Below are positions 1 through 64,000 of a stretch of 64,000 nt of DNA, piece after piece. The DNA comes from a virus (Duplodnaviria; Caudoviricetes): IMG/VR virus record IMGVR_UViG_3300012952_003952, positions 32,001 to 96,000 of that record; one strand, given 5' to 3'. The position numbers were made by a program, and so were the translations under genes. The notes beneath the pieces were generated by a model. That model saw nothing but the letters and a program-made list of their open reading frames with translations, had not been told where the DNA came from and searched no databases. Positions within the stretch are counted from its first letter, which is position 1; every line of letters starts with the position of its first letter.

Positions 1-17
1 TGTGCAAGTCGACTATT

Positions 18-281
18 GTGAAAGGAAAAGAGCAGCTAGCTAGTATACCGAATCTTTCAGATATTAAGTTAGAAATTCCTGAATCGTTATCAGATTTACT
101 TACATCTTACAACGCGGACATAACCGTTTGGCAGCATGCGCAATTTATTTTGCGGCATCAAAAATGGGGGACTAAGATTATAATTCAGAGAGAAGAAAAT
201 GAAGAAGATGTTAGCGGTAAAATACTAATATTCGTGGGTCCTCGCCAGTTTAGAATGGAAAGTTTTCAAGAGAGCAGATAA
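18..281 (+). CDS. Hypothetical protein (start uncertain, near window edge)
   Basis: 87-aa ORF coupled to the next gene by a TAATG overlap; no recognisable motif. Confidence 0.55.
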   Translation: MKGKEQLASIPNLSDIKLEIPESLSDLLTSYNADITVWQHAQFILRHQKWGTKIIIQREENEEDVSGKILIFVGPRQFRMESFQESR

Positions 282-520
282 TGAAAAATAAAATATATGG
301 ATCAACACCAGAAGAACAGAAGCTAGAATCAGCAATAGAAGCTAGAGAGATCTCTCAAACCATTATGCAGCACGGAGTTACCCAATATCAAATTGCAAAA
401 ATAATATATTTACTATCTCTCGAGCTAGAGGATAGAAATGTTCTTTCTGATGTATCTAAGGCAATAATGCCTTTACTAAACGAAGAAAATAATAAAGATT
501 CTAATATCATCATTTCTTAA
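281..520 (+). CDS. Hypothetical small helical protein
   Basis: 79-aa ORF in operon with its neighbours; no recognisable motif. Confidence 0.65.
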   Translation: MKNKIYGSTPEEQKLESAIEAREISQTIMQHGVTQYQIAKIIYLLSLELEDRNVLSDVSKAIMPLLNEENNKDSNIIIS

Positions 521-531
521 AGGAGAAGAAG

Positions 532-729
532 ATGGCTAATAACGAAATTTTAGAAAAGTGGAGAGAGCTTAAAGTCTTAGTGGAAAGTCTAGAATTAGAT
601 GTACACAAACACGCTAACGGTAATTCTTCTGCTGGTGTAAGAGCTAGAAGAGGGTTAAGACTACTAAAAGGCGAGACGGCAAGTTTGGTTAAACTTTCTT
701 TATCACACGAGAAAGAAAAGAAATCTTGA
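532..729 (+). CDS. Histone H1-like (Hc1-family N-terminal domain) nucleoid protein
   Basis: Motif LVESLELD...GNSSAGVRARRGLRLLK matches the Hc1 GN.AAG.RAR helix-turn pattern. Strong SD AAGGAG at ~519-524. Confidence 0.7.
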   Translation: MANNEILEKWRELKVLVESLELDVHKHANGNSSAGVRARRGLRLLKGETASLVKLSLSHEKEKKS

Positions 730-739
730 CTTATTCTTA

Positions 740-1108
740 GGGCCCGAAACGGCTTCGACGGGGTAGGAGAGAACGAGAGTGCAGGTGGTCACACGAAATA
801 GCGGACCTTAAACGCGGTTTCAAAACTTTAATTGCCAATAACAATTATCACTTCGAATCTGCCCGCTTAGCGGCTTAATCGGTGGGGTTGCTTAAGACCT
901 TATTACCCAATTTAAGATAGCAGGTAGAGATCCTGCGAAATAAAAAAATCAGAACGGTTTCCTGGAAACAGGCGGGGCGCAACAGGTTGATAAGCGCAGG
1001 GTTAATCAACTACCTTTTCTAATTTGTGATAGTAAATTAGACAAACCTGTGAATGACTTGACTTTGAAGCTATTGCGGACGCGGGTTCGACTCCCGCCGG
1101 GTCCACCA
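740..1108 (+). ncRNA. ssrA: tmRNA (transfer-messenger RNA), one-piece, CCA encoded
   Basis: 5' GGGCCCG (740-746) pairs with CGGGTCC-A-CCA (to 1108) with the G3:U70 alanine determinant. 5' GGCTTCGACGGG. T-arm GCGGG-TTCGACT-CCCGC. Internal tag ORF ends in LAA-stop. Confidence 0.97.
834..878 (+). other. tmRNA proteolysis-tag reading frame ANNNYHFESARLAA*
   Basis: GCC AAT AAC AAT TAT CAC TTC GAA TCT GCC CGC TTA GCG GCT TAA after an AT-rich resume context (TTAATT). C-terminal LAA is the canonical ClpXP degron. Confidence 0.9.
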
Positions 1109-1127
1109 TTTATAAAATGTGAAAATA

Positions 1128-1136
1128 TGCTACAAT
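1128..1136 (+). promoter_or_regulatory. Possible extended -10 promoter (TGcTACAAT) giving a leaderless mRNA
   Basis: TG-n-TACAAT ends 6 nt before the ATG at 1143; no SD in between. Confidence 0.35.
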
Positions 1137-1142
1137 AGAATT

Positions 1143-1865
1143 ATGATTCCAAACCTTCCTAGAAAACAAGTGCAGCTTTTAAGCTTTTTGTTATTTGCAG
1201 CTGGAGCGCTTGTTATTATTGCCGGCGGGTGGCAGAACGAAGCTGCCCGGTCTGTAGGGATAACGCTGATGGCGGGATCTATATGGTTTATCATGATGGC
1301 TGAGTCTGTTCTTCTTGGGAAGGTCCAGACAGAAATGACTCGTGCGCTAGAATCATTTAGAAAGAAGCAAGAAGTTGAAATTCAAGACCTCCTCTATTTT
1401 CTTAGGCAATCTCGAATAGCAGCGTCACCACTCGAATCTATAGACGGAGCCAAAAAACTGTGTAGCACTATCCATTATCCGGCGATGGTTTTAACAATAA
1501 GCCATCAAATCATTAAAGCTAATGAAAAAATGCACAATCTCGTCGGGTGGGGTGAGGGCGAATTAAATGGAAAACCAGCCCATTTCATTAACGATCTAGT
1601 TGTAATGTCGAAGATTGGTGAGCGTTGCGCAATGCCTGAGCATGTAGACAAAAAAGCTATGATAACTCAATATGTTTACGTACACAGATCTGGAAAAAAA
1701 ATATTCGGCCAGATGGATGCAGCAAAAATTGGTGATGACGGATACTTTGTCGTGTTCCACCCTTCGAAAGACTGTGTTATTTCTTATGATGAAATTAGAA
1801 AAATGTCAATGCAAAAAGAAAACGACACTTATGATTCTGCCATAGCGGAATTTAAAAAATTATGA
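1143..1865 (+). CDS. Membrane-anchored PAS-domain protein without an output domain
   Basis: Two N-terminal hydrophobic helices, a coiled linker, then a PAS pattern (PAMVLT..HQIIKANEKMHNLVGW...ELNGK...YVHRSGKKIF). The ORF track starts at GTG 1119; ATG 1143 is preferred. Confidence 0.75.
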   Translation: MIPNLPRKQVQLLSFLLFAAGALVIIAGGWQNEAARSVGITLMAGSIWFIMMAESVLLGKVQTEMTRALESFRKKQEVEIQDLLYFLRQSRIAASPLESIDGAKKLCSTIHYPAMVLTISHQIIKANEKMHNLVGWGEGELNGKPAHFINDLVVMSKIGERCAMPEHVDKKAMITQYVYVHRSGKKIFGQMDAAKIGDDGYFVVFHPSKDCVISYDEIRKMSMQKENDTYDSAIAEFKKL

Positions 1866-1868
1866 TAG

Positions 1869-2120
1869 ATGGAAGACTATAATAAAGAAGACCGAATTAT
1901 GATAGCCGCTGTAGCTTCTGCAGTGGCTAGGGCTATACTCTATATTGGTTTATGTATTACTTTAGGCATATTACTTTCTAAGTGTTCAGTTAACTCTGAG
2001 ACCATTGTTCAGTGTGAAGAATCATGTGGGACAGATGGTATAAAAGAAGTTACTTCTTGGAGTTGTAAGTGTGGAGACAAAGAAGCAATGTCTGAGTCTC
2101 CTTGGGTATTGCCCAGGTAG
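1869..2120 (+). CDS. Small membrane protein with a Cys-rich C-terminal domain
   Basis: One long hydrophobic helix followed by a CEESC...CKC cysteine cluster. Confidence 0.6.
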   Translation: MEDYNKEDRIMIAAVASAVARAILYIGLCITLGILLSKCSVNSETIVQCEESCGTDGIKEVTSWSCKCGDKEAMSESPWVLPR

Positions 2121-2250
2121 CCAATAATTTATCTTTCTTATATTTAAACATAGAAAAGTGCATAATTAAGGGTGGAATGTGGCCTCTCGAACAAATAATC
2201 TCTTCGGAAGAGAGACTAAAAAAGAAAAAAAGAAAAAGAAGGATGTGACT

Positions 2251-3354
2251 ATGCCAATAGATCCAAAAGAAGAAAACCAAGAAGAACAAGTAGACGACAC
2301 CTATATCAATGCTCCAGATGCTGGAGATGATTTTGATTTTGTCATGGCTTATGATGATGATCCAGCTGAAGCTGATGAAAGACTGCTTCCTGATAACTCT
2401 GTTAGATCTGCTATATCTTGCGGGTTTATTGGAGTAGGCGGTGGCGGTGGAAAGCTAGCAAAAGCTTTCTTAGATCTTGGGTTCAATAAAACTATTTTAG
2501 TTAACACTACTCAGAAAGATCAACCTGGCGGATTAGACCCTTCTCATTTTGTCTTGGTTCCAGGCGCAGACGGAGTAGGAAAAGATATTACTCTTGGTAA
2601 AAAAGTCCTTCAAGAAAATAGTGCTTTTGTTGAAGACGCAGTTCGAACTAGACTTGGACAAGTAGACTGGCTTTTTGTCTGCGCTGGAGGAGGGGGAGGT
2701 ACCGGAAGTGCTAGCCATGAGCTGCACGGATCTCTTAGCCGTTATCTGTCTTCTATAGAGTCTAGCGGAAAGGTTGTCTACATAGTAACAAAGCCCACTG
2801 CACAAGAGATGCTAAATCCAACTATATCTAAAAATTACAAGTCTCTTATCGAAGATGTTAAAACCGTTCCCCACATTATTATTGATAATGAAAAACAGCT
2901 ACAGTTGTTAAGAGGAAAGGTCGGAATGATGAACATGTTCCCTGCAGCTAATAAGAATTTTGCCAAACTATTGTCGCAAGTTTTAAAATTAGCTGATGAA
3001 CACACTGACATCCAAACTTTTGACACTAAAGATCTAGAAAAATGTCTAAGTACCGATGGTAGAATAGTAGTCGGCAGTACTGTAGTAAGAGACGTTACTA
3101 GAAATGATCTTGGATCTCTAGTATATCAAGGTTGCTTAAGATCATCTCCATGTCCAAAACCTACAGGAAACGCAGCTACCGGAACGCTACTGCTAGTTGT
3201 AGATGGTCACATGGCTTCTGATCCGGATGTAAGTAGAAGACTAGAGTCTGCTTTTTCTTATGTTGGAGGAAGAGCTAGCACGTTGTTCTCTGGGGTCTAT
3301 GTGAAAGAGGGAATTCCAGGCCTCATTGCAATAACAATACTTGGTGGACTATAA
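2251..3354 (+). CDS. Tubulin/FtsZ-family GTPase (PhuZ/TubZ-like) with an acidic N-terminal extension
   Basis: GFIGVGGGGGK (T1), GADGVGKD, tubulin signature GGGGGTGS, IIIDNE, and T7-loop-like TFDTKD. The ORF track starts at GTG 2179; ATG 2251 has SD AAGGA 7 nt upstream. Confidence 0.9.
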   Translation: MPIDPKEENQEEQVDDTYINAPDAGDDFDFVMAYDDDPAEADERLLPDNSVRSAISCGFIGVGGGGGKLAKAFLDLGFNKTILVNTTQKDQPGGLDPSHFVLVPGADGVGKDITLGKKVLQENSAFVEDAVRTRLGQVDWLFVCAGGGGGTGSASHELHGSLSRYLSSIESSGKVVYIVTKPTAQEMLNPTISKNYKSLIEDVKTVPHIIIDNEKQLQLLRGKVGMMNMFPAANKNFAKLLSQVLKLADEHTDIQTFDTKDLEKCLSTDGRIVVGSTVVRDVTRNDLGSLVYQGCLRSSPCPKPTGNAATGTLLLVVDGHMASDPDVSRRLESAFSYVGGRASTLFSGVYVKEGIPGLIAITILGGL

Positions 3355-3355
3355 A

Positions 3356-3547
3356 ATGAAGATAAGATTTATAGAAGCTTTAAAAGCTAAAATGTCTACT
3401 AATGTTATAGAAGTCGAGTTAGAAGAAGAAGAGGAAATCACTGACGAAATCATAAAATCTTTGTATGAATTAAAAAATGCTTATGATTTGCCTACTGAAG
3501 AAGTAGAATATGCGGTGGCTTCTAGAAATATAAAGACTCACAATTGA
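3356..3547 (+). CDS. Small acidic hypothetical protein directly downstream of the tubulin
   Basis: ATG 1 nt after the tubulin stop; acidic run EVELEEEEEITDE. The ORF track starts at 3341. Confidence 0.55.
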   Translation: MKIRFIEALKAKMSTNVIEVELEEEEEITDEIIKSLYELKNAYDLPTEEVEYAVASRNIKTHN

Positions 3548-3789
3548 TTTAAAATAGAAAGATTTTTTAGTTTTTGAAATATAGATTTTTCTATTTGGCA
3601 GATTCTCATTCTTGTCACGCTAAAAATATCTCCAATCTCTTGGAGAGTATGCGGACCTTTTTTAGACGCTATTATGGTACAATTTTGATTCTCTTTAGAC
3701 GCTATCCAGTATTTGCAGGATGACTTCTTACAATTAAAAATGTGTCTTTCACATTCTTCAAAGCATATTTTATTTTTATTTTCTGGCAT
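3538..3789 (-). CDS. Stand-alone sigma-70 region-4 HTH protein with a Cys-rich N-terminus
   Basis: HTLQEIGDIFSVTRMRICQIEKSIFQKLK matches the sigma-4 TL.EIG...VTRERIRQIE..AL.KL consensus. Five Cys precede it. SD-like AGGGA upstream on the minus strand. Confidence 0.85.
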   Translation of the reverse strand: MPENKNKICFEECERHIFNCKKSSCKYWIASKENQNCTIIASKKGPHTLQEIGDIFSVTRMRICQIEKSIFQKLKNLSILNQL

Positions 3790-3865
3790 TCATGAATTCC
3801 CTAGTGTCATATTTATATTAACAAACATAATAACGGGTTTGAAATATGTACAGAGGAAATATTAT

Positions 3866-5161
3866 ATGAGTACTAGAAAAATGTTAGTGATCGACACCAG
3901 CGTTTTGCTTTATGACATGAAATCCATTCATTCTTTTCCTGGAAATGATGTTGTAATACCGTTAATAGTTTTAGATGAACTAGATAGGTTTAAAGAAAAA
4001 CCTGGTCTTTTAGGTGAATCTGCCAGATATGTTAATAGATTCTTAGATAACCTCAGAGAACACGGAAAGCTTGACCAAGGTATTACCATACCAGAATCGG
4101 ACCAAACAATCAGAGTGGCGCTGAAGACTCCCAGATATGACATGCTGAATGATTGGGATCAAGACAAAGGTGATAATAGAATAATTTCTATAGCCCTTGG
4201 TTTAAAAGACGAAAATAACAACGAAGATGTGGTGGTCAAAGTAGTCACTAAAGACATTAACCTTAGGGTTAAATGTGACGCTTTAGGAATCCACGCAGAA
4301 GATTATTTTGCTGACCATATCGATATCGAAACAGAAGGAGAATATAAAGGCTGGAGAGAAATAGCTTTAATGCCTGAACAAATAGACGATTTTTATTCTT
4401 CTAGTTTTGATGTTCCAAAAGATTTAAGTTTAATAGAAAATGAATTTATAGTAGCAAAAGCTGGAAGCAGTTCTTTCATAGCTTTACATAAAGACGGAAA
4501 ATTTAATAAACTAAATTCTAAAATAGAGTCAATATCTAAAATAGAACCAAAAAACAAAGAACAAAAGTTCGCCATTGAATCTTTATTACGAGAAGATATC
4601 CCGCTTGTGACCCTTACAGGGCTGGCTGGATCTGGAAAAACATTCTTAACTTTAATGGCCGCGCTTGAAGCTAGAAATAGAGGAGATTATTCTAGAATAG
4701 TTTTTACTCGCTCTCTACAAAGCGTTGGAAAAGATATGGGATACTTACCTGGAGACTTAAAAGAAAAAATGGCTCCTTGGCTAGCCCCTATAGTAGATAA
4801 CTTTAGACACGTTTTTAAAGATGTCACATATTTCGATATGATGATAGAGCGAGGCGAAATAGAGATCGCTCCTTTATCTTACATACGGGGACGGACTTTT
4901 AATGATAGTTTTGTTATTGTAGATGAAGCTCAAAATGCAACAATTCATGAGCTTAAAACTATTATAACAAGAATAGGAACAAATTCTAAAGTGGTTCTTT
5001 TAGGAGATACAGACCAAATAGATACTCCATACATTGGAAAAAATTCTAACGGTCTTAGCATTGTAATTAATAAATTTAAAAAGAGCCCGCTTCATGCTCA
5101 CGTTCATCTTGCAAGAGGTCAGAGATCAGAACTTGCATCTGCAGCCTCTAAAATTCTATAA
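3866..5161 (+). CDS. phoH: PIN-domain + PhoH ATPase (PhoH2/YlaK-like)
   Basis: N-terminal PIN LVIDTSVLL..., VLDELD, D...DNRII, VTKDINLR. Walker A GLAGSGKT, YIRGRTF, VDEAQN, LGDTDQID. SD GAGG before ATG 3866. Confidence 0.93.
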   Translation: MSTRKMLVIDTSVLLYDMKSIHSFPGNDVVIPLIVLDELDRFKEKPGLLGESARYVNRFLDNLREHGKLDQGITIPESDQTIRVALKTPRYDMLNDWDQDKGDNRIISIALGLKDENNNEDVVVKVVTKDINLRVKCDALGIHAEDYFADHIDIETEGEYKGWREIALMPEQIDDFYSSSFDVPKDLSLIENEFIVAKAGSSSFIALHKDGKFNKLNSKIESISKIEPKNKEQKFAIESLLREDIPLVTLTGLAGSGKTFLTLMAALEARNRGDYSRIVFTRSLQSVGKDMGYLPGDLKEKMAPWLAPIVDNFRHVFKDVTYFDMMIERGEIEIAPLSYIRGRTFNDSFVIVDEAQNATIHELKTIITRIGTNSKVVLLGDTDQIDTPYIGKNSNGLSIVINKFKKSPLHAHVHLARGQRSELASAASKIL

Positions 5162-5192
5162 ATGTAATAGTTATTAACTGGGAAATAAATAA

Positions 5193-5510
5193 ATGGCCAG
5201 AATCATAAATAAAAATCAACGTCGCAAAGTCTATCCTAGAGTTAGAAAAAGGCCGGTGTATGAAGATTGTGGTGGTGGTGGTGTTGATGTAGAAACTGCT
5301 ATTTTAACTTTTGCTGGAGAGAGTTCTGTAACTTATAGTTTCGTAAAAAGCTACCCCACATATTATCCAGCCGTTACGGTTGTTGCGGCAGGCAGTGACA
5401 ACAACATCAATTTATTTATTTCAAGTATCGATACAACTACAGTCACAATAAGTGCTAGCCAGCCATTTCATGGTACTGCACACTTGGTCGCTGTAGAGAG
5501 GTCAATATGA
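5193..5510 (+). CDS. Small beta-sandwich protein (H-type-lectin/tail-tip-like) with a basic N-terminus
   Basis: Pattern F...Y..YPAVTV...INLFISSI.TTTVTISAS..F.GTAHL; paralogous to the next gene. Confidence 0.5.
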   Translation: MARIINKNQRRKVYPRVRKRPVYEDCGGGGVDVETAILTFAGESSVTYSFVKSYPTYYPAVTVVAAGSDNNINLFISSIDTTTVTISASQPFHGTAHLVAVERSI

Positions 5511-5725
5511 TAGTTGAGGGTTCGGTAATTTCTTTTGCTGGAGAATCAAGCAAAATTCATGTCTTTGCAAAAACCCACAGCTCCTCACCGGTTGTGAGTT
5601 TAACGGCTGAAGGTTCTATAGCTGATGTGAATCTTTATGTTTCGAGTGTTAGTGTAGACCAAGTTACTATTGAAGCTAGTGAAGACTTCACAGGAAATGT
5701 TCATCTTCATGCTTGGTCTTCATAA
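5507..5725 (+). CDS. Small beta-sandwich protein, paralog of 5193-5510
   Basis: F...H..SPVVSLT...VNLYVSSVSVDQVTIEAS..FTGNVHL aligns with the upstream paralog; ATGA overlap. Confidence 0.5.
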   Translation: MIVEGSVISFAGESSKIHVFAKTHSSSPVVSLTAEGSIADVNLYVSSVSVDQVTIEASEDFTGNVHLHAWSS

Positions 5726-5774
5726 TTTTAAAGACATGTATCATATTTACTTAACAGATTAGTAAGGTAATAAA

Positions 5775-8700
5775 ATGGCATCCGATTTTAGAGCAGAAAG
5801 AACAAGAACAAACAGTATTATTTCTAGCGGCAGTTCACCAACGACTAAGCCGTTATTTTCGCTTTATCACTCCACTTCTGCGACTAACTTTACTGGTGGC
5901 ACAGCCACTGGACTTTTTGATGGTGTTGGTACTGATGTATACTCATTCTTTTCAGGATCTAAAGACCATAAAAATGTTTTAGGTTCTCGCGGGGTGACGC
6001 TATTTGGTGGAGATGTTGTAATATCTGGTACTCTTTACGCAGATAAACAAGTAATAGAAATAGACGAAACAGTAACTGGAAGCCTTACCGTTTCTGGCTC
6101 TCTTGTAGTTTCTCAAAGTATAGAAGCCGGCCAACACTTACACATAAATTCTTCTGGTGGCCCTTTTGGATACGCAAACTTTGGATCGGTAGCTTTGGCT
6201 TCTGGTTATGGTTTTAGAGCTGCTGGTGGTACGATGCAGTTCAAGAATACTGGCGGCGCATGGACCGCTATAGGAACTGGTACCGGAGGAAGCTCACTTT
6301 GGATGACAGGATCTGCCGGAGCAGTGACCGGTGGTGGAACATTACTCAACTGGGTATCTACTACTGGATCGATAGCAGTATCAGGATCTTATTTAGACCT
6401 TCACGGCTATATTCGAGAAATCGGTTACCAGACTACTAACTATCATAGGTTTAATAATAACGGGCAGAGCTTTAACGCTGAGGGTGTGAGTATGATGGAA
6501 CTATCATCACTCAGCGGTCAGAAGTTGATTCTGATAAATGCAGCTAACGCGAATGTTGATTTTCGTGTAGATTCTGCAAATAGAGACAAAGCCTTTTATG
6601 TCGATGCTGATTTAGACAGAGTTTCTATACTTTCTGGAGCTTTGAATACTGATGGAGAAGGCATTGATATTGCGTTCTTCGTATCTGGATCTAAGGGTGG
6701 AAAAGACGGAAAAGATCGAGGAGTCTCTCTCTTCGGCGGCGACTTAGTAACTTCAGGAACAGTTATTTCTAGAGGTGCTAACGGCGGCGCAATTACTGGT
6801 TCTATAACCAGAACTTCCGATGGTAAATCTTATATTGCCGCCGGCGCAAATATTACTATTACTTCTGGATCAGATGGACAGATATTAATTGCAGGCGCAG
6901 CAGGTGCAGCTCCTGAATGGACAGATGGCGGTGGCTTGACCGGTCCTCTTTACCCAGCCGGAAACAGTGGTGTACAAAATGTCGTTATTGGCGGTACAGG
7001 TTTAGCTAGCGCAGACATATTGCTTGGTAGCGCTGGGTCTGCAGAGTTTAACAAACAAGCTGGCGCCGGACAAGAATTTGTAGTTAGTACAGTTGGTAGA
7101 GGTTCTGCCATTCACGTTAAATCTTCGGATAATACCGTAGATATTCTATCCGGATCTGGGGTCACTGGTGGAGATGGCGCAGATGTTGCATTCTTCGTAT
7201 CTGGCTCTGTTTCAGGTAAAGACGGAAAAGATCGAGGAGTAGCAGTATTTGCAGGAGATCTATTAACTTCAGGAGTGCTCTACATAGAGGGAAGCAGAGA
7301 CTACCAAGGCGCGACATCAGCTGCCATAGTTTTAAATGACACACTTCACAGTCGAATAGTCTGGAACTCAGAATCTGATTCTAATACTCCAGATGCACAA
7401 ATCTGGGAGCAGAACGGAGATCTATATTTAAGCGCTTCAGATGAAATTGAATTGCAAAGCAACACTGCAACTTCCATCACCGGTTATGGTGATGTAAGGT
7501 ATGTAGCATTTTCCAGAACAGGCGGCACTCAAAGAAAAGCTATGTTCAATCCTTCGCGAAACGACGTTGACTTTGAGATTGCAAATTCTACAAACTATTA
7601 CGCCTTTAAGGTGGACGCTGCGGAAAACTGGATAAGCATTGATAAATTATCTTCTGAACCAATACCAGGTGTAGATGTTAATTTCTTCGTCTCTGGCTCT
7701 ACAACTGGAAAAGACGGAGCTGAACGTTCAGTATCTGTATTTGGCGGAGATTTAGTAACATCTGGTGTACTCTACGTAGAAGGAAATAGAGATTATCAAG
7801 GTGCAACATCTGCAGCTATTGTTTTAAACAGTGCTTTGCACAGTCGAATAGTCTGGAATTCAGAATCTGACTCCAACACTCCAGATGCACAAATTTGGGA
7901 ACAGGGCGGAAGTTTATACTTAAGCTCTTCAGATAATCTTTGGCTAGAGGCTAAAGATGCAATTCTGTTTGATGGCAATGGCGACAAGCGTTTCTTATCA
8001 ATGGACTCAGTCGGCAGTCAGTGGGGAAGTTATTTCAACATACAAAACAATGATCTAGATTTTAGAATTGGCAATACGACGCACGACAGAGCCTTTACTG
8101 TAGACGCTGCAGAAGGAACTGTAAATATTGATAGGAAAATTTCTGACGCGATCCCAGGCTCTGACGTTAACTTCTTCGTATCTGGATCGACCAAGGCAAG
8201 AGGTACTTCGACTAGGGGGGTTTCAGTATTCGGCGGAGACCTAATAATATCAGGTACTCTTTATGCTGATCGTCAAGTAATTGAGGTAGATGAAGCAGTA
8301 ACAGGAAGCCTCAGTGTATCTGGCTCTCTAGTAGTTTCTCAAAGCGCAACAGTCAACGATACAGTCACAGCATTGCTTGGTTTCTCTGGTTCACTTACTA
8401 GATTAACAGATGCAAGATCTTATATTGCCGCTGGAAGCAACATTACAGTTGCTTCTTCTTCAAATGGCCAAATTGTTATCAGCTCTACAGCTGGTGGAAC
8501 AATGTCTAGCTTCGGCCTTGTTGGAGACACTGGTAGTGCTCAATCCATTACAAATGGAAACAATTTAACGATTGCCGGTGGCACCGGTCTAATAACCACT
8601 GCTAGCGCCACGGACACCCTAACTATAGACTTAGATTACAATGGTACAGACAACTTTATAGATGCAGCTCCGAACTTAGAGGGCACCTCAATTAACGCTT

Positions 8701-11165
8701 CTGATAGTATAGTCTATCACGACCATACCGATGATAACGTTAAGAAAGGCCGGGTATCAGACTTACCATTCGCTTCTTCAGATACTACTTACACAGCTGG
8801 AGACGGCCTAGACCTTTCAGGAACTACATTTAGTACTGACTTAAAGAATGATGGCGGTCTTAAGATTGACTCTACTGAATTAGCGATAGACAATAACATT
8901 GTCGCCACCGTTTCTGGAACTTCATTCACCGGTGGAGTTAGAATAAGTTCTACTAATAATATTGCACCTCCAGTGCTTGGACTATTTGTTCAAGGAACAA
9001 TATCTGGATCTATTCACGAAACGCATGAAGGAAAATCTTACTTAGTTGCCGGTACCAACGTAACAATAGCTTCGTCCTCCAACGGTCAAGTAACAATTAG
9101 CTCTACCGCTGGTGGAACGGTTGATGGATCGGGAGTAGCAAATAGGGTCGCATATTGGTCTGACTCAGATACATTGACATCAGATGCTGACTTAACATTC
9201 GACGGAACCGACTTAGGTGTCGGTAACAAGATATTCCACGTAGGCGACGACAACACATTCATTTATTTTAACGATGATGACATAAATATCTCAGTCGGTG
9301 GCGTCAACATGGTTGACTTTACTGAGAACGCTGGATCGCAAGACGAAATAACTTTTAATGAAGCTGGTGCAGATCTTGACTTTAGAGTTGAATCAGATGA
9401 TAATCCCCACATGTTCTTTATCAATGCAAACGATAATAGAATCAGCATCGGTACTCAAGGAAATACTCCTGAAACTGTCGTTCATATTAAAGACACCTCT
9501 CCTGAAGTTAGAATACAGAGAGCCTTAAACGGACAGGACTCTACAATTAGTTTTGCTGGAGCAGCTGGAGTTCGTGGAAGCATGACCGGCCTCCAAGGCG
9601 GAACCAACGATATAGTTTTTGACACTTTTAACAGCACTACGCTGGAAGAAATAGCTAGATTTGGTGGCTTATATACCGGTGGTCCTTCCGGAAGACAAGT
9701 TATATTATTGTCCGGATCTACTATGCATGCTGGAGCAATGCAGCCTAGAGAAGCTTCTGATATCGCGTTCTTCGTGTCCGGTGCAATTAGCTCTAGAGGT
9801 TCTTCTACTTTAGGGGCCTCAGTATTTGGTGGCGATAATGTAATATCAGGAAGCTTAACAGTTCTTAACTCCGGAGTTGGTGGTGGTACTATATCTGGTT
9901 CTATTCACGAGACCGAAGATGGAATATCATATCTAATCGCAGGCACCAACGTCAGTATAGTATCTGCCTCAAATGGCCAGGTAACAATTTCTAGCACTGC
10001 CGGTGGTAGCGAATGGACGGATGGTGGATCATTCTTATACCCAACCGACAACTCTGGTGTAGAACATGTAGTTATCGGTGGAAACTCTTTAGTCAATGCT
10101 GATATCTTACTTGGAAGTGCAGGCGGCGCTGAATTTAACAAACAGCGCGCTGCAGCTTCTGATTTTACTGTTTCTACTCAAGATGACCAATACGCTCTCG
10201 TAGTTGATGGCGGCACTAATCAAGTCTGCATACACGATCCTGGGAATGCTACCCCTGGCAACTATGCAGGAGGGGAAGCTTCGTTCTATGTCTCAGGCGC
10301 AATAGGACTTTCTGGAGCTGGAGCTGGAAAAGCTATTTTTGGCGGTGACGCAGTCATAAGTGGTACTCTCCACATAAAAGGAAATTATAACTCAAGTGGA
10401 CCAAGCTCCGACGAAACCAGCTTAAGGCTTGATCATGGAATTGCTTTTGACGACGGAGACTCTTGGATATATGAGAACGGAGATGACTTATGGCTAGTAG
10501 GAAAAGTCGATACTAACTTAAGCGCTTCAGATGATATATTCATTGGATCTGGCGATACAACTTGTCTTACTACTGGTGGAAGCTTCTTAGCTAAGTCTGG
10601 TGGTGAATTAACAAATGGGTTCTTTATAACTGGTACCGACACTTGGATGCACGTTTCAGGAGCAATAGGAGGTCATTGTACATCTGGCTCAGCTGGAATT
10701 GTAAAGAGCACCGTTGCTTTCGGTGGCGATGTTGTAATATCTGGATCAATGAGAGCTAAGCAAATAGAAAATTATCGTGGCTCCTATAATAATGGTTCTA
10801 ATGCAGATCCAGATTACATCCCTCTTGGGCCCAGTGCCTCAGAGTCTTCAGTTGCTGGATATCTTCAGCATTCAGTTATGCCTTTTGCAGGAAGATTGGT
10901 GAAACTGAGTTGGAGACCAGAAAATGCACAACAAAATGCAGTTACTGCAACTGTTTTCAAGGGCGTGGACGGAAATGCCACCCCTGGTATCGGTGGAGAA
11001 TCTGTAACAGTAGCTGGTAAAGCTGGATTCAATACACACTCTTTCCACTTCCAGCAAGCTGTACATTTTAATGAAGGTGATATTTTTGCGATTGAAGTTA
11101 ATCCAGGATCTACGCCTGGAACAGTTACCTTTACAGCTACGTTTGAAATGGACATGTTCATCTAA
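5775..11165 (+). CDS. Giant G/S/T-rich modular virion fibre/adhesin-like protein (1796 aa)
   Basis: Eight FFVSG...F[GA]GD.V.SG modules and four SGSI....G.SY..AG.N.TI.S..NGQ modules. Fibre-like motifs YTAGDGLDLSGTTFS and GSGVANRVAYWSD. C-terminal beta-sandwich-like head. Confidence 0.75.
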   Translation: MASDFRAERTRTNSIISSGSSPTTKPLFSLYHSTSATNFTGGTATGLFDGVGTDVYSFFSGSKDHKNVLGSRGVTLFGGDVVISGTLYADKQVIEIDETVTGSLTVSGSLVVSQSIEAGQHLHINSSGGPFGYANFGSVALASGYGFRAAGGTMQFKNTGGAWTAIGTGTGGSSLWMTGSAGAVTGGGTLLNWVSTTGSIAVSGSYLDLHGYIREIGYQTTNYHRFNNNGQSFNAEGVSMMELSSLSGQKLILINAANANVDFRVDSANRDKAFYVDADLDRVSILSGALNTDGEGIDIAFFVSGSKGGKDGKDRGVSLFGGDLVTSGTVISRGANGGAITGSITRTSDGKSYIAAGANITITSGSDGQILIAGAAGAAPEWTDGGGLTGPLYPAGNSGVQNVVIGGTGLASADILLGSAGSAEFNKQAGAGQEFVVSTVGRGSAIHVKSSDNTVDILSGSGVTGGDGADVAFFVSGSVSGKDGKDRGVAVFAGDLLTSGVLYIEGSRDYQGATSAAIVLNDTLHSRIVWNSESDSNTPDAQIWEQNGDLYLSASDEIELQSNTATSITGYGDVRYVAFSRTGGTQRKAMFNPSRNDVDFEIANSTNYYAFKVDAAENWISIDKLSSEPIPGVDVNFFVSGSTTGKDGAERSVSVFGGDLVTSGVLYVEGNRDYQGATSAAIVLNSALHSRIVWNSESDSNTPDAQIWEQGGSLYLSSSDNLWLEAKDAILFDGNGDKRFLSMDSVGSQWGSYFNIQNNDLDFRIGNTTHDRAFTVDAAEGTVNIDRKISDAIPGSDVNFFVSGSTKARGTSTRGVSVFGGDLIISGTLYADRQVIEVDEAVTGSLSVSGSLVVSQSATVNDTVTALLGFSGSLTRLTDARSYIAAGSNITVASSSNGQIVISSTAGGTMSSFGLVGDTGSAQSITNGNNLTIAGGTGLITTASATDTLTIDLDYNGTDNFIDAAPNLEGTSINASDSIVYHDHTDDNVKKGRVSDLPFASSDTTYTAGDGLDLSGTTFSTDLKNDGGLKIDSTELAIDNNIVATVSGTSFTGGVRISSTNNIAPPVLGLFVQGTISGSIHETHEGKSYLVAGTNVTIASSSNGQVTISSTAGGTVDGSGVANRVAYWSDSDTLTSDADLTFDGTDLGVGNKIFHVGDDNTFIYFNDDDINISVGGVNMVDFTENAGSQDEITFNEAGADLDFRVESDDNPHMFFINANDNRISIGTQGNTPETVVHIKDTSPEVRIQRALNGQDSTISFAGAAGVRGSMTGLQGGTNDIVFDTFNSTTLEEIARFGGLYTGGPSGRQVILLSGSTMHAGAMQPREASDIAFFVSGAISSRGSSTLGASVFGGDNVISGSLTVLNSGVGGGTISGSIHETEDGISYLIAGTNVSIVSASNGQVTISSTAGGSEWTDGGSFLYPTDNSGVEHVVIGGNSLVNADILLGSAGGAEFNKQRAAASDFTVSTQDDQYALVVDGGTNQVCIHDPGNATPGNYAGGEASFYVSGAIGLSGAGAGKAIFGGDAVISGTLHIKGNYNSSGPSSDETSLRLDHGIAFDDGDSWIYENGDDLWLVGKVDTNLSASDDIFIGSGDTTCLTTGGSFLAKSGGELTNGFFITGTDTWMHVSGAIGGHCTSGSAGIVKSTVAFGGDVVISGSMRAKQIENYRGSYNNGSNADPDYIPLGPSASESSVAGYLQHSVMPFAGRLVKLSWRPENAQQNAVTATVFKGVDGNATPGIGGESVTVAGKAGFNTHSFHFQQAVHFNEGDIFAIEVNPGSTPGTVTFTATFEMDMFI
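7297..7900 (+). repeat. Internal direct duplication in the fibre gene (7297-7408 vs 7789-7900, 492-bp period)
   Basis: Both copies encode RDYQGATSAAIVLN..LHSRIVWNSESDSNTPDAQIWE; mismatches are mostly synonymous. A 23-bp repeat AAAGACGGAAAAGATCGAGGAGT also occurs at 6702 and 7218. Confidence 0.9.
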
Positions 11166-11396
11166 TACAGAACAGATAATCTGTAATCTACAGTCTATAA
11201 TATAAAGAATAAAGAATATATTCTACAGTTATAGATTAATCAGTATCAGTATCAGTCAGTATCAGTAATTCAGTAGAACAGTATTATAGTACTACAAAAA
11301 AAGACTATTGTACATTATTTTTTTTCTAAATAGTTTTCTATTATCAGCACAGTTATCAGTAAGTGCTCAAGTAGAATAAATCTAGAAGGAAAATTA
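11166..11396. repeat. Intergenic low-complexity CAGT/ATCAGT repeat region (origin/centromere-like)
   Basis: 11 CAGT copies, all on the + strand (11191-11360), with ATCAGT near-tandem at 11239-11266. Palindrome ACAGAT-A-ATCTGT (11172-11184), A- and T-tracts, and no CC/GG/CG until the SD of the next gene. Confidence 0.85.
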
Positions 11397-13343
11397 ATGT
11401 TTGGTAATTCATCGCCTTTTGAACAACCTCAAAAGCCAATTATTCAGATTCCAGCAGACGCTGATATAGTGTTTGTTTCAGACATGTTTGTTGAAGACTA
11501 TGTTGGAGGAGCTGAGTTAACTTCTGAGGCTTTAATAGAATCTTCTCCACTTAAAGTATTTAAGTTGCACAGTAAAGACGTAGATCTTAAATTATTAGAG
11601 CAGGGAGTTTCTAAATACTGGATATTTGGTAATTTTTCTGCTATGACTATGGAGTTAATACCTTCAATCGTAGCTAATATGAATTATTCTATTCTAGAAT
11701 ATGATTATAAATTTTGTAGGTACCGATCTCCTGAAAAACACGAATTCGAAACCGGTGAACCATGCGACTGCAAAGACGATATTCACGGTAAAGTAATTTC
11801 AGCTTTTTATTATGGCGCAAAGTCTTTATGGTGGATGTCAGAAAAGCAGCAAGAAATTTATACTTCAATGTATCCATTTCTAGATGAAAGAGAAAATGTA
11901 GTCCTCAGTAGCGTATTTAGTGATTCTTTCTTTTATGCTGTTAAGATACTGAAAGAAAAATATAAAGATAATGAAAGAAAGGGCTGGTTAGTTTTAGGAT
12001 CTAACAGTTGGATAAAGGGCGCTGACGATGCTGAGAAATGGTGCATCGATAATAACAAAGAGTACGAAGTAGTCTGGAACTTACCTTACGAAGAAATATT
12101 AGAAAAATTAGCTCAGTCTGAAGGTTTTGTTTATCTTCCAAAGGGCAATGATACATGCCCAAGAATGGTTATTGAAGCTAAGTTGCTTGGTTGCGATCTT
12201 GAATTGAATGAGTATGTCCAACATAAAGATGAAATTTGGTTTGACACACAAGATCCATTCGATACAGAAGCTTATCTTTACGCTGCTAGAGAAAGATTTT
12301 GGAATTCAATATTAGCAACAATGAATTATGTGCCAACTATATCAGGATATACCACTACTTTAAATTGCATCAAAAATGGATATCCATACGAAGCCTCAAT
12401 CAAGAGTATGCTTGGATTTTGTCAAGAAGTAATTGTAGTAGACGGTGGCAGTGACGATGGAACTTACGAACGGCTTAGAGAGCTAGAAAAAGAAGATAAT
12501 AGAATCAAGGTCAGTCTAGTTTTAAGAGATTGGAAAGATACAAGATTTGCAGTATATGACGGTTCTCAAAAAGCAGTTTCTAGAGATCAGTGTACCATGG
12601 ACTTTTGCTGGCAACAAGATGCAGACGAAATAGTGCATGAAGAAGACTATAAGAAAATTTTAGACATGGGAAGAAATTTCCCAAGACAATTCGACCTCTT
12701 ATCTTTACCAGTGATAGAATATTGGGGAAGCTCTGAAAAAGTTAGAGCTGACATCAATCCTTGGAAGTGGAGACTTTCTAAAAATAAAGATTACATAACT
12801 CACGGAATTCCAAAACAGCTTCGAAGAACCGATGAAGAAGGTAAGCTATATGCTCTTCCAGGCACTGATGGATGTGATTATATACACAAAGAAACATTTG
12901 AGCCAATACCGCACGCAGGATTTTATAACGAAGACATTCATAAAGTTAAGCTTATGGCTTTCGCTGGTGATGATAATGCATTTTTAGAGTATCAGGGTTG
13001 GTTTAATAGAGTTGTAGATCTTTTGCCAAGCGTACATCATTATTCTTGGATGGACATTGGAAGAAAAATTCGTACTTATAGAGACTACTGGTCTCAACAC
13101 TGGCAAAGTTTGTACGACATCCATCAAGAAGACACTCCAGAAAATAATATGTTTATGAATAAGTCGTGGAAAGACATATCAGAATCAGAAATAGACAAAT
13201 TAGCAGAAAAGCTTGCGCAAGAAATGGGCGGCTGGGTGTTTCATTCTAAAGTAGATTTCGATAATCCAACGCCTCATTTTTCTATAGAAAGAACTCAGCC
13301 AAAATTAGCTATAGAGCACTATATGAAGAAGGAAGAAAAGTGA
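11397..13343 (+). CDS. Bifunctional glycosyltransferase: GT-B (GT4-like) N-domain fused to a GT-A (GT2) C-domain
   Basis: GT-B signature DTCPRMVIEAKLLGC, then GT2 motifs EVIVVDGGSDDGT and WQQDADE. Confidence 0.8.
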   Translation: MFGNSSPFEQPQKPIIQIPADADIVFVSDMFVEDYVGGAELTSEALIESSPLKVFKLHSKDVDLKLLEQGVSKYWIFGNFSAMTMELIPSIVANMNYSILEYDYKFCRYRSPEKHEFETGEPCDCKDDIHGKVISAFYYGAKSLWWMSEKQQEIYTSMYPFLDERENVVLSSVFSDSFFYAVKILKEKYKDNERKGWLVLGSNSWIKGADDAEKWCIDNNKEYEVVWNLPYEEILEKLAQSEGFVYLPKGNDTCPRMVIEAKLLGCDLELNEYVQHKDEIWFDTQDPFDTEAYLYAARERFWNSILATMNYVPTISGYTTTLNCIKNGYPYEASIKSMLGFCQEVIVVDGGSDDGTYERLRELEKEDNRIKVSLVLRDWKDTRFAVYDGSQKAVSRDQCTMDFCWQQDADEIVHEEDYKKILDMGRNFPRQFDLLSLPVIEYWGSSEKVRADINPWKWRLSKNKDYITHGIPKQLRRTDEEGKLYALPGTDGCDYIHKETFEPIPHAGFYNEDIHKVKLMAFAGDDNAFLEYQGWFNRVVDLLPSVHHYSWMDIGRKIRTYRDYWSQHWQSLYDIHQEDTPENNMFMNKSWKDISESEIDKLAEKLAQEMGGWVFHSKVDFDNPTPHFSIERTQPKLAIEHYMKKEEK

Positions 13344-14074
13344 GCTTACAAAAAAGCAATAGATTTGTTTTTATTATGCCAGCATTTAATGCTATCGAAA
13401 CAATTAATAGAAGCATCTTATCAGTGTGGTTCCAAACACACCCCAACTGGAAAATCATTATAAGAGATGACCTTTCTACTGATGGTACCTTTGAAACCGT
13501 TCAAAATTTAAAAGCCCAACTTGGAATTTCAGATGAAAAAGTTAGTATTAAAAGAAACACAGAGAAAAAATGGGAAGTTGCCAACATTTTGGATATGCTC
13601 GACGATTGCGAGTCAGATGATATTATATGCCGACTTGATGCTGATGATTGGCTATGTGACTGTGATATTATTACTATATTGAACCACAGGTACAATGCAA
13701 TGGATGTCGACGCTGTTTGGACTAATCATCGATGGGGCTTCACAGGCAACAACATATCTTCTTTTCTTCCAAAAGAAGCAGATCCATATAAACACCCTTG
13801 GGTTTCTTCTCATTTAAAAACTTTTCGAAAGAAATTAATAGAAGAAGTAGATGATAAGAATTTTCGCGGTGAGGATGGAGAGTATTTTAAAAGAATAGGC
13901 GATCAAGCTATATATCTTCCAGTACTCAGAAATGCCGCAGGCCGATGGCACCACGAACCGATTTGCGCTTATCACTATACGATAGACATGAATCCTAAAA
14001 CCTTTCAGACTGAAGATGCAAAGTTTCAAAGAGATGAAGGGATATTCCTTCGCACACGTGGATACGTAGAATAA
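13340..14074 (+). CDS. Glycosyltransferase family 2
   Basis: FIMPAFNA, IRDDLSTDGT, RLDADDWL. Confidence 0.9.
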   Translation: MSLQKSNRFVFIMPAFNAIETINRSILSVWFQTHPNWKIIIRDDLSTDGTFETVQNLKAQLGISDEKVSIKRNTEKKWEVANILDMLDDCESDDIICRLDADDWLCDCDIITILNHRYNAMDVDAVWTNHRWGFTGNNISSFLPKEADPYKHPWVSSHLKTFRKKLIEEVDDKNFRGEDGEYFKRIGDQAIYLPVLRNAAGRWHHEPICAYHYTIDMNPKTFQTEDAKFQRDEGIFLRTRGYVE

Positions 14075-14078
14075 TTAA

Positions 14079-14984
14079 ATGAAATTACTAGTCAATAGAA
14101 AACCGGTAACAGGACCATGGGGTGGTGGAAACCACTTCATCAAAACTCTGCATGATAAAGCTAAAGATTATGATATAGACATTGTTCATCAGCTCCAAGA
14201 AGATCTAGATGGAATATTTTTAATTGATCCAAGGTATGATGAACTCGGCATTTCTATCAACGAAGTCATTAAATATAAAAATATTTTTCCAGACACTAAG
14301 ATCATCTATAGAGCAAATGAGTGTGATCAAAGGAAAGGAGAAAAAAATCAAATGGACCCGTGCATTAAAGCAATGGGTCAGATTTCAGATGCTTGCTTTT
14401 TTATCTCAGAGTGGATTCACAAATACCACATTGACCTTGATTGGAGATGCAGAAGAAATATTATTATTCCAAACGGAACCGATAAAAGTATTTTTAAACC
14501 ATCTCAAAGCAAAAAAGACAATAAGAAAATTAATTTAGTTACTCATCATTGGTCAAACAATTTTATGAAAGGCCACGATGTGTATGAAAAAGTTGATAAT
14601 TGGGTCAAGGATAGAGATGATTTTACCTTTACTTATATTGGTAGGAGCCATGCCCCTCTACCAAATTCAGACTTAATCGAGCCACTTTCAGGTCCAGAGT
14701 TAGGTAAGCTATTATCTTCATTTGATGTGTACATCTCAGCCTCTAGATGGGACCCTGGTCCTAACCACATTATAGAAAGTTTGGCTTGTGAACTACCTAC
14801 TTATGCGCATATAGATGGCGGTGGCGCTACAGAGTTTGTTGGTAATTCTCATGCATACAAAGATGCTGACGAGTTAATTTCTATTTTAGAGAAAAAAGAA
14901 TACCCCAACAACAAAAGATTTACTCCTAATGATTGGAACGAAGTAATAAAAGTATATCTTGAAAATATTTCTAGTCTATTATAG
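14079..14984 (+). CDS. Glycosyltransferase, GT4-like
   Basis: GPWGGG N-terminus, IIPNGTD, ASRWDPGPNHIIESLACELP. Confidence 0.85.
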   Translation: MKLLVNRKPVTGPWGGGNHFIKTLHDKAKDYDIDIVHQLQEDLDGIFLIDPRYDELGISINEVIKYKNIFPDTKIIYRANECDQRKGEKNQMDPCIKAMGQISDACFFISEWIHKYHIDLDWRCRRNIIIPNGTDKSIFKPSQSKKDNKKINLVTHHWSNNFMKGHDVYEKVDNWVKDRDDFTFTYIGRSHAPLPNSDLIEPLSGPELGKLLSSFDVYISASRWDPGPNHIIESLACELPTYAHIDGGGATEFVGNSHAYKDADELISILEKKEYPNNKRFTPNDWNEVIKVYLENISSLL

Positions 14985-14992
14985 AATTTAAA

Positions 14993-15781
14993 ATGTACGC
15001 TATATGTGGTGTTGGAAAATGGGGAACAAAAATACTAAAAGAGTTCCACAACAGTATAGAGTTTAAATACTTCTGTTGCAAGTCCGAAAGCACAGCAAAC
15101 AAAATAACTCAAGAATTTAAATTCATAAAAAGAGCATCTTTAGAAGAAATTTGTAGAGACAAAGAAGTCACCGATGTTATAGTTTGCGTTCCTATCGAAA
15201 AATTGTCGTATTTTGCGCTTAAACTCTTAGAGCACAATAAGAATATATTCCTAGAAAAGCCAGGAGCTGAGTCTTTTGAAAAAATAGAATCTATGATGAA
15301 AAGTTGCCGATCTGAAGTTTATGTAAATTATAAGTTTTTAAATCATCCAAAAGTTCAAACACTTAAAAAAGAAATCGAAGAAGGAAAGAAAATATGTTCG
15401 TTTAATATTGACTGGCAGAAATATGGTAGCTTTAACAACGACATTAGATTAAATCTTCTCACTCATATAATTTCTATTTTAAAATTTACGATGCCTAAAG
15501 AAGATTTCTACATGGAATACGCTAGTTTAAAAGATGATTCTCTGGTAGTGAGATGCTACTCTCAGAGTTGTAGAGGAAAAATATCTATTCTTCGTACTTC
15601 TAAAAAGAGAAAATTTTTATTTTTTCTCGAAGAAAAAAATGGCGCAACTAAAAAGATCGATCTGAATAGTGAAAATTTATTAAAAAATAGTGTAGAAAAA
15701 TATTTGAACAAAACAAATTTGGAAATTGGGTTAGATTTTTCTAGTGATGTATTAAAAGCGCTGGAGAAAATAAGAGCATGA
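14993..15781 (+). CDS. Gfo/Idh/MocA-family oxidoreductase
   Basis: Rossmann ICGVGKWG and the family motif IFLEKP. Confidence 0.75.
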   Translation: MYAICGVGKWGTKILKEFHNSIEFKYFCCKSESTANKITQEFKFIKRASLEEICRDKEVTDVIVCVPIEKLSYFALKLLEHNKNIFLEKPGAESFEKIESMMKSCRSEVYVNYKFLNHPKVQTLKKEIEEGKKICSFNIDWQKYGSFNNDIRLNLLTHIISILKFTMPKEDFYMEYASLKDDSLVVRCYSQSCRGKISILRTSKKRKFLFFLEEKNGATKKIDLNSENLLKNSVEKYLNKTNLEIGLDFSSDVLKALEKIRA

Positions 15782-16821
15782 AAATAGCTGTAATCGGTGC
15801 TGGGTTCTTTGGAGTTACTGTAGCTCTTAAGCTAGCTCAAGAAAATCATAAAGTTACTTTGTTCGACTTTCAAGACGATATTTTGACTTCTGCTTCTAGA
15901 ACTAATCAATTAAGATTACACAGGGGCTATCATTACCCTAGAAGCAAAGAAACTGTAAGATCTCTTTTAGACTCTCTTCCAAAATTTTTAGACTACTATG
16001 GTGCTGCTGCCATCAAAGATTATGAACATTACTATGCTATAGCAAAAGAAGGTTCTCGAGTAAACAAAGAAGATTACTTAAGTTTTCTAAATTCTTTCAA
16101 TCTAGAATATGAAGAAGTTACTAAAAATAATTTTGCTATAGACTCTTCTATGGAAGTGGTTATTAGGGCTAAAGAGTCTCTTTTAGATTATCACAAAATA
16201 TACGAAATTTGTAAAGAGAGAATTTTATCTTCAAGTCTAACGCTCGAGCTTAATACCGAGTTTAAAGAAGAGATGGTTCTTTCTTTTGATAAAGTCATCA
16301 ATTGTACTTATTCTTCTATTAATTCGCTGACTCCCTGGGAAAAAAGAAGAGAATATCAATTTGAAGTTTGTGAAAAAATATGCGTTCACCCACCTAAAAA
16401 TCTACAGGGTGTTAGCTTAGTCGTTATGGACGGACCATTTATGTGCATTGACCCCTATGGAAAGACTGGCAAGTCGCTTTTAGGAAATGTCGTCCATGCA
16501 ATTCACACTTCTAATATTGGACATAACCCTATTGTTCCTGAGCATTTAAAGCCTTATCTAAATAAGGGTATAGTAAACGTAAAAGAGATTTCTAATTTTG
16601 ATAAATTTATGCAATCTGGAAAAAATTATATTGCAAACTTTGACAGGTGCGAATATTTTGGATCGATGTTTACTGTAAGAGCTGTGTTGCCGTATAAAGA
16701 TGAAAGTGACGAACGCCCGACTATTGTGACTAAGATGGACAGTAATGTAATTAACATATTTTCAGGAAAAATTGACACTTGTGTGCAAGCAGCAGACGAT
16801 GTATTGGAGATAATAAAATGA
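15778..16821 (+). CDS. FAD-dependent oxidoreductase (DAO-like)
   Basis: KIAVIGAGFFG dinucleotide-binding motif; ASRTNQLRLHRGYHYPRS. Confidence 0.85.
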   Translation: MKIAVIGAGFFGVTVALKLAQENHKVTLFDFQDDILTSASRTNQLRLHRGYHYPRSKETVRSLLDSLPKFLDYYGAAAIKDYEHYYAIAKEGSRVNKEDYLSFLNSFNLEYEEVTKNNFAIDSSMEVVIRAKESLLDYHKIYEICKERILSSSLTLELNTEFKEEMVLSFDKVINCTYSSINSLTPWEKRREYQFEVCEKICVHPPKNLQGVSLVVMDGPFMCIDPYGKTGKSLLGNVVHAIHTSNIGHNPIVPEHLKPYLNKGIVNVKEISNFDKFMQSGKNYIANFDRCEYFGSMFTVRAVLPYKDESDERPTIVTKMDSNVINIFSGKIDTCVQAADDVLEIIK

Positions 16822-17744
16822 AAATTCATTTTTCAAATGTAAACTTTTCTTCTCGAACGGGCCCGAACTCATTCGCTAGCAGGCTAGCTGACCAATTCGA
16901 GAAAATGAATCATGACGTTATAGAAAGTGCCGATGATCAGTACGATATTTTCTTAGCATTTATAGAGCCAGCCTCACTTCCTAGAAAGGGTTCTAAATTT
17001 ATTCATAGGCTGGATGGAATATGGTTTAAACCAGAACAGTTTGAATCGCACAACAAACTTATAAAGTGGAGCTATCAAAGAGCTGATAGCGTTATCTGCA
17101 TTTCAGAGTTTAATAAAAATATGGCTGCTCACCACTGGGGATCTCGAGACAATGTCAAGGTTATAAATAACGGAATAGAGATAATTCCAGCCCCTGTTGT
17201 GAATAAGGAACTTCAGTCACGGCAACTAGAATATGATAATAGATTTATCTGTTCAGCAAATTGGCATAAACAAAAGCGCCTAAAGAGTAATATAGAATTT
17301 TTTAAAAAATTTAGAGAAGAGCATCCAGATCAAAATAGTTGTTTAGCAGTTTTAGGAAATTCACCTGATTATGTTATTGAAGACAGAGATATATGGTACG
17401 CTGGAAGCTTACCTCATGATCTATGTCTACAGCTATTCAGAGATTCTGATTGGATGCTTCACTTAGCATGGATCGATCATTGTCCAAATTCTGTTGTTGA
17501 AGCACTGTCACAAAACTGTGGAATTGTCTGCGCTGATTCAGGAGGAACAAAAGAAATTGTTGGTAATAACGGAGTGATTGTTCCGGAAATAGAACCGTAT
17601 GCGTATCAATTAGCAGATTATGATAGCCCACCAGATATCGATATATCAAAAATCGAACTCCCAGAAAATTTAGAAATAGATAACTCTATTTTAGATATTA
17701 GAAAAATAGCTGCAAGATATATCAAAGTCTTCAAGGACGCGTAA
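16818..17744 (+). CDS. Glycosyltransferase family 4
   Basis: VINNGI, WHKQKRL, DHCPNSVVEALSQNCGIVC. ATG 16818 overlaps the upstream stop (ORF track 16779). Confidence 0.88.
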   Translation: MKIHFSNVNFSSRTGPNSFASRLADQFEKMNHDVIESADDQYDIFLAFIEPASLPRKGSKFIHRLDGIWFKPEQFESHNKLIKWSYQRADSVICISEFNKNMAAHHWGSRDNVKVINNGIEIIPAPVVNKELQSRQLEYDNRFICSANWHKQKRLKSNIEFFKKFREEHPDQNSCLAVLGNSPDYVIEDRDIWYAGSLPHDLCLQLFRDSDWMLHLAWIDHCPNSVVEALSQNCGIVCADSGGTKEIVGNNGVIVPEIEPYAYQLADYDSPPDIDISKIELPENLEIDNSILDIRKIAARYIKVFKDA

Positions 17745-18595
17745 TGGGATTGGGAGGTTACTTATTTTGGACTGCTGTAGCTAGAGAAATAAGCGAAAAG
17801 TCGTTTGGAGGAAATTCTCAAATTAAGTTTCTTCCAATTGAAGCATGCAACAATGGAATAATTAAGTTAATAAAAAGCGAAATATTCGCTAATAATCCTA
17901 GATTTTTCCAAGAGTTTACCGATAGTGAGTTTGCTTTTCCTTTAGTTTTAAACAACCAGGAATTAAATTACTGTAAGAGAGATACTCCGGAAAGAGCTTA
18001 TCATCGATATGACAAGCATGTGGTTGCTCAAATTTGTGAATATTACGGAATACAAAATCCAAGAACTAACTGCGAAATATACTTTTCAGAGCAAGAAATT
18101 AATAAAACAGATAAACTGCTTGCTGGTCTAAAAGACTTTGTCGTCATTGAGCCTCAGTCTAATGATGAATATTCAAAAAATAAAGTTTACCCATTTGAAA
18201 AATGGCAAAATATAACAAACAAATTATTGGCCGAAGGAATCAGTGTAGTACAAGTGGGCAGAACGACGGGCGACAAAAATCTTTCTGGAGCTATTAATCT
18301 CACTGGCCAAACTAGTTTTAAAGAAGCTGCGCAAGTAATATCTCGTTCTAAAATGTTTATATCATCAGAAGGCGGCTTAATGCATGCAGCAAATGGCTGT
18401 GGAGTAAAATCTATAATAATTTACACCGGTTATATTCATCCAAGAATGACTGGATATTCTGAGAATATTAACATCTGGATAAACCACGGTCCTGAGCCGT
18501 GTGGAATGAAAATGAAGTGCATAGACTGCCAAACTGCAGTAGCAAACCACGACGAAAACGAAATTGTCGAACTTATTAAGGAACATTTAAAATGA
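17744..18595 (+). CDS. Glycosyltransferase family 9 (heptosyltransferase-like)
   Basis: NLTGQTSFKEAAQVISRSKMFISSEGGLMHAA matches the GT9 D/ESG.MH.A motif; adjacent to the ADP-heptose genes. Confidence 0.8.
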   Translation: MGLGGYLFWTAVAREISEKSFGGNSQIKFLPIEACNNGIIKLIKSEIFANNPRFFQEFTDSEFAFPLVLNNQELNYCKRDTPERAYHRYDKHVVAQICEYYGIQNPRTNCEIYFSEQEINKTDKLLAGLKDFVVIEPQSNDEYSKNKVYPFEKWQNITNKLLAEGISVVQVGRTTGDKNLSGAINLTGQTSFKEAAQVISRSKMFISSEGGLMHAANGCGVKSIIIYTGYIHPRMTGYSENINIWINHGPEPCGMKMKCIDCQTAVANHDENEIVELIKEHLK

Positions 18596-19554
18596 TTGTT
18601 GTTACCGGCGGATGCGGATTTATTGGATCTAGAATTTTAGAAGAGCTATTCAAGAGAGGCTATAATGAGAAAGTCGTAGTTGTAGATTATCTTAATGACG
18701 ACAATGTCAAGAAAATTTCTAAATTCTCAATCTATGATTGGATGGAGCCAGATTATTTTTTGTCTAACTCACGTAAACTAATAAAAGATGCAGATTGTAT
18801 TTTCCATCAAGGAGCAATTACTGATACTACACATCCTAATCCTAAAGAAGTTATGCGAATGAACTACAACTATACGAAAAGTTTAATTTCTTCTTGCATT
18901 GTCAATAAAACTAAAATAGTATATGCATCTTCAGCTGCAATTTATGGCCATGGCGAAAATGGATTTAAAGAAGAAGAAGATTGTGAGGCGCCTCTAAATG
19001 TTTATGGATTTTCAAAATCTCTTGTAGATAATTGGCTAAGACAAAGTAAGATTTTTTCTACAAACTATGAAATATATGGTTTGAGATATTTTAACGTTTA
19101 TGGAATGGGAGAAGAGCATAAATTAGGAATGAGTTCTCCTGTTTATAAATTTTTTAATGATGCTATATCTCTAGACAAAGACATAAAGATATTCAAGGGT
19201 TCCCATAAATTTTATAGAGATTTTGTAGCAGTAGAAGATGTAGTAAACGTAAATTTATCTTGCGCTTTTGGAGAAATAGATCCTGGAATTTATAATGTTG
19301 GATCTGGTAAAAAGATCTCTTTTAAAAAAGTAGCTAAGATAACTCAAGAACACTTCTCAGAAGAAGAAGTGGATATATCCACAATAGATTTTCCAGAAAA
19401 ATTAAAAGGTAGATATCAAGATAATACCCATGCTAATTTAGTGAAACTGAGATCAGCAGGCTATAAAGAAAAAATGATCGATCCAGAAGTTGGAATCAAG
19501 AAATATCTTTTAGATTTAGATTTGGCTAGAAAAAATGAAGACAGTATTTACTAA
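18592..19554 (+). CDS. hldD: ADP-L-glycero-D-manno-heptose 6-epimerase
   Basis: IVVTGGCGFIGS, FHQGAITDTT, YASSAAIYG, PLNVYGFSK, GLRYFNVYG, and RDFVAVED match RfaD/HldD. Confidence 0.85.
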   Translation: MIVVTGGCGFIGSRILEELFKRGYNEKVVVVDYLNDDNVKKISKFSIYDWMEPDYFLSNSRKLIKDADCIFHQGAITDTTHPNPKEVMRMNYNYTKSLISSCIVNKTKIVYASSAAIYGHGENGFKEEEDCEAPLNVYGFSKSLVDNWLRQSKIFSTNYEIYGLRYFNVYGMGEEHKLGMSSPVYKFFNDAISLDKDIKIFKGSHKFYRDFVAVEDVVNVNLSCAFGEIDPGIYNVGSGKKISFKKVAKITQEHFSEEEVDISTIDFPEKLKGRYQDNTHANLVKLRSAGYKEKMIDPEVGIKKYLLDLDLARKNEDSIY

Positions 19555-19927
19555 TGGTTGTTTCGACATTGTCCACCGGGGGCATTTAGAGCTTTTAGAA
19601 TACTGTAAAACTATTGGAGAAAAAGTTATAGTAGGAATTAATTCTGACCAAAGTGTAAGAAGTTTAAAAGGTTCAAACCGGCCGATAAACGCACAGGAAG
19701 ATAGGAAATTTCTTTTAGAGTCTTTAGTATACGTTGACGAAGTTATAGTTTTTGACGAAGAAACTCCCTTAGAGCTTATAAAAAATATAAAACCAGATAT
19801 AATTGTCAAGGGTGGTGATTATTCTCCTGAAGAAGTAGTGGGCCACAAGTTAGCTAAAGTTGTAATTTTTGAGACAGTAGATGGATATTCAACAACTAAA
19901 ATCGTTAAAAGTATTAGTGATAGGTGA
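19535..19927 (+). CDS. rfaE2: D-glycero-beta-D-manno-heptose 1-phosphate adenylyltransferase (RfaE domain II)
   Basis: VFTNGCFDIVHRGH (HxGH), GINSDQSV..LKG..RP, VKGGDY, GYSTT. Confidence 0.92.
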   Translation: MKTVFTNGCFDIVHRGHLELLEYCKTIGEKVIVGINSDQSVRSLKGSNRPINAQEDRKFLLESLVYVDEVIVFDEETPLELIKNIKPDIIVKGGDYSPEEVVGHKLAKVVIFETVDGYSTTKIVKSISDR

Positions 19928-20666
19928 AGCCTGCACAGATCGATATCATGTCGGAACATGCGATAGACTAAGCCCTGAATTCCCTGTACCTGTGTTTAAA
20001 AATAAAAAAAGTTTTGATAATCCTGGGATGGCTTCTAACGTTTTTGCTGGATTTTTAAATTTAGGAATAAGCGCCGATCTTGTATCTCAGCAGAAACCAT
20101 GCTTAAAAGAAAGATATATTGACGAAAAAACTGGATACCACTTACTAAGAGTAGATAGTTTTGACGAAGTAGAAAAACTTTCTGATTCTGAAATTAGAAA
20201 CGTAGATCTAAATCAATATTCTTGTTTAGTAATTTCTGATTACGGAAAAGGATTTTTAAGCGAAGAAATAGCTTTTTATTTAAGAGAAAATTTTAAAGGG
20301 CCAATTTTTGTAGACACAAAAAAGAAAGATCTTTCTTGCTTTTCTAATTGTATAGTGAAAATAAACGAAATAGAAAGAGCTTCACTTATAAACCCAAACC
20401 CAAAAACAAAACTTGTCACTACTTTAGGTCCTCGAGGAGCAGAATATGAGGGTGAAATTTATAGCCCCAATTTTGAAAGAAGAGTATTTGATGTTTGCGG
20501 TGCCGGAGATACTTTCTTAACTGCGCTAGTAATAGGGTATATGATGTATGGAGATGTTAGGGCTTCTATTCCACTAGCAAATTATTGCGCAGGAATAGCT
20601 GTTGAGTCTCGTGGAACTTATAAAATAACTGCCCAAGATTTACTGGAGTATAAAAATGCCATTTGA
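19881..20666 (+). CDS. rfaE1: Heptose-7-phosphate kinase (RfaE domain I, PfkB family)
   Basis: VLVIGE..D, RLSPEFPVPV, ISDYGKG, VFDVCGAGDTF. Confidence 0.88.
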   Translation: MDIQQLKSLKVLVIGEACTDRYHVGTCDRLSPEFPVPVFKNKKSFDNPGMASNVFAGFLNLGISADLVSQQKPCLKERYIDEKTGYHLLRVDSFDEVEKLSDSEIRNVDLNQYSCLVISDYGKGFLSEEIAFYLRENFKGPIFVDTKKKDLSCFSNCIVKINEIERASLINPNPKTKLVTTLGPRGAEYEGEIYSPNFERRVFDVCGAGDTFLTALVIGYMMYGDVRASIPLANYCAGIAVESRGTYKITAQDLLEYKNAI

Positions 20667-21537
20667 TACTGTAATTAGCGTGCTTACGTTTTGTGATTCA
20701 GAAAAAATGACTGAAAGATATGAAATGATGAAAAAAGCCCTTCCAACTCTTGAAGCGCTATCAAAAGACCCATCAGTATTTTTAATGCTTTGGGACAATG
20801 GTTCTAGCGATGATGTGAAAGACTATTTAAAAACTCTAGATTTTTTCAACTTTCAATATTTTTCTCAGCATAATCTCTATGATGTTCCAGTATTAAGAGC
20901 AATTTCTGAAACAGCAAAAATTTTAAATGCAAAATATGTTTGCCATGTTGAAGATGATTTAGAGTTAATGGAACCTGAGTGTATTCCTTCTTTGAAAAAG
21001 TTTCTACAAGATCACGAAGACGTAGGTGGAATAAGATTATTAAAATTTGATTACTACAACCAGAGAAAATATGATAAAAGAAATTCTTCGAAAGATGTAG
21101 ATCGCTCTAATTTCATGACGCTTAGAAATATTGTAGACGGCTCATCTTTAAGCTGGAGTGATCCTATCGAAGTGGGAAAATACAAGTTCTTTAAAGTTAA
21201 TTGGCACTGGTATAATTTTCCTATATTTGCTAAATCAGATGTATTCAGTAAAGTTGTAATTGACGGTGATGTAGAACCACTTCAAGCGCAAGAAGGCAGA
21301 ATGGCCGAGCAGTTTAACAACCTAAATCTAAAACTAGCAATTCTAAACGGTGGAGTATTTAATCACTTGGGGACTTTTAACCAAAAAGGCTCTGCAAGAT
21401 TGTTTGTAAGAGATAATATGGTAAACAGAAAAGAAACAACTGGCCAGTTTCCTTGTCTTAAAGATGAAGATATAACAAGTTCTGTTGAAAATTTTAAGCT
21501 TTCTCTTAATGAGTTTTTAAAAAATGAATATTCCTAA
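20656..21537 (+). CDS. GT-A (GT2-like) glycosyltransferase
   Basis: LWDNGSSD and VCHVEDD (DxD-like) motifs. Confidence 0.65.
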   Translation: MPFDTVISVLTFCDSEKMTERYEMMKKALPTLEALSKDPSVFLMLWDNGSSDDVKDYLKTLDFFNFQYFSQHNLYDVPVLRAISETAKILNAKYVCHVEDDLELMEPECIPSLKKFLQDHEDVGGIRLLKFDYYNQRKYDKRNSSKDVDRSNFMTLRNIVDGSSLSWSDPIEVGKYKFFKVNWHWYNFPIFAKSDVFSKVVIDGDVEPLQAQEGRMAEQFNNLNLKLAILNGGVFNHLGTFNQKGSARLFVRDNMVNRKETTGQFPCLKDEDITSSVENFKLSLNEFLKNEYS

Positions 21538-21949
21538 ACTACAAAAACTACAGACATTCACAACTGGCGAAGGAGAAATGGTTCCAATTTATAAAGATTG
21601 GGAAGATTGGCATTCGGGTTATATTCCAAAAATGGCTTATATAACCTCCATTGCGCCAAACACCTCAAAGGGGCCGATACTTCATCTTAAGCGAAGAGGC
21701 TTTATGATGGCCTTTCGAGGAGAAGTAGTGGTAGAGTGTTTAGTGGGTGGTGAAATAAGAAAGTACGAATTAAGAAACAGCGAAAATGAAAAGTATGTTC
21801 TTATGATTCCTGCTGGAACTCCTAATAAAATATGTAATTTAGCTAAAGAAGAAGCTATAATTTTGAACTTACCTGACAGGGCATGGCGCCCAGATGACGA
21901 AGATACAGAAAAATTTAATGACTGGGAAGATTACTATGGGAAGACTTGA
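21524..21949 (+). CDS. Cupin sugar epimerase/isomerase (RmlC/FdtA-like)
   Basis: KGPILH...LMIPAG..N cupin pattern; directly upstream of rmlB-rmlA. Confidence 0.65.
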   Translation: MNIPKLQKLQTFTTGEGEMVPIYKDWEDWHSGYIPKMAYITSIAPNTSKGPILHLKRRGFMMAFRGEVVVECLVGGEIRKYELRNSENEKYVLMIPAGTPNKICNLAKEEAIILNLPDRAWRPDDEDTEKFNDWEDYYGKT

Positions 21950-22901
21950 TAAAAAATTAACATTCGTTGTTACTGGCGGACTGGGATTTATAGGAAGCCA
22001 CTTTGTAGACAAGGTATTAGCGGCAGGACATAGAGTGATAAACTATGACAAAGAAACTTATGCTGCTCATACTGAGCTAGAATTTAAAGGTGAATATGAG
22101 TATATTAAAGCTGATATAGCAGAAATTAAATCAATACCTTACTGTGACATAATAGTAAATTTTGCTGCAGAGTCTCATGTAGATAATTCTATAGAAGATA
22201 GTTTTTGTTTTGTTAAGTCTAACATACTTGGAGTCTATAATATTCTAGAATTGCTGAAAAACAAAAAAATTGACAGTCTTGTCTCAGCGTGGGAGTATAA
22301 CTATCCGATATTCTTGCAAATTAGTACAGATGAAGTTTTTGGAGATATCGAAGAAGGGTTTTTTGAAGAAGAAGCCGTTCACACGCCAAGCAACCCCTAT
22401 TCTGCAACAAAATCTGCAGCAGAACAACTAGTAGTTTCTTGGGGTAGAACTTTTGATATTCCATTTCTTATCTCGAGAACCACTAACAACTATGGACCAA
22501 GACAAAATTCAGAAAAATTAATTCCTCGAGCTATTACAGACATATTAAAAGGGGCAAAAGTACCTATTCACGGTGGCGGATCATACGTCAGAAATTGGAT
22601 TCATGTAGAAGATAATGTCGATGCGATATTAAAAATAATTGATTCTGGAACTATTAACGAATATTACCACATAGCTTCTGACGAAGAGTATTCTGTAAAG
22701 CAAATAGTAGAAATGATTTGTGAAAAAATGAGCGTTGAATATGATGAAGTTACTGACCCTTCTATGGATAGATCAGGAGCCGATGTTCGGTATGCTTTAA
22801 ATTGCGATAAGCTTAAAGCTTTAGGGTGGAAGCAAAACAAGCACCTCAAAACTTCTATAGAAGAAACCATAAAATACTATAAAAATTCAAGAGAGAAATA
22901 A
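21936..22901 (+). CDS. rmlB: dTDP-glucose 4,6-dehydratase
   Basis: VTGGLGFIGSHF, DKETYA, FAAESHVDNSI, ISTDEV, PSNPYSATK, TNNYGPRQ. The ORF track starts at 21894. Confidence 0.9.
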   Translation: MGRLDKKLTFVVTGGLGFIGSHFVDKVLAAGHRVINYDKETYAAHTELEFKGEYEYIKADIAEIKSIPYCDIIVNFAAESHVDNSIEDSFCFVKSNILGVYNILELLKNKKIDSLVSAWEYNYPIFLQISTDEVFGDIEEGFFEEEAVHTPSNPYSATKSAAEQLVVSWGRTFDIPFLISRTTNNYGPRQNSEKLIPRAITDILKGAKVPIHGGGSYVRNWIHVEDNVDAILKIIDSGTINEYYHIASDEEYSVKQIVEMICEKMSVEYDEVTDPSMDRSGADVRYALNCDKLKALGWKQNKHLKTSIEETIKYYKNSREK

Positions 22902-23626
22902 TGAGAAAAGGTGTTATACTAGCAGGTGGAACTGGCTCTAGACTATCCCCACTTACGGATGTTACAAACAAGCATCTGCTTCCAGTTGGTAAAAGACCGA
23001 TGATACTTCATCTTGTTTCAAAAATGACAGAAGTTGGAATCACTGAAATAATGGTCGTTACCGGCACTGAGCATATGGGTGATATGATTTCTTTGCTTGG
23101 AAGTGGAAAAAAATATGGGTGCTCTTTTACTTTTAAAGTCCAAGAACAAGCTCATGGAATAGCTGATGCTTTAAGACTTTCTAAAGAGTTTGTGAATGGA
23201 GAAAAATTTTTAGTTCTTTTAGGAGACAATATGTTTGAAGATAGTCTTTCTAGACATGTTGGCAACTTTGAAAATTCTGATTTTCCATGCTTTATGCTTT
23301 TGAAAAAAGTTCCTGATCCAGAAAGATACGGGGTTGCCGTTATAGAAGATGGGAATCTAAAATCTGCAATTGAAAAGCCAAAAAAGTTTATATCAGATTT
23401 ATGCATCACTGGAATCTATATGTACGACAGTTCTGTCTTTGAAAGAATAGAAAATTTAATTCCTTCTTCTAGAGGAGAATATGAAATTACAGAATTGAAC
23501 CACCAATACATTAAAGATGGACTTGCTGGTTATGATACTCTTGTTGGATGGTGGACAGATGCAGGAACATTTAGTTCTTATCAAAAAGCAAACACTTTAA
23601 TGTCATATGCATTGGAGAATGGCTAA
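22901..23626 (+). CDS. rmlA: Glucose-1-phosphate thymidylyltransferase
   Basis: GVILAGGTGSRL.PLT...NKHLLPV, LGDN, EKP, RGEYEIT, WWTDAGT. Confidence 0.9.
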   Translation: MRKGVILAGGTGSRLSPLTDVTNKHLLPVGKRPMILHLVSKMTEVGITEIMVVTGTEHMGDMISLLGSGKKYGCSFTFKVQEQAHGIADALRLSKEFVNGEKFLVLLGDNMFEDSLSRHVGNFENSDFPCFMLLKKVPDPERYGVAVIEDGNLKSAIEKPKKFISDLCITGIYMYDSSVFERIENLIPSSRGEYEITELNHQYIKDGLAGYDTLVGWWTDAGTFSSYQKANTLMSYALENG

Positions 23627-24444
23627 TGATTTCTGTGTATGGTTCTTCTGGGTTTATAGGTTCTAATTTCTGTAGTTTATATGCAGAAAAAATAATAAAA
23701 GTACCTAGAGATTCTAGAGAGCCATTTTCGAAAGATATTTTATATTTTATTAGTACTACCGACAACTATAGCGTATTTTCAGACCCAACCATTGATGTGA
23801 AAACTAATTTGCTAGTCCTTACAGAGACTTTGGCCTGTATCAAAGAGAAAGCTGAGACTTTTAATTTTATTAGTTCTTGGTTTGTATATGGTGAAACAGA
23901 GCTTCCAGCTAAAGAAAATTCTATTTGTTCTCCTAGAGGATTTTATTCTATTACCAAATTATGTGCTGAGCAATTAGTCGAATCATATTGTAAAACTCAT
24001 AAAATTCCTTATAGAATTATTAGACTTTGTAACGTTTATGGAAAGGGAGACCCAGGTGTTTCTAAAAAGAAAAATGCTCTGCAATTTTTAATTGAAAGAC
24101 TAAAGAAAGACGAATCAATTCAGCTTTATAACGGTGGAGACTTTGTAAGAGACTATATGCATGTTGACGATGTATCAAGAGCTATAAACTGTGTTATTGA
24201 AACAGGGCCTCTCGACTCAGTGATAAACGTTGGGTGTGGAGAGCCAATAAAATTTAAAGAGATAATAGATTTAGCAGTAAAAATTTTAGATTCAAAAAGT
24301 GAAATAACAAATATCGAGCCTCCAGACTTTCATAAACTAGTGCAAGTCAAAGACATGTATTTAGATATTGAAAAACTACGAAGCTTAAATTTTAATCCAA
24401 AAATAAAAATAGAAGAAGGTATAAAAGAGTTATGTCAAGCTTAA
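23626..24444 (+). CDS. NAD-dependent sugar epimerase/reductase (extended SDR)
   Basis: VYGSSGFIGS, YSITK (YxxxK), RLCNVYG, RDYMHVDD. Confidence 0.85.
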   Translation: MISVYGSSGFIGSNFCSLYAEKIIKVPRDSREPFSKDILYFISTTDNYSVFSDPTIDVKTNLLVLTETLACIKEKAETFNFISSWFVYGETELPAKENSICSPRGFYSITKLCAEQLVESYCKTHKIPYRIIRLCNVYGKGDPGVSKKKNALQFLIERLKKDESIQLYNGGDFVRDYMHVDDVSRAINCVIETGPLDSVINVGCGEPIKFKEIIDLAVKILDSKSEITNIEPPDFHKLVQVKDMYLDIEKLRSLNFNPKIKIEEGIKELCQA

Positions 24445-25748
24445 AAGAAAAAATCCAAGAATTCTTAAAAAGCTTAGAAACTGACGGTGGTTTACCTCAG
24501 TACATCACTGGGCCGAAAAACAAAAAGAATACCAAAATGCCGAAAGTGCTGTATTCAGGTCCTGTGTGGGATAAAGAAGAGCTTTCAGCTGCGATAGAAA
24601 CTATTGTTAGCTCAAACTGGCTAGCTTCTGGAGAAAATGTTCGAAAGTTTGAAGTTCAGTTTTCTAGATACATTGACTCTAAATTTTCTGTAATGGTTAA
24701 CTCAGGATCTTCAGCTAACTTAGCGATGATTTGCGCTTTGAAAAAACACTATGGTTGGAAAGATGGAGATGAGATCATTGTATCGTGCGTAGGTTTTCCC
24801 ACGACTATTAATCCTATAATTCAGAATAATCTAAAGCCAGTTTTTGTAGACATATCTTGGGAAGACTTAAATTGGAATTTAGATGAAGTTGAAAACAAAA
24901 TTACTGATAGGACTGTTGCTGTTATTTCTTCTCCTGTTTTAGGTAACCCCTATGATTTAGACAGGCTTTCAGAAATTTGCGAAAAGAATTCTGTTAAAAT
25001 GATTGGAGATAACTGTGACACTCTAGGCACCAAGTGGAAGGGCAAGCATTTTTCTTCTTATTTTGTGGCTAGTAGCTGTTCATTTTATCCAGCTCACCAT
25101 ATCTCCACCGGCGAAGGCGGGATGGTTTCTTCAGATAATCCAGATATTATTAAAACCGCTAGAAGTTTTGCTTGGTGGGGAAGAGATTGTTATTGCGTAG
25201 GGTCAGCAAATCTTCTCTCATGCGGAAGTTGTGGAAATAGATTTGATAAATGGCTTGACGCATATGACGGAGTAGTAGATCACAAATATATTTTTGTAAA
25301 TCAAGGCTACAATTTAAAACCTTTAGATATGCAGGGTTCAGTAGGCTCAGTTCAACTTAAAAAGCTTCCTATGATTCATGAAAAAAGAAGATATTTTAAA
25401 GCTGAAATAGAAAAAATATTAAGCCGTATCGGTGGTTTAAGAATTCCTGGTGAATTAGAAAATTCCGAAACTAGTTGGTTTGGTGTTCCGATAATATGTG
25501 AATCTGGAGATTTAAAAAGAAGGCTAGTAGATCACTTAGAAAGCTCCGGAGTTCAAACTAGAAATTATTTTGCTGGAAATATATTAATGCATCCCGCATA
25601 TTCTCACATTGATGATTATAAGAAATATCCGATAGCTTCTAAAGTTTTAGATCAAGTGTTTTTTATGGGCTGTTCTCCAAATTATACAGAAGACACTTTA
25701 GAAAAAATTTCTAGTGTCATACAAAAATTTATAGAGAATGAAAAATGA
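24432..25748 (+). CDS. rfbH: NDP-4-keto-6-deoxyglucose 3-dehydratase (E1/RfbH/DdhC family)
   Basis: SFYPAHHISTGEGG has His in place of the aminotransferase Lys. Fe-S cluster motif GRDCYC...SCGSC; DHKY, GYNLKP, TRNYFAGN. Confidence 0.85.
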   Translation: MSSLKEKIQEFLKSLETDGGLPQYITGPKNKKNTKMPKVLYSGPVWDKEELSAAIETIVSSNWLASGENVRKFEVQFSRYIDSKFSVMVNSGSSANLAMICALKKHYGWKDGDEIIVSCVGFPTTINPIIQNNLKPVFVDISWEDLNWNLDEVENKITDRTVAVISSPVLGNPYDLDRLSEICEKNSVKMIGDNCDTLGTKWKGKHFSSYFVASSCSFYPAHHISTGEGGMVSSDNPDIIKTARSFAWWGRDCYCVGSANLLSCGSCGNRFDKWLDAYDGVVDHKYIFVNQGYNLKPLDMQGSVGSVQLKKLPMIHEKRRYFKAEIEKILSRIGGLRIPGELENSETSWFGVPIICESGDLKRRLVDHLESSGVQTRNYFAGNILMHPAYSHIDDYKKYPIASKVLDQVFFMGCSPNYTEDTLEKISSVIQKFIENEK

Positions 25749-26668
25749 ACGTATTAATAACAGGTTGTGCAGGTTTTATCGGAAGCCACGCTGTAGAAGA
25801 ATTTTTATTGCATGGTCATAATGTAGTTGGAGTTGATTCTATGACTTATGCGGCCGATCGCAATAATATGTCTTCTTTTATAGATGATATAGAATTTTTC
25901 CATGCAGACATTTGTAATACTGATTTAATGAGAAAGCTAGTAGAAGAATATAAAATAGATTGGATAATAAATTTTGCTGCTGAATCTCATGTAGATAATT
26001 CCATAAAAGGATGTGAGCAGTTTATTAAATCTAATATCGTCGGAGTTAACTCTCTTTTAATGGTGTGCAAAGAATTTGAGTGCAATATACTTCATATATC
26101 GACAGATGAAGTTTATGGATCGATAAAATCAGGATCTTTTGTAGAAACTGATGTTTTAAATCCAAAAAATCCATATTCCGCCACAAAAGCTGCAGCAGAA
26201 CACTTAGTAAATTCTTATAGTAACACTTATGGAGTTCAACAGATTATCATTAGAATGAGCAACAACTTTGGCCCAAGACAGCATAGAGAAAAATTAGTGC
26301 CGACGATACTTTCTACTCTTTTATCTGGAAAAAAGATCCCAGTGTACGGCGATGGTAAAAATGTGAGAGACTGGTTTTATGTAAAAGACAGCGTAAAAAT
26401 GGTGTATAAAGTTTTTGATAATGGATCTCTTGGAGAAATATACAACTTGACTCACTGCAATGAGATGACTAATTTAGAAATTATAAACACAATATGCGAG
26501 CTTTGCGATAAAAATCCTGAAGCTAATATAGAATTTGTTAAAGACCGCCCTGGCCATGATTTCAGATATTCTATTTCTAATAAAAAAGTTAAACTGCTTG
26601 GAATCGATAAACCAACAGATTTTCGTGAAGCAGTAAAACAAACAATAGACGCTTGGAGAAAAAAATGA
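25745..26668 (+). CDS. rmlB: Second NDP-glucose 4,6-dehydratase (RmlB-like)
   Basis: ITGCAGFIGSH, FAAESHVDNSI, ISTDEVYG, NPYSATK, RDWFYVKD. Confidence 0.85.
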   Translation: MNVLITGCAGFIGSHAVEEFLLHGHNVVGVDSMTYAADRNNMSSFIDDIEFFHADICNTDLMRKLVEEYKIDWIINFAAESHVDNSIKGCEQFIKSNIVGVNSLLMVCKEFECNILHISTDEVYGSIKSGSFVETDVLNPKNPYSATKAAAEHLVNSYSNTYGVQQIIIRMSNNFGPRQHREKLVPTILSTLLSGKKIPVYGDGKNVRDWFYVKDSVKMVYKVFDNGSLGEIYNLTHCNEMTNLEIINTICELCDKNPEANIEFVKDRPGHDFRYSISNKKVKLLGIDKPTDFREAVKQTIDAWRKK

Positions 26669-27810
26669 AAAATTATCCTCTGTTTAAAGTCCATTTAGAT
26701 ACTGAAGATGTCTTATCTAGACTAAGAAAAGTGTTTGATTCAGGTATTATAAATGAAGGCGCACAAGTAACAGAGTTAACTGAAAAGCTTTGTAAAAATC
26801 TAGAAACAGAAAATTTAGTTTTGGTTAATTCTTGCACCAGCGCTATAGCTATGGCACTAAAACTATCAGGTGTAAATCCAGGTGATGAAGTAATCTCAAC
26901 TTCAATGACATGCGTAGCTACTAACTCAGTAATAAGCTGGCTAGGTGCAAAAGTAGTCTGGGCAGATATCGATAGTCAAACTGGAAACATAGACCCTTCA
27001 GAGATAGAAAGTAAGATAACAGAAAAAACTAAAGCTGTAATATGCGTCGATTGGTCAGGTATACCTTGCAAGTTTAAAGAATTGCAAGCTGTTTGTCGAA
27101 AAAATAAAATCAAGTTAATCCAAGATGCTGCCCATGCATTTGGTAGCCTGTATGAAGGTAAACCAGTTTGCCACTACTCGGATTATACTTGCTATAGCTT
27201 TCAAGCCATTAAGCACTTTACAACTGGCGATGGTGGTGCGATAGTTTGCTTGAATGATGATGACGTACCACGAGCTCGAGCAATGAAATGGTATGGTTTT
27301 GACAGAAAAACTTTGAAAGATAAAGATGGAAACTGGAAAGGTCGTCGCTGGAATGTCGACATTCAAGAGATTGGATCTAAGTTTAACATGAATAATATTT
27401 CTGCAGTAATGGGAATTTCTAATCTAGACCACGCAGATAAAATTGTGCGCCAGCATAAATCTAACGCAGCTGTTTATAATAAACTGCTAGAAAGCAATGA
27501 AGATGTCAAGCCGTTGTTGGTGGACAAAAATATGGATCCAGCTTATTGGATTTATACTATAGTATTATCTGGCGGAATAGATCGAGAAAAACTGATAGAA
27601 AATCTTAAGCTTAAAGGTGTTCACACAGATACTGTGCATGTCCCAAATCACCCCTACGATTGTTTTTCTGATAGTTTTTGTAAGTTACCTCAAACAGAAT
27701 ATTTCGGGGACAGACAGCTTTGTCTGCCTTGCGGCTGGTGGCTTAATGAACAAGACATAGAAGACATTTATAATATTTTAATAAGCACTATAGAAACAGC
27801 TAGGGTCTAA
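26665..27810 (+). CDS. DegT/DnrJ/EryC1/StrS sugar aminotransferase
   Basis: VNSCTSA, IQDAAHAFG, SFQAIKHFTTGDGG (PLP lysine present). The ORF track starts at 26653. Confidence 0.9.
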   Translation: MKNYPLFKVHLDTEDVLSRLRKVFDSGIINEGAQVTELTEKLCKNLETENLVLVNSCTSAIAMALKLSGVNPGDEVISTSMTCVATNSVISWLGAKVVWADIDSQTGNIDPSEIESKITEKTKAVICVDWSGIPCKFKELQAVCRKNKIKLIQDAAHAFGSLYEGKPVCHYSDYTCYSFQAIKHFTTGDGGAIVCLNDDDVPRARAMKWYGFDRKTLKDKDGNWKGRRWNVDIQEIGSKFNMNNISAVMGISNLDHADKIVRQHKSNAAVYNKLLESNEDVKPLLVDKNMDPAYWIYTIVLSGGIDREKLIENLKLKGVHTDTVHVPNHPYDCFSDSFCKLPQTEYFGDRQLCLPCGWWLNEQDIEDIYNILISTIETARV

Positions 27811-27811
27811 T

Positions 27812-28603
27812 ATGTCGAAAGTTTCTAACAAGAAATGTTGCAAAGTAGCTCCCTTCTATTTTGGAAAAAATAGAAGAGCAGATCCAAGAACGTGGGAGCA
27901 AGGAAAGAGTCTTTTAGAATACAGGCTGGCAAATGAATCTAGCGTAGATCCTGGAGTAGAAGTAGATCTTATAATAGTCAACAATGTGCAAGATTCTAAA
28001 GAGGCTGTAGATTATTTAAATTCTATAGATGGAAAAAAGACAAAAACTGGAAAAATAAGAGTTTTGCACAGAGAGAATATTGGTATTTCTTTTGGAGCAT
28101 ATAATCACGCATTTGAAAATTTTAGAGATGATTACGACTATTGGCTATTTTTAGAAGATGACTTATTTACCAATTTAGAAAATTACTACGCACAATTTCT
28201 AGAACAACTAGAAGAAGATGATAATTTAGCTTATGTCGCTTTGGTCGGCGTAGGATCTCAAAATACTCCATCTGCTCATGCTCACAATGGAGCTGGTTGT
28301 ACTTCAAAAAAATATCTAGATTTAATTTATGATGAAAGAGGTAGTCTTCCCTACCATAATGCGCCTGGTCTTCCGTCTCCCGATACTACTAACACCGCAC
28401 AACGACAAGCTTTTTGGAAAAAGCACTGTATTGGTGGAGAAGTAGCTTTTACTAATGCGTACGTCCAAAAGGGTTATAGGATTGAAAAGTTTAGAGGTGA
28501 AAAACCTTATATTCGCTGGATCAAGGGAAATAGCGAAAGAGGCGATTTGAGAGATTGGGGAAGATGTGACTTTGTTCATGACAAGCCATACGACTTTATG
28601 TGA
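27812..28603 (+). CDS. Putative GT-A glycosyltransferase (rhamnosyltransferase-like)
   Basis: RENIGISFGAY...YDYWLFLEDD resembles the R.N.G.DFG...YDY..F.EDD pattern of GT-A enzymes. Confidence 0.5.
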   Translation: MSKVSNKKCCKVAPFYFGKNRRADPRTWEQGKSLLEYRLANESSVDPGVEVDLIIVNNVQDSKEAVDYLNSIDGKKTKTGKIRVLHRENIGISFGAYNHAFENFRDDYDYWLFLEDDLFTNLENYYAQFLEQLEEDDNLAYVALVGVGSQNTPSAHAHNGAGCTSKKYLDLIYDERGSLPYHNAPGLPSPDTTNTAQRQAFWKKHCIGGEVAFTNAYVQKGYRIEKFRGEKPYIRWIKGNSERGDLRDWGRCDFVHDKPYDFM

Positions 28604-28607
28604 TGCT

Positions 28608-29357
28608 ATGAGTATAGAAGAAAATGCAAAATCTGCTGCTTCCTCCATTTTAAAAGATGGTTGTTTTTCTGAAGTCCAAAATTGGATATCTGCAAAAGAG
28701 TGCGACGATATTGCAAATAAAGTTCGAGAGATCATAAGCAAATATGATTTACTTAAAACCGCAGAATATGATGATTTGATTATTGCTAATCATACGAAGC
28801 AAAAAGAATTAACTGGAAAACTAGGAGACTACCCAAAACCTACAATAGTGACTAGAGGCAGCTCAGGTTATGATTTAAACGTTACAGAGATATTCAATTC
28901 ACAAAAGCTGATTCCAGTACCAGGAGAAATATCTAATTTCATTAAAAATGTAGTTAAAAATATGGGTCACCAAGATGCAAAAATAGAGTATTCAATTTAT
29001 GTTAATAAAGGATCCTCTCAAGCAAGAGGTTTCCATCGTGATTCTCCAATGTACGAAAAATCTTCTAAGAGACTTTATAAGCTTTTTGTCTATATGACAG
29101 ACGTGCCGACTATAGATTACGGCCCTCATGCCTATATTCCAGGTACCCACAGGCAAGAAGCATCTACACGATATGCGAATCAACTCATTGGAAACTATAC
29201 AGACCCCAATGAGTATGATTTAGATTTAAACCCTAAAATTTTCACCGGCCCCAAAGGTACAATGGTAATGACGACTCAAGCTGGAATGCATAGAGCAATG
29301 CCTCAAACTGGAGAAAACGAAAGGATTGTTTTGGTCTGTAAAATTCGTCCATTCTGA
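28608..29357 (+). CDS. 2-oxoglutarate/Fe(II) dioxygenase (PhyH-like)
   Basis: HxD motif GFHRD, KLFVYMTDV...GP..YIPGTH, distal His and Arg (MHRA...RIVL). The ORF track starts at 28566. Confidence 0.75.
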   Translation: MSIEENAKSAASSILKDGCFSEVQNWISAKECDDIANKVREIISKYDLLKTAEYDDLIIANHTKQKELTGKLGDYPKPTIVTRGSSGYDLNVTEIFNSQKLIPVPGEISNFIKNVVKNMGHQDAKIEYSIYVNKGSSQARGFHRDSPMYEKSSKRLYKLFVYMTDVPTIDYGPHAYIPGTHRQEASTRYANQLIGNYTDPNEYDLDLNPKIFTGPKGTMVMTTQAGMHRAMPQTGENERIVLVCKIRPF

Positions 29358-29364
29358 GGTTAAA

Positions 29365-29961
29365 ATGAGTGTTTGCGTAGTTGGTAATTCTGGAAATTTA
29401 CTAGATGAAGAGATGGGATCAAAAATAGATTCTTGCGATGTGGTAATAAGAATACAAAAGTTTAGAACAAAAGGTCTTGAAGTTCATGTAGGTTCGAAGA
29501 CTACTGTGGTTGCTTTTGCATGGTGTAGCCCTGATAAGATAAGAGATTGGACAAACTATGCCTCTATAAATCTAGAAGAAGTTACTCTTTGGAGCACGTT
29601 CCCCCTTCAAGGCAGGAGATATAATACGGCAATGGAAATCCTCGGTCACACGAATATTTTGCAGCCTAATCCAGAGTCTTATCAAAAAATTATAAATGAT
29701 CTCTATTCTGATTTTTGGATAAAAAAGCCAAGCTCTGGTATTTCTAGTTTGATGCTGGCTATGGAGCAATTTCCAGATCATGATATCTACATTTGCGGTT
29801 TTGATGACAAAATTGAAAAAGACCATTATTATGACGCTACCCATATAGACAAGCTTGATCCAGGAATGACGGTTTCTGGACACAATTGGGAAGCTGAATG
29901 GAAGTATATTGGTGGTCTTTTACGCTCTGGAAAAATATCACATATCAGGGAAAAGAAATGA
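29365..29961 (+). CDS. GT29 sialyltransferase-like protein, soluble
   Basis: Sialylmotif L CVVGNSGNL...GSKIDSCDVVIR, motif S PSSGISSLMLAM...IYICGF, motif III HYYD, motif VS HNWEAE (H-x4-E). No TM anchor. The ORF track starts at 29326. Confidence 0.85.
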   Translation: MSVCVVGNSGNLLDEEMGSKIDSCDVVIRIQKFRTKGLEVHVGSKTTVVAFAWCSPDKIRDWTNYASINLEEVTLWSTFPLQGRRYNTAMEILGHTNILQPNPESYQKIINDLYSDFWIKKPSSGISSLMLAMEQFPDHDIYICGFDDKIEKDHYYDATHIDKLDPGMTVSGHNWEAEWKYIGGLLRSGKISHIREKK

Positions 29962-30932
29962 AGAAGATAGAAACAGTTCCTATAGACTTAATACGAATAG
30001 ACTTAAGAGACGATATTAATTTAAGAACTTACGTTCTTTTAAAAAGAGCAAGACAGCTTTATTTAGCTTTCTGCCAAGGCCTCAAAAATTACGGTTTAAA
30101 TCCAAAATCTTATGAAGCATTTCTAGATTTATATCAAGATATTAGAGTAAATGGAATTGATATTCCCATAAAAGCTCAAAAAATAAATGGACAATATTAT
30201 GTTGAAGACGGTGCGCATAGGCTGTCTATAGCTCGAGCACTTGGAATGTCAACAATAAAGGTTGAAATAGTAACAAATTGTGGAATACCTTCAGTGTTCA
30301 TAGCAGCTCCTAGAACCATTAGTACGCCATTCAATGTTGACACTAATAATCCAAGAATTTTAAAAATGTTCGAGACCATCAGCCACGGCGAAGTTGAAAA
30401 GTTTGTTAATTTAAACATACCTACCGACCAAGAAAAAATTCCAATGACAGGTGCTGCTGTCTTCTGGCCGACATGCTACAGCTTATGGCCAGAAATGTTA
30501 GAAGAAGTTAAAAGATTTCACAAAGTAAAAAAAGTTTTAGAAATAGATTGCAAAGACGAATCAACGCATCAGTCTATGATATTAGATTTTTATAAGTCTG
30601 ATGATGTTGCTCCTTGGAAAGTGGAAGCAAAATTCCCTTACTGTTCTCAAGCCCCAAGAAAATTTTTGTTGATAGAATTTAATATTGAAGATGCTAGACA
30701 TAGAATTAAAGGAAAAACAGGAAATGAAATCTCTATGGCTATAGAAGACTTAAAGGGGTATGTACGTTCAAATTATAGATCTAGAGTTCCAAACTACCCA
30801 ACAAATGGAACACCAGATCTATTGATTCATGCTGGAGATAATGAATATCAAACTGGAGAAATTTTAAAAACTCCAGAGAGATTTAAAGATAAAGACGGAG
30901 TGGAGATTAAACCCTATGGAAATGTTTCTTAA
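29958..30932 (+). CDS. ParB/Srx-like domain fused to a putative NDK-like domain
   Basis: YYVEDGAHRLSIARALG (ParB/Srx GxHR motif). C-half AVFWPT...LIHAGDN resembles the NDK IKPD...HGSD spacing. The ORF track starts at 29898. Confidence 0.65.
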   Translation: MKKIETVPIDLIRIDLRDDINLRTYVLLKRARQLYLAFCQGLKNYGLNPKSYEAFLDLYQDIRVNGIDIPIKAQKINGQYYVEDGAHRLSIARALGMSTIKVEIVTNCGIPSVFIAAPRTISTPFNVDTNNPRILKMFETISHGEVEKFVNLNIPTDQEKIPMTGAAVFWPTCYSLWPEMLEEVKRFHKVKKVLEIDCKDESTHQSMILDFYKSDDVAPWKVEAKFPYCSQAPRKFLLIEFNIEDARHRIKGKTGNEISMAIEDLKGYVRSNYRSRVPNYPTNGTPDLLIHAGDNEYQTGEILKTPERFKDKDGVEIKPYGNVS

Positions 30933-31530
30933 ACTAACGACATTGTTTTCTTCTATTGAAGACCTAAGATATTTTGTCACTAAAATAGATACCCCATTTT
31001 TTAATGACAAATTTCCAGAAGAATATCCTATCGGTAGAGATGTCGATATTATTTGCCACCCAGACGACTTAGCAAAAATTGTTCAGCTCTCAAATGAAAT
31101 AATACACGAAGAGCCTAATTTTTCTAAACACTTAATACAAGATAACGAAAATCACATAAGGTTTAGACTACACGCCCCAAGATATTTTATGAGATTAAAT
31201 CCTAGACCTTACGACAAATTAATAAATGGTTATCCAATGACTAAGCTACATTTTCAAGTAGACATATCTACAACAAAAGAAAAAGATTTCGAAGTGTTTA
31301 CAGCTGAATTTTTAGATTCTATTTTCGATAATTTTTCTATGAGAAATGGGGTGAAAATTTTAGACCCAGTGCGAGAGTCTACTTTAAGAATGGTTTATTG
31401 GAAAAATTCTCCTAAGTCTACTCACCACTTAGAGTATCTTCAAAAAAATGCTTCTTTGCAAATTCTCGAGAATATTAAAGATGGTGAATTTAAAGATTCA
31501 TGTGAAAGCATTTTGACGAGAATATTGTAG
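30916..31530 (+). CDS. Putative nucleotidyltransferase (Pol-beta/LicD-like)
   Basis: GRDVDIICH (G.D.D) plus a distal FQVDI motif. Confidence 0.5.
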   Translation: MEMFLKLTTLFSSIEDLRYFVTKIDTPFFNDKFPEEYPIGRDVDIICHPDDLAKIVQLSNEIIHEEPNFSKHLIQDNENHIRFRLHAPRYFMRLNPRPYDKLINGYPMTKLHFQVDISTTKEKDFEVFTAEFLDSIFDNFSMRNGVKILDPVRESTLRMVYWKNSPKSTHHLEYLQKNASLQILENIKDGEFKDSCESILTRIL

Positions 31531-31532
31531 AA

Positions 31533-32180
31533 ATGTACTGGTTTGTTATTCCTGCTCGAAAAGGCTCTAAAGAATTCCCATTCAAGAATAGAAAGCTTTT
31601 CAAATATACTGCTGATATAATTCCAAAGCACTTGAAAAATCAAGTTGTAGTTTCTTCTGACGACGAAAAAATTTTAGAGCTCTCTGAAGATTATAATTTT
31701 AAAACTTTGAAAAGAGAAGAAAAGTTAGCTACGGATACAGCCAACACTAGAGATGTTCTTATAGACGTAGTAGAAAAACTTAAAATACCAAAAGAAGACT
31801 TTGTTGTCCTTCTATATCTTGTTTATCCAGATCGAAAGTGGGCTGATATTGCAAGAGGAATGTCTTTTATAGAAGAAAAAAATGCTTCTTCTCTTCTTTG
31901 CAGAAAAGAAATAGAACTTACTCCATATTTGATGATGTTTGAAGAAGAAGACAATAAAGCTACGAAAGTTATTAACCACGATCTTTCCAGAAGGCAAGAT
32001 TATAGAAAGTGTTTTTCTTTATCACACTACGTTGCAATATTCAAGTCTAAAGAATTATATTTGCTCGATACAAATCTATGGAACAGAGATACAATATTTC
32101 TATCGATAGATTCTTGGGTTGACATAGACACAAGAGAAAATCTTGATGATTTTTTAGGCAACAATGAAGTTAGTAGATAA
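31533..32180 (+). CDS. neuA: CMP-nonulosonate synthetase (acylneuraminate cytidylyltransferase family)
   Basis: FVIPARKGSK...KN, VVSSDD, R...LATD, VDIDT..D. Confidence 0.85.
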   Translation: MYWFVIPARKGSKEFPFKNRKLFKYTADIIPKHLKNQVVVSSDDEKILELSEDYNFKTLKREEKLATDTANTRDVLIDVVEKLKIPKEDFVVLLYLVYPDRKWADIARGMSFIEEKNASSLLCRKEIELTPYLMMFEEEDNKATKVINHDLSRRQDYRKCFSLSHYVAIFKSKELYLLDTNLWNRDTIFLSIDSWVDIDTRENLDDFLGNNEVSR

Positions 32181-32880
32181 AAATGCTCTCGTTACAGGAG
32201 CCACTGGAGGCTTAGGCAAAGAAATAGCTTTGTCTCTTGCTGCATCTGGATGCAGAGTTTTTATCACTGGAAGAAATAAAAAAGATTTAGAAAGTTTAGC
32301 TAATAATCTCGGACCATTATGTTTAGGCCACCTTGTTTCTGATTTAGAGCAAGAAAAAGAAATAGAGTTATTAGCTATAGCAGCCAATAGAGCGGCTAAT
32401 TTTAAATCTGGGGTTATTGATATTCTAATCAATTGTGCTGGAGTTTTTCCAGTTGGAGAAGTTTTAAATACTTCTTTTGAAGATTTTAACTCTTGCTTTA
32501 ATATTAATGTAAGAGCTCCATTTTTTCTTTCTAAATTACTTTATCCAAACATGAAGTCTTCCAAATGGGGAAGAATTGTTAACGTTGGTTCTTCTTCTGC
32601 GTATGGTGGTTTTGCTGGAACTTCTGTTTACTGTGCTTCTAAACATGCGCTTTTAGGAGCTTCTAGAGCGATGTATAACGAATTTAAAGAAAGCGGAGTA
32701 CGGGTGTTTTCTGTTTCTCCTGGTTCTATTCAGACACCAATGGGAAAGAAAGTACTAAACCAAGATTACTCTACTTTTATGAGCCCTGCTGAAATATCTA
32801 AGTTTATTTGTGAATTAATTTCTTACGACTCAAACATGATAGCAGAAGAGATTAGGCTTAACAGGGTTATTATCAGATGA
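32164..32880 (+). CDS. Classical SDR oxidoreductase
   Basis: VTGATGGLG, INCAGV, YCASK. Confidence 0.9.
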   Translation: MKLVDKNALVTGATGGLGKEIALSLAASGCRVFITGRNKKDLESLANNLGPLCLGHLVSDLEQEKEIELLAIAANRAANFKSGVIDILINCAGVFPVGEVLNTSFEDFNSCFNINVRAPFFLSKLLYPNMKSSKWGRIVNVGSSSAYGGFAGTSVYCASKHALLGASRAMYNEFKESGVRVFSVSPGSIQTPMGKKVLNQDYSTFMSPAEISKFICELISYDSNMIAEEIRLNRVIIR

Positions 32881-33653
32881 GCTATTTAGAAAAAATGTTT
32901 TCTCTAGACAATAAAGTCGCAATAGTTACTGGAGCAGCAAGAGGAAATGGCAAAGCGATAGCTGAAGGTTTATTAAAAGCAGGCGCTAAAGTTTATATAG
33001 TTGATATTTTAGAGCAGACACTAAAGACTTGTTCAGATTTCAAGAGCGCTGGTTTTACTAAAGTCGAATATGAAATTTTAGATTTGTCTGATTTTAAAAA
33101 ATTGGAATCTTTCATAGATAAAGTTTATTCTGAAAACAAAAGAATAGATATTCTAGTTAATAATGCAGGAGTATCTTACTCGAAAGATACGCTAAGCTAT
33201 CCAGAAGCAATGTGGGATTATACCCATGCCATTAATTTAAAAGCGCCTTATAAATTATCAAAACTAGTTTCTCGATATATGATTAAAGGCGGAGGTGGAT
33301 CTATTATTAATATCACTAGTTTAAATTCTGAGCTAGCTTTTCCAAACAATCCAGCATATGTTGCTTCGAAAGGAGCTTTAAAACAGCTTACTAAATCTTT
33401 TGCCTTAGACTTAGGAAAGTTTAATATAAGGTGTAACAACGTTGGTCCAGGTTACATGAAAACAGAAATGAATAAAGTAAGTTGGAAAGATTTAGAAAAG
33501 AGAAAAGCTAGATCAGATAAAACCGTTTTAGGTCGTTGGGGAGACCCAGAAGATTTATCCGGCTTAGTGGTGTTTTTAAGTTCGGATTCATCGAGCTACA
33601 TTACCGGACAAGACATATACGTGGACGGTGGATGGCTCATAAAAGGTATATAG
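32877..33653 (+). CDS. Classical SDR oxidoreductase
   Basis: VTGAARGNG, VNNAG, YVASK, GPGYMKT, ITGQDIYVDGG. Confidence 0.9.
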   Translation: MSYLEKMFSLDNKVAIVTGAARGNGKAIAEGLLKAGAKVYIVDILEQTLKTCSDFKSAGFTKVEYEILDLSDFKKLESFIDKVYSENKRIDILVNNAGVSYSKDTLSYPEAMWDYTHAINLKAPYKLSKLVSRYMIKGGGGSIINITSLNSELAFPNNPAYVASKGALKQLTKSFALDLGKFNIRCNNVGPGYMKTEMNKVSWKDLEKRKARSDKTVLGRWGDPEDLSGLVVFLSSDSSSYITGQDIYVDGGWLIKGI

Positions 33654-33654
33654 A

Positions 33655-34116
33655 ATGAACGAAAAAGAATATAGCGAAGGCGAATATGGCAATCCAGATT
33701 TAATGTGGGCCGACAATTGTCATGACGCCGTAGAAATATCTGGTAAGAAAGTTGCTTTTTTCTGTGATTCTACTTGTATTGTGTGCACCATGTGTTCTAA
33801 TATAGCTCCAAACAATTTTAGGTTAAGCGATAATGCAGATCACGATATATGCTACAGCCAGCCAAAAGATGAAGAAGAGCTAGATAAATGCTATGAAGCT
33901 CTAACGAATTGTCCAGTTGGAGCTATCGGCCATAATGCTTTTGATAGAAAAGAAGAAATGACTAAAGCTTTCCCCATCGGCCATCGCTTTGCACCTACAA
34001 AATATGATGGAAATGGAAACCTTATAGATCCCACTATGAAATCTTCAGGTACTAGAGAGTATTTAGGATCTACAAAAAAGTCTTTTTGGACTAAGTTTAT
34101 GGGGTGGATTAAATGA
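33655..34116 (+). CDS. Single-cluster ferredoxin with terminal extensions
   Basis: CIVCTMC...AP..F...CPVGAIG (CxxCxxC...CP). Confidence 0.85.
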   Translation: MNEKEYSEGEYGNPDLMWADNCHDAVEISGKKVAFFCDSTCIVCTMCSNIAPNNFRLSDNADHDICYSQPKDEEELDKCYEALTNCPVGAIGHNAFDRKEEMTKAFPIGHRFAPTKYDGNGNLIDPTMKSSGTREYLGSTKKSFWTKFMGWIK

Positions 34117-34158
34117 TAGAGGTAATATTTATAGCTAACAGCAGAGTCGAGGGATTGT

Positions 34159-35898
34159 ATGACAAAAAAAGCTAAAGTAATGTTTGTTAACCCGATAGTG
34201 GGTGTAGATGAGGGTGTATTGCCTATGGGGCCTGGTATATTAGTTGCAGGCTTGAGACAGGAAGGCCACACAGTAAAAGTATTTGATACCACCCAGTGGA
34301 AGATAGTTTCCGGCCATAGATCATCCGACCACGGCCCGAAAGAAATTAACGAAAAGTACCTTAACTTTGTTCCTGTTACCGCCGGCCATAAAGTTCCTCC
34401 AAAAGTTGTTAAGACAGAAGATGAAGTACTAAATTTATTTCGTGATACAGTCAAAGAGTTTAATCCAGACGTAATTGCTTTTACGGTTCTCTGTAGCCAT
34501 AACTGGGGAATGACAAAACTTCTCATGGAGCGCGCTGGAAAAACTAACGCTAAAGTAATTTTAGGCGGAAAGCATATTATAACAATGGGCAAGGAGCTCA
34601 TACAGACTCCATGGGTTGACGCATGTTGTTTAGGAGATGGAGAGTTAGCTCTTCCTGAATTCGTAAATAATGTTATAAATGGAGAAGACTATAGCAAAAC
34701 TTTAAATCTATCAGTTAAAATAGACGGAAAAATAATTCAGAACCCTCTAGACAAGCTAAACAGAATGGAAGACATTCCGTTTCCAGATTGGACCGATTAC
34801 GATGACAGGCTATTTTATAAGCCTCTTCGTGGCAGAATGTACCGTTATGGATATGTAGAAATAAGCAGAGGTTGCCCATTTAGATGCCCATATTGTCACA
34901 ATGAAAAAGAGCACGATATTTTTGCGGGTCTTGGAAAATTCATGAGGAATAAGCCGATTCCGAAAGTTATTGAAGAGCTGCAATGGATGAAAGACACGTA
35001 TGGAATCGAGATAGTTAAATTTTTAGATGAAGAATTTTTAGCTAAGCCAAAAAAATATCTTAAAGAGTTTGCCAAAGAGTATAAAAAGTTAAACCTCCCG
35101 TTCTTGCTAATGTGTCGACCAGAAAGAATGACTAAAGAAAATGCTGAAATGTTAGCAGACATGGGCTGCGTGCAAGCTTCTATTGGAGTTGAGTCTGGAA
35201 ACGAGTATATCAGAAAAGAAATTTATAAGCGAGGAATGGACAACGAAGTCATGATTCAGGGCTTTAAGAATTTTAGAGATGCTGGAATTTGTACTACTTC
35301 GCTAAACATGATCGGTGGACCATACGAAGATGCAGAAATGATTTTTGATACCATCGAACTTAATAGACATTTGAAAGCTGATGATGTACTTTGTAGTGTT
35401 TTCCAACCATATCGTGGTACTTCTCTTAGAGACCTTTGTATTAAAGAAGGGTTTATGACCGATGATGAAGAGTGCGAAGAAACGACGTTGGAAAATTCAG
35501 TCCTTACAATGCCTCAAATTACGCATGAAGAAATTTGGGGGTTTAGAAGAACGTTTGCTCTTTATATAAGAGCGCCCAAGATTCTTTATCCATTAATTGG
35601 GCTTTACCGCAAGTGGGATAATAAATTTACTCGAATGATTTTCAATGTTCTTTCTAAGCGTTATGGAAAACGAAATGGAGTAACGTACGTCGGCCACGGT
35701 GGAAATGGCAGAGGCTGGACCGAGCGACCTTTTGCTGAAGAAACAGAAAAGCAAGCTCAACTTAGAAAAAAGAAAGAAATGTTTATAGACTATGAGCAGT
35801 CTACTGAATTTACAAAGGGCTATGGCGACCTGTCCCAGCAAGATTGGGAAAAGATTCAGCATTTGGCACAGAAAAAAGAAGAAGCTTCAGCAAAATAA
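34159..35898 (+). CDS. Cobalamin-binding radical SAM enzyme (class B methyltransferase-like)
   Basis: N-terminal B12-binding-like domain (ILGGKH...GDGE), SRGCPFRCPYC, FLDEEF, GVESG. Confidence 0.88.
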   Translation: MTKKAKVMFVNPIVGVDEGVLPMGPGILVAGLRQEGHTVKVFDTTQWKIVSGHRSSDHGPKEINEKYLNFVPVTAGHKVPPKVVKTEDEVLNLFRDTVKEFNPDVIAFTVLCSHNWGMTKLLMERAGKTNAKVILGGKHIITMGKELIQTPWVDACCLGDGELALPEFVNNVINGEDYSKTLNLSVKIDGKIIQNPLDKLNRMEDIPFPDWTDYDDRLFYKPLRGRMYRYGYVEISRGCPFRCPYCHNEKEHDIFAGLGKFMRNKPIPKVIEELQWMKDTYGIEIVKFLDEEFLAKPKKYLKEFAKEYKKLNLPFLLMCRPERMTKENAEMLADMGCVQASIGVESGNEYIRKEIYKRGMDNEVMIQGFKNFRDAGICTTSLNMIGGPYEDAEMIFDTIELNRHLKADDVLCSVFQPYRGTSLRDLCIKEGFMTDDEECEETTLENSVLTMPQITHEEIWGFRRTFALYIRAPKILYPLIGLYRKWDNKFTRMIFNVLSKRYGKRNGVTYVGHGGNGRGWTERPFAEETEKQAQLRKKKEMFIDYEQSTEFTKGYGDLSQQDWEKIQHLAQKKEEASAK

Positions 35899-35918
35899 TT
35901 TTCTGAAAAAATGAACTA

Positions 35919-35960
35919 CTGAGCAAAAGCTTGTATAATAACAATATGGCTTTTGCTCAG
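35919..35960. promoter_or_regulatory. Perfect 12-bp inverted repeat enclosing a TATAAT box upstream of neuB
   Basis: CTGAGCAAAAGC (35919-35930) and GCTTTTGCTCAG (35949-35960) flank TTG-TATAAT-AACAATATG. Confidence 0.6.
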
Positions 35961-35997
35961 AGTCTTTATTTGAGCTTTAAACTAATTGGAGATTTGT

Positions 35998-36861
35998 ATG
36001 TTTAATCCTTATAGGTCTAATAGACCCAACCCATTCATTATTGCTGAAGTGGGAATTAATCATAATGGTGATATAGATTTAGCAAAAAAGCTTATTGATG
36101 TTGCTGTTGATTCTGGTTGCGACGCTGTAAAGTTTCAAAAGAGAGACGTAGAAACAGTGTACACAGAAAAATATTTAGACGGTCATCGAGAAAGCCCTTG
36201 GGGAACTACTCAAAGAGAACAAAAAGAAGGCTTAGAGTTTTCTAAAGAACAATATGAAGAAATAGACAGGTACTGTAAGTCTCAAGGAATTATGTGGACA
36301 GCTTCTGCTTGGGATGAAAAGAGTCAAGATTTTATAAATGAAATGAACGTACCTTTTAATAAGGTTGCTTCTGCGATGGTTACGAAAATAGACTTCTTAG
36401 AAAAAGTAGCCGCTGAAGGAAAGCATGCTTTTGTTTCTACTGGGATGTGCACGATGTCAGATATTGATAAGGCTGTAAAAGTCTTCAAGTCTGCCGGCTG
36501 TCCTTTTACTCTTTTCCACACAGTTTCGACATATCCTTGTAACGATGTTGATTGTAACGTAAAAATGATAGAAACACTTCAAGAAGTGTATGGTTGTCCA
36601 GTTGGATATAGCGGTCACGAACGAGGCTTGCTGCCTTCTATCTTGGCAGTTTCTCTTGGGGCTGTAGCTTTAGAAAGACACATCACGCTTGACCGTACAA
36701 TGTATGGATCAGATCAATCAGCTTCTCTAGAGCCAGAAGGTTTACGTAGACTAGTGAGAGATACGCGCCACGTAAGAGCAACTATGGGAACTGGAGAAAA
36801 GACATATTCTTCAGAAGAGAGGCAAGTTTCAGAAAAGTTGAGGTATTTTGAAAGTGAGTGA
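35998..36861 (+). CDS. neuB: Nonulosonate (sialic acid/KDN-type) synthase lacking the C-terminal SAF/AFP domain
   Basis: IIAEVGINHNGD, AVKFQK, HTVSTYP, GYSGHE, ERHITLDR..YGSDQSASLEP. The ORF track starts at 35986. Confidence 0.92.
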   Translation: MFNPYRSNRPNPFIIAEVGINHNGDIDLAKKLIDVAVDSGCDAVKFQKRDVETVYTEKYLDGHRESPWGTTQREQKEGLEFSKEQYEEIDRYCKSQGIMWTASAWDEKSQDFINEMNVPFNKVASAMVTKIDFLEKVAAEGKHAFVSTGMCTMSDIDKAVKVFKSAGCPFTLFHTVSTYPCNDVDCNVKMIETLQEVYGCPVGYSGHERGLLPSILAVSLGAVALERHITLDRTMYGSDQSASLEPEGLRRLVRDTRHVRATMGTGEKTYSSEERQVSEKLRYFESE

Positions 36862-37243
36862 AAAGGAAGCTAGATTTCTTCCTAGAAAAACCAAGCTAGA
36901 CATGACTCATGTTGATAAAGGCTGGGGCTGGGAGAGGTGGATTTGTAATGGTCCAGAATATTGTGGAAAACTTTTATTTTTTAATGAAGGCAAACGTTGT
37001 TCTTGGCATGTGCATAGATTGAAAGATGAAGTCTTTTATCTTCAGTCTGGAAAGATGATGATATACTATTCAGAAGACGATGATCTAACCACCGCTAATC
37101 AACTAGTACTTCTTCCTGGCGAAAATTTTCATGTTTATCGAGGGCTAAGACATCAAATGGTCGCGCTAGAAGATAGCGAACTGTTCGAATTCTCAACTCA
37201 GCACTTTGATAGTGATAGCTACAGAATTATAAAGGGTGATTAA
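36848..37243 (+). CDS. Cupin sugar(-phosphate) isomerase (PMI/lyxose-isomerase-like)
   Basis: VDKGWGWE.W, CSWHVH..KDEVFY, RHQM..LEDS.LFEFST cupin metal motifs. Confidence 0.75.
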   Translation: MKVSEKEARFLPRKTKLDMTHVDKGWGWERWICNGPEYCGKLLFFNEGKRCSWHVHRLKDEVFYLQSGKMMIYYSEDDDLTTANQLVLLPGENFHVYRGLRHQMVALEDSELFEFSTQHFDSDSYRIIKGD

Positions 37244-37548
37244 TGATTTATTACGTAGATATCGATGAGACAATATGCGAATACGAAGAGGGAAAGAGAG
37301 AATATCCTCTAGCAAATCCAGTCAAAAAAAATATTAAAAAGATAAACAGCCTTTATGATGCTGGTCATACCATTGTGTATTGGACAGCTAGAGGAGCGAC
37401 TACGGGTATTGATTGGACAGACTTAACTTTAACCCAACTAAAAGAATGGGGAGCTAAATATACGGAAGCTAAATTGGGAAAACCCAATTATGATGTCTTT
37501 ATATGCGATAAGGCTATAAACACTTTAGATTTTTTTAATGGTGAATAA
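37243..37548 (+). CDS. Minimal HAD phosphatase (capsule-biosynthesis phosphatase-like)
   Basis: VDIDETIC (DxDxT), YWTARG, GKP..D.FICDKA. Confidence 0.8.
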   Translation: MIYYVDIDETICEYEEGKREYPLANPVKKNIKKINSLYDAGHTIVYWTARGATTGIDWTDLTLTQLKEWGAKYTEAKLGKPNYDVFICDKAINTLDFFNGE

Positions 37549-38583
37549 ATGAGAGTTTTAGTTACGGGTTCTGGAGGATTGATAGGTAGTGAAGCAGCCG
37601 AATATTTTTTAGCAGATCCTCAAAATATTGTCATGGGCATGGATAATAACATGCGTATGGTTTTCTTCGGACCAGGTGGAGACGTAAGCTCCACTATTCT
37701 AAGACTTTCAGCTTATAAAAATTATAGGCATAGAAATATTGACATAACAAATAAAACCTCAGTAGATGAAGCTATTTCATTGTTTGAGCCTGACCTTTTA
37801 ATTCACTGTGCCGCACAACCAAGCCATGATAAAGCTGCTGATATTCCTCATTTAGATTTTTCTGTTAACGCTAATGGAACTTTAAATCTTTTAGAATCAT
37901 TCAGAAATCACTGCAGTCCATCTTCTGTTTTTATACAAGTCAGTACTAATAAAGTTTATGGTGACGGCCCTAATCACCTTAATTTAATAGAGGGTCAAAC
38001 AAGATATGATTTTGCCGATGAAAAATATAAGAATGGCATAGCTGAAGATTTTTCTATTGATAATTGTCTGCACTCTCTTTTTGGGGCCTCTAAGGTTGCT
38101 GGAGACATTCTAGCTCAAGAGTATGGTAGATATTTTGGTTTAAATGTCGGAATCTTCAGAGGAGGCTGTCTGACCGGTCCGCAACATGCTGGGGTAGAGC
38201 TTCACGGTTTCCTTTCTTACATTATAAAATGTGCAAAATCTGAAAAGCCATACACTATTTTTGGGTATAAGGGAAAACAAGTTCGAGACCAAATTCATTG
38301 TTATGATGTCGTTAGAGCTTTTGAAGAATTTGCAGCCAATCCACGTCAAGGAGAAGTCTATAACTTAGGTGGTGGAGTCAAAAATAGTGCTTCTGTTTTA
38401 GAGATAATAAATCTAATACAAGAGGTGTCAGGAGACGAATTAAACTATTCGCTTTCAGAAAAAGCTAGAATAGGCGACCATATTTGCTATTATACCGACA
38501 TGTCTAAATTTAAATCTCATTATCCTTCTTGGTCTATGAAATATGATTTGAATACGATAGTAGAGGAAATGGTAAATGGATAA
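37549..38583 (+). CDS. NDP-sugar epimerase, CDP-paratose 2-epimerase (RfbE)-like
   Basis: VTGSGGLIG, HCAAQPSHD, STNKVYGD, SLFGASK, RGGCLTGP.HAGVELHGFLSY, GKQVRDQIH. Confidence 0.8.
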   Translation: MRVLVTGSGGLIGSEAAEYFLADPQNIVMGMDNNMRMVFFGPGGDVSSTILRLSAYKNYRHRNIDITNKTSVDEAISLFEPDLLIHCAAQPSHDKAADIPHLDFSVNANGTLNLLESFRNHCSPSSVFIQVSTNKVYGDGPNHLNLIEGQTRYDFADEKYKNGIAEDFSIDNCLHSLFGASKVAGDILAQEYGRYFGLNVGIFRGGCLTGPQHAGVELHGFLSYIIKCAKSEKPYTIFGYKGKQVRDQIHCYDVVRAFEEFAANPRQGEVYNLGGGVKNSASVLEIINLIQEVSGDELNYSLSEKARIGDHICYYTDMSKFKSHYPSWSMKYDLNTIVEEMVNG

Positions 38584-39673
38584 GTGCAAAACTTTAGAGT
38601 TTGATAAATTTAAAGGCTTATCTGAAATTTACGAAGAAATTTGGGGATCTCGAGAAAGTCGCTCTCTTTCCAGGAATAGAAAAATAGAGTTTTTAAAAGT
38701 AATCTATCCTAAAGTTACAATGATGGCACTCATGGAAAACCATGGTGGCTTCTGCCCACCTACGGGAAACTATTCAGAATCAGATTTAGATTTAATTTTA
38801 CAAAAGCTTGAATCATATCCATTTCGATTAGCTGAAAATTTAGATTACGTTATAGATTTTGGCTCTGGTTTAGGCGCTTATTCAACTGCAGCTATAGAGC
38901 TCGGGATAGCAAAAAATATTTTAATGCTAGATGGAAGCAAGAAAGCTTTAGATGCATATGAAGATAGGCTGATAAAAACTGAAAATTTATTACTTTCACC
39001 AGAAAAAATAATTTCTAAAGTTACTAAATGCCACGTAAATTTAAACTATTTGGATTCCCTGATAGAGTTTTCAGGTTATAATAAAGCGGATCTAGTTTTT
39101 TCTAGATACGTTTTAATGCACACTGCAAACCCATTTTTATCAATATACAACATGACTCGTTTGTGTAAGTTAGGTGGAACAATTGCGTTTAATATCTTTT
39201 TGCCACAAGCAGTTCCTCCAGTAGTTAGAGAAGAAAGAATTTTTACTAAGCAGATATTGATTGAAAAAAAGTTAGAAGTTTTAAATAGCTTAGGAAAATT
39301 ACACGATTCAGATAAAAAATGCACTATAGAAGATTTTTTATCGAAAAAAGCTCTACCAGATTCATCATTCGACAAAATAAGAGATTTCTATAACAAATAT
39401 TTGATTCCAAAATATGGAATTGATTTAGTAGAAACTAAGTGCTTTCATGCAGAAAACTCAACCACTCCGTATATCCACACACCTAGCAAAGATTGTTTAG
39501 AACATTTTTTGTATGAAACCATGAAACTTCTTCCCCGCGATTCCCCAATAAAGTCATCTTCAGAGCCTGGAGTTCCAGAAGCAGAATATTGGGGATCTTT
39601 TAAAGTTACTGAAGAAACTTTAAAAACAACAGAAGATCAAATTCCAACTATAGAAATTGGTGCACCATTTTAG
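38576..39673 (+). CDS. Class I SAM-dependent methyltransferase
   Basis: VIDFGSGLG, ADLVFSRYVLMH...LCKLGG. Confidence 0.75.
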   Translation: MDKCKTLEFDKFKGLSEIYEEIWGSRESRSLSRNRKIEFLKVIYPKVTMMALMENHGGFCPPTGNYSESDLDLILQKLESYPFRLAENLDYVIDFGSGLGAYSTAAIELGIAKNILMLDGSKKALDAYEDRLIKTENLLLSPEKIISKVTKCHVNLNYLDSLIEFSGYNKADLVFSRYVLMHTANPFLSIYNMTRLCKLGGTIAFNIFLPQAVPPVVREERIFTKQILIEKKLEVLNSLGKLHDSDKKCTIEDFLSKKALPDSSFDKIRDFYNKYLIPKYGIDLVETKCFHAENSTTPYIHTPSKDCLEHFLYETMKLLPRDSPIKSSSEPGVPEAEYWGSFKVTEETLKTTEDQIPTIEIGAPF

Positions 39674-39762
39674 CCACTCTTCGAACAAGAAGATAAAAAA
39701 AGTTTTAACTCGAGCACATTTATGAATAAGTTTTTTAATAAAATTATAGACCTGAGAGAAAC

Positions 39763-40788
39763 ATGACCGATTTACCAAAAGTATCTGTTGGCTTTGTTAA
39801 TTGCAATAGACTTCACTATCTTAAAAGTTGTGTAGAGTCTTTTTTATATTGCACGCAAGAATACAATAACAAAGAACTTATAATCATAGACAATAATTCA
39901 GTAGAAGAAGGCACAGAAGAGTATCTGGCAGAAAAAGAAAGCCAGGGATTTATGATAATACGAAAAGACTATCGAGATCCTTCTAATGAATTTGCCACCG
40001 CGCTAAATGAAATAGTTAAGGTTTCTACTGGAGACTATGTAGCAATACTTCAGGGAGATATGCAATTTATCCTAAAGGGAAAATGGCTTCAAGATTACGT
40101 GTCTTTAATGACAATGCATAGTCTTCAAATTGGATGCATCTCTTTCGATGCGCAAAGAAAAGTAACTCATAACGCAAATCAGCTTTCTACACCAATTACA
40201 ATAAACGAAAAATTTAATTTTGTCGCTGATTTAAGTCGTCCCCCGCTGGCAGGAGCTGCAGACGCTTTCTATTCTAGAGAAGTTTTAGAAAAGATATTTC
40301 CTTGGGAAACTAAAAACTCTAGCCACGAAGGTTCCGATGATTCAGAAACTAAAATGCTCCAAAAAGTAGCAGCGCTAGTTTATAGAAATAAACTTAAATG
40401 GAAAACGATACTCCCAGTTATGCCAGTCGCTGCAGCAATCTATACAGATCCTCGAGGAACTAATGCTAGAGTTAGAGGAAATCGTCGATATGGAGTCTAT
40501 TGGCCTCCAAAATCTGATTTTAGATATTACGAAATTTTAGACTACGATCAATTAGCAGGTGATCAAAAAATGCTCAGGGAAAATCCATGGAGTATTGAAG
40601 AAGTAATTAAGCCGATTGGTTTTCATGCGCCAATAGATCAAAATGGATCTTGGTTAAAGAATCCAATCCGACCAGAAACAGCTCAGCCTGGTGACTGGGT
40701 AGAACTAGACTATTTTGATTATTCTAAAACTGATCCTCTTACGACGAGCGAAGAAGATAAATTTTTAGAAGAATGGCTAAACAGTTAA
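39763..40788 (+). CDS. Glycosyltransferase family 2
   Basis: VSVGFVNCNR..YL..C.ES, IIIDNNS..GT, STGDYV.ILQGD. Confidence 0.8.
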   Translation: MTDLPKVSVGFVNCNRLHYLKSCVESFLYCTQEYNNKELIIIDNNSVEEGTEEYLAEKESQGFMIIRKDYRDPSNEFATALNEIVKVSTGDYVAILQGDMQFILKGKWLQDYVSLMTMHSLQIGCISFDAQRKVTHNANQLSTPITINEKFNFVADLSRPPLAGAADAFYSREVLEKIFPWETKNSSHEGSDDSETKMLQKVAALVYRNKLKWKTILPVMPVAAAIYTDPRGTNARVRGNRRYGVYWPPKSDFRYYEILDYDQLAGDQKMLRENPWSIEEVIKPIGFHAPIDQNGSWLKNPIRPETAQPGDWVELDYFDYSKTDPLTTSEEDKFLEEWLNS

Positions 40789-40802
40789 ATTTGGAGTTTT
40801 AA

Positions 40803-42440
40803 ATGAAGATAGCAGGACTTTGGTCAGGACACGACTGTTCTTTTTGCGTTTTAGAAGATGGAAAACCAGTAATTCACGCAGAATACGAAAGATACAATAG
40901 AGAGAAGTCACCACCGGGAGATTCAGCAAATTTTATGTTTGAGCGGTACCCTGAGTGGCCCTCAATAACTCATTATGCTTCTGTATATCCAAAAAAGAAG
41001 CTTGCCGAAAGAGAAGTATCTTTTTCAGTTCTAAAAAATCACGTTGAAGCCAACGGAGGAGAGCTTTATTTTTGCTCTCACCACAAAGCCCATGCCGCAA
41101 ACGCTTTTTATTCTAGTAACTTTGAAAAATCTATAATCGTTACTATGGATGGTGGTGGAGTAGAAGACGACCGAGGTGGAGAATCTGCATGCTCTATTTG
41201 GAGAGGAGATGGAACAGAATTAAAACACCTCAAAACTTTCCGGCCGCAAGAAATTAATATTGGCGGAGTTTGGACCCGAGTAACTAGATATGTTTTCAAA
41301 CTACAAAACGGCTGGCCTCGAGGAGGACAAGAAGGTTCCATTATGGCAATGGCTGCATTCGGAGATCCGGAACCCTGGAAAGAAGATTGTTGGAATTGGC
41401 TAACTAAAGACAAAATGTCAGCAGGTTTTAAGCCGCCGACCCAACCAATTGGAGCTACTTCTGACAAAGATCCAACTCACCCGTATTTAGAGCCGTGGGC
41501 AGCTCATGCTAGAATATCGGAGCAGAATCGATTTGATATAGCTGCAGGTTTACAAGATGCCACTGAAGCACTCATAAGACAGATTATTGAATATGCCTTA
41601 AGCTTCGATGCAGACATTGACTCTATTTGCTTAGCAGGTGGAGTAACATTAAACTCTGTTGCGATGGGTAAACTACTAAAATGGTTTCCAAAATTAAAAA
41701 GAGTTTATATACCTCCGGTGCCCTATGACGGTGGTCTTTGCATAGGCGCTGCTCAGGTATTGTGGCATGAAAAGTTAGGTAACCCAAGAATTACTTGGGA
41801 GCATAATTTTACTCCCTATCTAGGAGAAGCCTGGACAGAAGATCATTTTAAGCAAGTTCTAGAAGATCGAAAAGAAGAAATCGAAGTGTCAGATTCTAGC
41901 ACCGAAGATGTTGTTTCTAAACTAAAGGATGGAAACATTGTTTCAGTTTTCAATGGTGCTTCAGAATCAGGTCGCAGAGCTTTAGGAAATAGAAGTATTC
42001 TCGTAGATCCCAGGTCTTCAACCATGAAAGATACTATCAACGAAAAAGTAAAACACCGTCAATGGTATCGTCCATTTGCTCCATCCATACTAGAGTCCGA
42101 AGCTAGAGATTGGTTCGAAGATTACCAAGAAAGTCCATACATGCAGTTTGTTTTAAAGTTCAAAGAAGATAAAGTAGATTTAGTACCTGCAGTAGTCCAT
42201 TTAGACGGAACTGCGCGACTCCAAACAGTTAGAGAAACTGACAACAAGTGGTACTATGATTTTCTAAAAGCTTGGCAAAAAGATACTGGGATTCCAATTA
42301 TACTCAATACTAGTTTTAATGATAGGGAACCTATTTGCGAAAATGTAGAGCATGCTCTAAACTGCTTTTTAGGAACTAATATAGATTACCTCTATTTTCC
42401 AGAGTATAAAAAGATATTGAAGAGAAAGGAAACAGAATAA
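40803..42440 (+). CDS. Carbamoyltransferase (NodU/CmcH/TobZ family)
   Basis: GHDCS, HHKAHAA.AFY.S.F, MDGGG, LAGGV.LN, E.GRRALGNRSIL, K.RQWYRPFAPS, H.DGTARLQTV, LNTSFN. Confidence 0.93.
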   Translation: MKIAGLWSGHDCSFCVLEDGKPVIHAEYERYNREKSPPGDSANFMFERYPEWPSITHYASVYPKKKLAEREVSFSVLKNHVEANGGELYFCSHHKAHAANAFYSSNFEKSIIVTMDGGGVEDDRGGESACSIWRGDGTELKHLKTFRPQEINIGGVWTRVTRYVFKLQNGWPRGGQEGSIMAMAAFGDPEPWKEDCWNWLTKDKMSAGFKPPTQPIGATSDKDPTHPYLEPWAAHARISEQNRFDIAAGLQDATEALIRQIIEYALSFDADIDSICLAGGVTLNSVAMGKLLKWFPKLKRVYIPPVPYDGGLCIGAAQVLWHEKLGNPRITWEHNFTPYLGEAWTEDHFKQVLEDRKEEIEVSDSSTEDVVSKLKDGNIVSVFNGASESGRRALGNRSILVDPRSSTMKDTINEKVKHRQWYRPFAPSILESEARDWFEDYQESPYMQFVLKFKEDKVDLVPAVVHLDGTARLQTVRETDNKWYYDFLKAWQKDTGIPIILNTSFNDREPICENVEHALNCFLGTNIDYLYFPEYKKILKRKETE

Positions 42441-43291
42441 TGCGAAAAACTATTGGCATCATCGGCCAAGGATTCGTAGGATCTTCTGTTAAAGAAGGGC
42501 TAAAAAATTCTTACGAAATAGAAACTTATGATTTAATTTCTGATAAATCAACTGTAGAGTCAGTTGGAGAATTAGTTTGGAAATCTGACGTCATTTTTGT
42601 TTGTTTGCCGACGCCAATGAGAAAAGATGGAAGCTGTGATACTAGAATTATCGAAGGCGCTCTAAGAGAAATAGATAACTGCTTATCAGAAATGGGAAAA
42701 AGCAAATTATTGATTACTAAGTCTACTGTCCCACCAAACACTCACAATGATTGGAGCAGTAAGTACGAAAATTTGAATCTTGTATTTAATCCTGAATTTC
42801 TCACCGAAGCAAATGCTGCAGAAGATTTTAAAAATCAAAATAGAATAGTTTTAGGCGGCCACCCATCTAATTGTAGCGAAGCTCAAGAGATGTTTTCCAA
42901 AGTTTTTCCGAACGTTGATTATTTCTGCACAACTTTTGTTACTTCTGAACTAATAAAATATTTCATCAACTGCTTTCTTGCGACTAAAGTATCCTTTGCA
43001 AATGAATTTTATCAAATATGCGATTCACTAAATGCTGATTATTCAAGAGTAGTAGATGGAGCCTTATTAGATAAAAGAATAGGGACATCTCATTTAAGCG
43101 TTCCTGGACCAGATGGAGATTTTGGATTTGGCGGCCACTGTTTTCCGAAAGATCTTAACGCAATGATATATACGGCTAGTACCCTTGACATCTTTCCAAC
43201 TGTTTTAAAAGCTGCTAAAGCTAAAAATTCAGAAGTTAGAAACAACAAAGACTGGGAATTGATGAAAGGACGAGCAGTAAGTGATGATTGA
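42440..43291 (+). CDS. UDP-glucose/GDP-mannose dehydrogenase family, lacking the C-terminal domain
   Basis: IGQGFVG, KSTVPP, FNPEFLTE, GFGGHCFPKD; only 283 aa. Confidence 0.85.
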   Translation: MRKTIGIIGQGFVGSSVKEGLKNSYEIETYDLISDKSTVESVGELVWKSDVIFVCLPTPMRKDGSCDTRIIEGALREIDNCLSEMGKSKLLITKSTVPPNTHNDWSSKYENLNLVFNPEFLTEANAAEDFKNQNRIVLGGHPSNCSEAQEMFSKVFPNVDYFCTTFVTSELIKYFINCFLATKVSFANEFYQICDSLNADYSRVVDGALLDKRIGTSHLSVPGPDGDFGFGGHCFPKDLNAMIYTASTLDIFPTVLKAAKAKNSEVRNNKDWELMKGRAVSDD

Positions 43292-44174
43292 TAAAGATAA
43301 GAAAATTTTAGTAACTGGCGGTCTTGGATTTGTAGGTTCTAATTTAGTAGATGAACTAATTTCTTTTGGCTGTAAAGATATTACTGTTATAGACGATCTT
43401 TCTTCTGAGTCTTCATCTTCGTCATACATGAGAAGTGGCGTAAAATATTTCGAAAGAGATATTGTTGATTTACCTATCATGGAAAAAGAATTAAAAAACT
43501 TTGACGTTGTTTTTCATCTTGCTGCTTTAGCCAGGTTGCAACCTTCATTTTCAGACCCGACAAGATATTTTCAAGTCAACTCATTAGCTACTTTTTATCT
43601 TTTAGATTATTTAAGAAGAAATAATCCTGAAGCCAAGGTTGTTTACGCGGGTTCTAGCACCGCGTTTGGTGGAACACTTTTAAACCCGTATGCTTTTGCA
43701 AAACACACGGGTGAAGATATCTGCAGGCTATTTTCTAAAAATTATGACATGAACACTGCTGTTGCTAGATTTTTTAATGTTTATGGCCCACGCCAGCCGA
43801 TTACTGGAGAGTGGGCTACTGTTATAGGAAAATTTGAGCAACAGTATCTCAACGGAGAACCTTTGACTGTCGTAGGAGATGGAACTCAAAAAAGAGACTT
43901 CACACATATTTCAGATATAATTTCCGGATTAATATGTTTAGCTAACGGAAATCACAAAGGAGAAATATTTTCTCTCGGAACCGGTCAGAATTACCCTCTA
44001 TTTGAAGTAGCGTTTGCGTTTAAGGATAATATTAAGTTTATTCCTCCAAGACCAGGAGAGGCCAAAGAGACCCTTGCAGATATATCAGCTATGACAAACG
44101 CTACAGACTGGAAGCCTGAATCTAATTTAATGGAATACATAGCTAAATTTAAAAAAGAGAATCTATACAATTAG
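43281..44174 (+). CDS. NAD-dependent epimerase/dehydratase (GalE/WbpP-like)
   Basis: VTGGLGFVGS, HLAALAR, NPYAFAK, RFFNVYGPRQ, RDFTHI. Confidence 0.88.
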   Translation: MMIDKDKKILVTGGLGFVGSNLVDELISFGCKDITVIDDLSSESSSSSYMRSGVKYFERDIVDLPIMEKELKNFDVVFHLAALARLQPSFSDPTRYFQVNSLATFYLLDYLRRNNPEAKVVYAGSSTAFGGTLLNPYAFAKHTGEDICRLFSKNYDMNTAVARFFNVYGPRQPITGEWATVIGKFEQQYLNGEPLTVVGDGTQKRDFTHISDIISGLICLANGNHKGEIFSLGTGQNYPLFEVAFAFKDNIKFIPPRPGEAKETLADISAMTNATDWKPESNLMEYIAKFKKENLYN

Positions 44175-44200
44175 CCACTCTGTATATAAGATTTTATATA

Positions 44201-45022
44201 ATGAGTTTTCCAACCGAAAAGCCGCATATTTCTTATTCAGAAGTCAAGAATTGGAAAGAATGCCCATACAGACATAAGCTAGCCTATATAGACAAGATTG
44301 ATTTAGGATCTCCTTCTCCTTATTTAGATTTTGGAACTAACGTCCACGAAGGATGTGAAAGTTTTTTAAATAGTGGGACCATCCCTAGAGAAAAACTTTT
44401 AACCAATATTAGAGACGCTTGGAAAAAGCACGGATTCGACAACCCAGAATGGTATGAAAAAATGCCAAAATGGTATAAGCACGTTCCAGTAGATGAATGG
44501 TGCGAATGGGCTTCTAATATGTGGGATGATGTTCCAAGCTTTTTAGATAAAGAATTTCCAGGTTGGGAGCGCGTTAGTGCTGAAGAAATGCTTTATGAAG
44601 AAATAGAAAATCATGACGTGAAATTCAAGGGTTTCATAGATGCTATTATTAAAGTGCCTAGAAAAAATGGGACATACAAATACTGGATTATTGATTGGAA
44701 AACTGCAAAATCTTATGGCTGGGATAAACGTAAAAGCCGTGATTTTATGATGCAAGCCCAACTTGTTTTGTATAAACATTATTGGGCAACTAAAAATAAT
44801 ATTCCATTCAAAGATGTTGGTTGCGCTTTTGTGCTTTTAAAACGAGGCGGAAAACCAGGAAATATGTGCGGAATACTAAAAGTTTCAGCCGGTCCAAAAG
44901 CGCTAGAACAAGCTAACAAGATGGTTAATAGCATGATAAAAAACGTGTACAGAGGATTTTTTGTTAAAAATAGAATGAGCTGTACTTTTTGCGATTACAA
45001 AGATACAGAGCATTGTACTTAA
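44201..45022 (+). CDS. PD-(D/E)XK nuclease, Cas4/AddB-like with an Fe-S staple
   Basis: ISYS....W..CP, FKGFIDAII...IIDWKT, QL..Y, C-terminal CTFCDY....C. Confidence 0.88.
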   Translation: MSFPTEKPHISYSEVKNWKECPYRHKLAYIDKIDLGSPSPYLDFGTNVHEGCESFLNSGTIPREKLLTNIRDAWKKHGFDNPEWYEKMPKWYKHVPVDEWCEWASNMWDDVPSFLDKEFPGWERVSAEEMLYEEIENHDVKFKGFIDAIIKVPRKNGTYKYWIIDWKTAKSYGWDKRKSRDFMMQAQLVLYKHYWATKNNIPFKDVGCAFVLLKRGGKPGNMCGILKVSAGPKALEQANKMVNSMIKNVYRGFFVKNRMSCTFCDYKDTEHCT

Positions 45023-45043
45023 CAAATTACGATAAAGTTGCAT

Positions 45044-45072
45044 GGGCCATTTTTACCGAGTGGCCCTTTTTT
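45044..45072 (+). terminator. Intrinsic terminator
   Basis: GGGCCA / TGGCCC stem (45044-45066) followed by six T, 22 nt after the nuclease stop. Confidence 0.7.
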
Positions 45073-45110
45073 ATTAAAATAGATTAGTCTGGAAGAGGTT
45101 TTAACATCAG

Positions 45111-46367
45111 ATGAAAAAGAAAAAGAAAATATTACTATTATCTGACCACGCTCTAAGCACGTCAGGTGTAGGTACTCAAAGTAGACATTTAATAAATGGT
45201 TTGATGACTAAGTATCCGGGTGAGTGGAGCGTGAGGCAATTTGGAGCGGCTATAAAACATGAAAATTATGATGTAGTCCAAGTTACTGAAGACTTCATTA
45301 TAAAGCCAATAGACGGCTTCGGCAATCCAGATATGATCAGGTTAGCTTTAATTACAGAAAAGCCAGATATATTAATGTTGTTTACAGATCCTCGTTTTTT
45401 CGTGTGGCTCTGGGAAATGGAAGATGAAATTCATCAAATTTGCCCGATTGTTTACTGGCATGTGTGGGACAATTACCCATATCCAGATTTTAACACTCCG
45501 TTTTATGAATCAACAGATTTAATAAATTGCCACTCTCATCTAACTTATGAGATGGTAAGTGAAAAATTTCCGGAAAAAACTAATTTTGTTCCTCACGCAC
45601 TTCCGCCTGATTTGTTCTTCCCATTACCTAAAGAAGAAAAATTAAATCTAAAAGAACAAGCTCTTGGAAAAGATAAGAAAGACGACTTTGTCGTATTTTG
45701 GATGAATAGAAATGCTAGAAGAAAAAGAACAAATGATGTTTTAGAAGCTTGGAGCATTTTTGTTAAAAACCTTGAAGAAAAACATGGCAAACGCGACGTA
45801 ACTCTTTTAATGCATACAGACCCCAACGATAACGAAGGTCCAAACCTATACTCTACTGCTGATTTATTTGGAATACAAGACACCGTAATGTTTTCTACAC
45901 ATAGAGTTGGGTTTGAGCAAATAAACATGATGCATAACATATCGGATGCGTGCTTGAATATAAGTTACGCCGAAGGTTTTGGGTTGGCTACTTTAGAGGC
46001 CATGCAAGCTGGAACTCCTATCATAGCTCAAAAAACCGGTGGCTTAACTAGGCAAGTTGTTGATCACCGTGACGGTAGTGAAAATGGAGTTGCTCTAGAC
46101 GTAGATTTAAGAACTCTTGTAGGCTCTCAACAAGTTCCATACATTTACGAAGATTATTGTTCTAACGAAAACATTGCAGAGGCAATAATGAAATTGTATG
46201 AAAAAACACCAGAAGAAAAAGAAGAGCTATCTCAAAAAGTTTTAGATTATGTCAATTCAGAATTTTCTTTTGATAAAACGATAGAGCTTTGGCATGAAAC
46301 TTTAGTTGAAACTTTAGAAAATTGGGAAACAAGAAGAGACCGTAAATTCTTAGGAGAAATAAAGTGA
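45111..46367 (+). CDS. Glycosyltransferase family 4
   Basis: SDHALSTSGVG, NRNARRK, EGFGLATLEAMQAGTPII. Confidence 0.9.
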   Translation: MKKKKKILLLSDHALSTSGVGTQSRHLINGLMTKYPGEWSVRQFGAAIKHENYDVVQVTEDFIIKPIDGFGNPDMIRLALITEKPDILMLFTDPRFFVWLWEMEDEIHQICPIVYWHVWDNYPYPDFNTPFYESTDLINCHSHLTYEMVSEKFPEKTNFVPHALPPDLFFPLPKEEKLNLKEQALGKDKKDDFVVFWMNRNARRKRTNDVLEAWSIFVKNLEEKHGKRDVTLLMHTDPNDNEGPNLYSTADLFGIQDTVMFSTHRVGFEQINMMHNISDACLNISYAEGFGLATLEAMQAGTPIIAQKTGGLTRQVVDHRDGSENGVALDVDLRTLVGSQQVPYIYEDYCSNENIAEAIMKLYEKTPEEKEELSQKVLDYVNSEFSFDKTIELWHETLVETLENWETRRDRKFLGEIK

Positions 46368-47521
46368 AAAAACGCGTATTGTTTAGAGGGCCGTTGCTTA
46401 CACTTTCTGGATATGGAGTTCATAGCAGGCAAGTATTTCAATGGCTAGACTCTAGAGAAGATTTTGAAGTGAAGAGCCAAGTTCTCCCATGGGGAATTAC
46501 TCCTTGGATTCTTGACGGGAATAGGCAAAACGGCCTAATTGGAAAAATATTCGAATCTACTAACTTAGATAATTTATCTGGTTTCGACTACTCTTTTCAA
46601 GTGCAGCTTCCAAACGAGTGGGATCCTTCGCTAGCTAATTTTAATGTTGGAATAACTGCCGCAGTAGAAACAGATAGATGCAGCCCGCAGTGGATAGAAG
46701 CGTGTAATAAAATGGACCACATTGTAGTTCCTTCTGAACACACTAAAAAAGTTTTAGAAAACTCAGGCCCACTCTCGGTGCCAGTTACAGTAGTACCAGA
46801 GAGCTATCCGGACGGCTTAATTCCATCTGGAGAATCTTTAGGTCTCGATACTGATTTTAATTTTTTAATGTTTGGTCAGATTACTGGAAACAATCCTTGG
46901 AACGATAGAAAAAACACTTACTTTTGTCTTAAGTGGCTTTGCGAAATTTTTAAAGATGATCCTGACGTTGGGATAGTAATTAAGACAAATCACGGAAAAA
47001 ATACTAAAGTAGACAGAAAATTAACTCAGTCGATGTTAAAAAATCTCTTAAGCGAATGCAGGACAGGAGAGTATCCAAAAGTTTATTTGTTACACGGAGA
47101 ATTAACAGAAGAAGAAATAGCAGATGTTTATTCAGATGAATCTATAAAAGCTTTAGTGGCGCCTTCAAGAGGCGAAGGTTATGGTTTACCACTTTTAGAA
47201 GCAGCTGCATGTTCTCTGCCGGTAATAGCAACAAACTGGTCCGGACATCTAGACTTCTTAAATAAAGGAAAGTTTATAAAATTAAACTATGAACTAAAAC
47301 CAATCCATGAAAGTAGAGTAGATAACGCAATATTTTTAAACGGTTTTCGGTGGGCTGAAGTTTCAGAAGAAGATTTTAAAAAGAAGGTTTCTAAGTTTAG
47401 AAAAGCAAGCTCAATTCCTAAAGAATGGGCGAAAGATTTATCTTCTACTATCCGAGAAGAATATTCGCAAGATGCTATTTCTGAAAGATATAATTTGTTA
47501 TTGAGAGAATTAAATAAGTGA
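46364..47521 (+). CDS. Glycosyltransferase family 4
   Basis: GP....SGYGVHSR, RKN, GEGYGLPLLEAAACSLPVIAT.WSGH.DF. Confidence 0.9.
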   Translation: MKKRVLFRGPLLTLSGYGVHSRQVFQWLDSREDFEVKSQVLPWGITPWILDGNRQNGLIGKIFESTNLDNLSGFDYSFQVQLPNEWDPSLANFNVGITAAVETDRCSPQWIEACNKMDHIVVPSEHTKKVLENSGPLSVPVTVVPESYPDGLIPSGESLGLDTDFNFLMFGQITGNNPWNDRKNTYFCLKWLCEIFKDDPDVGIVIKTNHGKNTKVDRKLTQSMLKNLLSECRTGEYPKVYLLHGELTEEEIADVYSDESIKALVAPSRGEGYGLPLLEAAACSLPVIATNWSGHLDFLNKGKFIKLNYELKPIHESRVDNAIFLNGFRWAEVSEEDFKKKVSKFRKASSIPKEWAKDLSSTIREEYSQDAISERYNLLLRELNK

Positions 47522-47820
47522 CTACTTTAACGACAGTGCTAATAATTGCAGCGTCAATAATGGCTCCTGTACTAGTGGTGTCGCTATATTACAATTTTAA
47601 ATTTGGAGTATTGATTTTAAAATATGTAGATCAACTAGAAGAAACACTTGACGTGTTTGATGAAAATTATTCTCGTATTTCAGAAGTTACAGAAATGCCA
47701 GTATTTTATGACAGTCCACAAATTAGGGCCGTTATACAAGATATTGGAAACTGTCGCGACAGTATTTTAAAAGCAGCTAATATTTTGGGTAAAGTTGAAG
47801 AAGAAGAAGAAGAAGTTTGA
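47518..47820 (+). CDS. Small membrane-anchored coiled-coil protein
   Basis: N-terminal hydrophobic helix, helical body and acidic tail. Confidence 0.6.
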   Translation: MTTLTTVLIIAASIMAPVLVVSLYYNFKFGVLILKYVDQLEETLDVFDENYSRISEVTEMPVFYDSPQIRAVIQDIGNCRDSILKAANILGKVEEEEEEV

Positions 47821-47830
47821 TGGAGTTTCT

Positions 47831-48568
47831 GTGGAAAAGAAAAAAAGAAAAAAGAGAGTAATAAGAAGAAGAAAAAAAGGTTCAACAACGAAGCTTTATT
47901 TTGACGAAAACACTCAGAAAGCAATTTGCGAATTTCAGCAAACGGAATCTGCAGATGATCGTGGGGAAATATACAAAGATAGAATTTCACCAGCTTTTAA
48001 TAAATTGGCTGAAAATTTAATTTTAATTTATGGATTTGCTAAAAAGGGAGAGAACTTCGGAGTTTTAAAAAATGATTGTGTTACCTTCATGTATGAAACT
48101 TTATACAAGTTTGATAATTCTAGAGGAACAAAAGCATTTTCTTATTTTAATGTTGTCGCAAAAAATTGGCTTATATTAAACTCAAGAAGAAGAAAGAAGA
48201 TTACCGGTTCACACGTCAGTATGGAAGATGCTTCTAGCTTAAGTGCTAACGACAAAATAGCTATAGCAAGCTCTCAAATAGCGCCTAGTCCAGACGACTT
48301 AATGATAGATGAAGAATTTAAAGCAGAAATAATGATTATTCTTCGGCAAATACAAGATAAAGTAGATGGAAAAAATGAAGTAGCTTGTATAAACGCTATT
48401 ATAAAAATATTCGAAATGGTAGACCAGCTAGATTTCTTAAACAAGAGGGCTATCTTTGTTTATGTAAGAGATATTTCTGGACTGAATTCAAAACAGTTAT
48501 CTGCTTCAATGTCGTCTATTAGAAAGCTTTATAGAGAGCTAAAAGCAGAAGATCCATTTTTTATGTAG
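47831..48568 (+). CDS. Phage RNA-polymerase sigma factor, T4 gp55-like (late)
   Basis: LYF......AI..., KLAENLI, ..LYKFD..RG.KAFSYF.VVAKN.LI resembles the gp55 KF...NPFAYFT region. GTG 47831 follows SD GGAG (ORF track 47795). Confidence 0.7.
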   Translation: MEKKKRKKRVIRRRKKGSTTKLYFDENTQKAICEFQQTESADDRGEIYKDRISPAFNKLAENLILIYGFAKKGENFGVLKNDCVTFMYETLYKFDNSRGTKAFSYFNVVAKNWLILNSRRRKKITGSHVSMEDASSLSANDKIAIASSQIAPSPDDLMIDEEFKAEIMIILRQIQDKVDGKNEVACINAIIKIFEMVDQLDFLNKRAIFVYVRDISGLNSKQLSASMSSIRKLYRELKAEDPFFM

Positions 48569-48576
48569 GAAAAAAC

Positions 48577-48939
48577 ATGAACCCTCAAGAAGACGTTCTT
48601 AAGAGAATAAAAGAAAAAGAAAATAAGATAAAGCAGTTTGGAGATTTGCTTGATTCTCTTACTAGCACCGAAGATAAAAAGAAGATGCTCTGGAAAGAGA
48701 TCTACGAAAACGCAGTTACAGATAGGGAAAATGCATATATACTTTTTCATGAAGTATATTCTCTGATGTCTCAAACACCGTCAGAGCATATCTCTGTGGG
48801 CCCTATCATGAACAAATATTTAGAAAGAATGAATAAAGCTAATGACCAACTTCTTAAATTAGCTGAGCTTATTTCTAAAGCTGAAGAGCAAAGTTCTAAA
48901 ATAGATCCAGAAGACATATTTTCAAAAATAAGCGATTAG
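48577..48939 (+). CDS. Hypothetical helical protein
   Basis: 120 aa, predicted all-helical; lies between the sigma and baseplate genes. Confidence 0.65.
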   Translation: MNPQEDVLKRIKEKENKIKQFGDLLDSLTSTEDKKKMLWKEIYENAVTDRENAYILFHEVYSLMSQTPSEHISVGPIMNKYLERMNKANDQLLKLAELISKAEEQSSKIDPEDIFSKISD

Positions 48940-48948
48940 GAGAAAGAA

Positions 48949-50640
48949 ATGGGAGACTCAAGAGTCAGAATGCTCGGCCGAAATTCGGTCCAAGGGCAAA
49001 TGGAAGGTTCTGCACCTCCAGCATCTAGAGTCCTTTATAGAGGGGTAGTAGTTGATTGTATTCAAGATCCTCTATCTTACGACGAATTTAGAAGAGGGAT
49101 GGATGAAGTTATCGTTGCAAACCCTCAATTTATATCGACAGCGCCTAGAAACAGCATTATAGTGCAACCTATATCTGATGGAATGTCTAAATCTACTGGA
49201 AATCTTTTAGCTTATCCATTTTTTCCTCCTCACATTTGCATGCCTGTTAAACCAGGAGAACAAGTTTGGTTGATGGGTGAAAAAGCTGGTGATTTGGGTA
49301 GTTTGCCATATTGGATTGCAAGGTGCCCTGAGCCACTACAGGTTGATGATGTAAATTATACGCATGGAGATCGAAAGCTCGCCATGAACACCGCTTTGTC
49401 TACTAGCGAAGAATTAGCAGCAGTACAAGGTACAGCACCAATTAAGCTACCAGGCTTTAATAATGGAGATGGTACGCCCAACGGTTCTACTATACCAGAC
49501 ATAGCCGCAACTTTAGCTATAGACCCCGAAGATGGCTATGACTTCATTATGCGTACCTCGTTTTGGAATGAGTATCTCTCTCAAGAGCCCGTACCTAGAT
49601 TTAGTAAAAGACCACAAGATTTAGTACTTCAAGGTTCTAACAATACAGCAATTATCTTAGGAGAAGATCGAGGTTGGGGATTTGCTAATGATGCTCGCCC
49701 AGATAATGCTGAATTAAGAACTGCGCCAGTAGGTCTAGGCGGAGTAGTTCCGTCTGAAGAAGCTGGAAGCATGGCCCCATTTAATGGAACAATAGACATC
49801 GTCGCAGGAAGAGGGAGATTTTTACCGGCTAATCCTACCTTGACTGGTTCTATTGGAGACTCTCCAGATAAAACTTCTACAGCGCCTAGAACAATAGAAA
49901 ACCAGAGAGGGTTTCAAGAAGCAGACAAAGATCCAGTTTCCAATAATTTAAATCCGCAAGAGGCTGCAGATGAAGGAGATCCAGATTTCAAAGACGACTC
50001 TTCTAGAGTTTATGTCAGCATGCATACTGCAGGAGATAAAAATTTTGGAATTGATACAAAAGGAGGAAACTTAGCTTCGCCGTTTGAGGGGGAGTTTTCC
50101 GATATAGAAGAAGAGCCTTTTGTTATAATGTGCTCAGATAATGTTCGTATTGTAGCTAGAAAAAATGCAGACCATGACATTAACGGCAGTATTAGAATAG
50201 TAAAACAAGGAGCTTTAAACGACGATCATGCATGTATTGTTTTACAGCCAGATGGTACAATACAAATTAGCGGAAACAAGATATACATGGGCAGAGTAAA
50301 AGATAATGAAGATCGCCCAGGCGGCGAAGGTGCACTTCCAAGAGCGTTAGACGGCGGTCTTGGCTCGGGCCCAGATGGGTCTCAAACAGGAACCGGAAGG
50401 CTGGCAGCAACTAGCAGACTAGCAAACCCCATGGTTAGATATTACCAATTAGAGCACATGATTCATTTACTATGCGATGGAATACTCAGTTTTTCTGCAA
50501 TAGTGAAAACTCATTCTACTCCGGGCTTCGGTGCACCGTCACCTCAGTTGAATGCCGCCGCGGACGCGTTAGCAGGTACAGCTACCCAAGCTAAAGCTCT
50601 AGTGACCACGTTGGCTTCAGAAAGAATATTTGGCGAATAA
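48949..50640 (+). CDS. Baseplate hub/spike protein (gp5/VgrG-like)
   Basis: N-terminal OB-like PFFPP....PVKPGEQVWL, D.VLQGSNNTAIILG, C-terminal beta-repeat (IVLQPDGTIQISGNKIYMG); upstream of the gp25/gp6 genes. Confidence 0.65.
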   Translation: MGDSRVRMLGRNSVQGQMEGSAPPASRVLYRGVVVDCIQDPLSYDEFRRGMDEVIVANPQFISTAPRNSIIVQPISDGMSKSTGNLLAYPFFPPHICMPVKPGEQVWLMGEKAGDLGSLPYWIARCPEPLQVDDVNYTHGDRKLAMNTALSTSEELAAVQGTAPIKLPGFNNGDGTPNGSTIPDIAATLAIDPEDGYDFIMRTSFWNEYLSQEPVPRFSKRPQDLVLQGSNNTAIILGEDRGWGFANDARPDNAELRTAPVGLGGVVPSEEAGSMAPFNGTIDIVAGRGRFLPANPTLTGSIGDSPDKTSTAPRTIENQRGFQEADKDPVSNNLNPQEAADEGDPDFKDDSSRVYVSMHTAGDKNFGIDTKGGNLASPFEGEFSDIEEEPFVIMCSDNVRIVARKNADHDINGSIRIVKQGALNDDHACIVLQPDGTIQISGNKIYMGRVKDNEDRPGGEGALPRALDGGLGSGPDGSQTGTGRLAATSRLANPMVRYYQLEHMIHLLCDGILSFSAIVKTHSTPGFGAPSPQLNAAADALAGTATQAKALVTTLASERIFGE

Positions 50641-50662
50641 TTAATATAAAAGGAAGTGAAAA

Positions 50663-51196
50663 ATGGGAGAAACGTTAAATAAATTTATGGCGGCTGGCGA
50701 TGCTCTACACCAGGGTTCAAAAACACTCGTAGCCGGCGCCGGCGCGCTCGGAATGGGAGGAGCAGGAGCAATCGCAGAATGGGCTGGTGCTCCAGGCGCA
50801 ATAGAGGGTTTTACTGAAGACGCTCTATCGCGCGCTGATGAGGTCTCTTCTGCTCAACTTGCCGGGATGTTGGGCGAGGGCAATGAAGTTCCATCTGTTG
50901 CTCCTGGAGGACAGGTTGGCGCTAAAGTCCAGGGTGAATTTTGGGCCATCGACATGCCGAAGGAAGTAAAGCGCGTCATAACTGATGGTTCGAAGCCCAA
51001 TGGTGAAGGAGGCCCAAATTTAACTGCGTATACGCAGTTTATAATTTCAAATGTTTTGAAATGTATAACAAACAGTATGCTAACTGGCCCGGTATCATTT
51101 GCAGGAATGGGATTTTCGGTTGGTTCTCCAATGATGCATATTGTTATTATTCCGTTTGGAGATGCCCAGTTAAATCCGATGAATATCATTATTTAA
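50663..51196 (+). CDS. Hypothetical G/A-rich structural protein
   Basis: 177 aa with an SD, inside the baseplate cluster. Confidence 0.5.
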   Translation: MGETLNKFMAAGDALHQGSKTLVAGAGALGMGGAGAIAEWAGAPGAIEGFTEDALSRADEVSSAQLAGMLGEGNEVPSVAPGGQVGAKVQGEFWAIDMPKEVKRVITDGSKPNGEGGPNLTAYTQFIISNVLKCITNSMLTGPVSFAGMGFSVGSPMMHIVIIPFGDAQLNPMNIII

Positions 51197-51262
51197 ATTA
51201 TGCGCCTTTAAAACTACAGAGGGGAATAATTAATACAGAAGTAAAAAATAGAGGTGTTTTAT

Positions 51263-51748
51263 ATGTCTAACGCAAGGACCTATAGTTTTAAAGCAGTCGG
51301 AGAGACTCTAGAGGAATATGGTCAAACTAGAAGAACTGATGTGACTTCGAAGCCTCCCCTGGGAATAAAAACACCACTCCAGCTGGACTATGACTTTGGC
51401 CAGCTTTTTGAAATGCACTACAACGTTGGCGACATGATAAAAGATAATCTTAGAAATCTTATCTTGACAAATCATGGAGAAAGAGTGAACATGTATGATT
51501 TTGGAGCTAACTTGCAAGAATTGGTTATGGAACTTGGTAGTGAGTCAGCTGACAAAGAAGCTATGTCTAGAATTCTTAAAGCGGCAAATAAATACATGCC
51601 GTTTATACAGTTAACTGATTTTAATGCATTTTCTGAACCTCGTCAGGGCGGCGGCCCAGCTGTAAAAGGTATAAGAATAACATATTCTGTTCCAGTTGCC
51701 AAGATGGGCACACAGGCGATGGAAGTAATCCTGTATATGGGTGGATAA
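51263..51748 (+). CDS. Baseplate wedge subunit, gp25/GPW-like
   Basis: IKDNLRNLILTNHGER...DFGANL..L..E...I...KYMPFI matches the gp25 consensus. The ORF track starts at 51254. Confidence 0.88.
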   Translation: MSNARTYSFKAVGETLEEYGQTRRTDVTSKPPLGIKTPLQLDYDFGQLFEMHYNVGDMIKDNLRNLILTNHGERVNMYDFGANLQELVMELGSESADKEAMSRILKAANKYMPFIQLTDFNAFSEPRQGGGPAVKGIRITYSVPVAKMGTQAMEVILYMGG

Positions 51749-51750
51749 AA

Positions 51751-53598
51751 ATGGCAGTAGACTCTTCAAAACTAATAGCAAAACAAGCTCAAAAATCTTA
51801 TCTAGCAAAAGACTTTGTTAATTTCCGAGCTGAATTAATTCAGTACGCGAAAACTTTCTTTCCTGACAAGATTCAAGATTTTTCTGAAGCTAGCTTAGGC
51901 GGGCTTTTAATGGAAATGGCAGCCTATGTTGGCGACACGATGTCGTTTTACTTAGATTACCAGTTTAATGAGCTTAATCCAATTACTGCTATTGAACCCT
52001 CTAATATAGTTTCTCATGCTAAAAATGCCGGTGTCCCAGTCACAGGCGCAGCACCATCAGTAGTCTTGTTAACAGTTTATATTGCAGTTCCAGCAACTCT
52101 TAAAGACAATGGAGACTATGTCCCGCAGAGCAATGCTCTTCCAATAATAAAAAAGGACACTCAAACAAAATCTAATACTGGAATTGTTTTTACTTTAGTA
52201 GAAGATTGTAACTTCGGAGAAGTTGATGATTATGGTAATCTAAAATGCACATATATTACTTCAGAAGTAGATGATGCCAATAATCCGATCACGTTTATTC
52301 TTACTAAAGAAGTGACTTGTATCTCTGGAAAAATTATAGTAGAAACATTCTCTATTCCCAACGTTTTAAAACCTTTTAGAAAACTTACGCTAAGCAATCA
52401 AGACGTAAGCAAAATAATTAGAGTAAAAGATACAGACAAACACATTTATTACGAAGTTGAATCTTTAGCTGAGGATAATATCTTTAGAGCAGTAAAAAAT
52501 TTAGATGATGAAAAAGAGTTAGTTACATCTAATTTAGAAGTAGTTCCAGCTCCATACCGATATACTAGAGCAACAGATTTTAGAACTCGATTAACTAGTA
52601 TCCAATTTGGTGGTGGTGATGCCGAAGCTCCAGATGACGATATTATTCCAGATCTTTCTGTTTTGGCATTACCTCTTTATGGAACCAAAACAATGCCTCG
52701 GTTTTCTATTGACCCCAACGCTTTATTAAGAACTTCTACTTTGGGAATAGCGCCAATTAACACCACTATAGAAGTTACGTATCGTTATGGAGGTGGAAAG
52801 ACACACAACGTACCTCCAGAAACAATTAGAACTATAAATTCTTTAAACATTATGTTTCCAGAAAATCCACCAAAATCTATTCAAGACAGTGTTATACAAT
52901 CGCTTGACGTTTCTAATACGGATTCTGCAGCTGGAGGAGCCGCACCACTAACCATAGAAAATCTTAAAGCCTTAATCCAGTCTTCAAGAAACCAGCAAGC
53001 TAGAATTGTAACTCAACAAGATCTTTTAGCTAGAATATATACACTTCCAACTGAGTTTGGAAGAGTGTATCGTGCGGGAATTCATCATAATCCGGATAAT
53101 CCACTTTCTTCTAATTTATACGTTATTTCTAGAGATATATCTGGAAATCTAGCTATCAGTCCAGACGCTTTAAAGATAAATATTTCTACTTATCTTAATG
53201 AATTTAGGCTCGTATCAGACGCAGTAGATATTTTAGACGCAACTGTAATAAATTATGGAGTTAACTTTTCTATAGTTTGTTCTCCAGATGCTAACAAAAG
53301 TACAGTGGTTCAAAATGTTATAAATGCGATCAAGGAAGTTTCAGAGATGAAATATTTTCAAATTGACCAACCAATTGTTGAAAGCGATGTAATAAATGCT
53401 GTTATAAATACAGAAGGTGTTTTATCTTTGGTAGAGCTTCAATTTAAAAATTACTCCGGCCAAGTCGGCCTAAACAAATTTAGCGATTATGATTTCGATT
53501 TAGAAGCAAACAAACATAAAGGCTTAATAGTTGGCCCAGAAGGAGCTATTTTCGAAATGAAATATCCAGATTCTGTAATATTAGGAACAGCTCAGTAG
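51751..53598 (+). CDS. Baseplate wedge protein, T4 gp6/P2 J-like
   Basis: KDFVNFRAELIQY...DFSEAS.G.LL.EMAAYVGD..SFYLD.Q.NE, YRYGGG...NV, Q.RIVT..D...R. Confidence 0.88.
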   Translation: MAVDSSKLIAKQAQKSYLAKDFVNFRAELIQYAKTFFPDKIQDFSEASLGGLLMEMAAYVGDTMSFYLDYQFNELNPITAIEPSNIVSHAKNAGVPVTGAAPSVVLLTVYIAVPATLKDNGDYVPQSNALPIIKKDTQTKSNTGIVFTLVEDCNFGEVDDYGNLKCTYITSEVDDANNPITFILTKEVTCISGKIIVETFSIPNVLKPFRKLTLSNQDVSKIIRVKDTDKHIYYEVESLAEDNIFRAVKNLDDEKELVTSNLEVVPAPYRYTRATDFRTRLTSIQFGGGDAEAPDDDIIPDLSVLALPLYGTKTMPRFSIDPNALLRTSTLGIAPINTTIEVTYRYGGGKTHNVPPETIRTINSLNIMFPENPPKSIQDSVIQSLDVSNTDSAAGGAAPLTIENLKALIQSSRNQQARIVTQQDLLARIYTLPTEFGRVYRAGIHHNPDNPLSSNLYVISRDISGNLAISPDALKINISTYLNEFRLVSDAVDILDATVINYGVNFSIVCSPDANKSTVVQNVINAIKEVSEMKYFQIDQPIVESDVINAVINTEGVLSLVELQFKNYSGQVGLNKFSDYDFDLEANKHKGLIVGPEGAIFEMKYPDSVILGTAQ

Positions 53599-53605
53599 GG
53601 TAAAA

Positions 53606-55141
53606 ATGTATTTAATTTTAACAGCTAGCAAAAGCACTTACATCACTAATAAGATCATTGACAACAAATTTAGAGCTACAGATGCGAATGTGGGAAAAGC
53701 TGGAACATTAGATCTTTTTAAACTTTACAATGAATCTACACTTACTGGATCAACAGATCCAATTGAGCTATCTAGAATTCTTTTAAAGTTCAATCTAGAT
53801 TCTCTTCAAAATTTAACTGCATCTAATATAGACATAGGCTCTAGCACTTTTAGAGCAAGATTAAAACTTTTCGATGTCTACGCAGGTCAAGGTGTTCCTA
53901 AAAATTTTAAAGCAGTAGTGTACCCGCTTTCAAGATCTTTCGATGAGGGTGTAGGTAGAGACGTATCAGCTTTTCAAGATATAGATGTTGCTAATTTTAT
54001 TACTTCTTCTTACTCAAACTCTACAGCAAATGCTTGGTTTGTTTCAGGAGCAAATCGAGGTGGTCTATTAAATTCGAATGACATAGACTATATTTCTTCT
54101 GGAAGCTTAGGCTCAGGCGTAGTAGATTTTGGAAAAGTTCAGCTTTTTAAAGAGGGAAATGAAGATTTAGATATTGATATAACAAGTATTATTTCTGGAA
54201 CTTTGGCAGGAAGTATTCCGAATCGAGGATTGCGTATATCTTTTAGTGGATCTCAAGAAACAGATACAAAGACGAGATTTGTCAAGCGGTTTGGCTCGAG
54301 GCATGTCTCCGATCCATTTAAAGCCCCACAGCTTCATATTAGCTATGACGATAGTATAATAGATCACCACGAAGATTTTATTTTTGACGTGAGTGGATCT
54401 CTATTTTTAAACAATTTCCATCGTGGAACTCCAGCAAACATTTTATCTGGTGCTGCAGCTTCAGAGTTATCTGGAAACAATTGCATTATGCTAAGATTAG
54501 AAAAGCAAGACTTGTCTCTTTATTTTACTGGATCTCAGCACACTGAAGGAACGGACTCTACCGGCGCAAAAGGCTTATATTCGGCTTCTTTTGCGGTTTC
54601 TTTAAACAATACTTCTAAAGTTAATAAAACTCAAAAACTTTTAGATTTAGCATATAAGAGCGGCTCAGTAACCTTTGATGAGTATTGGACGTCAGTAGAT
54701 GGTAACGTTGGCTACCATACAGGAAGCGTAGAAATAAAGCTTCCGTATAGGACTTCGTACAATTATTCACCTGCCGATCTGTATTTTCACTTTATGAATA
54801 TGGAGCCAAAGTACGACAAATTAGATGTTACTCGAATCAACGTTTTTGTTAGGAATTTTGAAACTAAAGATAAAGCTAGCAAACTTCCATATGAAAGAAA
54901 AAGTATAATTTTATCGAAAGTTTATTACAGAATAAGAAATTTAGACACTGGAACTATAGTTGTTCCTTTTGAATCGGCAACTGGAGGAACAAAGCTTTCG
55001 GCAAATAGTTCGGGATTAAGCTTTGAACTACGTTGTGAGTCACTTCCTCCCGGTCATATTTATACTATAGATTTATTAGTAAAAGATTTTGACCAACACA
55101 GAATATACGAATCTGCAAGTCCAAAATTTAAGGTTAGCTAA
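53606..55141 (+). CDS. Structural protein with a DNRLRE/CBM-like N-terminal domain
   Basis: ASKSTYI...SRILLKF.L...ARLKL...YPLS..FDEG.G...NRGLRI..P.L.ISYDD pattern. Confidence 0.55.
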   Translation: MYLILTASKSTYITNKIIDNKFRATDANVGKAGTLDLFKLYNESTLTGSTDPIELSRILLKFNLDSLQNLTASNIDIGSSTFRARLKLFDVYAGQGVPKNFKAVVYPLSRSFDEGVGRDVSAFQDIDVANFITSSYSNSTANAWFVSGANRGGLLNSNDIDYISSGSLGSGVVDFGKVQLFKEGNEDLDIDITSIISGTLAGSIPNRGLRISFSGSQETDTKTRFVKRFGSRHVSDPFKAPQLHISYDDSIIDHHEDFIFDVSGSLFLNNFHRGTPANILSGAAASELSGNNCIMLRLEKQDLSLYFTGSQHTEGTDSTGAKGLYSASFAVSLNNTSKVNKTQKLLDLAYKSGSVTFDEYWTSVDGNVGYHTGSVEIKLPYRTSYNYSPADLYFHFMNMEPKYDKLDVTRINVFVRNFETKDKASKLPYERKSIILSKVYYRIRNLDTGTIVVPFESATGGTKLSANSSGLSFELRCESLPPGHIYTIDLLVKDFDQHRIYESASPKFKVS

Positions 55142-58100
55142 TGGCAAAACGCCCGACCAGCTTTTATACTAAAGGCGGATTATTTTCCCCGCGATTAGTA
55201 ACAAAAATCGCTCAAGAAGATCCTACGATTTTATCCCAAGATACAACTGCGCTTTCTGGATCTTTGATAGGCGGAAATTCTTGGAAGTTTGACGGCCCGG
55301 GCGCTCCATTTAAAAGCACGCAGCAAATACCAATTGACTGGTCTCAATTTTTAAACCATACTTTTTTTAATTCTGCAGAGTCTAAAGTAAACGTAACATT
55401 TGACACAATAATCAACTATTTTCCTTTTGATGGAAATACAGCTCAAACTGATAAATTCTTAGAAAATCTTACTGGATTTGAGAAGTGGGTATATGATAAA
55501 TGGCCAAAACACCTTGGCTGGTTATTTTTCTCGGGCTCTGCAGGTCACGCTTCTTCCGATGTGGGCAGCTATATTAAAGTCAAAGACGTTGCTGGCGTTT
55601 TATATCCATCGCTCTCTAAAAGAAAAGATGCAGCCACAGTTTTAGACCCTAAGTCAAAAAGTTTTTCTTTGGAATTTTATATTCATGTACCCAAAGAAGC
55701 CAATGGCCGTCAAGTAATCTTTCAAAAAAAGGGCGACTCAGGTGGCAATTGGGCTGGCGGGTTTACTATCGGACTTTTACCCGCGGGCGCAGTACAACGC
55801 CCAGCTATTAAGTTTTTAGTATCTAGTGGCACAACAGTTCAGAGCTGTATAATGCCTATAAGACGTGGCGGATTCCGACACATCGCATGTGTGTTTGATC
55901 GTCAAACAACTTCATTCCCGCAACTAAAAATGTATCTATCTGGAAAATTGATGGCTACTTCATCTATTATTGCTAGCATTGGTCCATTTGCGGGTGGGGC
56001 GCAAGATTTATTAATAGGTTCCGGTTCACACCATATCAATTTCCAGCCGGCAGAAACATTTTCAGGCTCTATAGACGAGTTTAAGTTTTATCACGGACTA
56101 AGGACAGAGTATACGATTATGACACAAATGTCGGCATCTGCTCAGCCTTCTCCAAAATTAAAACTTTATTTTAAATTCAATGAAGGCACTGGATCTTATC
56201 CTAATAATAATGTTTGCTTAGATTCTTCCGGCAACTCTCTTCATTCTAGAATAGAAAATTTTTCTAAATACGCCACAGCTACATCTAATTTAAGAGATTT
56301 ACGGAATTTAAAACACCCGATAATTTATGAAGATCGATCTTTGAGTCCAGTGTTATTTCCTGCTCAACCAGACGTTGTAGCTTTAAACACTGATCTAATG
56401 GGCTCAGCCAGTTTATACGACGCTAACAACCCCAACTTAATAACTAAGCTGATACCCCAGCATTATTTAGTAGAAGCTTCTGCCGCCGAGGGATATGATG
56501 ATGAGTATGCGGGAAGAGGAGATGCTTTTTCTTACGTTAAAGATTTCCCTGGCGGCGGTAAAATGGGGTCACCTCAAATTATAGCAAGTGTTCTTTTTTC
56601 TTGGGCTAAATTTTTTGATGAGATGAAAATTTATTTAGACCAATTCGGCGATCTCTTAAAAATGGATTATGATAGCGAGGGAACTGTTTCAGACCAAATG
56701 CTTATGTTTTTTGCCAATTACTATGGATTTGATTTGCCTACAAACTTTGCAAATTCTGATATAGCTCAATTTCATTTTGGTAAAAATTTAAACTATGAAC
56801 CATCTTTATCTTCTACTACTTTAAGAGTAATCCAAAACCAAGTATGGAGAAGGATCTTAGTAAATATACAGCACATTATTAGGTCTAAAGGAACCATTCA
56901 TGGAGTGAAAGCTCTGCTAAGAGCAGCTGGTATAAACCCAGAAAATAATTTTAGATTTAGAGAATTTGGAGGATCTAGAACTATAACAACGGCAGACTCT
57001 AGAAGAAAACTAACGCAAGTTTCTAAAATGATTAGTATGACTGGTTCTCTTTCTACTTTTCGATCTCCGTTCTTAAGTGGTTCTAGAGTAGAGGTCGGCT
57101 GGCCAACCCCTCAAGGCACATTTGTTCAAAAAGATAAATTTTCTCCTCACGGTATATCAAATGCAGCTTCAGATGGACTTTTTACTACAGCTTCTTGGAC
57201 TTATGAAGGAATATATTCTTTTGGAAACTTAGTGCAAGATACGCCACCAACTCAAAGCTTAGTAAGAATGTATGTGAGCGGAACTCATGCTTCTACGTCT
57301 AAAGGAGCGTGTATATTAAACGTTGTTGCTTGCGGTACAGGAAGCGGAATTTACGAATCTGGATCCGTTAATCTTTTTGTGAGATCTGGCATATCCGATA
57401 CCGCCTCTACTTTAGAATTAAAGATTAACGGCGCAAATATCTTTGATGGAGATAAGTGGCATCTAGCTGTAGGAAGAGATATTGGTACCTCTACTGGTTC
57501 ATATGCATCTGCTTCTTACTTTTTAAGAGTTGGAAAACAGAATGGTGGCAACATAACAGAATACCACACTACACAGTCTTACTTTGAAGCTGCCGTGCCA
57601 ACTCAAGATGTATTCAGTACTATATCAGACCATTATAACTTTTCTGGAAGTTACTTTGTAGTAGGGTCTTCTTCTTTTTATGGTACTTCTGGAAACAAAT
57701 TTTTAGATTCAACATCAAAAGTAACAAATGCCCTAGCCAGAATAGGAAAAACTGCTGGGCATGTTGCGCAAGTAAGATTTTGGACTTTAGCTTTGAGCCA
57801 CGAAGAAACCAAAGAACACATTAGAAACTTTAAATCTTTAGGCGTAAAAGACCCTCTAACTAATTTTAGTTTTACTAATGATGTAACAGGAGCATTTGAA
57901 AAACTTAGGATAAATGCTGCTCTAGATCAGCAAGTCACTAAGTCAGACGCTTTTGGGAAAATAGCACTCTTTGACTACAGCCAAAACAACCACCATCTTT
58001 CTGGAACTATGTTCCAAGCTTCGAAAAGAGTGATAAACCCAGAACACTTTAGTTATTCTATATTAGACCCTAAGTGGGATGAGAGATCAGCAGAAAATAA

Positions 58101-58629
58101 AATAAGAGTAGCTGGATTTTTAAAGGATTCAAATATACAAGAGTTTAATACTTTGAAAGCTCCAGTAAGAAAAGTTAATCCATCAATCGCGCAATACGAC
58201 GACACTAGATTTAGTATAGAGGTTTCTGCAGTGAGAGCCCTTAATGAAGATATTGTTTTGTTACTTTCTTCTTTAGATTGGTTTAATAACGCTATAGGAG
58301 CTCCAGAGCTCCAGTTTGCAGAAAGTTATCCCGAGCTAGAAAAATTAAGAAGAGTGTATTTTAATAGACTAGATGGAAAACTTAATTTTAAGCAGTTGTT
58401 TGAATTTTTTAAATGGTTTGATGATTCTCTTTCCCTATTGGTTGAAAGGCTTATTCCAAGGCACACTAATTTCTTAGGAATAAACTTTGTTATTGAACCT
58501 CATATGCTAGAAAGAGCAAAGCACAATTATGCTTCTCAAGCTTCTATTTATCTTGGTGAAAATGATAGAAGAGGTTTAGATACTGAACTGCTTCTTAGAC
58601 AAATAGTTATCACGTTGAGGAAATTCTAA
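55141..58629 (+). CDS. Large baseplate/tail protein with LamG-like domains and a gp7/P2-I-like segment
   Basis: SFSLEFYI...RHIACVFDR...LYLSG...FSGSIDEFKFY (LamG). L.FFANYYGF...IRSKGTIHGVKALLRAAGI (baseplate). A second LamG-like region with WHLAVGR. Confidence 0.7.
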   Translation: MAKRPTSFYTKGGLFSPRLVTKIAQEDPTILSQDTTALSGSLIGGNSWKFDGPGAPFKSTQQIPIDWSQFLNHTFFNSAESKVNVTFDTIINYFPFDGNTAQTDKFLENLTGFEKWVYDKWPKHLGWLFFSGSAGHASSDVGSYIKVKDVAGVLYPSLSKRKDAATVLDPKSKSFSLEFYIHVPKEANGRQVIFQKKGDSGGNWAGGFTIGLLPAGAVQRPAIKFLVSSGTTVQSCIMPIRRGGFRHIACVFDRQTTSFPQLKMYLSGKLMATSSIIASIGPFAGGAQDLLIGSGSHHINFQPAETFSGSIDEFKFYHGLRTEYTIMTQMSASAQPSPKLKLYFKFNEGTGSYPNNNVCLDSSGNSLHSRIENFSKYATATSNLRDLRNLKHPIIYEDRSLSPVLFPAQPDVVALNTDLMGSASLYDANNPNLITKLIPQHYLVEASAAEGYDDEYAGRGDAFSYVKDFPGGGKMGSPQIIASVLFSWAKFFDEMKIYLDQFGDLLKMDYDSEGTVSDQMLMFFANYYGFDLPTNFANSDIAQFHFGKNLNYEPSLSSTTLRVIQNQVWRRILVNIQHIIRSKGTIHGVKALLRAAGINPENNFRFREFGGSRTITTADSRRKLTQVSKMISMTGSLSTFRSPFLSGSRVEVGWPTPQGTFVQKDKFSPHGISNAASDGLFTTASWTYEGIYSFGNLVQDTPPTQSLVRMYVSGTHASTSKGACILNVVACGTGSGIYESGSVNLFVRSGISDTASTLELKINGANIFDGDKWHLAVGRDIGTSTGSYASASYFLRVGKQNGGNITEYHTTQSYFEAAVPTQDVFSTISDHYNFSGSYFVVGSSSFYGTSGNKFLDSTSKVTNALARIGKTAGHVAQVRFWTLALSHEETKEHIRNFKSLGVKDPLTNFSFTNDVTGAFEKLRINAALDQQVTKSDAFGKIALFDYSQNNHHLSGTMFQASKRVINPEHFSYSILDPKWDERSAENKIRVAGFLKDSNIQEFNTLKAPVRKVNPSIAQYDDTRFSIEVSAVRALNEDIVLLLSSLDWFNNAIGAPELQFAESYPELEKLRRVYFNRLDGKLNFKQLFEFFKWFDDSLSLLVERLIPRHTNFLGINFVIEPHMLERAKHNYASQASIYLGENDRRGLDTELLLRQIVITLRKF

Positions 58630-61400
58630 TGCCAAGTTCTGTTTATCCTCCGATGTCAGCTTCATACAGCTACATACAGGGGCACAACGTTAAGAATTAC
58701 GAAATATTTTCTCAGCGCTTGATTGGAGTGTTAGGAAGAAGCGATAGATCTAAAATGGTGTCAATGACGTCTCACAAGTACGTTACTCCGTTCGGCACCG
58801 ATGTAACTGGTTCTAAAATAATAAACCAAACATCTGATTCTTATTTTGACGATTCTTTATATCAGCAAGGTGGAGTAACTGTATTCGAGGGCTTGGGCAC
58901 TCAACAGTTTGCAGTTGCGACGATAACAATCTTATCAGGTGCCGCTTGGCAATCTGATGGATATGTAGACATTAGATTATATGACACTAACGTGTCTGGC
59001 TCCTGGACAGAAGGTTATATAAGCGCTTACGGAACAGGGCCCCAAGACTTAACAGCGATGACCGGATCTACAGTTGATTGGGATACACAATTAATTGCAG
59101 ATTCTGATGGAGCTGGATTTGCCGGAGGAATGAGGTTTTGGGGACTTAGAGAAGTCAGTACGTCCATAGATTCAGACCCTAGATTTAATCCATATTTTTA
59201 CTTAACTGGAAGTGTACTTCGCCGAGAAGATTTAACTAGTGGAACAGAATATGAAAAAACCGCAGTAATAGCAGCGCACCAAAATATTACTGGCTCGAGA
59301 ATTATAGCGTTAAACTTATATCAAAAAATTAGCCGGTCTTTAAATGACCCCTTATCTCCATTTCATACGCTTCCTCTTCATGTTAGCCTAAGTGGAGTAA
59401 GTGCTTCTTCAGACCCTTCTACACAGTATCTAGGGAGCACTATTACGCTTTCGGTTTCTAAAGAAGGAAAAGAAACAGACCCATCTCTTAACTCCGGCCT
59501 TTCGCCATGGTTAACCGGCTCTATGATGCGGTTTAACATAGGCGTTACTTCCAGTTACGCTCCATATAATATCCAAGTTTCATCTGCTCCAGCTGGATAC
59601 AAGACATTAAGTTTTTCTTCTAATATCGGTTTACCATCTTGGTCTGAATCTAGCGGTTCTTTGAAGATGCTGCCACAATACAATTTAGAAAGAAACAATT
59701 TTGGCTATTCAGAATCTCAAACGTTCACACCTTTCGTCGACAAGACTACTCTTTTAGGGTTTGGAGCTAGCACAAGTGGAAAAGATAATCTTCATCTTGA
59801 CCTGCAAGAATATGTTCCATACTATCGTTCAGTAGTAGACCCAGTCACTGGAGAGACGACTACTGAACCTTGGACCATCACTGATCGATGGCGCGGCCTG
59901 GATGGAGATCCTCATATCTCCCACCGGCCTGTTTTAGCCCGCATGGCTGGTTTTGCATCTGCTCCGCCTAACCCCGGAGCCGCGGTGACAGGCTTCAGCC
60001 GCAGAACAAGGGTTATGACAGGGTCTGCAAATCCTTTTCACCTCGGATTATTTTATACAGTTAATCAATTTATTTCTGGGGCTGAAATAAATTATGGAAC
60101 TAAAGACAAGCCAAAATACAAATACACTGAGGGTTTAAGGTGGATCGATGGTGATTATGACATTGAAAATCTTGACGGAATAAGCTATGGACAGGCGACT
60201 CAGTTTGACATGAATGGAGTTATAGAGCCTTTAGATATTAGAAAAGAAATAACTGGAGACCATTTATGTATAGGCGATTTTTACGATCCAATACATAATA
60301 CACTCAAGGGGACTCTTAGTTCTACCGATAGAGTTTTAAATCATCTTGGAATAACGCAACCTATTGGCGAAACTTATAATATTGTAAAAGATACTAAAAT
60401 CACTCCATTTGAATACATTGATAATGGCGCAGACATATATGGTTTACATCTTACCGTACCTCCACTAGCAGTTCAAACTCCAAAAACTATAGAGTGGACT
60501 TTTAATCGCAAGTTTGATTTGAGGGAAGCTAGCGTCTCTGGTGATATTTCAGATGAAGATTTGGAAACTATTTCACGAGACTATGATTGGGTTGAAACGA
60601 TGACATCAAACCCGCCAAGATTTGTCTTGCAAGAAGGAAAACATAATACTCCGACCGGATATGAATATACCAATCTCGGCTACATGAGACCGCTTTCATT
60701 GGAAGACTTCAACGACTATGAAGATCCATATGCTTTCGGATTTTTTCCAGTGGGCACAAGCTACTCTTTCAAAGCCGATTCTGGACTAGTCGATCCAGAG
60801 GTTATAGCTTGGCACGCTAAACAAGCAATAAATAGTTCGAGCCTCGGCCAATATTTAACAGCTTCTCTTGGCTCGCAATATAGAAGTTCTAATACCGTTT
60901 ATATTACACCAGTCACAGCTTCTAGTGGTTGGAATGATAACATACACTTGAGGAACCCTGCAGATGATCTCTTTGGGTTTGATAAATGGGCTTTTACTGA
61001 AAAAGCAAGAAGTAAATCCATTGGAGGGTCTTTTCTAGACTATTCTCCATATCTAAACTTAGATGACCTTTCAGCTAATCCAGACCCCTTTTATGAAACA
61101 GAGTCTAATTCAGAGTATTTAGAAACGCTAACAAGATCTACTGATAAAGAGCTTCAATATGTTATAGCTGCAAAGCGTGAACTCTATAACTCTGTAAAAA
61201 TATTTCAAGCTTCCGGTTACGATAGTGCCACACCTTGGGATTGCACTTACTTCCTCGGCACAGTTTATTTTCGTAATGAACGTATTTTTGATGATCCAAA
61301 ACCATTTTCAAGTCATGAAAAATCAACTCCAAAAGGAATTGTTTATGAAAACACAATTTTTGGATATGATTCAGTAGTATATGGAGGTTACAAAAAATGA
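58629..61400 (+). CDS. Large hypothetical structural protein (S/T/G-rich)
   Basis: 923 aa, translationally coupled within the baseplate operon. Confidence 0.6.
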   Translation: MPSSVYPPMSASYSYIQGHNVKNYEIFSQRLIGVLGRSDRSKMVSMTSHKYVTPFGTDVTGSKIINQTSDSYFDDSLYQQGGVTVFEGLGTQQFAVATITILSGAAWQSDGYVDIRLYDTNVSGSWTEGYISAYGTGPQDLTAMTGSTVDWDTQLIADSDGAGFAGGMRFWGLREVSTSIDSDPRFNPYFYLTGSVLRREDLTSGTEYEKTAVIAAHQNITGSRIIALNLYQKISRSLNDPLSPFHTLPLHVSLSGVSASSDPSTQYLGSTITLSVSKEGKETDPSLNSGLSPWLTGSMMRFNIGVTSSYAPYNIQVSSAPAGYKTLSFSSNIGLPSWSESSGSLKMLPQYNLERNNFGYSESQTFTPFVDKTTLLGFGASTSGKDNLHLDLQEYVPYYRSVVDPVTGETTTEPWTITDRWRGLDGDPHISHRPVLARMAGFASAPPNPGAAVTGFSRRTRVMTGSANPFHLGLFYTVNQFISGAEINYGTKDKPKYKYTEGLRWIDGDYDIENLDGISYGQATQFDMNGVIEPLDIRKEITGDHLCIGDFYDPIHNTLKGTLSSTDRVLNHLGITQPIGETYNIVKDTKITPFEYIDNGADIYGLHLTVPPLAVQTPKTIEWTFNRKFDLREASVSGDISDEDLETISRDYDWVETMTSNPPRFVLQEGKHNTPTGYEYTNLGYMRPLSLEDFNDYEDPYAFGFFPVGTSYSFKADSGLVDPEVIAWHAKQAINSSSLGQYLTASLGSQYRSSNTVYITPVTASSGWNDNIHLRNPADDLFGFDKWAFTEKARSKSIGGSFLDYSPYLNLDDLSANPDPFYETESNSEYLETLTRSTDKELQYVIAAKRELYNSVKIFQASGYDSATPWDCTYFLGTVYFRNERIFDDPKPFSSHEKSTPKGIVYENTIFGYDSVVYGGYKK

Positions 61401-64000
61401 AAAGAGATTTTAGAACCTCGGAAGTTCCAGACTTAAATGAAAACTTCAGAAACTACAATAGCGGAACTAGTCTTTTAGCTTATTATAAATTTTCTCAATA
61501 TGATACTACCACTAATCAAGTGGCAGACTTTTGCAAAGATACCAGCATAGATCCCCTAACATACGAATCGACTGTCTTGTCGCACGCAAAATTAGTAGAA
61601 TCTAATCCATACCAAGGCAGAGCTGACCTAAAGTCGGTATCTTTAAGAAAGGCTCAAAAGCAGTGTTTTAGACTTCCATACGTTACCCTTTCAGAAAGGA
61701 TTGCTTCTAACCAAATACCAATCACCATCGCGGGTTGGGCTCAAATGCCAGACATCTCTGGAGACGGCGACGCAAATCTCGGGATACTCACATCTATTGC
61801 TGCTGGCACAGTTTTTAATACTACTAATGGAAACTTTAAATTTGTGTATGCGCCAGCTACTAAAAAATTCGAATTTGGTCTAGTTTTAACTACTTCTTCT
61901 GCTGGCGTATCTACTATTATCGTTCCGACAGTGTCAATCTTTGATATATCTAAACCTGTTTCGTCTGGCGATTGGTTTCATTTCGCTATTAGGGTAAAAA
62001 GTACGATTGCTACTACTGACGCAACTGGTGCAGATATTGGCGACATTATTTCTATATTCATAAATGGAGAAAATGTTACAGATGCCCCTAGCTGTACCGG
62101 CGGAGATTCGGGAGGAGGCACTAAATTTGCTGGTGCAAATTCATTTATATTAAAATCTACCGATGTTATCGTAGGAAAAGGACCTTCAGACACGACTGCG
62201 GTTGCACAATTTTCTACAATAAACTTTCATGAACTGGCATTTTGGACCTCGGCTTTAGCAGAAGGTGAAATATTATCTCTATATGAAGCTGCAAAAATGT
62301 TTGCAGGTAGTGGTGTTTTAAGCTTACCACCAAAAGTTCAAATAGACAATAGAGAAAACAATACAGTAGTTAATCCAATAGTTTTAGCCAACGTAGACAA
62401 TCTTAATAATGTTACTACCGCTTCTTTTTTTGATGATACGACAGTAAGATTATTCGATTCAACTTCCATAAATTATTCTGCAGGTATACCAAGACACAGT
62501 CGGCTAATTACTGCTTCGGTAGCTTCTCCTAGCCAAGAACCAGATATTTATTTAAACTCAGGATTAAGAGTTCCGAACTCACCTTACGGATGCCCTTCTG
62601 GGTCTTATGTTTTTGGAAATGCTACTATAAATACAGCAGACAGCGAAGCGTTATCTGTCGATTCTACTTATCCTGGAGTTGGAACTCAATATACAGGCGA
62701 TCGCCCATTTACTCAGCAGAGGTACGGAAAAGGTTATAGTTGGGATATTAAAGAATCTCCAGCCCCCTTTCATCCGTTTAATGACACCGAAGTTTTGGAT
62801 GATAGATTTTCTATTTGGAAAGAAGATTCTCTTATTGGGCCCTCATTTGATGTAAACAGAGATAGCCAACACTACTTAGATTATAAATTAGATTTGCCTA
62901 CTACTTCTTCACGTCGAGGCCGGTCTATAATACCGATAACGCTTAAAAATAGTACTATTTTAGATGCTACTAGATACGACGTTTTAAATCAACAAGACCC
63001 CCAAGGGCCTACCGATGCTAGTAATACAGGATTCTATTATTGGAACTGGAAATCAAAACGCTGGAATCAAAAAGGTAATACTATCGAAGATGGTACGACT
63101 GGAGTCTATCACTTCAGGCTTCTCGCTGAAAGATATTATAGGTGGGACTGGAGCACCGGTTCAGCTAGTGTCTTCGGCTATGGTTTCTTCGATTGTCCTT
63201 CCACTCCAAGAAAGCTTGTAGTTTCTTATTCAGACGGAACATCATATTTAGCAGGCCAAACAGGAGGCCAGCAAAGCTATAGAAAATGTTCTCCTGCTTT
63301 TGCTGGATTTGAATCAATTCCCAGGCAGTTTTATCCAGGGCCAAAAGAAACAAATGGTCTTTTTAGAACTTCTTCTTTAATACTAACAGCCAGCTATCCA
63401 GCTTTCCTCACGTCTTCCTTATATGCTGGCCAGCCAATGATGCAATATGGGGCTCCGCAAAACACTACTTATTTTGCTAAAGAGGCGGAAAGACTTAAAC
63501 TCAGCAATTATATTCAAGCCCCCTTTATTTTAGAAAAAGCAATCCTAACTCTCACGGTTGAAGGTAGAAGAACTTATTCTAATAGAGACAGGTTTCCTGC
63601 CAATAGCTACCCTCAAGATGACTACGTATTTTTCCTATACCGACAAGCAACTGTTGGAAACGATATAAAGCAGCAATTGTCTTCTAGCGATCGTTATCTT
63701 ATATGCAGTGGAAATGTTGCAGTATACGCAGAAGATTGTTGGGATTCAGACTCCAGCGGAAGTATAGCGGGAGGAGGAATATTAGGAGTTAAATATAGCG
63801 ATAAATTTGGTCATCTATTTAAACCGGTAAACTCGCCCGCAGTTTCTTTAAAATTGCTTACCGAGGTGACAGGCGGGATCTTTGATCCTGGGAGTCTTAA
63901 AAATTCCAACAGGAACCGGCCATATCCAGCTAGTCACACGGAAGATCGAGCAGCCTTTGAAGTCACCACTGGACAAAAATCTGTAGAAGTTGTAATGACT
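61397..64000 (+). CDS. Large structural protein with an N-terminal LamG-like domain, truncated by the window end (not in the supplied ORF track)
   Basis: ATG 61397 overlaps the upstream TGA. I translated the frame by hand (MKRDFRTSEVPD...DWFHFAIRV...ELAFWTSAL...QKSVEVVMT) and found no stop to 64000. Confidence 0.8.
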   Translation, partial: MKRDFRTSEVPDLNENFRNYNSGTSLLAYYKFSQYDTTTNQVADFCKDTSIDPLTYESTVLSHAKLVESNPYQGRADLKSVSLRKAQKQCFRLPYVTLSERIASNQIPITIAGWAQMPDISGDGDANLGILTSIAAGTVFNTTNGNFKFVYAPATKKFEFGLVLTTSSAGVSTIIVPTVSIFDISKPVSSGDWFHFAIRVKSTIATTDATGADIGDIISIFINGENVTDAPSCTGGDSGGGTKFAGANSFILKSTDVIVGKGPSDTTAVAQFSTINFHELAFWTSALAEGEILSLYEAAKMFAGSGVLSLPPKVQIDNRENNTVVNPIVLANVDNLNNVTTASFFDDTTVRLFDSTSINYSAGIPRHSRLITASVASPSQEPDIYLNSGLRVPNSPYGCPSGSYVFGNATINTADSEALSVDSTYPGVGTQYTGDRPFTQQRYGKGYSWDIKESPAPFHPFNDTEVLDDRFSIWKEDSLIGPSFDVNRDSQHYLDYKLDLPTTSSRRGRSIIPITLKNSTILDATRYDVLNQQDPQGPTDASNTGFYYWNWKSKRWNQKGNTIEDGTTGVYHFRLLAERYYRWDWSTGSASVFGYGFFDCPSTPRKLVVSYSDGTSYLAGQTGGQQSYRKCSPAFAGFESIPRQFYPGPKETNGLFRTSSLILTASYPAFLTSSLYAGQPMMQYGAPQNTTYFAKEAERLKLSNYIQAPFILEKAILTLTVEGRRTYSNRDRFPANSYPQDDYVFFLYRQATVGNDIKQQLSSSDRYLICSGNVAVYAEDCWDSDSSGSIAGGGILGVKYSDKFGHLFKPVNSPAVSLKLLTEVTGGIFDPGSLKNSNRNRPYPASHTEDRAAFEVTTGQKSVEVVMT

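What the first reader, a model, noticed from the sequence alone, without database searches (positions are those of the whole stretch)
2251..3354. Phage tubulin with an acidic N-terminal arm and no C-terminal tail
GTP-binding motifs (GGGGGTGS; T7-like TFDTKD) are intact. The protein ends abruptly at ITILGGL, but ~50 acidic residues (EENQEEQVDD...DDFDFVMAYDDD) precede the GTPase domain. Established: PhuZ, TubZ and FtsZ use C-terminal tails for filament contacts or partner binding. Inference: the tail function has moved to the N-terminus, possibly a new tubulin subfamily. It could form a spindle (nucleus-forming phage) or a type III partition system with the downstream acidic ORF and convergent HTH gene.
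Basis: partly seen in the sequence, partly recalled or inferred. Interest (0 to 1): 0.6.

Follow-up and report, generated by a model that had tools for sequence, protein, structure and literature searches.

The report
Tail-first tubulin of marine jumbo phages
An uncultured marine T4-like giant phage encodes an intact tubulin/FtsZ-type filament protein from a large virus-only family; its flexible docking tail sits at the front of the protein instead of the back, which suggests that phages without a "phage nucleus" also build a cytoskeleton.

Summary
Window 2179-3354 (+) encodes a complete tubulin/FtsZ-superfamily GTPase with intact T1, T4 and T7 motifs. It ends at the last core strand (ITILGGL) and has an acidic N-terminal arm. 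One correction: translation most likely starts at GTG 2179, not ATG 2251. That adds a conserved N-terminal peptide and a polybasic stretch.

The arm has three parts: the N-peptide, a linker of variable length, and an acidic-aromatic motif (DDFDFVMAYDDDP) fixed 33-36 residues before the T1 loop. It is under strong purifying selection and is predicted to be disordered.

The protein is not FtsZ, PhuZ or a canonical TubZ. It belongs to a virus-only clade with over 1000 marine sequences and none in cultured phages. By fold it is closest to CetZ and TubZ.

The phage is T4-like and about 290 kb. Complete relatives have no chimallin, and there is no TubR or tubC. The neighbouring acidic ORF and HTH gene are not conserved partners. 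A promoter-like motif shared with virion genes precedes the gene.

Best reading: a late-expressed, filament-forming phage cytoskeletal GTPase with its interaction tail moved to the N-terminus. Its cellular job is unknown.

This scan has already found the same family on other DNA. My tests agree with those reports and add to them.

The parts
2140..2147 (+). Promoter-like motif ATATTTAA, about 40 nt upstream of the GTG start
   Evidence: In the genome, 15 of 34 occurrences of the motif lie within 70 nt upstream of plus-strand ORFs, against 7.5% expected. These ORFs include the scaffold, tail sheath and fibre genes. The motif precedes the tubulin gene in 26 of 60 distinct loci, against 1.8% of random windows. 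Its role as a late promoter is inferred.
2179..3354 (+). Tubulin/FtsZ-superfamily GTPase gene, 391 aa, GTG start, stop included
2179..2250 (+). N-terminal peptide MASRTNNLFGR followed by a polybasic run (aa 1-24, net charge +6)
   Evidence: A peptide of the form M-[AGP]-S-[ST] is found in 33 of 61 distinct family members. The first 11 codons show 6 synonymous and 0 non-synonymous differences against L002. pLDDT is below 50.
2251..2400 (+).
   Evidence: pLDDT is 36-67, so it is predicted disordered in the monomer.
2326..2364 (+). Acidic-aromatic short motif DDFDFVMAYDDDP (aa 50-62)
   Evidence: Nearly invariant in 138 sequences. It lies a fixed 33-36 residues before the T1 loop. A short helix is predicted at residues 53-57. 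Distant relatives carry a hydrophobic-D-hydrophobic-P-[D/E]-hydrophobic motif at the same spacing.
2416..2913 (+). GTP-binding domain (aa 80-245) with the T1 loop (aa 85-92) and T4 signature (aa 169-177)
   Evidence: Pfam PF00091 matches aa 83-242. pLDDT is above 90. Invariant glycines are listed.
3016..3033 (+). T7 (synergy) loop TFDTKD with both catalytic-type Asp residues (D282, D285)
   Evidence: It aligns to FtsZ N-L-D-F-A-D. D282 is invariant in the 50-sequence alignment and D285 is over 90% conserved.
3046..3351 (+). C-terminal (activation) domain, ending at the last beta strand with no tail
   Evidence: The structural alignment runs to residue 391 against CetZ, TubZ and FtsZ cores. The distance from T1 to the end is a constant 306-311 aa in 61 family members.

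Best explanation
The gene encodes a GTP-hydrolysing, filament-forming protein of the tubulin/FtsZ superfamily. It belongs to a separate, virus-only clade. The globular core is complete: a GTPase domain, a T7 loop that would complete the active site of the next subunit, and an activation domain. The C-terminal tail that FtsZ, TubZ and PhuZ use for partner or subunit contacts is missing. In its place is an N-terminal arm with three parts: a conserved end peptide with a polybasic run, a disordered linker of variable length, and an acidic-aromatic motif held 33-36 residues from the nucleotide-binding loop. I infer that the acidic motif docks on a neighbouring subunit or a partner, as the acidic-hydrophobic C-terminal tails of PhuZ and TubZ do. 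I infer that the end peptide tethers the filament to a partner, membrane or DNA. The gene carries a promoter-like motif shared with head and tail genes. In one lineage it sits between the capsid and neck genes. It is therefore probably made late and helps to organise late infection (DNA, procapsids or assembly sites) in a T4-like jumbo phage that has no phage nucleus. What is shown: the fold, the motifs, the arm's layout and its selection, the viral distribution and the absence of chimallin, TubR and tubC. What is inferred: polymerisation, the role of the arm, the timing and the cellular job.
For: Fold and motifs:
- The AF2 core has pLDDT above 90.
- VIA Z scores are 32.9 for CetZ2, 32.4 for TubZ-Bc and about 29 for FtsZ, over residues 75-391.
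- The family profile hits RepX at 4e-38, CetZ2 at 4e-35 and M. jannaschii FtsZ at 3e-34.
- T1, T4 and T7 are conserved.

Arm:
- The end peptide is conserved, the linker plus peptide spans 35-127 aa, and the acidic motif keeps a fixed spacing.
- Selection: 26 synonymous against 1 non-synonymous codon change over the arm, and 6 against 0 over the first 11 codons.
- It stays disordered in two AF2 runs, with a short helix in the motif.
- A motif at the same spacing occurs in relatives of 25-33% identity.
- Reference TubZ, PhuZ and CetZ proteins end in acidic-hydrophobic peptides.

Distribution:
- Over 1000 homologues, and 110 IMG/VR loci confirmed by tblastn.
- Atlas neighbour clusters are 87-100% viral.
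- Only 4 short MAG contigs among 185,579 species' genomes.

Clade: separate, with 100% support, and outside FtsZ.

Timing: shared promoter-like motif, and a position between the major capsid and adaptor genes in synteny group C.
Against: - No filament, GTPase activity, expression time or binding partner has been observed.
- The Pfam Tubulin score is below the gathering cut-off for this member (26.5 against 33 bits).
- The gene is accessory. A 318-kb, 93%-complete relative (capsid protein 67% identical) lacks it.
- Gene neighbours differ among four synteny groups, so context says little about function.
- AF2 did not dock the arm anywhere. The tools could not fold multimers, so the role of the arm is untested.
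- The late-promoter reading rests on motif enrichment alone.
Confidence: 0.62

Rival explanations
1. It acts on the host divisome. The phage tubulin uses its N-terminal motif to imitate the FtsZ C-terminal peptide. That lets it dock on, or sequester, host FtsZ partners such as FtsA-, ZipA- or SepF-type anchors. The result would be either phage filaments borrowing the host's membrane tethers or a block on cell division.
For: Distant relatives carry motifs such as IDIPDL, VDLPEI and FDIPDV at the arm position. E. coli FtsZ ends in ...LDIPAFLRKQAD. The core is FtsZ-like.
Against: In this family the motif is DDFDFVMAY, without the proline. FtsZ of the Flavobacteriales MAGs that co-bin with such contigs ends differently, in ...DDNPFLHDNVD. 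Matches between short motifs are easily due to chance. Late-type promoter and virion-gene context fit a take-over factor poorly. Identity to FtsZ is only about 20%, so co-polymerisation is unlikely.
Confidence: 0.13
2. It is a TubZ-type (type III) DNA-partition motor. It would segregate the phage genome during a carrier or pseudolysogenic state, with a DNA-binding adaptor encoded elsewhere or nearby (the Hc1-like protein or the sigma region 4 protein).
For: The best profile hit in the PDB is RepX/TubZ. The TubZ Z scores are 31-32. 12 of 50 aligned relatives match Pfam TubZ-like_C. A small Hc1-like DNA-binding gene lies upstream in synteny group A.
Against: There is no TubR-type winged-helix gene directly upstream, unlike in reference TubZ loci. 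There are no iterated repeats. The Hc1 and HTH neighbours occur in one synteny group only. The HTH is sigma-70 region 4. The phage is T4-like, with a virion-type promoter motif upstream of the gene. The protein lacks the TubZ C-terminal helix and tail.
Confidence: 0.1
3. It is a PhuZ-like spindle that centres a phage nucleus.
For: It is a jumbo phage carrying a tubulin homologue, and PhuZ models appear among the viral structure hits.
Against: PhiKZ chimallin and Pfam PF25677 find nothing in this record or in complete relatives G004 and G007. The capsid and sheath are T4-type. The PhuZ C-domain family PF22334, which phiKZ PhuZ matches at 1.7e-37, was not among this protein's Pfam matches. PhuZ forms its own 100%-supported clade. 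Foldseek E-values for PhuZ are about 1e-11 to 1e-13, against 1e-19 for FtsZ and CetZ.
Confidence: 0.04
4. It is a non-polymerising GTPase or a decaying relic with no cytoskeletal role.
For: The gene is accessory in the clade, and this member scores below the Pfam gathering cut-off.
Against: Identity is 58-92% across lineages whose capsid proteins are about 65% identical. The T7 loop and all nucleotide-binding loops are conserved. Synonymous changes heavily outnumber non-synonymous ones.
Confidence: 0.05

Closest known systems
TubZ / RepX (type III partition GTPases of Bacillus plasmids pBtoxis and pXO1, and of Clostridium phage c-st; PDB 4ei7, 2xka, 3v3t)
   Same: It has the same two-domain tubulin/FtsZ fold (Z 31-32, rmsd 2.3-2.5 over about 305 residues). 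TubZ/RepX is the best profile hit in the PDB. Both are carried by mobile elements. Both rely on a flexible acidic-hydrophobic peptide outside the core (the abstract of PMC5322520, listed, concerns the TubZ tail).
   Different: There is no C-terminal helix or tail, no upstream TubR and no tubC repeats. The Pfam TubZ C-domain families did not match this protein. Identity is 15-18%. The peptide is N-terminal.
CetZ (archaeal cell-shape tubulin homologues; PDB 4b45, 4b46, 3zid)
   Same: It gives the highest structural score (Z 32.9, 23% identity) and a strong profile hit (4e-35).
   Different: CetZ is archaeal and chromosomal and acts in cell shape. The tree does not join the phage clade to the one CetZ row with any support. 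CetZ keeps a C-terminal extension that ends in an acidic-hydrophobic peptide.
FtsZ (bacterial and archaeal division GTPase; TIGR00065)
   Same: The core fold and the T1, T4 and T7 motifs are shared. The overall logic of a conserved end peptide, a variable disordered linker and a core is also the same.
   Different: It scores 32.9 bits against the 295.2-bit cut-off. No FtsZ_C match was found. The tail is at the opposite end. It is separated from FtsZ by a 100%-supported branch. It is found in viruses only.
PhuZ (tubulin of nucleus-forming Chimalliviridae; PDB 3r4v as recalled from memory, Pfam PF22334)
   Same: Both are phage-encoded tubulin homologues of jumbo phages, and PhuZ polymerises through an acidic tail.
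   Different: It is much more distant in structure and sequence. The PhuZ tail is C-terminal. There is no chimallin partner. The host phage is T4-like.

Membership tests
Tubulin/FtsZ superfamily | Glycine-rich T4 signature (GGGTG[ST]G-like) and T1 nucleotide loop | tested here: met
   AGGGGGTGS at aa 169-177 and GVGGGGGK at aa 85-92. The glycines are invariant in 50 and in 138 sequences.
Tubulin/FtsZ superfamily | T7 loop with acidic residues that complete the neighbour's GTPase site | tested here: met
   TFDTKD aligns to FtsZ NLDFAD. D282 is invariant and D285 is over 90% conserved.
Tubulin/FtsZ superfamily | Two-domain fold (GTPase domain, core helix H7, activation domain) | tested here: met
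   AF2 pLDDT is above 90 over residues 70-391. Z scores of 27-33 were obtained against CetZ, TubZ and FtsZ chains.
Tubulin/FtsZ superfamily | Pfam PF00091 above the gathering score | tested here: inconclusive
   This protein scores 26.5 bits against a cut-off of 33 (E = 9e-6). All 50 aligned relatives match at E <= 0.01, the best at 2e-17.
FtsZ | NCBIfam TIGR00065 equivalog score | tested here: not met
   32.9 bits against a cut-off of 295.2.
FtsZ | C-terminal linker plus a conserved C-terminal peptide | tested here: not met
   The protein ends at the last core strand in all relatives.
FtsZ | Groups with cellular FtsZ in a tree | tested here: not met
   The three clean FtsZ rows are split from everything else by a 100%-supported branch. 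This was a quick LG+G4 tree with few references.
TubZ (type III partition) | TubR winged-helix gene directly upstream and iterated tubC repeats | tested here: not met
   Upstream genes differ among the four synteny groups. No iterated repeats were found. Reference loci do show the small upstream gene.
TubZ (type III partition) | TubZ-type C-terminal domain families (PF22340, PF21493, PF22453) and a C-terminal tail | tested here: not met
   None of them matches this protein at E <= 1. PF22453 matches 12 of 50 aligned relatives. There is no tail.
TubZ (type III partition) | Falls inside the TubZ clade | tested here: inconclusive
   The phage clade sits in an unresolved group with TubZ-like, CetZ and PhuZ rows.
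PhuZ | Phage tubulin C-terminal domain PF22334 | tested here: not met
   PhiKZ PhuZ matches it at 1.7e-37. This protein does not.
PhuZ | Co-occurrence with chimallin (nuclear shell) | tested here: not met
   PF25677 and phiKZ gp54 find nothing in G000, G004, G005, G006 or G007. The Pfam model is specific to Phikzvirus, so a very divergent shell protein cannot be excluded.
CetZ | Archaeal host and grouping with CetZ | tested here: inconclusive
   CetZ gives the best structural Z, but only one CetZ row was available for the tree and it sat on a long branch. All family members are viral.

The most novel reading that the evidence does not exclude
The N-terminal arm may be a portable docking module that plugs a phage-made filament into host machinery. 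The ancestral arm motif (IDIPDL- or VDLPEI-type in distant relatives) would imitate the FtsZ C-terminal peptide (LDIPAFL in E. coli). Phage filaments would then ride on, or strip away, the host's FtsZ membrane anchors. This would be a viral tubulin that hijacks the divisome's adaptor proteins, in a T4-like phage with no nucleus.
Probability: 0.12. Interest if true: 0.85.

Novelty: new variant of a known kind. Interest (0 to 1): 0.6.

Why it matters
Phage tubulins are known from two settings. PhuZ forms spindles in nucleus-forming phiKZ-like phages, and TubZ acts in partition systems of plasmids and of a clostridial prophage. A 2026 review of jumbo phages names only PhuZ.

This family is different in four ways:
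- It is abundant in the ocean, with over 1000 sequences.
- It occurs in T4-like jumbo phages that lack a shell protein.
- It is absent from the 50,697 deposited phage records searched, which include the cultured phages.
- It has the tail-to-core order of every characterised relative reversed.

It gives a natural test of whether the terminal peptide and linker of tubulin-family filaments can work from either end. It also suggests that cytoskeleton-assisted infection is not limited to nucleus-forming phages.

Tried and rejected
- PHROGs gave no family for the protein.
- tblastn of the protein and of distant relative P0164 against 50,697 phage records found nothing. P0218 hit only c-st TubZ and two unannotated gut contigs.
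It found no IMG/VR loci for P0164 or P0218. The genomic setting of the distant relatives was therefore not examined.
- I tested whether the N-terminal peptide is the capsid-targeting tag reported earlier in this genome (MKITKRQLRRIIKE-type). It is not.
- The T4 late promoter TATAAATA is not used here. It occurs 7 times on the + strand and never upstream of a gene.
- A second AF2 run with 138 family sequences did not order the arm. The tool returns no coordinates, so docking sites could not be read.
- The tools could not fold multimers.
- One 'FtsZ' reference row (the Hyphomonadaceae MAG) was a bad ORF pick with a 4.4 branch and should be ignored.
- No archaeal FtsZ, eukaryotic tubulin or pBtoxis TubZ sequences were available for the tree.

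Full report
**What is there**

Window 2179-3354 (+) is one open frame. From the ATG at 2251 it gives 367 residues. From the GTG at 2179 it gives 391. The window is bases 32001-96000 of a 241,978-bp IMG/VR virus record.

The protein is a weak but clear tubulin/FtsZ relative:
- Pfam PF00091 scores E = 9e-6, at 26.5 bits against a cut-off of 33.
- The best solved relatives by sequence are FtsZ at about 1e-8.
- There is no PHROG family.
- NCBIfam ftsZ scores 32.9 bits against a cut-off of 295.

HMMER aligns the T1 loop, the T4 signature and the T7 loop (TFDTKD against FtsZ NLDFAD).

**Start codon and arm**

Twenty close homologues share an almost invariant stretch, D-D-x-Y-I-N ... D-D-F-D-F-V-x-A-Y-D-D-x-P-A ... 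R-L-L-P-x-N, ahead of the GTPase core. They end at GGL.

Most long forms begin with M-[A/G/P]-S-[S/T] followed by basic residues. Against its closest syntenic relative (L002), the first 11 codons from GTG 2179 differ at 6 synonymous and 0 non-synonymous positions. Both genes use GTG. The IMG gene call is also 391 aa. I therefore place the start at 2179.

Figures from 61 distinct family proteins:
- The acidic motif lies 33-36 residues before the T1 loop.
- The N-peptide plus linker spans 35-127 residues.
- The distance from T1 to the C-terminus is 306-311 residues.

For this protein, net charges are +6 (aa 1-24), -16 (aa 25-74) and +3 (core).

The arm is under purifying selection. Over 51 codons there are 26 synonymous and 1 non-synonymous differences against L003, and 17-26 synonymous and 4-10 non-synonymous against six other loci.

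**Structure**

AF2 with 50 sequences gives pLDDT above 90 for residues 70-391 and 44-62 for residues 1-60. With 138 family sequences the arm stays below 50 up to residue 45, with a short helix at 53-57.

| Comparison | Result |
|---|---|
| Foldseek, PDB: FtsZ, CetZ, TubZ | all about 1e-19 to 1e-18 |
| VIA-align: CetZ2 | Z 32.9 |
| VIA-align: TubZ-Bc | Z 32.4 |
| VIA-align: TubZ-Bt | Z 31.3 |
| VIA-align: FtsZ | Z about 29, over residues 75-391 |
| Foldseek, viral models: two uncultured-phage 'FtsZ' entries | best matches |
| Foldseek, viral models: PhuZ | about 1e-11 to 1e-13 |
| Family profile: RepX | 4e-38 |
| Family profile: CetZ2 | 4e-35 |
| Family profile: M. jannaschii FtsZ | 3e-34 |

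**Family and distribution**

- Over 1000 proteins at 73-92% identity among those listed, mostly from marine metagenomes.
- All collapse to one 50%-identity cluster. There are two full-length relatives at 43% identity, then many at 25-33%.
- 110 IMG/VR loci were confirmed by tblastn, at 58-91% identity among the 80 kept.
- Nearest Atlas clusters are 87-100% viral.
- No deposited phage record holds the protein.
- In 185,579 prokaryote species' genomes it occurs only on four short MAG contigs, three of them binned as Flavobacteriales.

In a quick tree the family plus its two 43% relatives form a 100%-supported clade on a long stem. It lies outside FtsZ and in an unresolved group with TubZ-like, CetZ and PhuZ rows.

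The distant relatives match Pfam Tubulin_2 (29 of 50) and TubZ-like_C (12 of 50). This protein matches neither.

Many distant relatives carry a motif of the form hydrophobic-D-hydrophobic-P-[D/E]-hydrophobic (IDIPDL, VDLPEI, FDIPDV and others), most often 31-35 residues before their T1 loop and often at the very N-terminus. The N-terminal motif and its spacing are therefore old features of a wide viral clade.

**The phage**

The capsid protein is gp23-like and present in two copies, as is the sheath. A baseplate wedge homologue is present. A close relative (G004) is a complete 293-kb genome with terminal repeats.

PhiKZ chimallin and Pfam PF25677 find nothing in this record or in G004, G005, G006 or G007.

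The tubulin is present once in each of G004, G005 and G007. It is absent from G008 (318 kb, 93% complete, capsid protein 67% identical) and from eight other, less complete records that carry a related capsid gene. It is therefore widespread but accessory.

**Context**

The 81 loci fall into at least four synteny groups.

| Group | Context |
|---|---|
| A (this window) | two small ORFs, an Hc1-like gene, tmRNA, tubulin, a convergent sigma-70 region 4 gene, PIN-PhoH, a fibre gene |
| C | the gene sits between the major capsid and head-tail adaptor genes, upstream of the sheath gene |
| B and D | other neighbours |

The downstream acidic ORF (3341-3547) was detected in 3 of 81 loci. The PAS-like and small membrane genes upstream were detected in 2. 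No iterated repeats lie nearby. Reference TubZ loci have a small gene directly upstream; nothing equivalent is conserved here.

**Expression signal**

ATATTTAA lies at 2140-2147, about 40 nt before the GTG. In the genome, 15 of 34 copies of ATATTTA[T/A] lie within 70 nt upstream of plus-strand ORFs, against 7.5% expected. These ORFs include the scaffold, sheath and fibre genes.

Across loci the motif precedes the tubulin in 26 of 60 distinct upstream regions. The comparison figures are 1.8% of random windows and 7.3% of other ORFs. It also precedes the scaffold gene (8 of 15) and the adaptor gene (7 of 21). I read it as a late-type promoter. This is an inference.

**Interpretation**

The core has everything a polymerising tubulin-family GTPase needs. 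Its conservation matches or exceeds that of the capsid protein across the clade.

The arm mirrors the FtsZ design (core, variable linker, conserved peptide) at the other end of the chain. Reference TubZ, PhuZ and CetZ proteins end in acidic-hydrophobic peptides. The abstract of PMC5322520 (listed) says that TubZ dynamics need the flexible C-terminal tail. From my own knowledge (Kraemer et al. 2012, not read here), PhuZ polymerises through its acidic tail. The arm's acidic-aromatic motif is a plausible functional counterpart.

The nucleus-spindle reading and the TubZRC-cassette reading both fail their defining tests. A role at the host divisome remains possible but is weakly supported.

**Earlier reports of this scan**

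Earlier reports of this scan describe the same family on other DNA, with the same conclusions. My tests are independent and agree with them. They add:
- the evidence for the start codon;
- the three-part layout of the arm and its fixed spacing;
- the shared motif in distant relatives;
- the promoter statistics;
- the chimallin and accessory-gene checks with positive controls.

Noticed in passing
window 740-1108 (+): A phage-encoded tmRNA with tag peptide ANNNYHFESARLAA. The tmRNA 3' end (…GGTTCGA.TCCC…CCACCA) lies directly upstream of the tubulin gene in many loci of synteny groups A and D.
   Followed up: partly
window 532-729 (+): A 65-aa protein matches the chlamydial histone H1-like family Hc1 (PF07432, E = 2.7e-7). 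It is conserved upstream of the tubulin gene in synteny group A only.
   Followed up: partly
window 3538-3789 (-): A stand-alone 83-aa protein with a Cys-rich N-terminal half and a sigma-70 region 4 helix-turn-helix (PF04545, E = 1.7e-9). It is convergent with the tubulin gene and present in 25 of 81 loci. An earlier report on this genome describes a sigma factor split inside domain 4 elsewhere in the genome.
   Followed up: partly
window 1119-2120 (+): A 248-aa membrane protein with a weak PAS match and an 83-aa Cys-rich membrane protein are inserted between the tmRNA and the tubulin gene. They occur only in this phage and its closest relative (L002).
   Followed up: no
G000 genome-wide, e.g. 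window 2140-2147 and 5743-5750: The motif ATATTTA[T/A/C] is enriched 24-62 nt upstream of virion genes (scaffold, sheath, fibre, a 1592-aa gene). The T4 late promoter TATAAATA is not enriched. This is probably the clade's own late promoter.
   Followed up: partly
loci L001-L081 (tree): The tubulin tree does not follow the synteny groups. The window (group A) is 92% identical to a group B gene (L003), while other group A genes fall in a different subclade. This suggests exchange or frequent relocation of the gene within the phage clade.
   Followed up: no
proteins P0148-P0276: Distant viral relatives carry an N-terminal motif such as IDIPDL, VDLPEI or FDIPDV, often followed by LE[DE][FY], 31-35 residues before the T1 loop. 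It resembles the FtsZ C-terminal peptide LDIPAFL. This is a lead only.
   Followed up: partly
L087-L090 (genome contigs): The only hits in prokaryote genome assemblies are short contigs in MAGs, three of four binned as Flavobacteriales. The capsid protein is closest to Flavobacterium phage 'immuto' and Microcystis phage Mel-JY01. This is a weak hint that the host is a member of the Bacteroidota.
   Followed up: no
window 5775-11165 and 11397-48000 (+): A 1796-aa repeat-rich fibre-like protein with no family match is followed by a long run of same-strand genes. These include a Nol-type carbamoyltransferase and an aminotransferase (a sugar-modification cluster), and the run ends before the baseplate genes.
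   Followed up: no
G007:C1:230535-231662: The tubulin match in this complete relative spans one in-frame TAA within the variable N-terminal part. This probably means a shorter arm with a later start there rather than a broken gene.
   Followed up: no

Follow-up and report, generated by a model that had tools for sequence, protein, structure and literature searches.

The gap at positions 11166 to 11396 of the window (the whole stretch of 64,000 nucleotides analysed here, bases 32001–96000 of the 241,978-bp viral contig G000) separates a 1796-aa gene from the first gene of a glycosyltransferase island and raises the question of what, if anything, it does for the phage. The original prediction described it as a region of strand-biased repeats, either a site for initiator binding and unwinding or a tubC-like centromere for a tubulin encoded upstream. 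The repeats are real, yet they were read too literally, and the best-conserved part of the gap, a bidirectional phage promoter at 11286–11336, was overlooked. This promoter of the replication class and a single-copy tract conserved by composition form a real, family-wide element. By analogy with oriF and oriG of phage T4, the two parts, promoter and unwinding tract, are best read as a transcription-primed (R-loop) origin of replication, a reading to which we give an even chance.

The gap is indeed the largest gene-free stretch of the window. Positions 730–1118 are no rival, because a tmRNA occupies them, and 61397–64000 is not gene-free, because one long open reading frame (G000 93397–98790) crosses the edge of the window. 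The tmRNA is phage-borne (740–1108, ARAGORN) and located directly 3' of an Hc1-like gene (532–729). All repeats listed in the original prediction were recovered: 11 copies of CAGT against none of ACTG, the duplicated TCTACAGT at 11187 and 11222, AAAGAAT at 11204 and 11211, the palindromes ACAGAT-A-ATCTGT at 11172 and TAGTACTA at 11287, and the CAG-TAT triplet series at 11241–11255. Tandem copies of ATCAGT are found at 11239–11266. The gap contains neither CC nor CG, the earliest GG is at 11388, and CAG outnumbers CTG by 14 to 1 over its whole length. With respect to CAGT the gap ranks top among the 231-nt windows of the whole 242-kb contig (11 copies, six in the next window), and 11 copies were reached in none of 2000 dinucleotide shuffles (mean 2.8). 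The triplets with a central A are present as well, but a run of six is matched in 58% of the shuffles, and the special significance attached to them is lost. Both CAGT as a word and its bias to one strand are restricted to the clade (178 CAGT and 176 ACTG in 92 relatives), and the copy number of ATCAGT varies between near relatives; across the family, the strand bias is not conserved.

The contig G000 stems from a T4-like marine jumbo phage that has a Pol III replisome. Genes on the plus strand cover about 92% of the bases of the contig, and the sequencing runs containing its sequence are marine; no RNA run matching the contig was found among the listed runs. Replisome genes encode Pol III alpha, a DnaB-like helicase, a primase (G000 125124–126083), a gp32-like SSB, RecA and a 5'-3' exonuclease. 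Pol III alpha was detected in all seven genomes searched and a family-B polymerase in none of the seven, in G000 despite a gp23-type capsid; a profile search with PF03428 (RepC) gave no match. Two gp23-type major capsid genes are arranged in tandem (G000 139110–142965), likewise in G001, and a short protein with a family-A polymerase domain is encoded in addition to Pol III alpha (G000 167050–168249 and 184101–187700). The phage also encodes a 5-hmdU kinase helical-domain protein (G000 192680–194134), a C5 cytosine methylase (194134–195312) and a thymidylate synthase-like protein (187736–188584); its DNA may be modified, which could alter true duplex stability and word usage.

Hundreds of metagenomic relatives were found, and cultured phages gave no match to the glycosyltransferase (GT) or tubulin proteins (tblastn). 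The family is a large one of uncultured, aquatic jumbo phages. Moraphages (PMC12619734) were considered as the same lineage and rejected, since they carry a family-B polymerase. The GT gene of the family also occurs on contigs binned into unrelated bacterial MAGs (L350, NHDW01000006.1; L348, L349 and L351), and one MAG-binned contig of 306 kb also carries the sigma factor and the primase of the phage. These contigs are likely mis-binned, and no host can be read from such bins.

Within the gap, the tract of about 120 bp (Table 1) is peculiar in that every G or C is flanked by bases other than G or C. The run without two adjacent G/C is 196 bp long and the sole long one in 242 kb, the next being 80 bp. 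According to nearest-neighbour energies, the tract is the least stable 150-bp window of G000, G001, G003, G005 and G008 and ranks 11th in G002, and its duplex stability is also below that of GC-matched windows. Relatives were gathered via the GT gene as anchor, which gave 127 non-redundant upstream gaps. The original prediction had named conservation at the syntenic position as a check, and the outcome is mixed: the tract is present in about 80 of the 127 gaps (median 173 nt), accompanying GT genes of 52–100% identity, and is absent at this site in about 48 of 125 relatives (approx. 40%). The tracts are unalignable beyond close relatives and have composition alone in common: adjacent G/C pairs are halved, AG/CT is raised and CTG/CAG is about 3-fold enriched, equally on both strands. 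ATG and GTG are 2 to 3.5-fold depleted, both strands alike. Neither a 3-nt nor a helical periodicity was found in the family tracts.

Of 64 held-out gaps, 95% scored as tract, compared to 3% of other AT-rich gaps of equal GC content. In genome scans with a composition model trained without the target genome, the tract site ranks first in G000, G001 (complete, 293 kb), G002, G003, G005 and G008, and the tract occurs once per genome where scanned. The bacterial contig G006:C3, scanned as a negative control, has no tract. A strong tract was found nowhere in G004 (257 kb), G006:C5 (306 kb) and G007 (236 kb), none of which is known to be complete. In G007, a short tract with an antisense TGTACA promoter is located at another locus (67625–67725, L452), and the tract is missing before the GT gene; the short tract is possibly a relocated module. 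An element that is conserved by composition and not by sequence is missed by alignment-based searches.

Table 1. Features of the gap and of the neighbouring genes (window coordinates; a dot marks features without strand)
Feature	Position	Strand	Remarks
Low-stability tract, candidate DNA unwinding element	11166–11285	.	Isolated G/C only, ATCAGT copies, no ATG
−10 box TACTAT, leftward promoter firing into the tract	11286–11291	−	Predicted start near 11280
Palindromic TGTACA, −35 box common to both divergent promoters	11309–11314	.	Invariant in the close clade
−10 box TAGTTT, rightward promoter of the glycosyltransferase island	11331–11336	+	Promoter-class motif
Probable Shine-Dalgarno sequence GAAGGA	11385–11390	+	Precedes the ATG at 11397; proposed from sequence
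Glycosyltransferase-family-2-containing protein, 648 aa	11397–13343	+	First gene of the glycan island; syntenic anchor of the family for the element
Upstream gene, 1796 aa, without family match	5775–11165	+	Length varies among relatives; stop codon bounds the tract
Cys-capped sigma70 region-4.2 protein, 83 aa	3538–3789	−	One of two candidate −35 readers completing the truncated phage sigma

In close relatives, the best-conserved block of the gap extends from about 11270 to 11345 and does not coincide with the repeats. It contains two divergent promoters with a common −35 box. The leftward one reads TGTACA-N17-TACTAT in G000, and TACTAT is kept in all close relatives at a spacing of 16–17 nt. 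The rightward one is an ordinary operon promoter. A standard sigma70/terminator scan had missed the promoter, because its −35 box is non-canonical; the same scan detected no intrinsic terminator in the gap. In 34 non-redundant gaps, the spacer of the motif T(G/A)(T/A)ACA-Nx-TAnnnT peaks at x=16 (27 cases) and x=17 (11 cases), with 1.2 expected for each and at most six for any other spacer. Intergenic matches lie preferentially on the gene strand, with ratios of gene strand to opposite strand of 14:2 in G000 and 19:4, 15:1, 12:0, 7:4 and 17:8 in five relatives. In G000, the class precedes primase, SSB, recA and the glycosyltransferase island. From these positions and the motif itself we infer that T(G/A)(T/A)ACA-N16/17-TAnnnT is a phage promoter class for replication-stage genes. 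Other members in G000 are located at 2271, 2543, 8042, 29402, 76164, 125089, 169530, 170503, 213699, 241144 and 241518, and the regulon outlined by the class comprises primase, SSB, recA and a PD-(D/E)XK nuclease (window 44201–45022). The class defines the replication regulon of the family, whether the origin reading is right or wrong. Downstream of the leftward promoter, no minus-strand open reading frame is found for 21 kb.

The TG(T/A)ACA box is likely read by a split phage sigma factor with two candidate partners. The phage sigma (G000 219367–220236) ends after region 4.1 in all eight genomes in which it was found. One candidate for the missing part is the 83-aa region-4.2 protein, the gene of which is preceded by its own TGTACA promoter of the same class and which has an invariant TRMRICQ motif in region 4.2, where the compared bacterial sigma has ERVRQIE. 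The other is encoded by a conserved small HTH gene directly behind the sigma gene (G000 220240–220518). A complex model of sigma and the 83-aa protein scored 0.67 (best control 0.00), a mark met by 58 of 80 solved complexes and two of 110 mismatched pairs; at least 90% of the contacts agreed between runs and the partner had a pLDDT of at least 75. The model may have passed because the pair resembles the intact sigma region 4 of solved structures. The presence of two small HTH proteins as region-4.2 candidates suggests exchangeable −35 readers.

Promoter and tract go together across relatives. A class promoter is aimed into the tract in 45 of 79 cases with the strict score (backwards control six) and in 60 of 79 with the relaxed score (control 16), counts that leave out −35 boxes overlapping the GT start codon; in 19 of the 79 tracts there is only a weak inward promoter. 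Among the strict inward promoters, 32 of 45 are antisense, compared to antisense matches in five of 226 other co-oriented gaps, some such matches coming free because TGTACA is a palindrome. Many relatives have a second, separate inverted box 7–12 nt away. A combined score for promoter followed by tract amounts to 33.7 at the site in G000 and to 1.5 at the next of about 158 promoter-like sites; G001, G003 and G005 are similar. In most relatives, the tract precedes the island promoter, and an antisense promoter fires into it; at least 14 have it in the 5' leader instead, behind the sense promoter. On the GT tree, the side of the tract relative to the promoter changed about eight times, and its presence or absence changed 16 times, compared to 38 times with shuffled labels. 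The constant arrangement is promoter then tract, in either orientation. Such swapping of sides is possible for a DNA module and hardly for an mRNA leader or a terminator.

A known precedent for this arrangement is found in phage T4, where oriF and oriG, each of about 100 bp, have a middle-mode promoter followed by an A+T-rich unwinding element of replaceable sequence (PMC3016281). The T4 origin transcript forms an R-loop and is trimmed to a primer, and the displaced strand receives helicase and primase (PMC3016281). In a corresponding process here, host RNA polymerase with the phage split sigma would transcribe into the tract when the replication genes are expressed. The predicted leftward RNA, which has no start codon, would stay untranslated and would re-anneal as an R-loop, a fate that an untranslatable RNA would favour. 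The 5'-3' exonuclease (RNase H-like) would then trim the RNA to a primer for the phage Pol III, and the displaced strand would take up helicase (DnaB-like) and primase. Proteobacterial DnaG initiates at CTG and CTA (PMC2978363), and the primase here may likewise find its start sites in the CTG/CAG words, which are in 3-fold excess on both strands. A preference of CTG for the displaced strand holds in this clade and was rejected for the family (104 versus 121). The advantage of an RNA:DNA hybrid on the transcribed strand was not significant either (18 of 44, p=0.11). The skew inflection suggested in the original prediction did not appear: total and fourfold-site GC skew showed no switch at the site in six long genomes, in which coding of about 80–92% of the bases on one strand blunts the test. 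The depth of the Logan contigs is flat. Among these contigs there was one exact match to 10000–12800, possibly the source sample itself.

The family does not depend on this tract as its only essential origin, since the three long contigs mentioned above have no strong tract. A competing origin candidate lies 41 kb away (G000 2.1–2.6 kb). This second site (G000 2084–2318, L180:2084–2318; G001 40165–40380) contains noncoding TGTA(A/T)CA repeats before a promoter of the same class, with eight copies within 250 nt in G001 and six near 5.8 kb in G005. For duplex instability it ranks 91st and 103rd at 150 bp, but in G000 it comes first at 60 bp. Both candidates could be real, because T4 has several origins. 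A bolder scheme is put forward tentatively and is on balance doubtful, namely that a Pol III replisome is started without an initiator protein, the split sigma firing the antisense promoter into a composition-defined tract, with a module free to move sides and timing set by sigma assembly. Isolated G/C would lower duplex stability, the missing start codons would exclude ribosomes and the CTG words would be primase sites.

Several other functions have to be weighed against the R-loop origin. The gap could combine a promoter with a transcriptional insulator, in which the leftward promoter and the untranslatable tract stand in for a hairpin terminator and keep transcription of the upstream gene from entering the glycan island, be it through colliding polymerases, factor-dependent termination or an antisense RNA. 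This would fit the lack of an intrinsic terminator, the depletion of start codons and the more frequent terminator-like hairpins in gaps without the tract (11 of 35, compared to 8 of 74 with it; Fisher p=0.014). However, the relatives with the tract in the 5' leader would block their own operon, the word bias is equal on both strands, and an insulator could work without being the least stable duplex of the genome, other operon borders being without such a tract; we regard it as unlikely. Distinctly unlikely is a promoter beside a near-neutral spacer that slippage and local inversion left next to a variable gene and that has no function of its own. Sequences that cannot be aligned except between close relatives, the varying ATCAGT copy number and the loss of the tract in many lineages (the 16 changes on the tree) are what such a spacer would exhibit, but 120–250 bp of peculiar composition are kept once per genome in genomes that are about 95% coding and over the whole range of GT identities, gaps of equal GC do not drift to this composition (3% versus 95%), and the inward promoter is retained. 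A single-copy site for another DNA transaction (pac, concatemer processing or a recombination hot spot, opened by transcription) would be in keeping with one easily melted copy per genome, with a variable gene upstream and a variable glycan island on the other side. Its chance is slim: the element is far from the capsid genes (G000 139–143 kb), does not lie at the ends of the sole terminally repeated record (82 kb of 293 kb in G001) and is joined to a promoter of the replication-gene class, not of a late class. It is highly improbable that the gap encodes a peptide or a small RNA with a defined structure. In the window, the plus strand of the gap folds better than shuffles (z −3.1 to −4), but over the whole family z is only −0.16 when compared with trinucleotide shuffles, the covariation term of the consensus fold is positive (unfavourable), the fold itself largely mirrors the promoter dyad, and no credible Rfam match was obtained, so that a conserved RNA structure was rejected; the longest stop-free frame has 29 codons, and there is no ATG.

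The two mechanisms of the original prediction fared less well than its general idea of an unwinding site, which is in line with the single copy, the low duplex stability and the inward promoter. An origin opened by a protein initiator, be it host DnaA or a phage protein, that binds the repeats as iterons or in the manner of DnaA-trios, is very unlikely. In its favour, TAG/GAT words are mildly biased toward the sense strand, and the reverse complement of the hexamer codes for DTDTDT; elsewhere among viral contigs, 73 of the 80 exact matches lie within coding runs of this kind, some of them presumably in proteins that resemble phage replication initiators. In other viral contigs (L061–L140), the triple ATCAGT repeat is nearly always the antisense of DTDTDT coding, some of it apparently in initiator linkers. 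Against the DnaA-trios, no DnaA gene was found in the seven genomes searched, DnaA boxes had no match in 34 gaps, and NAN runs do not exceed those of shuffles family-wide (mean 5.6 versus 5.4). Against iterons, there is no conserved repeat unit or fixed spacing, and the repeat word is clade-specific. The use of host DnaA is possible in principle, yet the boxes are missing. An oriC with DnaA-trios (PMC10201434) resembles the gap in being AT-rich and easily melted with some TAG/GAT words; it differs in that the gap has neither boxes nor a phage DnaA, nor an in-phase trio run above chance, nor a fixed strand.

The tubC-like centromere for a tubulin/FtsZ-like protein is barely conceivable and largely refuted by lost linkage. 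The tubulin gene is located about 8 kb upstream as predicted (2179–3354, 7.9 kb off) and is near the tract in G000, G001 and G003 (2–8 kb), but it is 80 kb off in G008 and 168 kb in G005 and was not detected in G002; in the five genomes the distances are 1.7, 6.9, 7.9, 80 and 168 kb, and it never follows directly downstream of the tract. The tubC sites known so far immediately precede tubRZ (PMC6009700). Iterons are absent here, since the repeat words differ between clades and lack periodicity. For the 68-aa gene after the tubulin, neither a TubR-like match nor an informative Pfam, PHROG or PDB match was obtained, in searches that small HTH proteins can escape. The best solved relatives of the tubulin are FtsZ proteins, TubZ being marginal; its sequence is nearer to FtsZ than to TubZ/PhuZ, and among relatives the gene is found at widely differing places with respect to the glycan island. 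In common with tubC of prophage c-st and pBtoxis (PMC6009700), the gap is a noncoding region of short direct repeats in a genome with a gene of the tubulin/FtsZ family. In contrast to tubC (PMC6009700), it is not upstream of a tubR-tubZ operon, is unlinked in some relatives and has no conserved iteron, and no TubR was found.

To our knowledge, the origins of large phages with Pol III replisomes are mostly unmapped, and no description of this element or of replication origins in this phage family was found in the literature. The element offers a concrete single-copy origin candidate of 170 bp with about 80 natural variants and a defined promoter. Its predicted promoter reader resembles the two-subunit sigmas T4 gp55/gp33, SPO1 gp33/34, SigO-RsoA and Tn916 Sig7-8 (bioRxiv 10.64898/2026.10.01.756105) in combining a truncated sigma with separate small HTH proteins; unlike in these systems, the phage sigma is split inside region 4 and has two candidate partners. 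With T4 oriF/oriG (PMC3016281), the element shares a length of about 100–150 bp, a promoter of the replication-gene class followed by an A+T-rich unwinding element, copies without common sequence and the possibility of several origins per genome; both phages have a gp23-type capsid and a gp32-like SSB. The differences concern the promoter, the replisome and the tract. A MotA profile, searched without a positive control, had no match in seven genomes, and in place of a MotA box there is TG(T/A)ACA at −35 spacing, probably read by the split sigma. The promoter is often bidirectional, its inward copy being antisense and without an open reading frame. T4 replicates with the family-B polymerase gp43, whereas the phage described here lacks such an enzyme and has Pol III alpha and a DnaB-like helicase. 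The tract has a distinctive conserved composition with isolated G/C and a CTG/CAG excess, and its R-loop is putative. By this analogy, the element probably works like a T4 R-loop origin without being a strict member of that class, with a different polymerase and a different promoter reader.

What the first reader, a model, noticed from the sequence alone, without database searches (positions are those of the whole stretch)
11397..47521. ~36-kb phage glycan island with no membrane/export machinery: candidate cytoplasmic virion-glycosylation system
Seen: 11 GT(-like) genes (12 domains: GT2/GT-A, GT4, GT9, GT29), heptose, deoxysugar and nonulosonate enzymes, and tailoring enzymes, wedged between a fibre gene and the sigma/baseplate block. 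None of these proteins has a multi-TM profile; I see no Wzx, Wzy, Wzz, ABC exporter, WaaL, GtrA/B or WbaP/WecA-type initiator. Established: LPS/capsule loci and seroconverting phages need such lipid-carrier components. Inference: the acceptor is soluble and cytoplasmic, most simply the phage's own structural proteins, giving a complex virion 'glycocalyx'.
Basis: partly seen in the sequence, partly recalled or inferred. Interest (0 to 1): 0.85.

Follow-up and report, generated by a model that had tools for sequence, protein, structure and literature searches.

The report
Jumbo-phage sugar island without export genes
A marine jumbo phage carries a 36-kb block of about 40 soluble sugar-making and sugar-adding genes with no membrane or export parts; its core is conserved in all sampled relatives, which suggests (but does not prove) that the phage coats its own particle with sugars.

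Summary
Window 11397-47521 is a co-directional block of about 40 genes. Eleven are glycosyltransferase-like: 9 pass Pfam cut-offs and 2 are weak. The block also encodes ADP-heptose, 6-deoxy/amino-sugar, nonulosonate and UDP-glucuronate enzymes plus tailoring enzymes. No gene has a multi-pass membrane profile. No phosphoglycosyl-transferase, flippase, polymerase or ABC permease turns up in this 242-kb record, in a 293-kb complete relative, or in 137 related loci.

New here: the island has fixed anchors at both ends in every relative sampled. The 5' anchor is a 648-aa GT2-like protein. The 3' anchor is a PD-(D/E)XK nuclease followed by two GT4 genes that run straight into the baseplate genes. 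The middle varies, so the island spans about 8 to 36 kb, and this is the largest seen. The anchor GTs belong to almost purely viral families. The nuclease-GT4-GT4 triad recurs in cultured Flavobacterium phage Immuto, whose DNA shows no glycosylated base by published LC-MS.

The acceptor is not shown. I rate virion-protein glycosylation most likely (about 0.42). The rivals are host-surface remodelling through host carriers (0.25), DNA glycans (0.12) and a soluble glycoconjugate (0.10). This scan has reported similar "virion glycosylation islands" on other phage DNA.

The parts
5775..11165 (+). 1796-aa Gly/Ser/Thr-rich repeat protein, fibre-like. It is the hypervariable neighbour on the 5' side of the island.
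   Evidence: The sequence shows repeated FFVSGS..GKDGKDRGVSxFGGDxVxSG units. It has no Pfam or PHROG hit. Relatives have one or two ORFs of 600-3021 aa here, or none.
11397..13343 (+). 5' anchor: a 648-aa protein with a GT2/GT-A-like C-half (about residues 315-640) and an N-half of unknown fold.
   Evidence: PF13704 scores 28.1 bits against a cut-off of 27.5. It is 53-82% identical in 56 IMG/VR loci and scores 830-866 bits in relatives whose hub protein is only 34-37% identical. Clusters nearest the N-half are 94-100% viral.
13340..14074 (+). GT2 glycosyltransferase. It usually follows the anchor gene in relatives.
   Evidence: PF00535 scores 60 bits. It follows GT2L648 in most loci.
14079..18595 (+). 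Variable block: a weak GT1-like gene (14079), a GFO/IDH/MocA oxidoreductase (14993), a Rossmann FAD/NAD oxidoreductase (15778), a GT4 (16779) and a GT9 heptosyltransferase-like gene (17744).
   Evidence: Pfam hits are. The GT9 gene is far below the WaaC/WaaF equivalog cut-offs (about 30 bits against 134-185) and has no BAHT-family hit.
18592..20666 (+). ADP-L-glycero-D-manno-heptose module: HldD (18592), the HldE adenylyltransferase domain (19535) and the HldE kinase domain (19881).
   Evidence: TIGR02197 scores 303.8 against a cut-off of 274.6; TIGR02199 scores 163.5; TIGR02198 scores 121.
20656..27810 (+). Deoxy/amino-hexose block: a weak GT2 (20656), FdtA-like (21524), RmlB-like (21894), RmlA-like (22901), a truncated SDR (23626), an RfbH-like PLP enzyme (24432), a second RmlB-like gene (25745) and a PseC/DegT aminotransferase (26653).
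   Evidence: Genes 22901-25748 have no orthologue in the close relative G001, so this is a cassette difference.
27812..32180 (+). GT2 (27812), PhyH dioxygenase (28566), GT29 sialyltransferase-like (29326), two ORFs with no family hit (29898 and 30916) and a PseF-like CMP-sugar synthetase (31533).
   Evidence: PF00777 scores 69.1 bits. TIGR03584 scores 60 bits. ORFs 29898 and 30916 have no Pfam or NCBIfam hit.
32164..35898 (+). Tailoring cassette: two short-chain dehydrogenases, a 4Fe-4S ferredoxin and a B12-binding radical-SAM enzyme.
   Evidence: Pfam hits are. The whole cassette is absent from G001.
35986..39673 (+). NeuB-like nonulosonate synthase (35986), a cupin (36848), a 101-aa ORF (37243), an SDR epimerase/dehydratase (37549) and a SAM methyltransferase (38576).
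   Evidence: PF03102 scores 244.6 bits and TIGR03569 scores 255.8 bits.
39763..44174 (+). GT2 (39763), a NodU/CmcH-type carbamoyltransferase (40803), a nucleotide-sugar 6-dehydrogenase (42440) and an SDR epimerase/decarboxylase-like gene (43281). The last two belong to the conserved 3' core.
   Evidence: UGDH and the SDR are present in the minimal 7.9-kb island of L119, and the SDR is 38.5% identical to a gene in phage Immuto.
44201..45022 (+). PD-(D/E)XK (Cas4/RecB-like) nuclease. It is not a glycan gene but always lies just upstream of the GT4 pair.
   Evidence: PF12705 scores 84.7 bits. It is present in 42/42 relatives. It is also conserved next to the GT4 pair in phages Immuto and Mel-JY01.
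45044..45066 (+). Terminator-like hairpin with a T-run, between the nuclease and GT4a.
   Evidence: Nine pairs, five of them G-C, then TTTTTT. Found in only 4 of 29 distinct relatives' gaps.
45111..46367 (+). 3' anchor GT4a, a retaining GT-B glycosyltransferase.
   Evidence: PF00534 scores 56.5 bits. It is 63-83% identical across the clade. AF2 pLDDT is 87, and Foldseek's top matches are MshA and chlorovirus B736L. A profile search matches B736L at E 2.4e-12 over both domains. The nearest Atlas clusters are 87-100% viral. It is 32% identical to Immuto gp89.
46364..47521 (+). 3' anchor GT4b, a GT-B glycosyltransferase.
   Evidence: PF00534 scores 39.8 bits. AF2 pLDDT is 92 and the top Foldseek hit is B736L. 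Atlas clusters are about 100% viral. It is 29-34% identical to genes in phages Immuto and Mel-JY01.
47518..47820 (+). 100-aa protein with one N-terminal TM helix and a conserved acidic soluble domain. Its start overlaps the GT4b stop.
   Evidence: Hydropathy. It is conserved in 64 loci. Its function is unknown.
47795..53598 (+).
   Evidence: PHROG baseplate wedge hits for 51254 and 51751. The gene order is identical in 42/42 relatives. The 257-aa, 120-aa and 563-aa proteins have no PDB or Pfam hits.

Best explanation
The island is a self-contained cytoplasmic glycosylation system whose acceptor is most likely one or more of the phage's own virion proteins.

Shown: the phage encodes enzymes for several activated sugars. 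These include ADP-heptose, dTDP/CDP-type 6-deoxy-amino sugars, a CMP-nonulosonate, and UDP-glucuronate with its derivatives. It also encodes 11 soluble, acidic glycosyltransferases and tailoring enzymes for carbamoylation, methylation, radical-SAM chemistry and hydroxylation.

Inferred: a clade-wide core lays down a conserved inner glycan on a conserved acceptor. This core is the 648-aa GT2-like protein, a GT2, UGDH, an SDR, and the GT4a/GT4b pair. The exchangeable middle cassettes then build a strain-specific outer glycan. The result would be a conserved-core, variable-periphery coat analogous to LPS core plus O-antigen, but assembled on protein in the cytoplasm while the virion parts are made. 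The acceptor, the linkage and the timing are inferred, not shown.
For: 1. No initiator, flippase, polymerase, ligase or ABC permease is encoded. This holds in the island, in the 242-kb record, in a 100%-complete 293-kb relative, and in 137 related loci carrying 1,795 ORFs.
2. In 42/42 relatives with enough upstream sequence, the order nuclease-GT4a-GT4b-tm100-p257-p120-563-aa protein-gp25-gp6 is kept, although the 563-aa protein is only 33-83% identical. The 648-aa GT is 53-82% identical in 56 loci and always sits at the other end, usually after the fibre-like ORFs. So the system is a core feature of the lineage, not a sporadic auxiliary gene set.
3. From GT4a onwards the genes overlap or lie at most 22 bp apart up to the ORF just before gp25 (57 bp there), and stay tightly packed beyond. 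The array starts after a terminator-like hairpin.
4. GT4a, GT4b and the N-half of the 648-aa protein fall in cluster families that are 87-100% viral. The best solved relative of both GT4s is chlorovirus B736L.
5. The nuclease-GT4a-GT4b triad recurs with further sugar genes in cultured phages of a Flavobacterium and a Microcystis, hosts with unlike envelopes. Published LC-UV-MS of Immuto DNA shows canonical dA, dC and dT, with only dG replaced, by fdPreQ1 (10.1101/2023.04.13.536721).
6. All 11 GTs are acidic (pI 4.9-6.2), including the acceptor-side N-domains of GT4a and GT4b. From general knowledge, this is unlike DNA-binding or membrane-interface GT-B enzymes.
7. There are precedents: mycobacteriophage virion glycosylation (Freeman 2023, cited in PMC12619734), giant-virus autonomous glycosylation clusters (PMC9614988), and two virion glycoproteins in jumbo phage XacN1 (PMC5852040).
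Against: - No glycan or glycoprotein has been measured for this clade, and no acceptor protein or sequon was identified here.
- In Immuto and Mel-JY01 the triad lies among replication genes (DNA polymerase, clamp loader), not virion genes.
- The constant linkage to a PD-(D/E)XK nuclease is unexplained by protein glycosylation.
- A conserved membrane-anchored 100-aa protein is translationally coupled to GT4b. This could place the enzymes at the membrane.
- Soluble GTs without TM segments are also the rule for LPS-core and O-unit assembly, so absence of TM helices in the GTs is not diagnostic.
- The published reading of such clusters in large marine phages is host-surface modification (PMC7824862, PMC12801897).
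- Expression timing could not be established: no late-promoter motif is enriched.
Confidence: 0.42

Rival explanations
1. Host-surface remodelling. The phage GTs and sugar-nucleotide enzymes act at the cytoplasmic face of the inner membrane on host lipid-linked intermediates (undecaprenyl-PP-sugar or lipid A-core). The host's own initiator, flippase or ABC exporter and ligase then carry the altered glycan to the surface. This would change receptors to block superinfection, stop progeny being lost on debris, or evade grazers.
For: This is the standard reading of sugar clusters in large marine phages (PMC7824862 section 3.4.10; PMC12801897). The gene content (GT9, ADP-heptose, RmlA/B, NeuB) is the vocabulary of LPS and capsule loci. 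Cellular LPS-core GTs likewise lack TM helices. A conserved membrane-anchored protein follows GT4b. Two variable GT-B enzymes (14079 and 16779) have a basic N-domain and an acidic C-domain, the bipolar pattern of membrane-associated GT-B enzymes. The hypervariable middle resembles O-antigen diversity.
Against: None of more than 100 island variants has ever picked up a flippase, polymerase, permease or initiator along with its bacterial-type cassettes. The anchor GTs are universal in the clade and belong to virus-specific families, not borrowed host families. The GT9 scores far below the WaaC/WaaF cut-offs. The triad occurs in phages of Bacteroidota and Cyanobacteria, whose envelope acceptors differ. 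The core GTs are acidic, including their acceptor domains.
Confidence: 0.25
2. DNA glycan hypermodification. Some or all of the GTs build an oligosaccharide on 5-hydroxymethyl-pyrimidines of the phage genome to evade restriction. The linked PD-(D/E)XK nuclease would act on unmodified DNA.
For: Phage GT-A and GT-B enzymes put mono- to trisaccharides, including heptose, on 5hmC. The GT-B ones resemble BshA and MshA, as GT4a does (10.1101/2023.12.21.572611). The genome has a thymidylate-synthase-family gene at genome position 187769-188401, within the cluster that earlier scan notes read as hmC modification. Every relative tested also has a TS-family gene. The conserved nuclease neighbour fits this reading, as does the placement of the triad among replication genes in Immuto and Mel-JY01. 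B736L is also a top HHpred match of T4 alpha-glucosyltransferase (PMC6024577).
Against: Immuto carries the triad plus more GTs, yet its DNA shows canonical dA, dC and dT and no glycosylated nucleoside. The TS-family gene lies about 108 kb from the island's end, in a cluster that earlier scan notes (not checked here) say has its own BGT-like gene. T4 AGT and BGT are not among the top 50 structural matches of GT4a or GT4b. All GTs are acidic: GT4a has net charge -21 and the 648-aa protein -35. Eleven GTs and a nonulosonate pathway far exceed any known DNA glycan (trisaccharide at most).
Confidence: 0.12
3. Soluble glycoconjugate or secondary metabolite. The enzymes build a free oligosaccharide, an aminoglycoside-like compound or a glycosylated small molecule, possibly inositol-based, in the infected cell. 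It would serve as an antibiotic, signal, osmolyte or defence inhibitor.
For: TobZ/NodU-type carbamoyltransferase, B12-radical-SAM with ferredoxin, PhyH dioxygenase, aminotransferases and methyltransferase are typical of aminoglycoside and nucleoside antibiotic pathways. GT4a's nearest characterised enzymes, MshA and BshA, glycosylate small molecules: inositol phosphate and malate. Earlier scan notes report an inositol-3-phosphate synthase elsewhere in the genome. Iyer et al. propose a secondary-metabolite role for a second cyanophage cluster (PMC7824862). This reading would also need no membrane machinery.
Against: Eleven GTs, with four of them universal, is far more than typical small-molecule pathways use. 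The tailoring cassettes are the variable part, not the conserved part. Similarity to MshA/BshA is generic for retaining GT4 folds. No core scaffold synthase was found.
Confidence: 0.1

Closest known systems
Mycobacteriophage virion glycosylation (Che8, Corndog, Myrna; Freeman et al. 2023, Cell Host Microbe 31:1216, cited in PMC12619734)
   Same: Phage-encoded soluble GTs with no export machinery. The proposed product is a glycan coat on the phage's own structural proteins.
   Different: Those systems have 1-4 GT genes, rely on host sugar nucleotides, and the glycans were shown by MS. This island has 11 GTs and about 25 sugar-synthesis or tailoring genes, with a conserved-core, variable-middle layout, and no chemical evidence. 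The GTs show no detected sequence relation to those phages. Only weak GT4 hits to Streptomyces and Arthrobacter phages were seen.
Autonomous glycosylation clusters of giant viruses (chlorovirus Vp54 N-glycans; Mimivirus/Megavirinae fibril glycans; PMC9614988, PMC4691112)
   Same: A virus-encoded sugar-nucleotide pathway for rare bacterial-type sugars, plus many soluble GTs, arranged in clade-specific clusters. Glycosylation is independent of a membrane secretory route. GT4a and GT4b have chlorovirus B736L (PDB 3OY2) as their best or near-best solved relative.
   Different: Those are eukaryotic viruses with acceptors shown experimentally, and the acceptor of B736L itself is unknown. Here the virus is a tailed phage, identity to B736L is only about 17%, and the acceptor is unproven.
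'LPS/capsule' gene clusters of large T4-like cyanophages (P-SSM2, S-SCSM1, S-SCSM2R; PMC7824862, PMC12801897)
   Same: A large marine myovirus with a long co-directional block of epimerases/dehydratases, PfkB kinase, nucleotidyltransferases, cupins, carbamoyltransferase and many GTs. The content is polymorphic between relatives.
   Different: Those clusters are described as sporadic and are read as host-surface modifiers. Here the anchors are universal in the lineage. GT4b has no tblastn hit in any Prochlorococcus or Synechococcus phage record. The absence of export genes was tested explicitly here.
Phage DNA sugar-hypermodification gene clusters (Pyle et al., 10.1101/2023.12.21.572611; T4 alpha/beta-glucosyltransferases)
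   Same: Soluble phage GT-A and GT-B enzymes related to LPS or teichoic-acid enzymes. Heptose is among the sugars used, and the clusters sometimes lie near structural genes.
   Different: Those clusters have 1-3 GTs next to a 5hmC/5hmU-forming enzyme and give at most trisaccharides. Here the TS-family gene is about 108 kb from the island's end, and a cultured carrier of the homologous triad has unglycosylated DNA.
Bacterial Wzx/Wzy- or ABC-dependent O-antigen and capsule loci; seroconverting-phage Gtr operons
   Same: The same enzyme vocabulary (Rml, Hld, NeuB, DegT, GT2/GT4/GT9) and the same conserved-plus-variable logic.
   Different: The defining membrane parts are all absent: initiating phosphoglycosyl transferase, flippase, polymerase, chain-length regulator, ligase, and GtrA/GtrB/GtrC.

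Membership tests
Bacterial lipid-carrier surface-polysaccharide locus (Wzx/Wzy or ABC type) | Initiating phosphoglycosyl transferase (WbaP/PglC Bac_transf or WecA/MraY type) | tested here: not met
   PF02397 has no match at E<=0.1 in G000, G001 (100% complete), G002, G003, G004 or Immuto, while the control genomes respond. No protein with 10-11 TM segments exists apart from the tape-measure-like ORF.
Bacterial lipid-carrier surface-polysaccharide locus (Wzx/Wzy or ABC type) | Flippase, polymerase, ligase or ABC permease (multi-pass membrane proteins) | tested here: not met
   Hydropathy scans find none in the island, in the record, in complete relative G001, or in 1,795 ORFs of 137 related loci. 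The scan is a simple Kyte-Doolittle method, not TMHMM.
Bacterial lipid-carrier surface-polysaccharide locus (Wzx/Wzy or ABC type) | Nucleotide-sugar synthesis genes clustered with several GTs | tested here: met
Seroconverting-phage Gtr system | GtrA (about 120 aa, 4 TM), GtrB (bactoprenol GT with a TM anchor), GtrC (multi-TM) | tested here: not met
   There are no such ORFs in the island. The one 117-aa ORF with four TM-like segments (genome 228286-228639) has no Pfam hit at E<=0.05, GtrA included.
Phage-encoded virion glycosylation (mycobacteriophage type) | GT genes embedded in or contiguous with the virion structural gene array | tested here: met
   GT4a and GT4b run without a gap into tm100, p257, p120, the 563-aa protein, gp25 and gp6 in 42/42 relatives. 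The 5' anchor usually follows the fibre-like ORFs. The homologous triad in Immuto and Mel-JY01 is not in the virion module.
Phage-encoded virion glycosylation (mycobacteriophage type) | Glycans demonstrably attached to capsid or tail proteins | not testable with these tools
   This needs glycoprotein staining or MS on virions.
Phage-encoded virion glycosylation (mycobacteriophage type) | A recognisable acceptor tract or sequon on virion proteins that co-varies with the GTs | not tested
   An earlier scan note proposes an [ST][GA]S motif in the virion proteins of this genome. I did not test it. The fibre-like ORF is Gly/Ser/Thr-rich, but that is usual for fibres.
Phage DNA glycan hypermodification cluster | GT adjacent (within about 10 kb) to a 5hmC/5hmU-forming enzyme (ThyS-family hydroxymethylase or 5mYOX/TET) | tested here: not met
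   The only TS-family gene is at genome position 187769-188401, about 108 kb downstream of the island's end.
Phage DNA glycan hypermodification cluster | Glycosylated nucleosides in virion DNA | tested here: inconclusive
   This cannot be measured here. For the homologous triad in Immuto, published LC-UV-MS shows canonical dA, dC and dT with fdPreQ1 replacing dG. There are no data for this clade.
Phage DNA glycan hypermodification cluster | GT fold close to T4 AGT/BGT or to JGT/TarP-like GT-A | tested here: inconclusive
   T4 AGT and BGT are absent from the top 50 Foldseek hits of GT4a and GT4b. However, the top hit B736L is itself an HHpred neighbour of T4 a-gt.
GT9 LPS heptosyltransferase (WaaC/WaaF) or autotransporter heptosyltransferase (TibC/Aah, BAHT) | Score above the equivalog cut-off of either family | tested here: not met
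   PF01075 scores 58 bits, so family membership holds. TIGR02195 scores 31.8 against 134.6 and TIGR02193 scores 30.0 against 185.3, and no BAHT model hits. The acceptor class is undetermined.

The most novel reading that the evidence does not exclude
A whole lineage of marine jumbo phages (hundreds of IMG/VR contigs) builds a two-layer glycocalyx on its own virion entirely in the host cytoplasm. The inner glycan would be made by four universal, virus-specific GTs. The outer glycan would be strain-specific and made by swappable cassettes, including heptose, nonulosonic acid and carbamoylated or C-methylated sugars. This would be a phage counterpart of LPS core plus O-antigen and of giant-virus fibril glycans. 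The same nuclease-GT4-GT4 core would do the same job in cultured Flavobacterium and Microcystis phages.
Probability: 0.3. Interest if true: 0.85.

Novelty: new variant of a known kind. Interest (0 to 1): 0.62.

Why it matters
Large sugar-gene clusters in marine phages have been filed for twenty years as "LPS genes" that change the host surface, and this has not been tested. Two results here make the question sharper. The clusters never carry export parts in over a hundred variants. Their anchor enzymes are virus-specific and universal in a lineage.

If the glycan sits on the virion, complex glycosylation by a virus's own enzymes would not be limited to giant viruses and mycobacteriophages. It would be common among abundant ocean phages. 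That would bear on host recognition, particle stability, stickiness to marine gels, grazing and carbon flux.

The triad is present in two cultured phages, Immuto and Mel-JY01. This turns the question into a bench experiment.

Tried and rejected
- **Expression timing from promoters.** TATAAATA (the T4 late motif) occurs 7 times in the genome and never in an intergenic region. Enriched intergenic 8-mers are only TATAAT-like. Sigma-70-type scans of the island are at chance level (59 found against 57±9 expected, and 68 against 59±8). No early or late call was possible.
- **Terminator before GT4a as a conserved operon boundary.** A clear hairpin is seen in only 4 of 29 distinct relatives' gaps. A bipartite motif (ATATACTT, 13-17 nt, ATATGATTA) recurs there in distant relatives but occurs nowhere else in the 60 kb of G003 examined, in G000 or in G001. 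It is therefore not a general promoter class.
- **Acceptor class from structure.** The AF2 models of GT4a and GT4b are good, but Foldseek returns the generic retaining-GT4 set: MshA, BshA, B736L, glycogen and sucrose-phosphate synthases, and further down WaaG, SdgB and GtfA. This does not discriminate between acceptors.
- **The '12th GT domain'.** The N-half of the 648-aa protein has no PDB profile hit. hhalign against GT4b gives a probability of 0.5%. Atlas features give only a weak lead to Glycos_transf_1. It remains unverified.
- **Identity of p257, p120 and the 563-aa protein.**
- **Complex prediction on GT4b with the soluble part of the 100-aa membrane protein.** The job returned no verdict (score 0.00, controls not run). 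I do not use it for or against binding.
- **Megablast of the window against cultured phages.** There were no relatives, and the 563-aa protein has no tblastn hit in 50,697 phage records.
- **Moraphage paper (PMC12619734).** I checked it as a possible description of this lineage. It concerns a different group.
- **Host identity.** Not determined.

Full report
**What the window is.** The window is bases 32001-96000 of a single 241,978-bp IMG/VR virus record (38.8% GC). About 250 of 264 ORFs lie on one strand. CheckV rates the record 57% complete. Earlier scan notes call it an uncultured marine T4-like jumbo phage. Megablast finds no cultured relative. To the left of the finding lie a tmRNA gene, a PAS-like membrane protein, a tubulin/FtsZ-like ORF, PhoH, and a 1796-aa Gly/Ser/Thr-rich repeat protein that looks like a fibre. 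To the right lie three conserved small proteins, a 563-aa protein, gp25-like and gp6-like baseplate wedge proteins, and large virion ORFs.

**Checking the observation.** The stated ends, 11397 and 47521, are exact ORF boundaries. Pfam identifies eleven GT-like genes, of which nine score above the gathering threshold and two below it (14079 and 20656). The families are GT2/GT-A, GT4/GT-B, GT9 and GT29.

NCBIfam names the sugar pathways:
- HldD scores above its equivalog cut-off, and the two HldE domains are split into separate genes.
- The deoxy/amino-sugar genes are an RmlA-like gene, two RmlB-like genes, an RfbH-like PLP enzyme, a PseC-like aminotransferase and an FdtA-like isomerase.
- The nonulosonate genes are a NeuB-like synthase and a PseF-like cytidylyltransferase.
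- A nucleotide-sugar dehydrogenase is also present.

The tailoring genes are a NodU/CmcH carbamoyltransferase, a B12-radical-SAM enzyme with a ferredoxin, a PhyH dioxygenase, a methyltransferase and several SDRs. All GTs score far below every equivalog cut-off, so none can be assigned a specific reaction. One gene inside the range, a PD-(D/E)XK nuclease, is not a glycan gene. The N-half of the 648-aa protein could not be confirmed as a twelfth GT domain.

**Absence of membrane machinery.**
- A Kyte-Doolittle scan finds no island ORF with two or more TM-like segments.
- In the whole record the only large multi-TM protein is a 1592-aa tape-measure-like ORF. A 117-aa ORF with four TM-like segments has no GtrA or other Pfam hit.
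- Because the record is incomplete, I fetched a close relative that IMG/VR lists with terminal repeats and 100% completeness (G001, 293,409 bp). In it, 228 of 264 ORFs have homologues and the island is syntenic at 82,049-113,345. The scan gives the same result there.
- The monotopic initiator family PF02397, which a TM count could miss, is absent from G000, G001, G002 (96% complete), G003 (92% complete) and phage Immuto, while the control genomes respond.
- Across 137 related loci (1,795 distinct ORFs of at least 100 aa), none has five or more TM-like segments. The single ORF with four lies beyond the 563-aa protein, outside the island.

The absence is therefore a property of the lineage, not of one contig.

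**Anatomy across relatives.** A profile of the 563-aa downstream protein retrieved 80 IMG/VR loci. In all 42 loci with at least 5.5 kb of upstream sequence the order is nuclease, GT4a, GT4b, tm100, p257, p120, 563-aa protein, gp25, gp6. The 563-aa protein itself is only 33-83% identical across these loci. Gene tables of three more relatives agree and show different sugar genes upstream: ATP-grasp, PIG-L, APS kinase and a hexapeptide acyltransferase.

The 648-aa GT retrieved 56 loci at 53-82% identity, so it is better conserved than the 563-aa protein. It always sits at the 5' end, after PhoH, a small ORF and usually one or two very variable fibre-like ORFs (600-3021 aa). In about six loci no fibre ORF intervenes. 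In G002 and G003 both anchors lie on one contig.

Island length runs from 7.9 kb to 36.1 kb. The minimal version (L119) holds the 648-aa GT, a GT2, an SDR, the nuclease, UGDH, GT4a and GT4b. G002 has 16.4 kb, G003 has 17.0 kb and G001 has 31.3 kb. This window has 36.1 kb, the largest seen. Compared with G001, this phage has gained or kept the RmlA/SDR/RfbH cassette, the SDR-SDR-ferredoxin-radical-SAM cassette and the methyltransferase.

**Where else the core occurs.** tblastn of GT4b against 50,697 phage records finds full-length homologues only in Flavobacterium phage Immuto (160 kb) and Microcystis phage Mel-JY01 (190 kb). Weak GT4 hits also appear in actinophages. In both cultured phages the nuclease, GT4a and GT4b are again adjacent and are followed by more GTs, aminotransferases, a methyltransferase and an epimerase. 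There, however, the block sits among replication genes. Pairwise values against Immuto are 32% identity for GT4a (E 1e-67), 26% for the nuclease (E 2e-22), 29% for GT4b and 38.5% for the SDR. The nearest ESM-Atlas clusters of GT4a, GT4b and the 648-aa N-half are 87-100% viral, and one is from Nucleocytoviricota. A profile search of the PDB puts chlorovirus NY-2A B736L first for GT4a, aligned over both Rossmann domains (E 2.4e-12). Foldseek puts B736L first for GT4b and fifth for GT4a. B736L is a GDP-mannose-binding GT-B whose acceptor is unknown (PMC9614988).

**Weighing the acceptor.** Four readings fit soluble GTs without export genes.

1. *Virion proteins.* This is favoured by the lineage-wide conservation of virus-specific anchor GTs, by their physical continuity with the baseplate genes and proximity to the fibre genes, and by the clade-wide lack of export parts. 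It is also favoured by the acidic character of all GTs, including the acceptor-side domains of GT4a and GT4b. There are precedents in mycobacteriophages, giant viruses and jumbo phage XacN1 (PMC12619734, PMC9614988, PMC5852040).
2. *Host lipid-linked intermediates exported by host machinery.* This is the published default (PMC7824862, PMC12801897). It is not excluded, because LPS-core GTs are soluble too, and a conserved membrane-anchored 100-aa protein is translationally coupled to GT4b. Two points weaken it. The anchors are universal and virus-specific. The triad also occurs in phages of hosts with very different envelopes.
3. *DNA.* Pyle et al. showed phage GTs adding up to trisaccharides, including heptose, to 5hmC, and their GT-B enzymes resemble BshA and MshA as GT4a does. 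The genome has a TS-family gene and, according to earlier scan notes, an hmC-type cluster. Against this, Immuto DNA has canonical dA, dC and dT. The TS gene is about 108 kb from the island's end. The GTs are strongly acidic. Eleven GTs exceed any known DNA glycan.
4. *A soluble glycoconjugate or metabolite.* This is suggested by the aminoglycoside-like tailoring set, but those genes are the variable part of the island.

I put these readings at 0.42, 0.25, 0.12 and 0.10. The remainder covers mixed or unforeseen acceptors.

**What stays unexplained.**
- The constant nuclease neighbour.
- The membrane-anchored protein after GT4b.
- The function of the 648-aa protein's N-half.
- A locus-specific bipartite motif upstream of GT4a in distant relatives.
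- Expression timing.

**Novelty and verdict.** Sugar clusters in large marine phages and phage-encoded virion glycosylation are both known. Other windows of this scan have produced many similar "virion glycosylation island" notes. Four things are new here: the conserved-anchor, variable-middle architecture across a large uncultured jumbo-phage lineage; the tested clade-wide absence of export genes; the virus-specific nuclease-GT4-GT4 core shared with two cultured phages; and the size and chemistry of this example. Its interpretation is the leading hypothesis but remains unproven.

Noticed in passing
window 740-1108: ARAGORN calls a tmRNA gene with tag peptide ANNNYHFESARLAA, just upstream of the PAS-like ORF. 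The record has only two tRNAs (Met and Asn), near genome position 238-239 kb.
   Followed up: no
window 2179-3354: A 391-aa ORF has a sub-threshold Tubulin/FtsZ GTPase hit (PF00091, 26.4 bits against a cut-off of 33). It is 87% identical in the complete relative G001. It may be a PhuZ-like phage tubulin.
   Followed up: no
window 47518-47820: A 100-aa protein has one N-terminal TM helix, a conserved helical soluble domain (invariant E41, L44, D45, D48, Y51, P61, F63, D65, S66, R80) and an acidic tail. Its start overlaps the GT4b stop. It is present in 64 related loci. Its function is unknown.
   Followed up: partly
window 45023-45110, and the same gap in L038, L045, L053, L055, L063, L065, L070, L071, L079, L082, L083: The gap before GT4a is one of the few conserved intergenic spacers (50-96 bp). 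In distant relatives it holds a bipartite motif, ATATACTT, then 13-17 nt, then (A/T)ATATGATTA. In this window and in G001 it holds a terminator hairpin followed by AAAATAGATTAG. The bipartite motif was not found elsewhere in G000, in G001 or in 60 kb of G003.
   Followed up: partly
window 29326-29961: A 211-aa soluble protein has a clear GT29 (eukaryote/virus-type sialyltransferase) Pfam hit (69 bits, profile positions 57-271 of 272). It lies next to the CMP-nonulosonate genes. GT29 members are unusual outside eukaryotes and their viruses.
   Followed up: no
window 44201-45022; L086 11386-12327; L087 10441-11337: A PD-(D/E)XK (Cas4/RecB-like) nuclease with a C-terminal Cys cluster always lies next to the GT4 pair. 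This holds in this lineage and in phages Immuto and Mel-JY01. The reason for the linkage is unknown.
   Followed up: partly
window 5775-11165, and the same position in relatives: The fibre-like ORF is only 51% identical even in the close relative G001. In other relatives it is replaced by one or two unrelated-length ORFs (600-3021 aa) or is missing. This locus is a hot spot next to the variable sugar cassettes.
   Followed up: partly
window 47795-48568: A basic (pI 9.6) 257-aa protein is conserved in 69 loci. It has no Pfam, PHROG or PDB-profile hit, so that label is unverified.
   Followed up: partly
genome 228286-228639 (outside the window): A 117-aa ORF has four TM-like segments, the size of GtrA or SMR-type proteins, but no Pfam hit at E<=0.05. 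It is the only small multi-pass candidate in the record.
   Followed up: partly
L159-L165 (IMG/VR contigs up to 189 kb): A more distant phage group carries the C-half of the 648-aa GT as a separate gene of about 330 aa (42-44% identity). It lies near a PD-(D/E)XK nuclease and a UGDH, which suggests an older, differently arranged version of the core.
   Followed up: no
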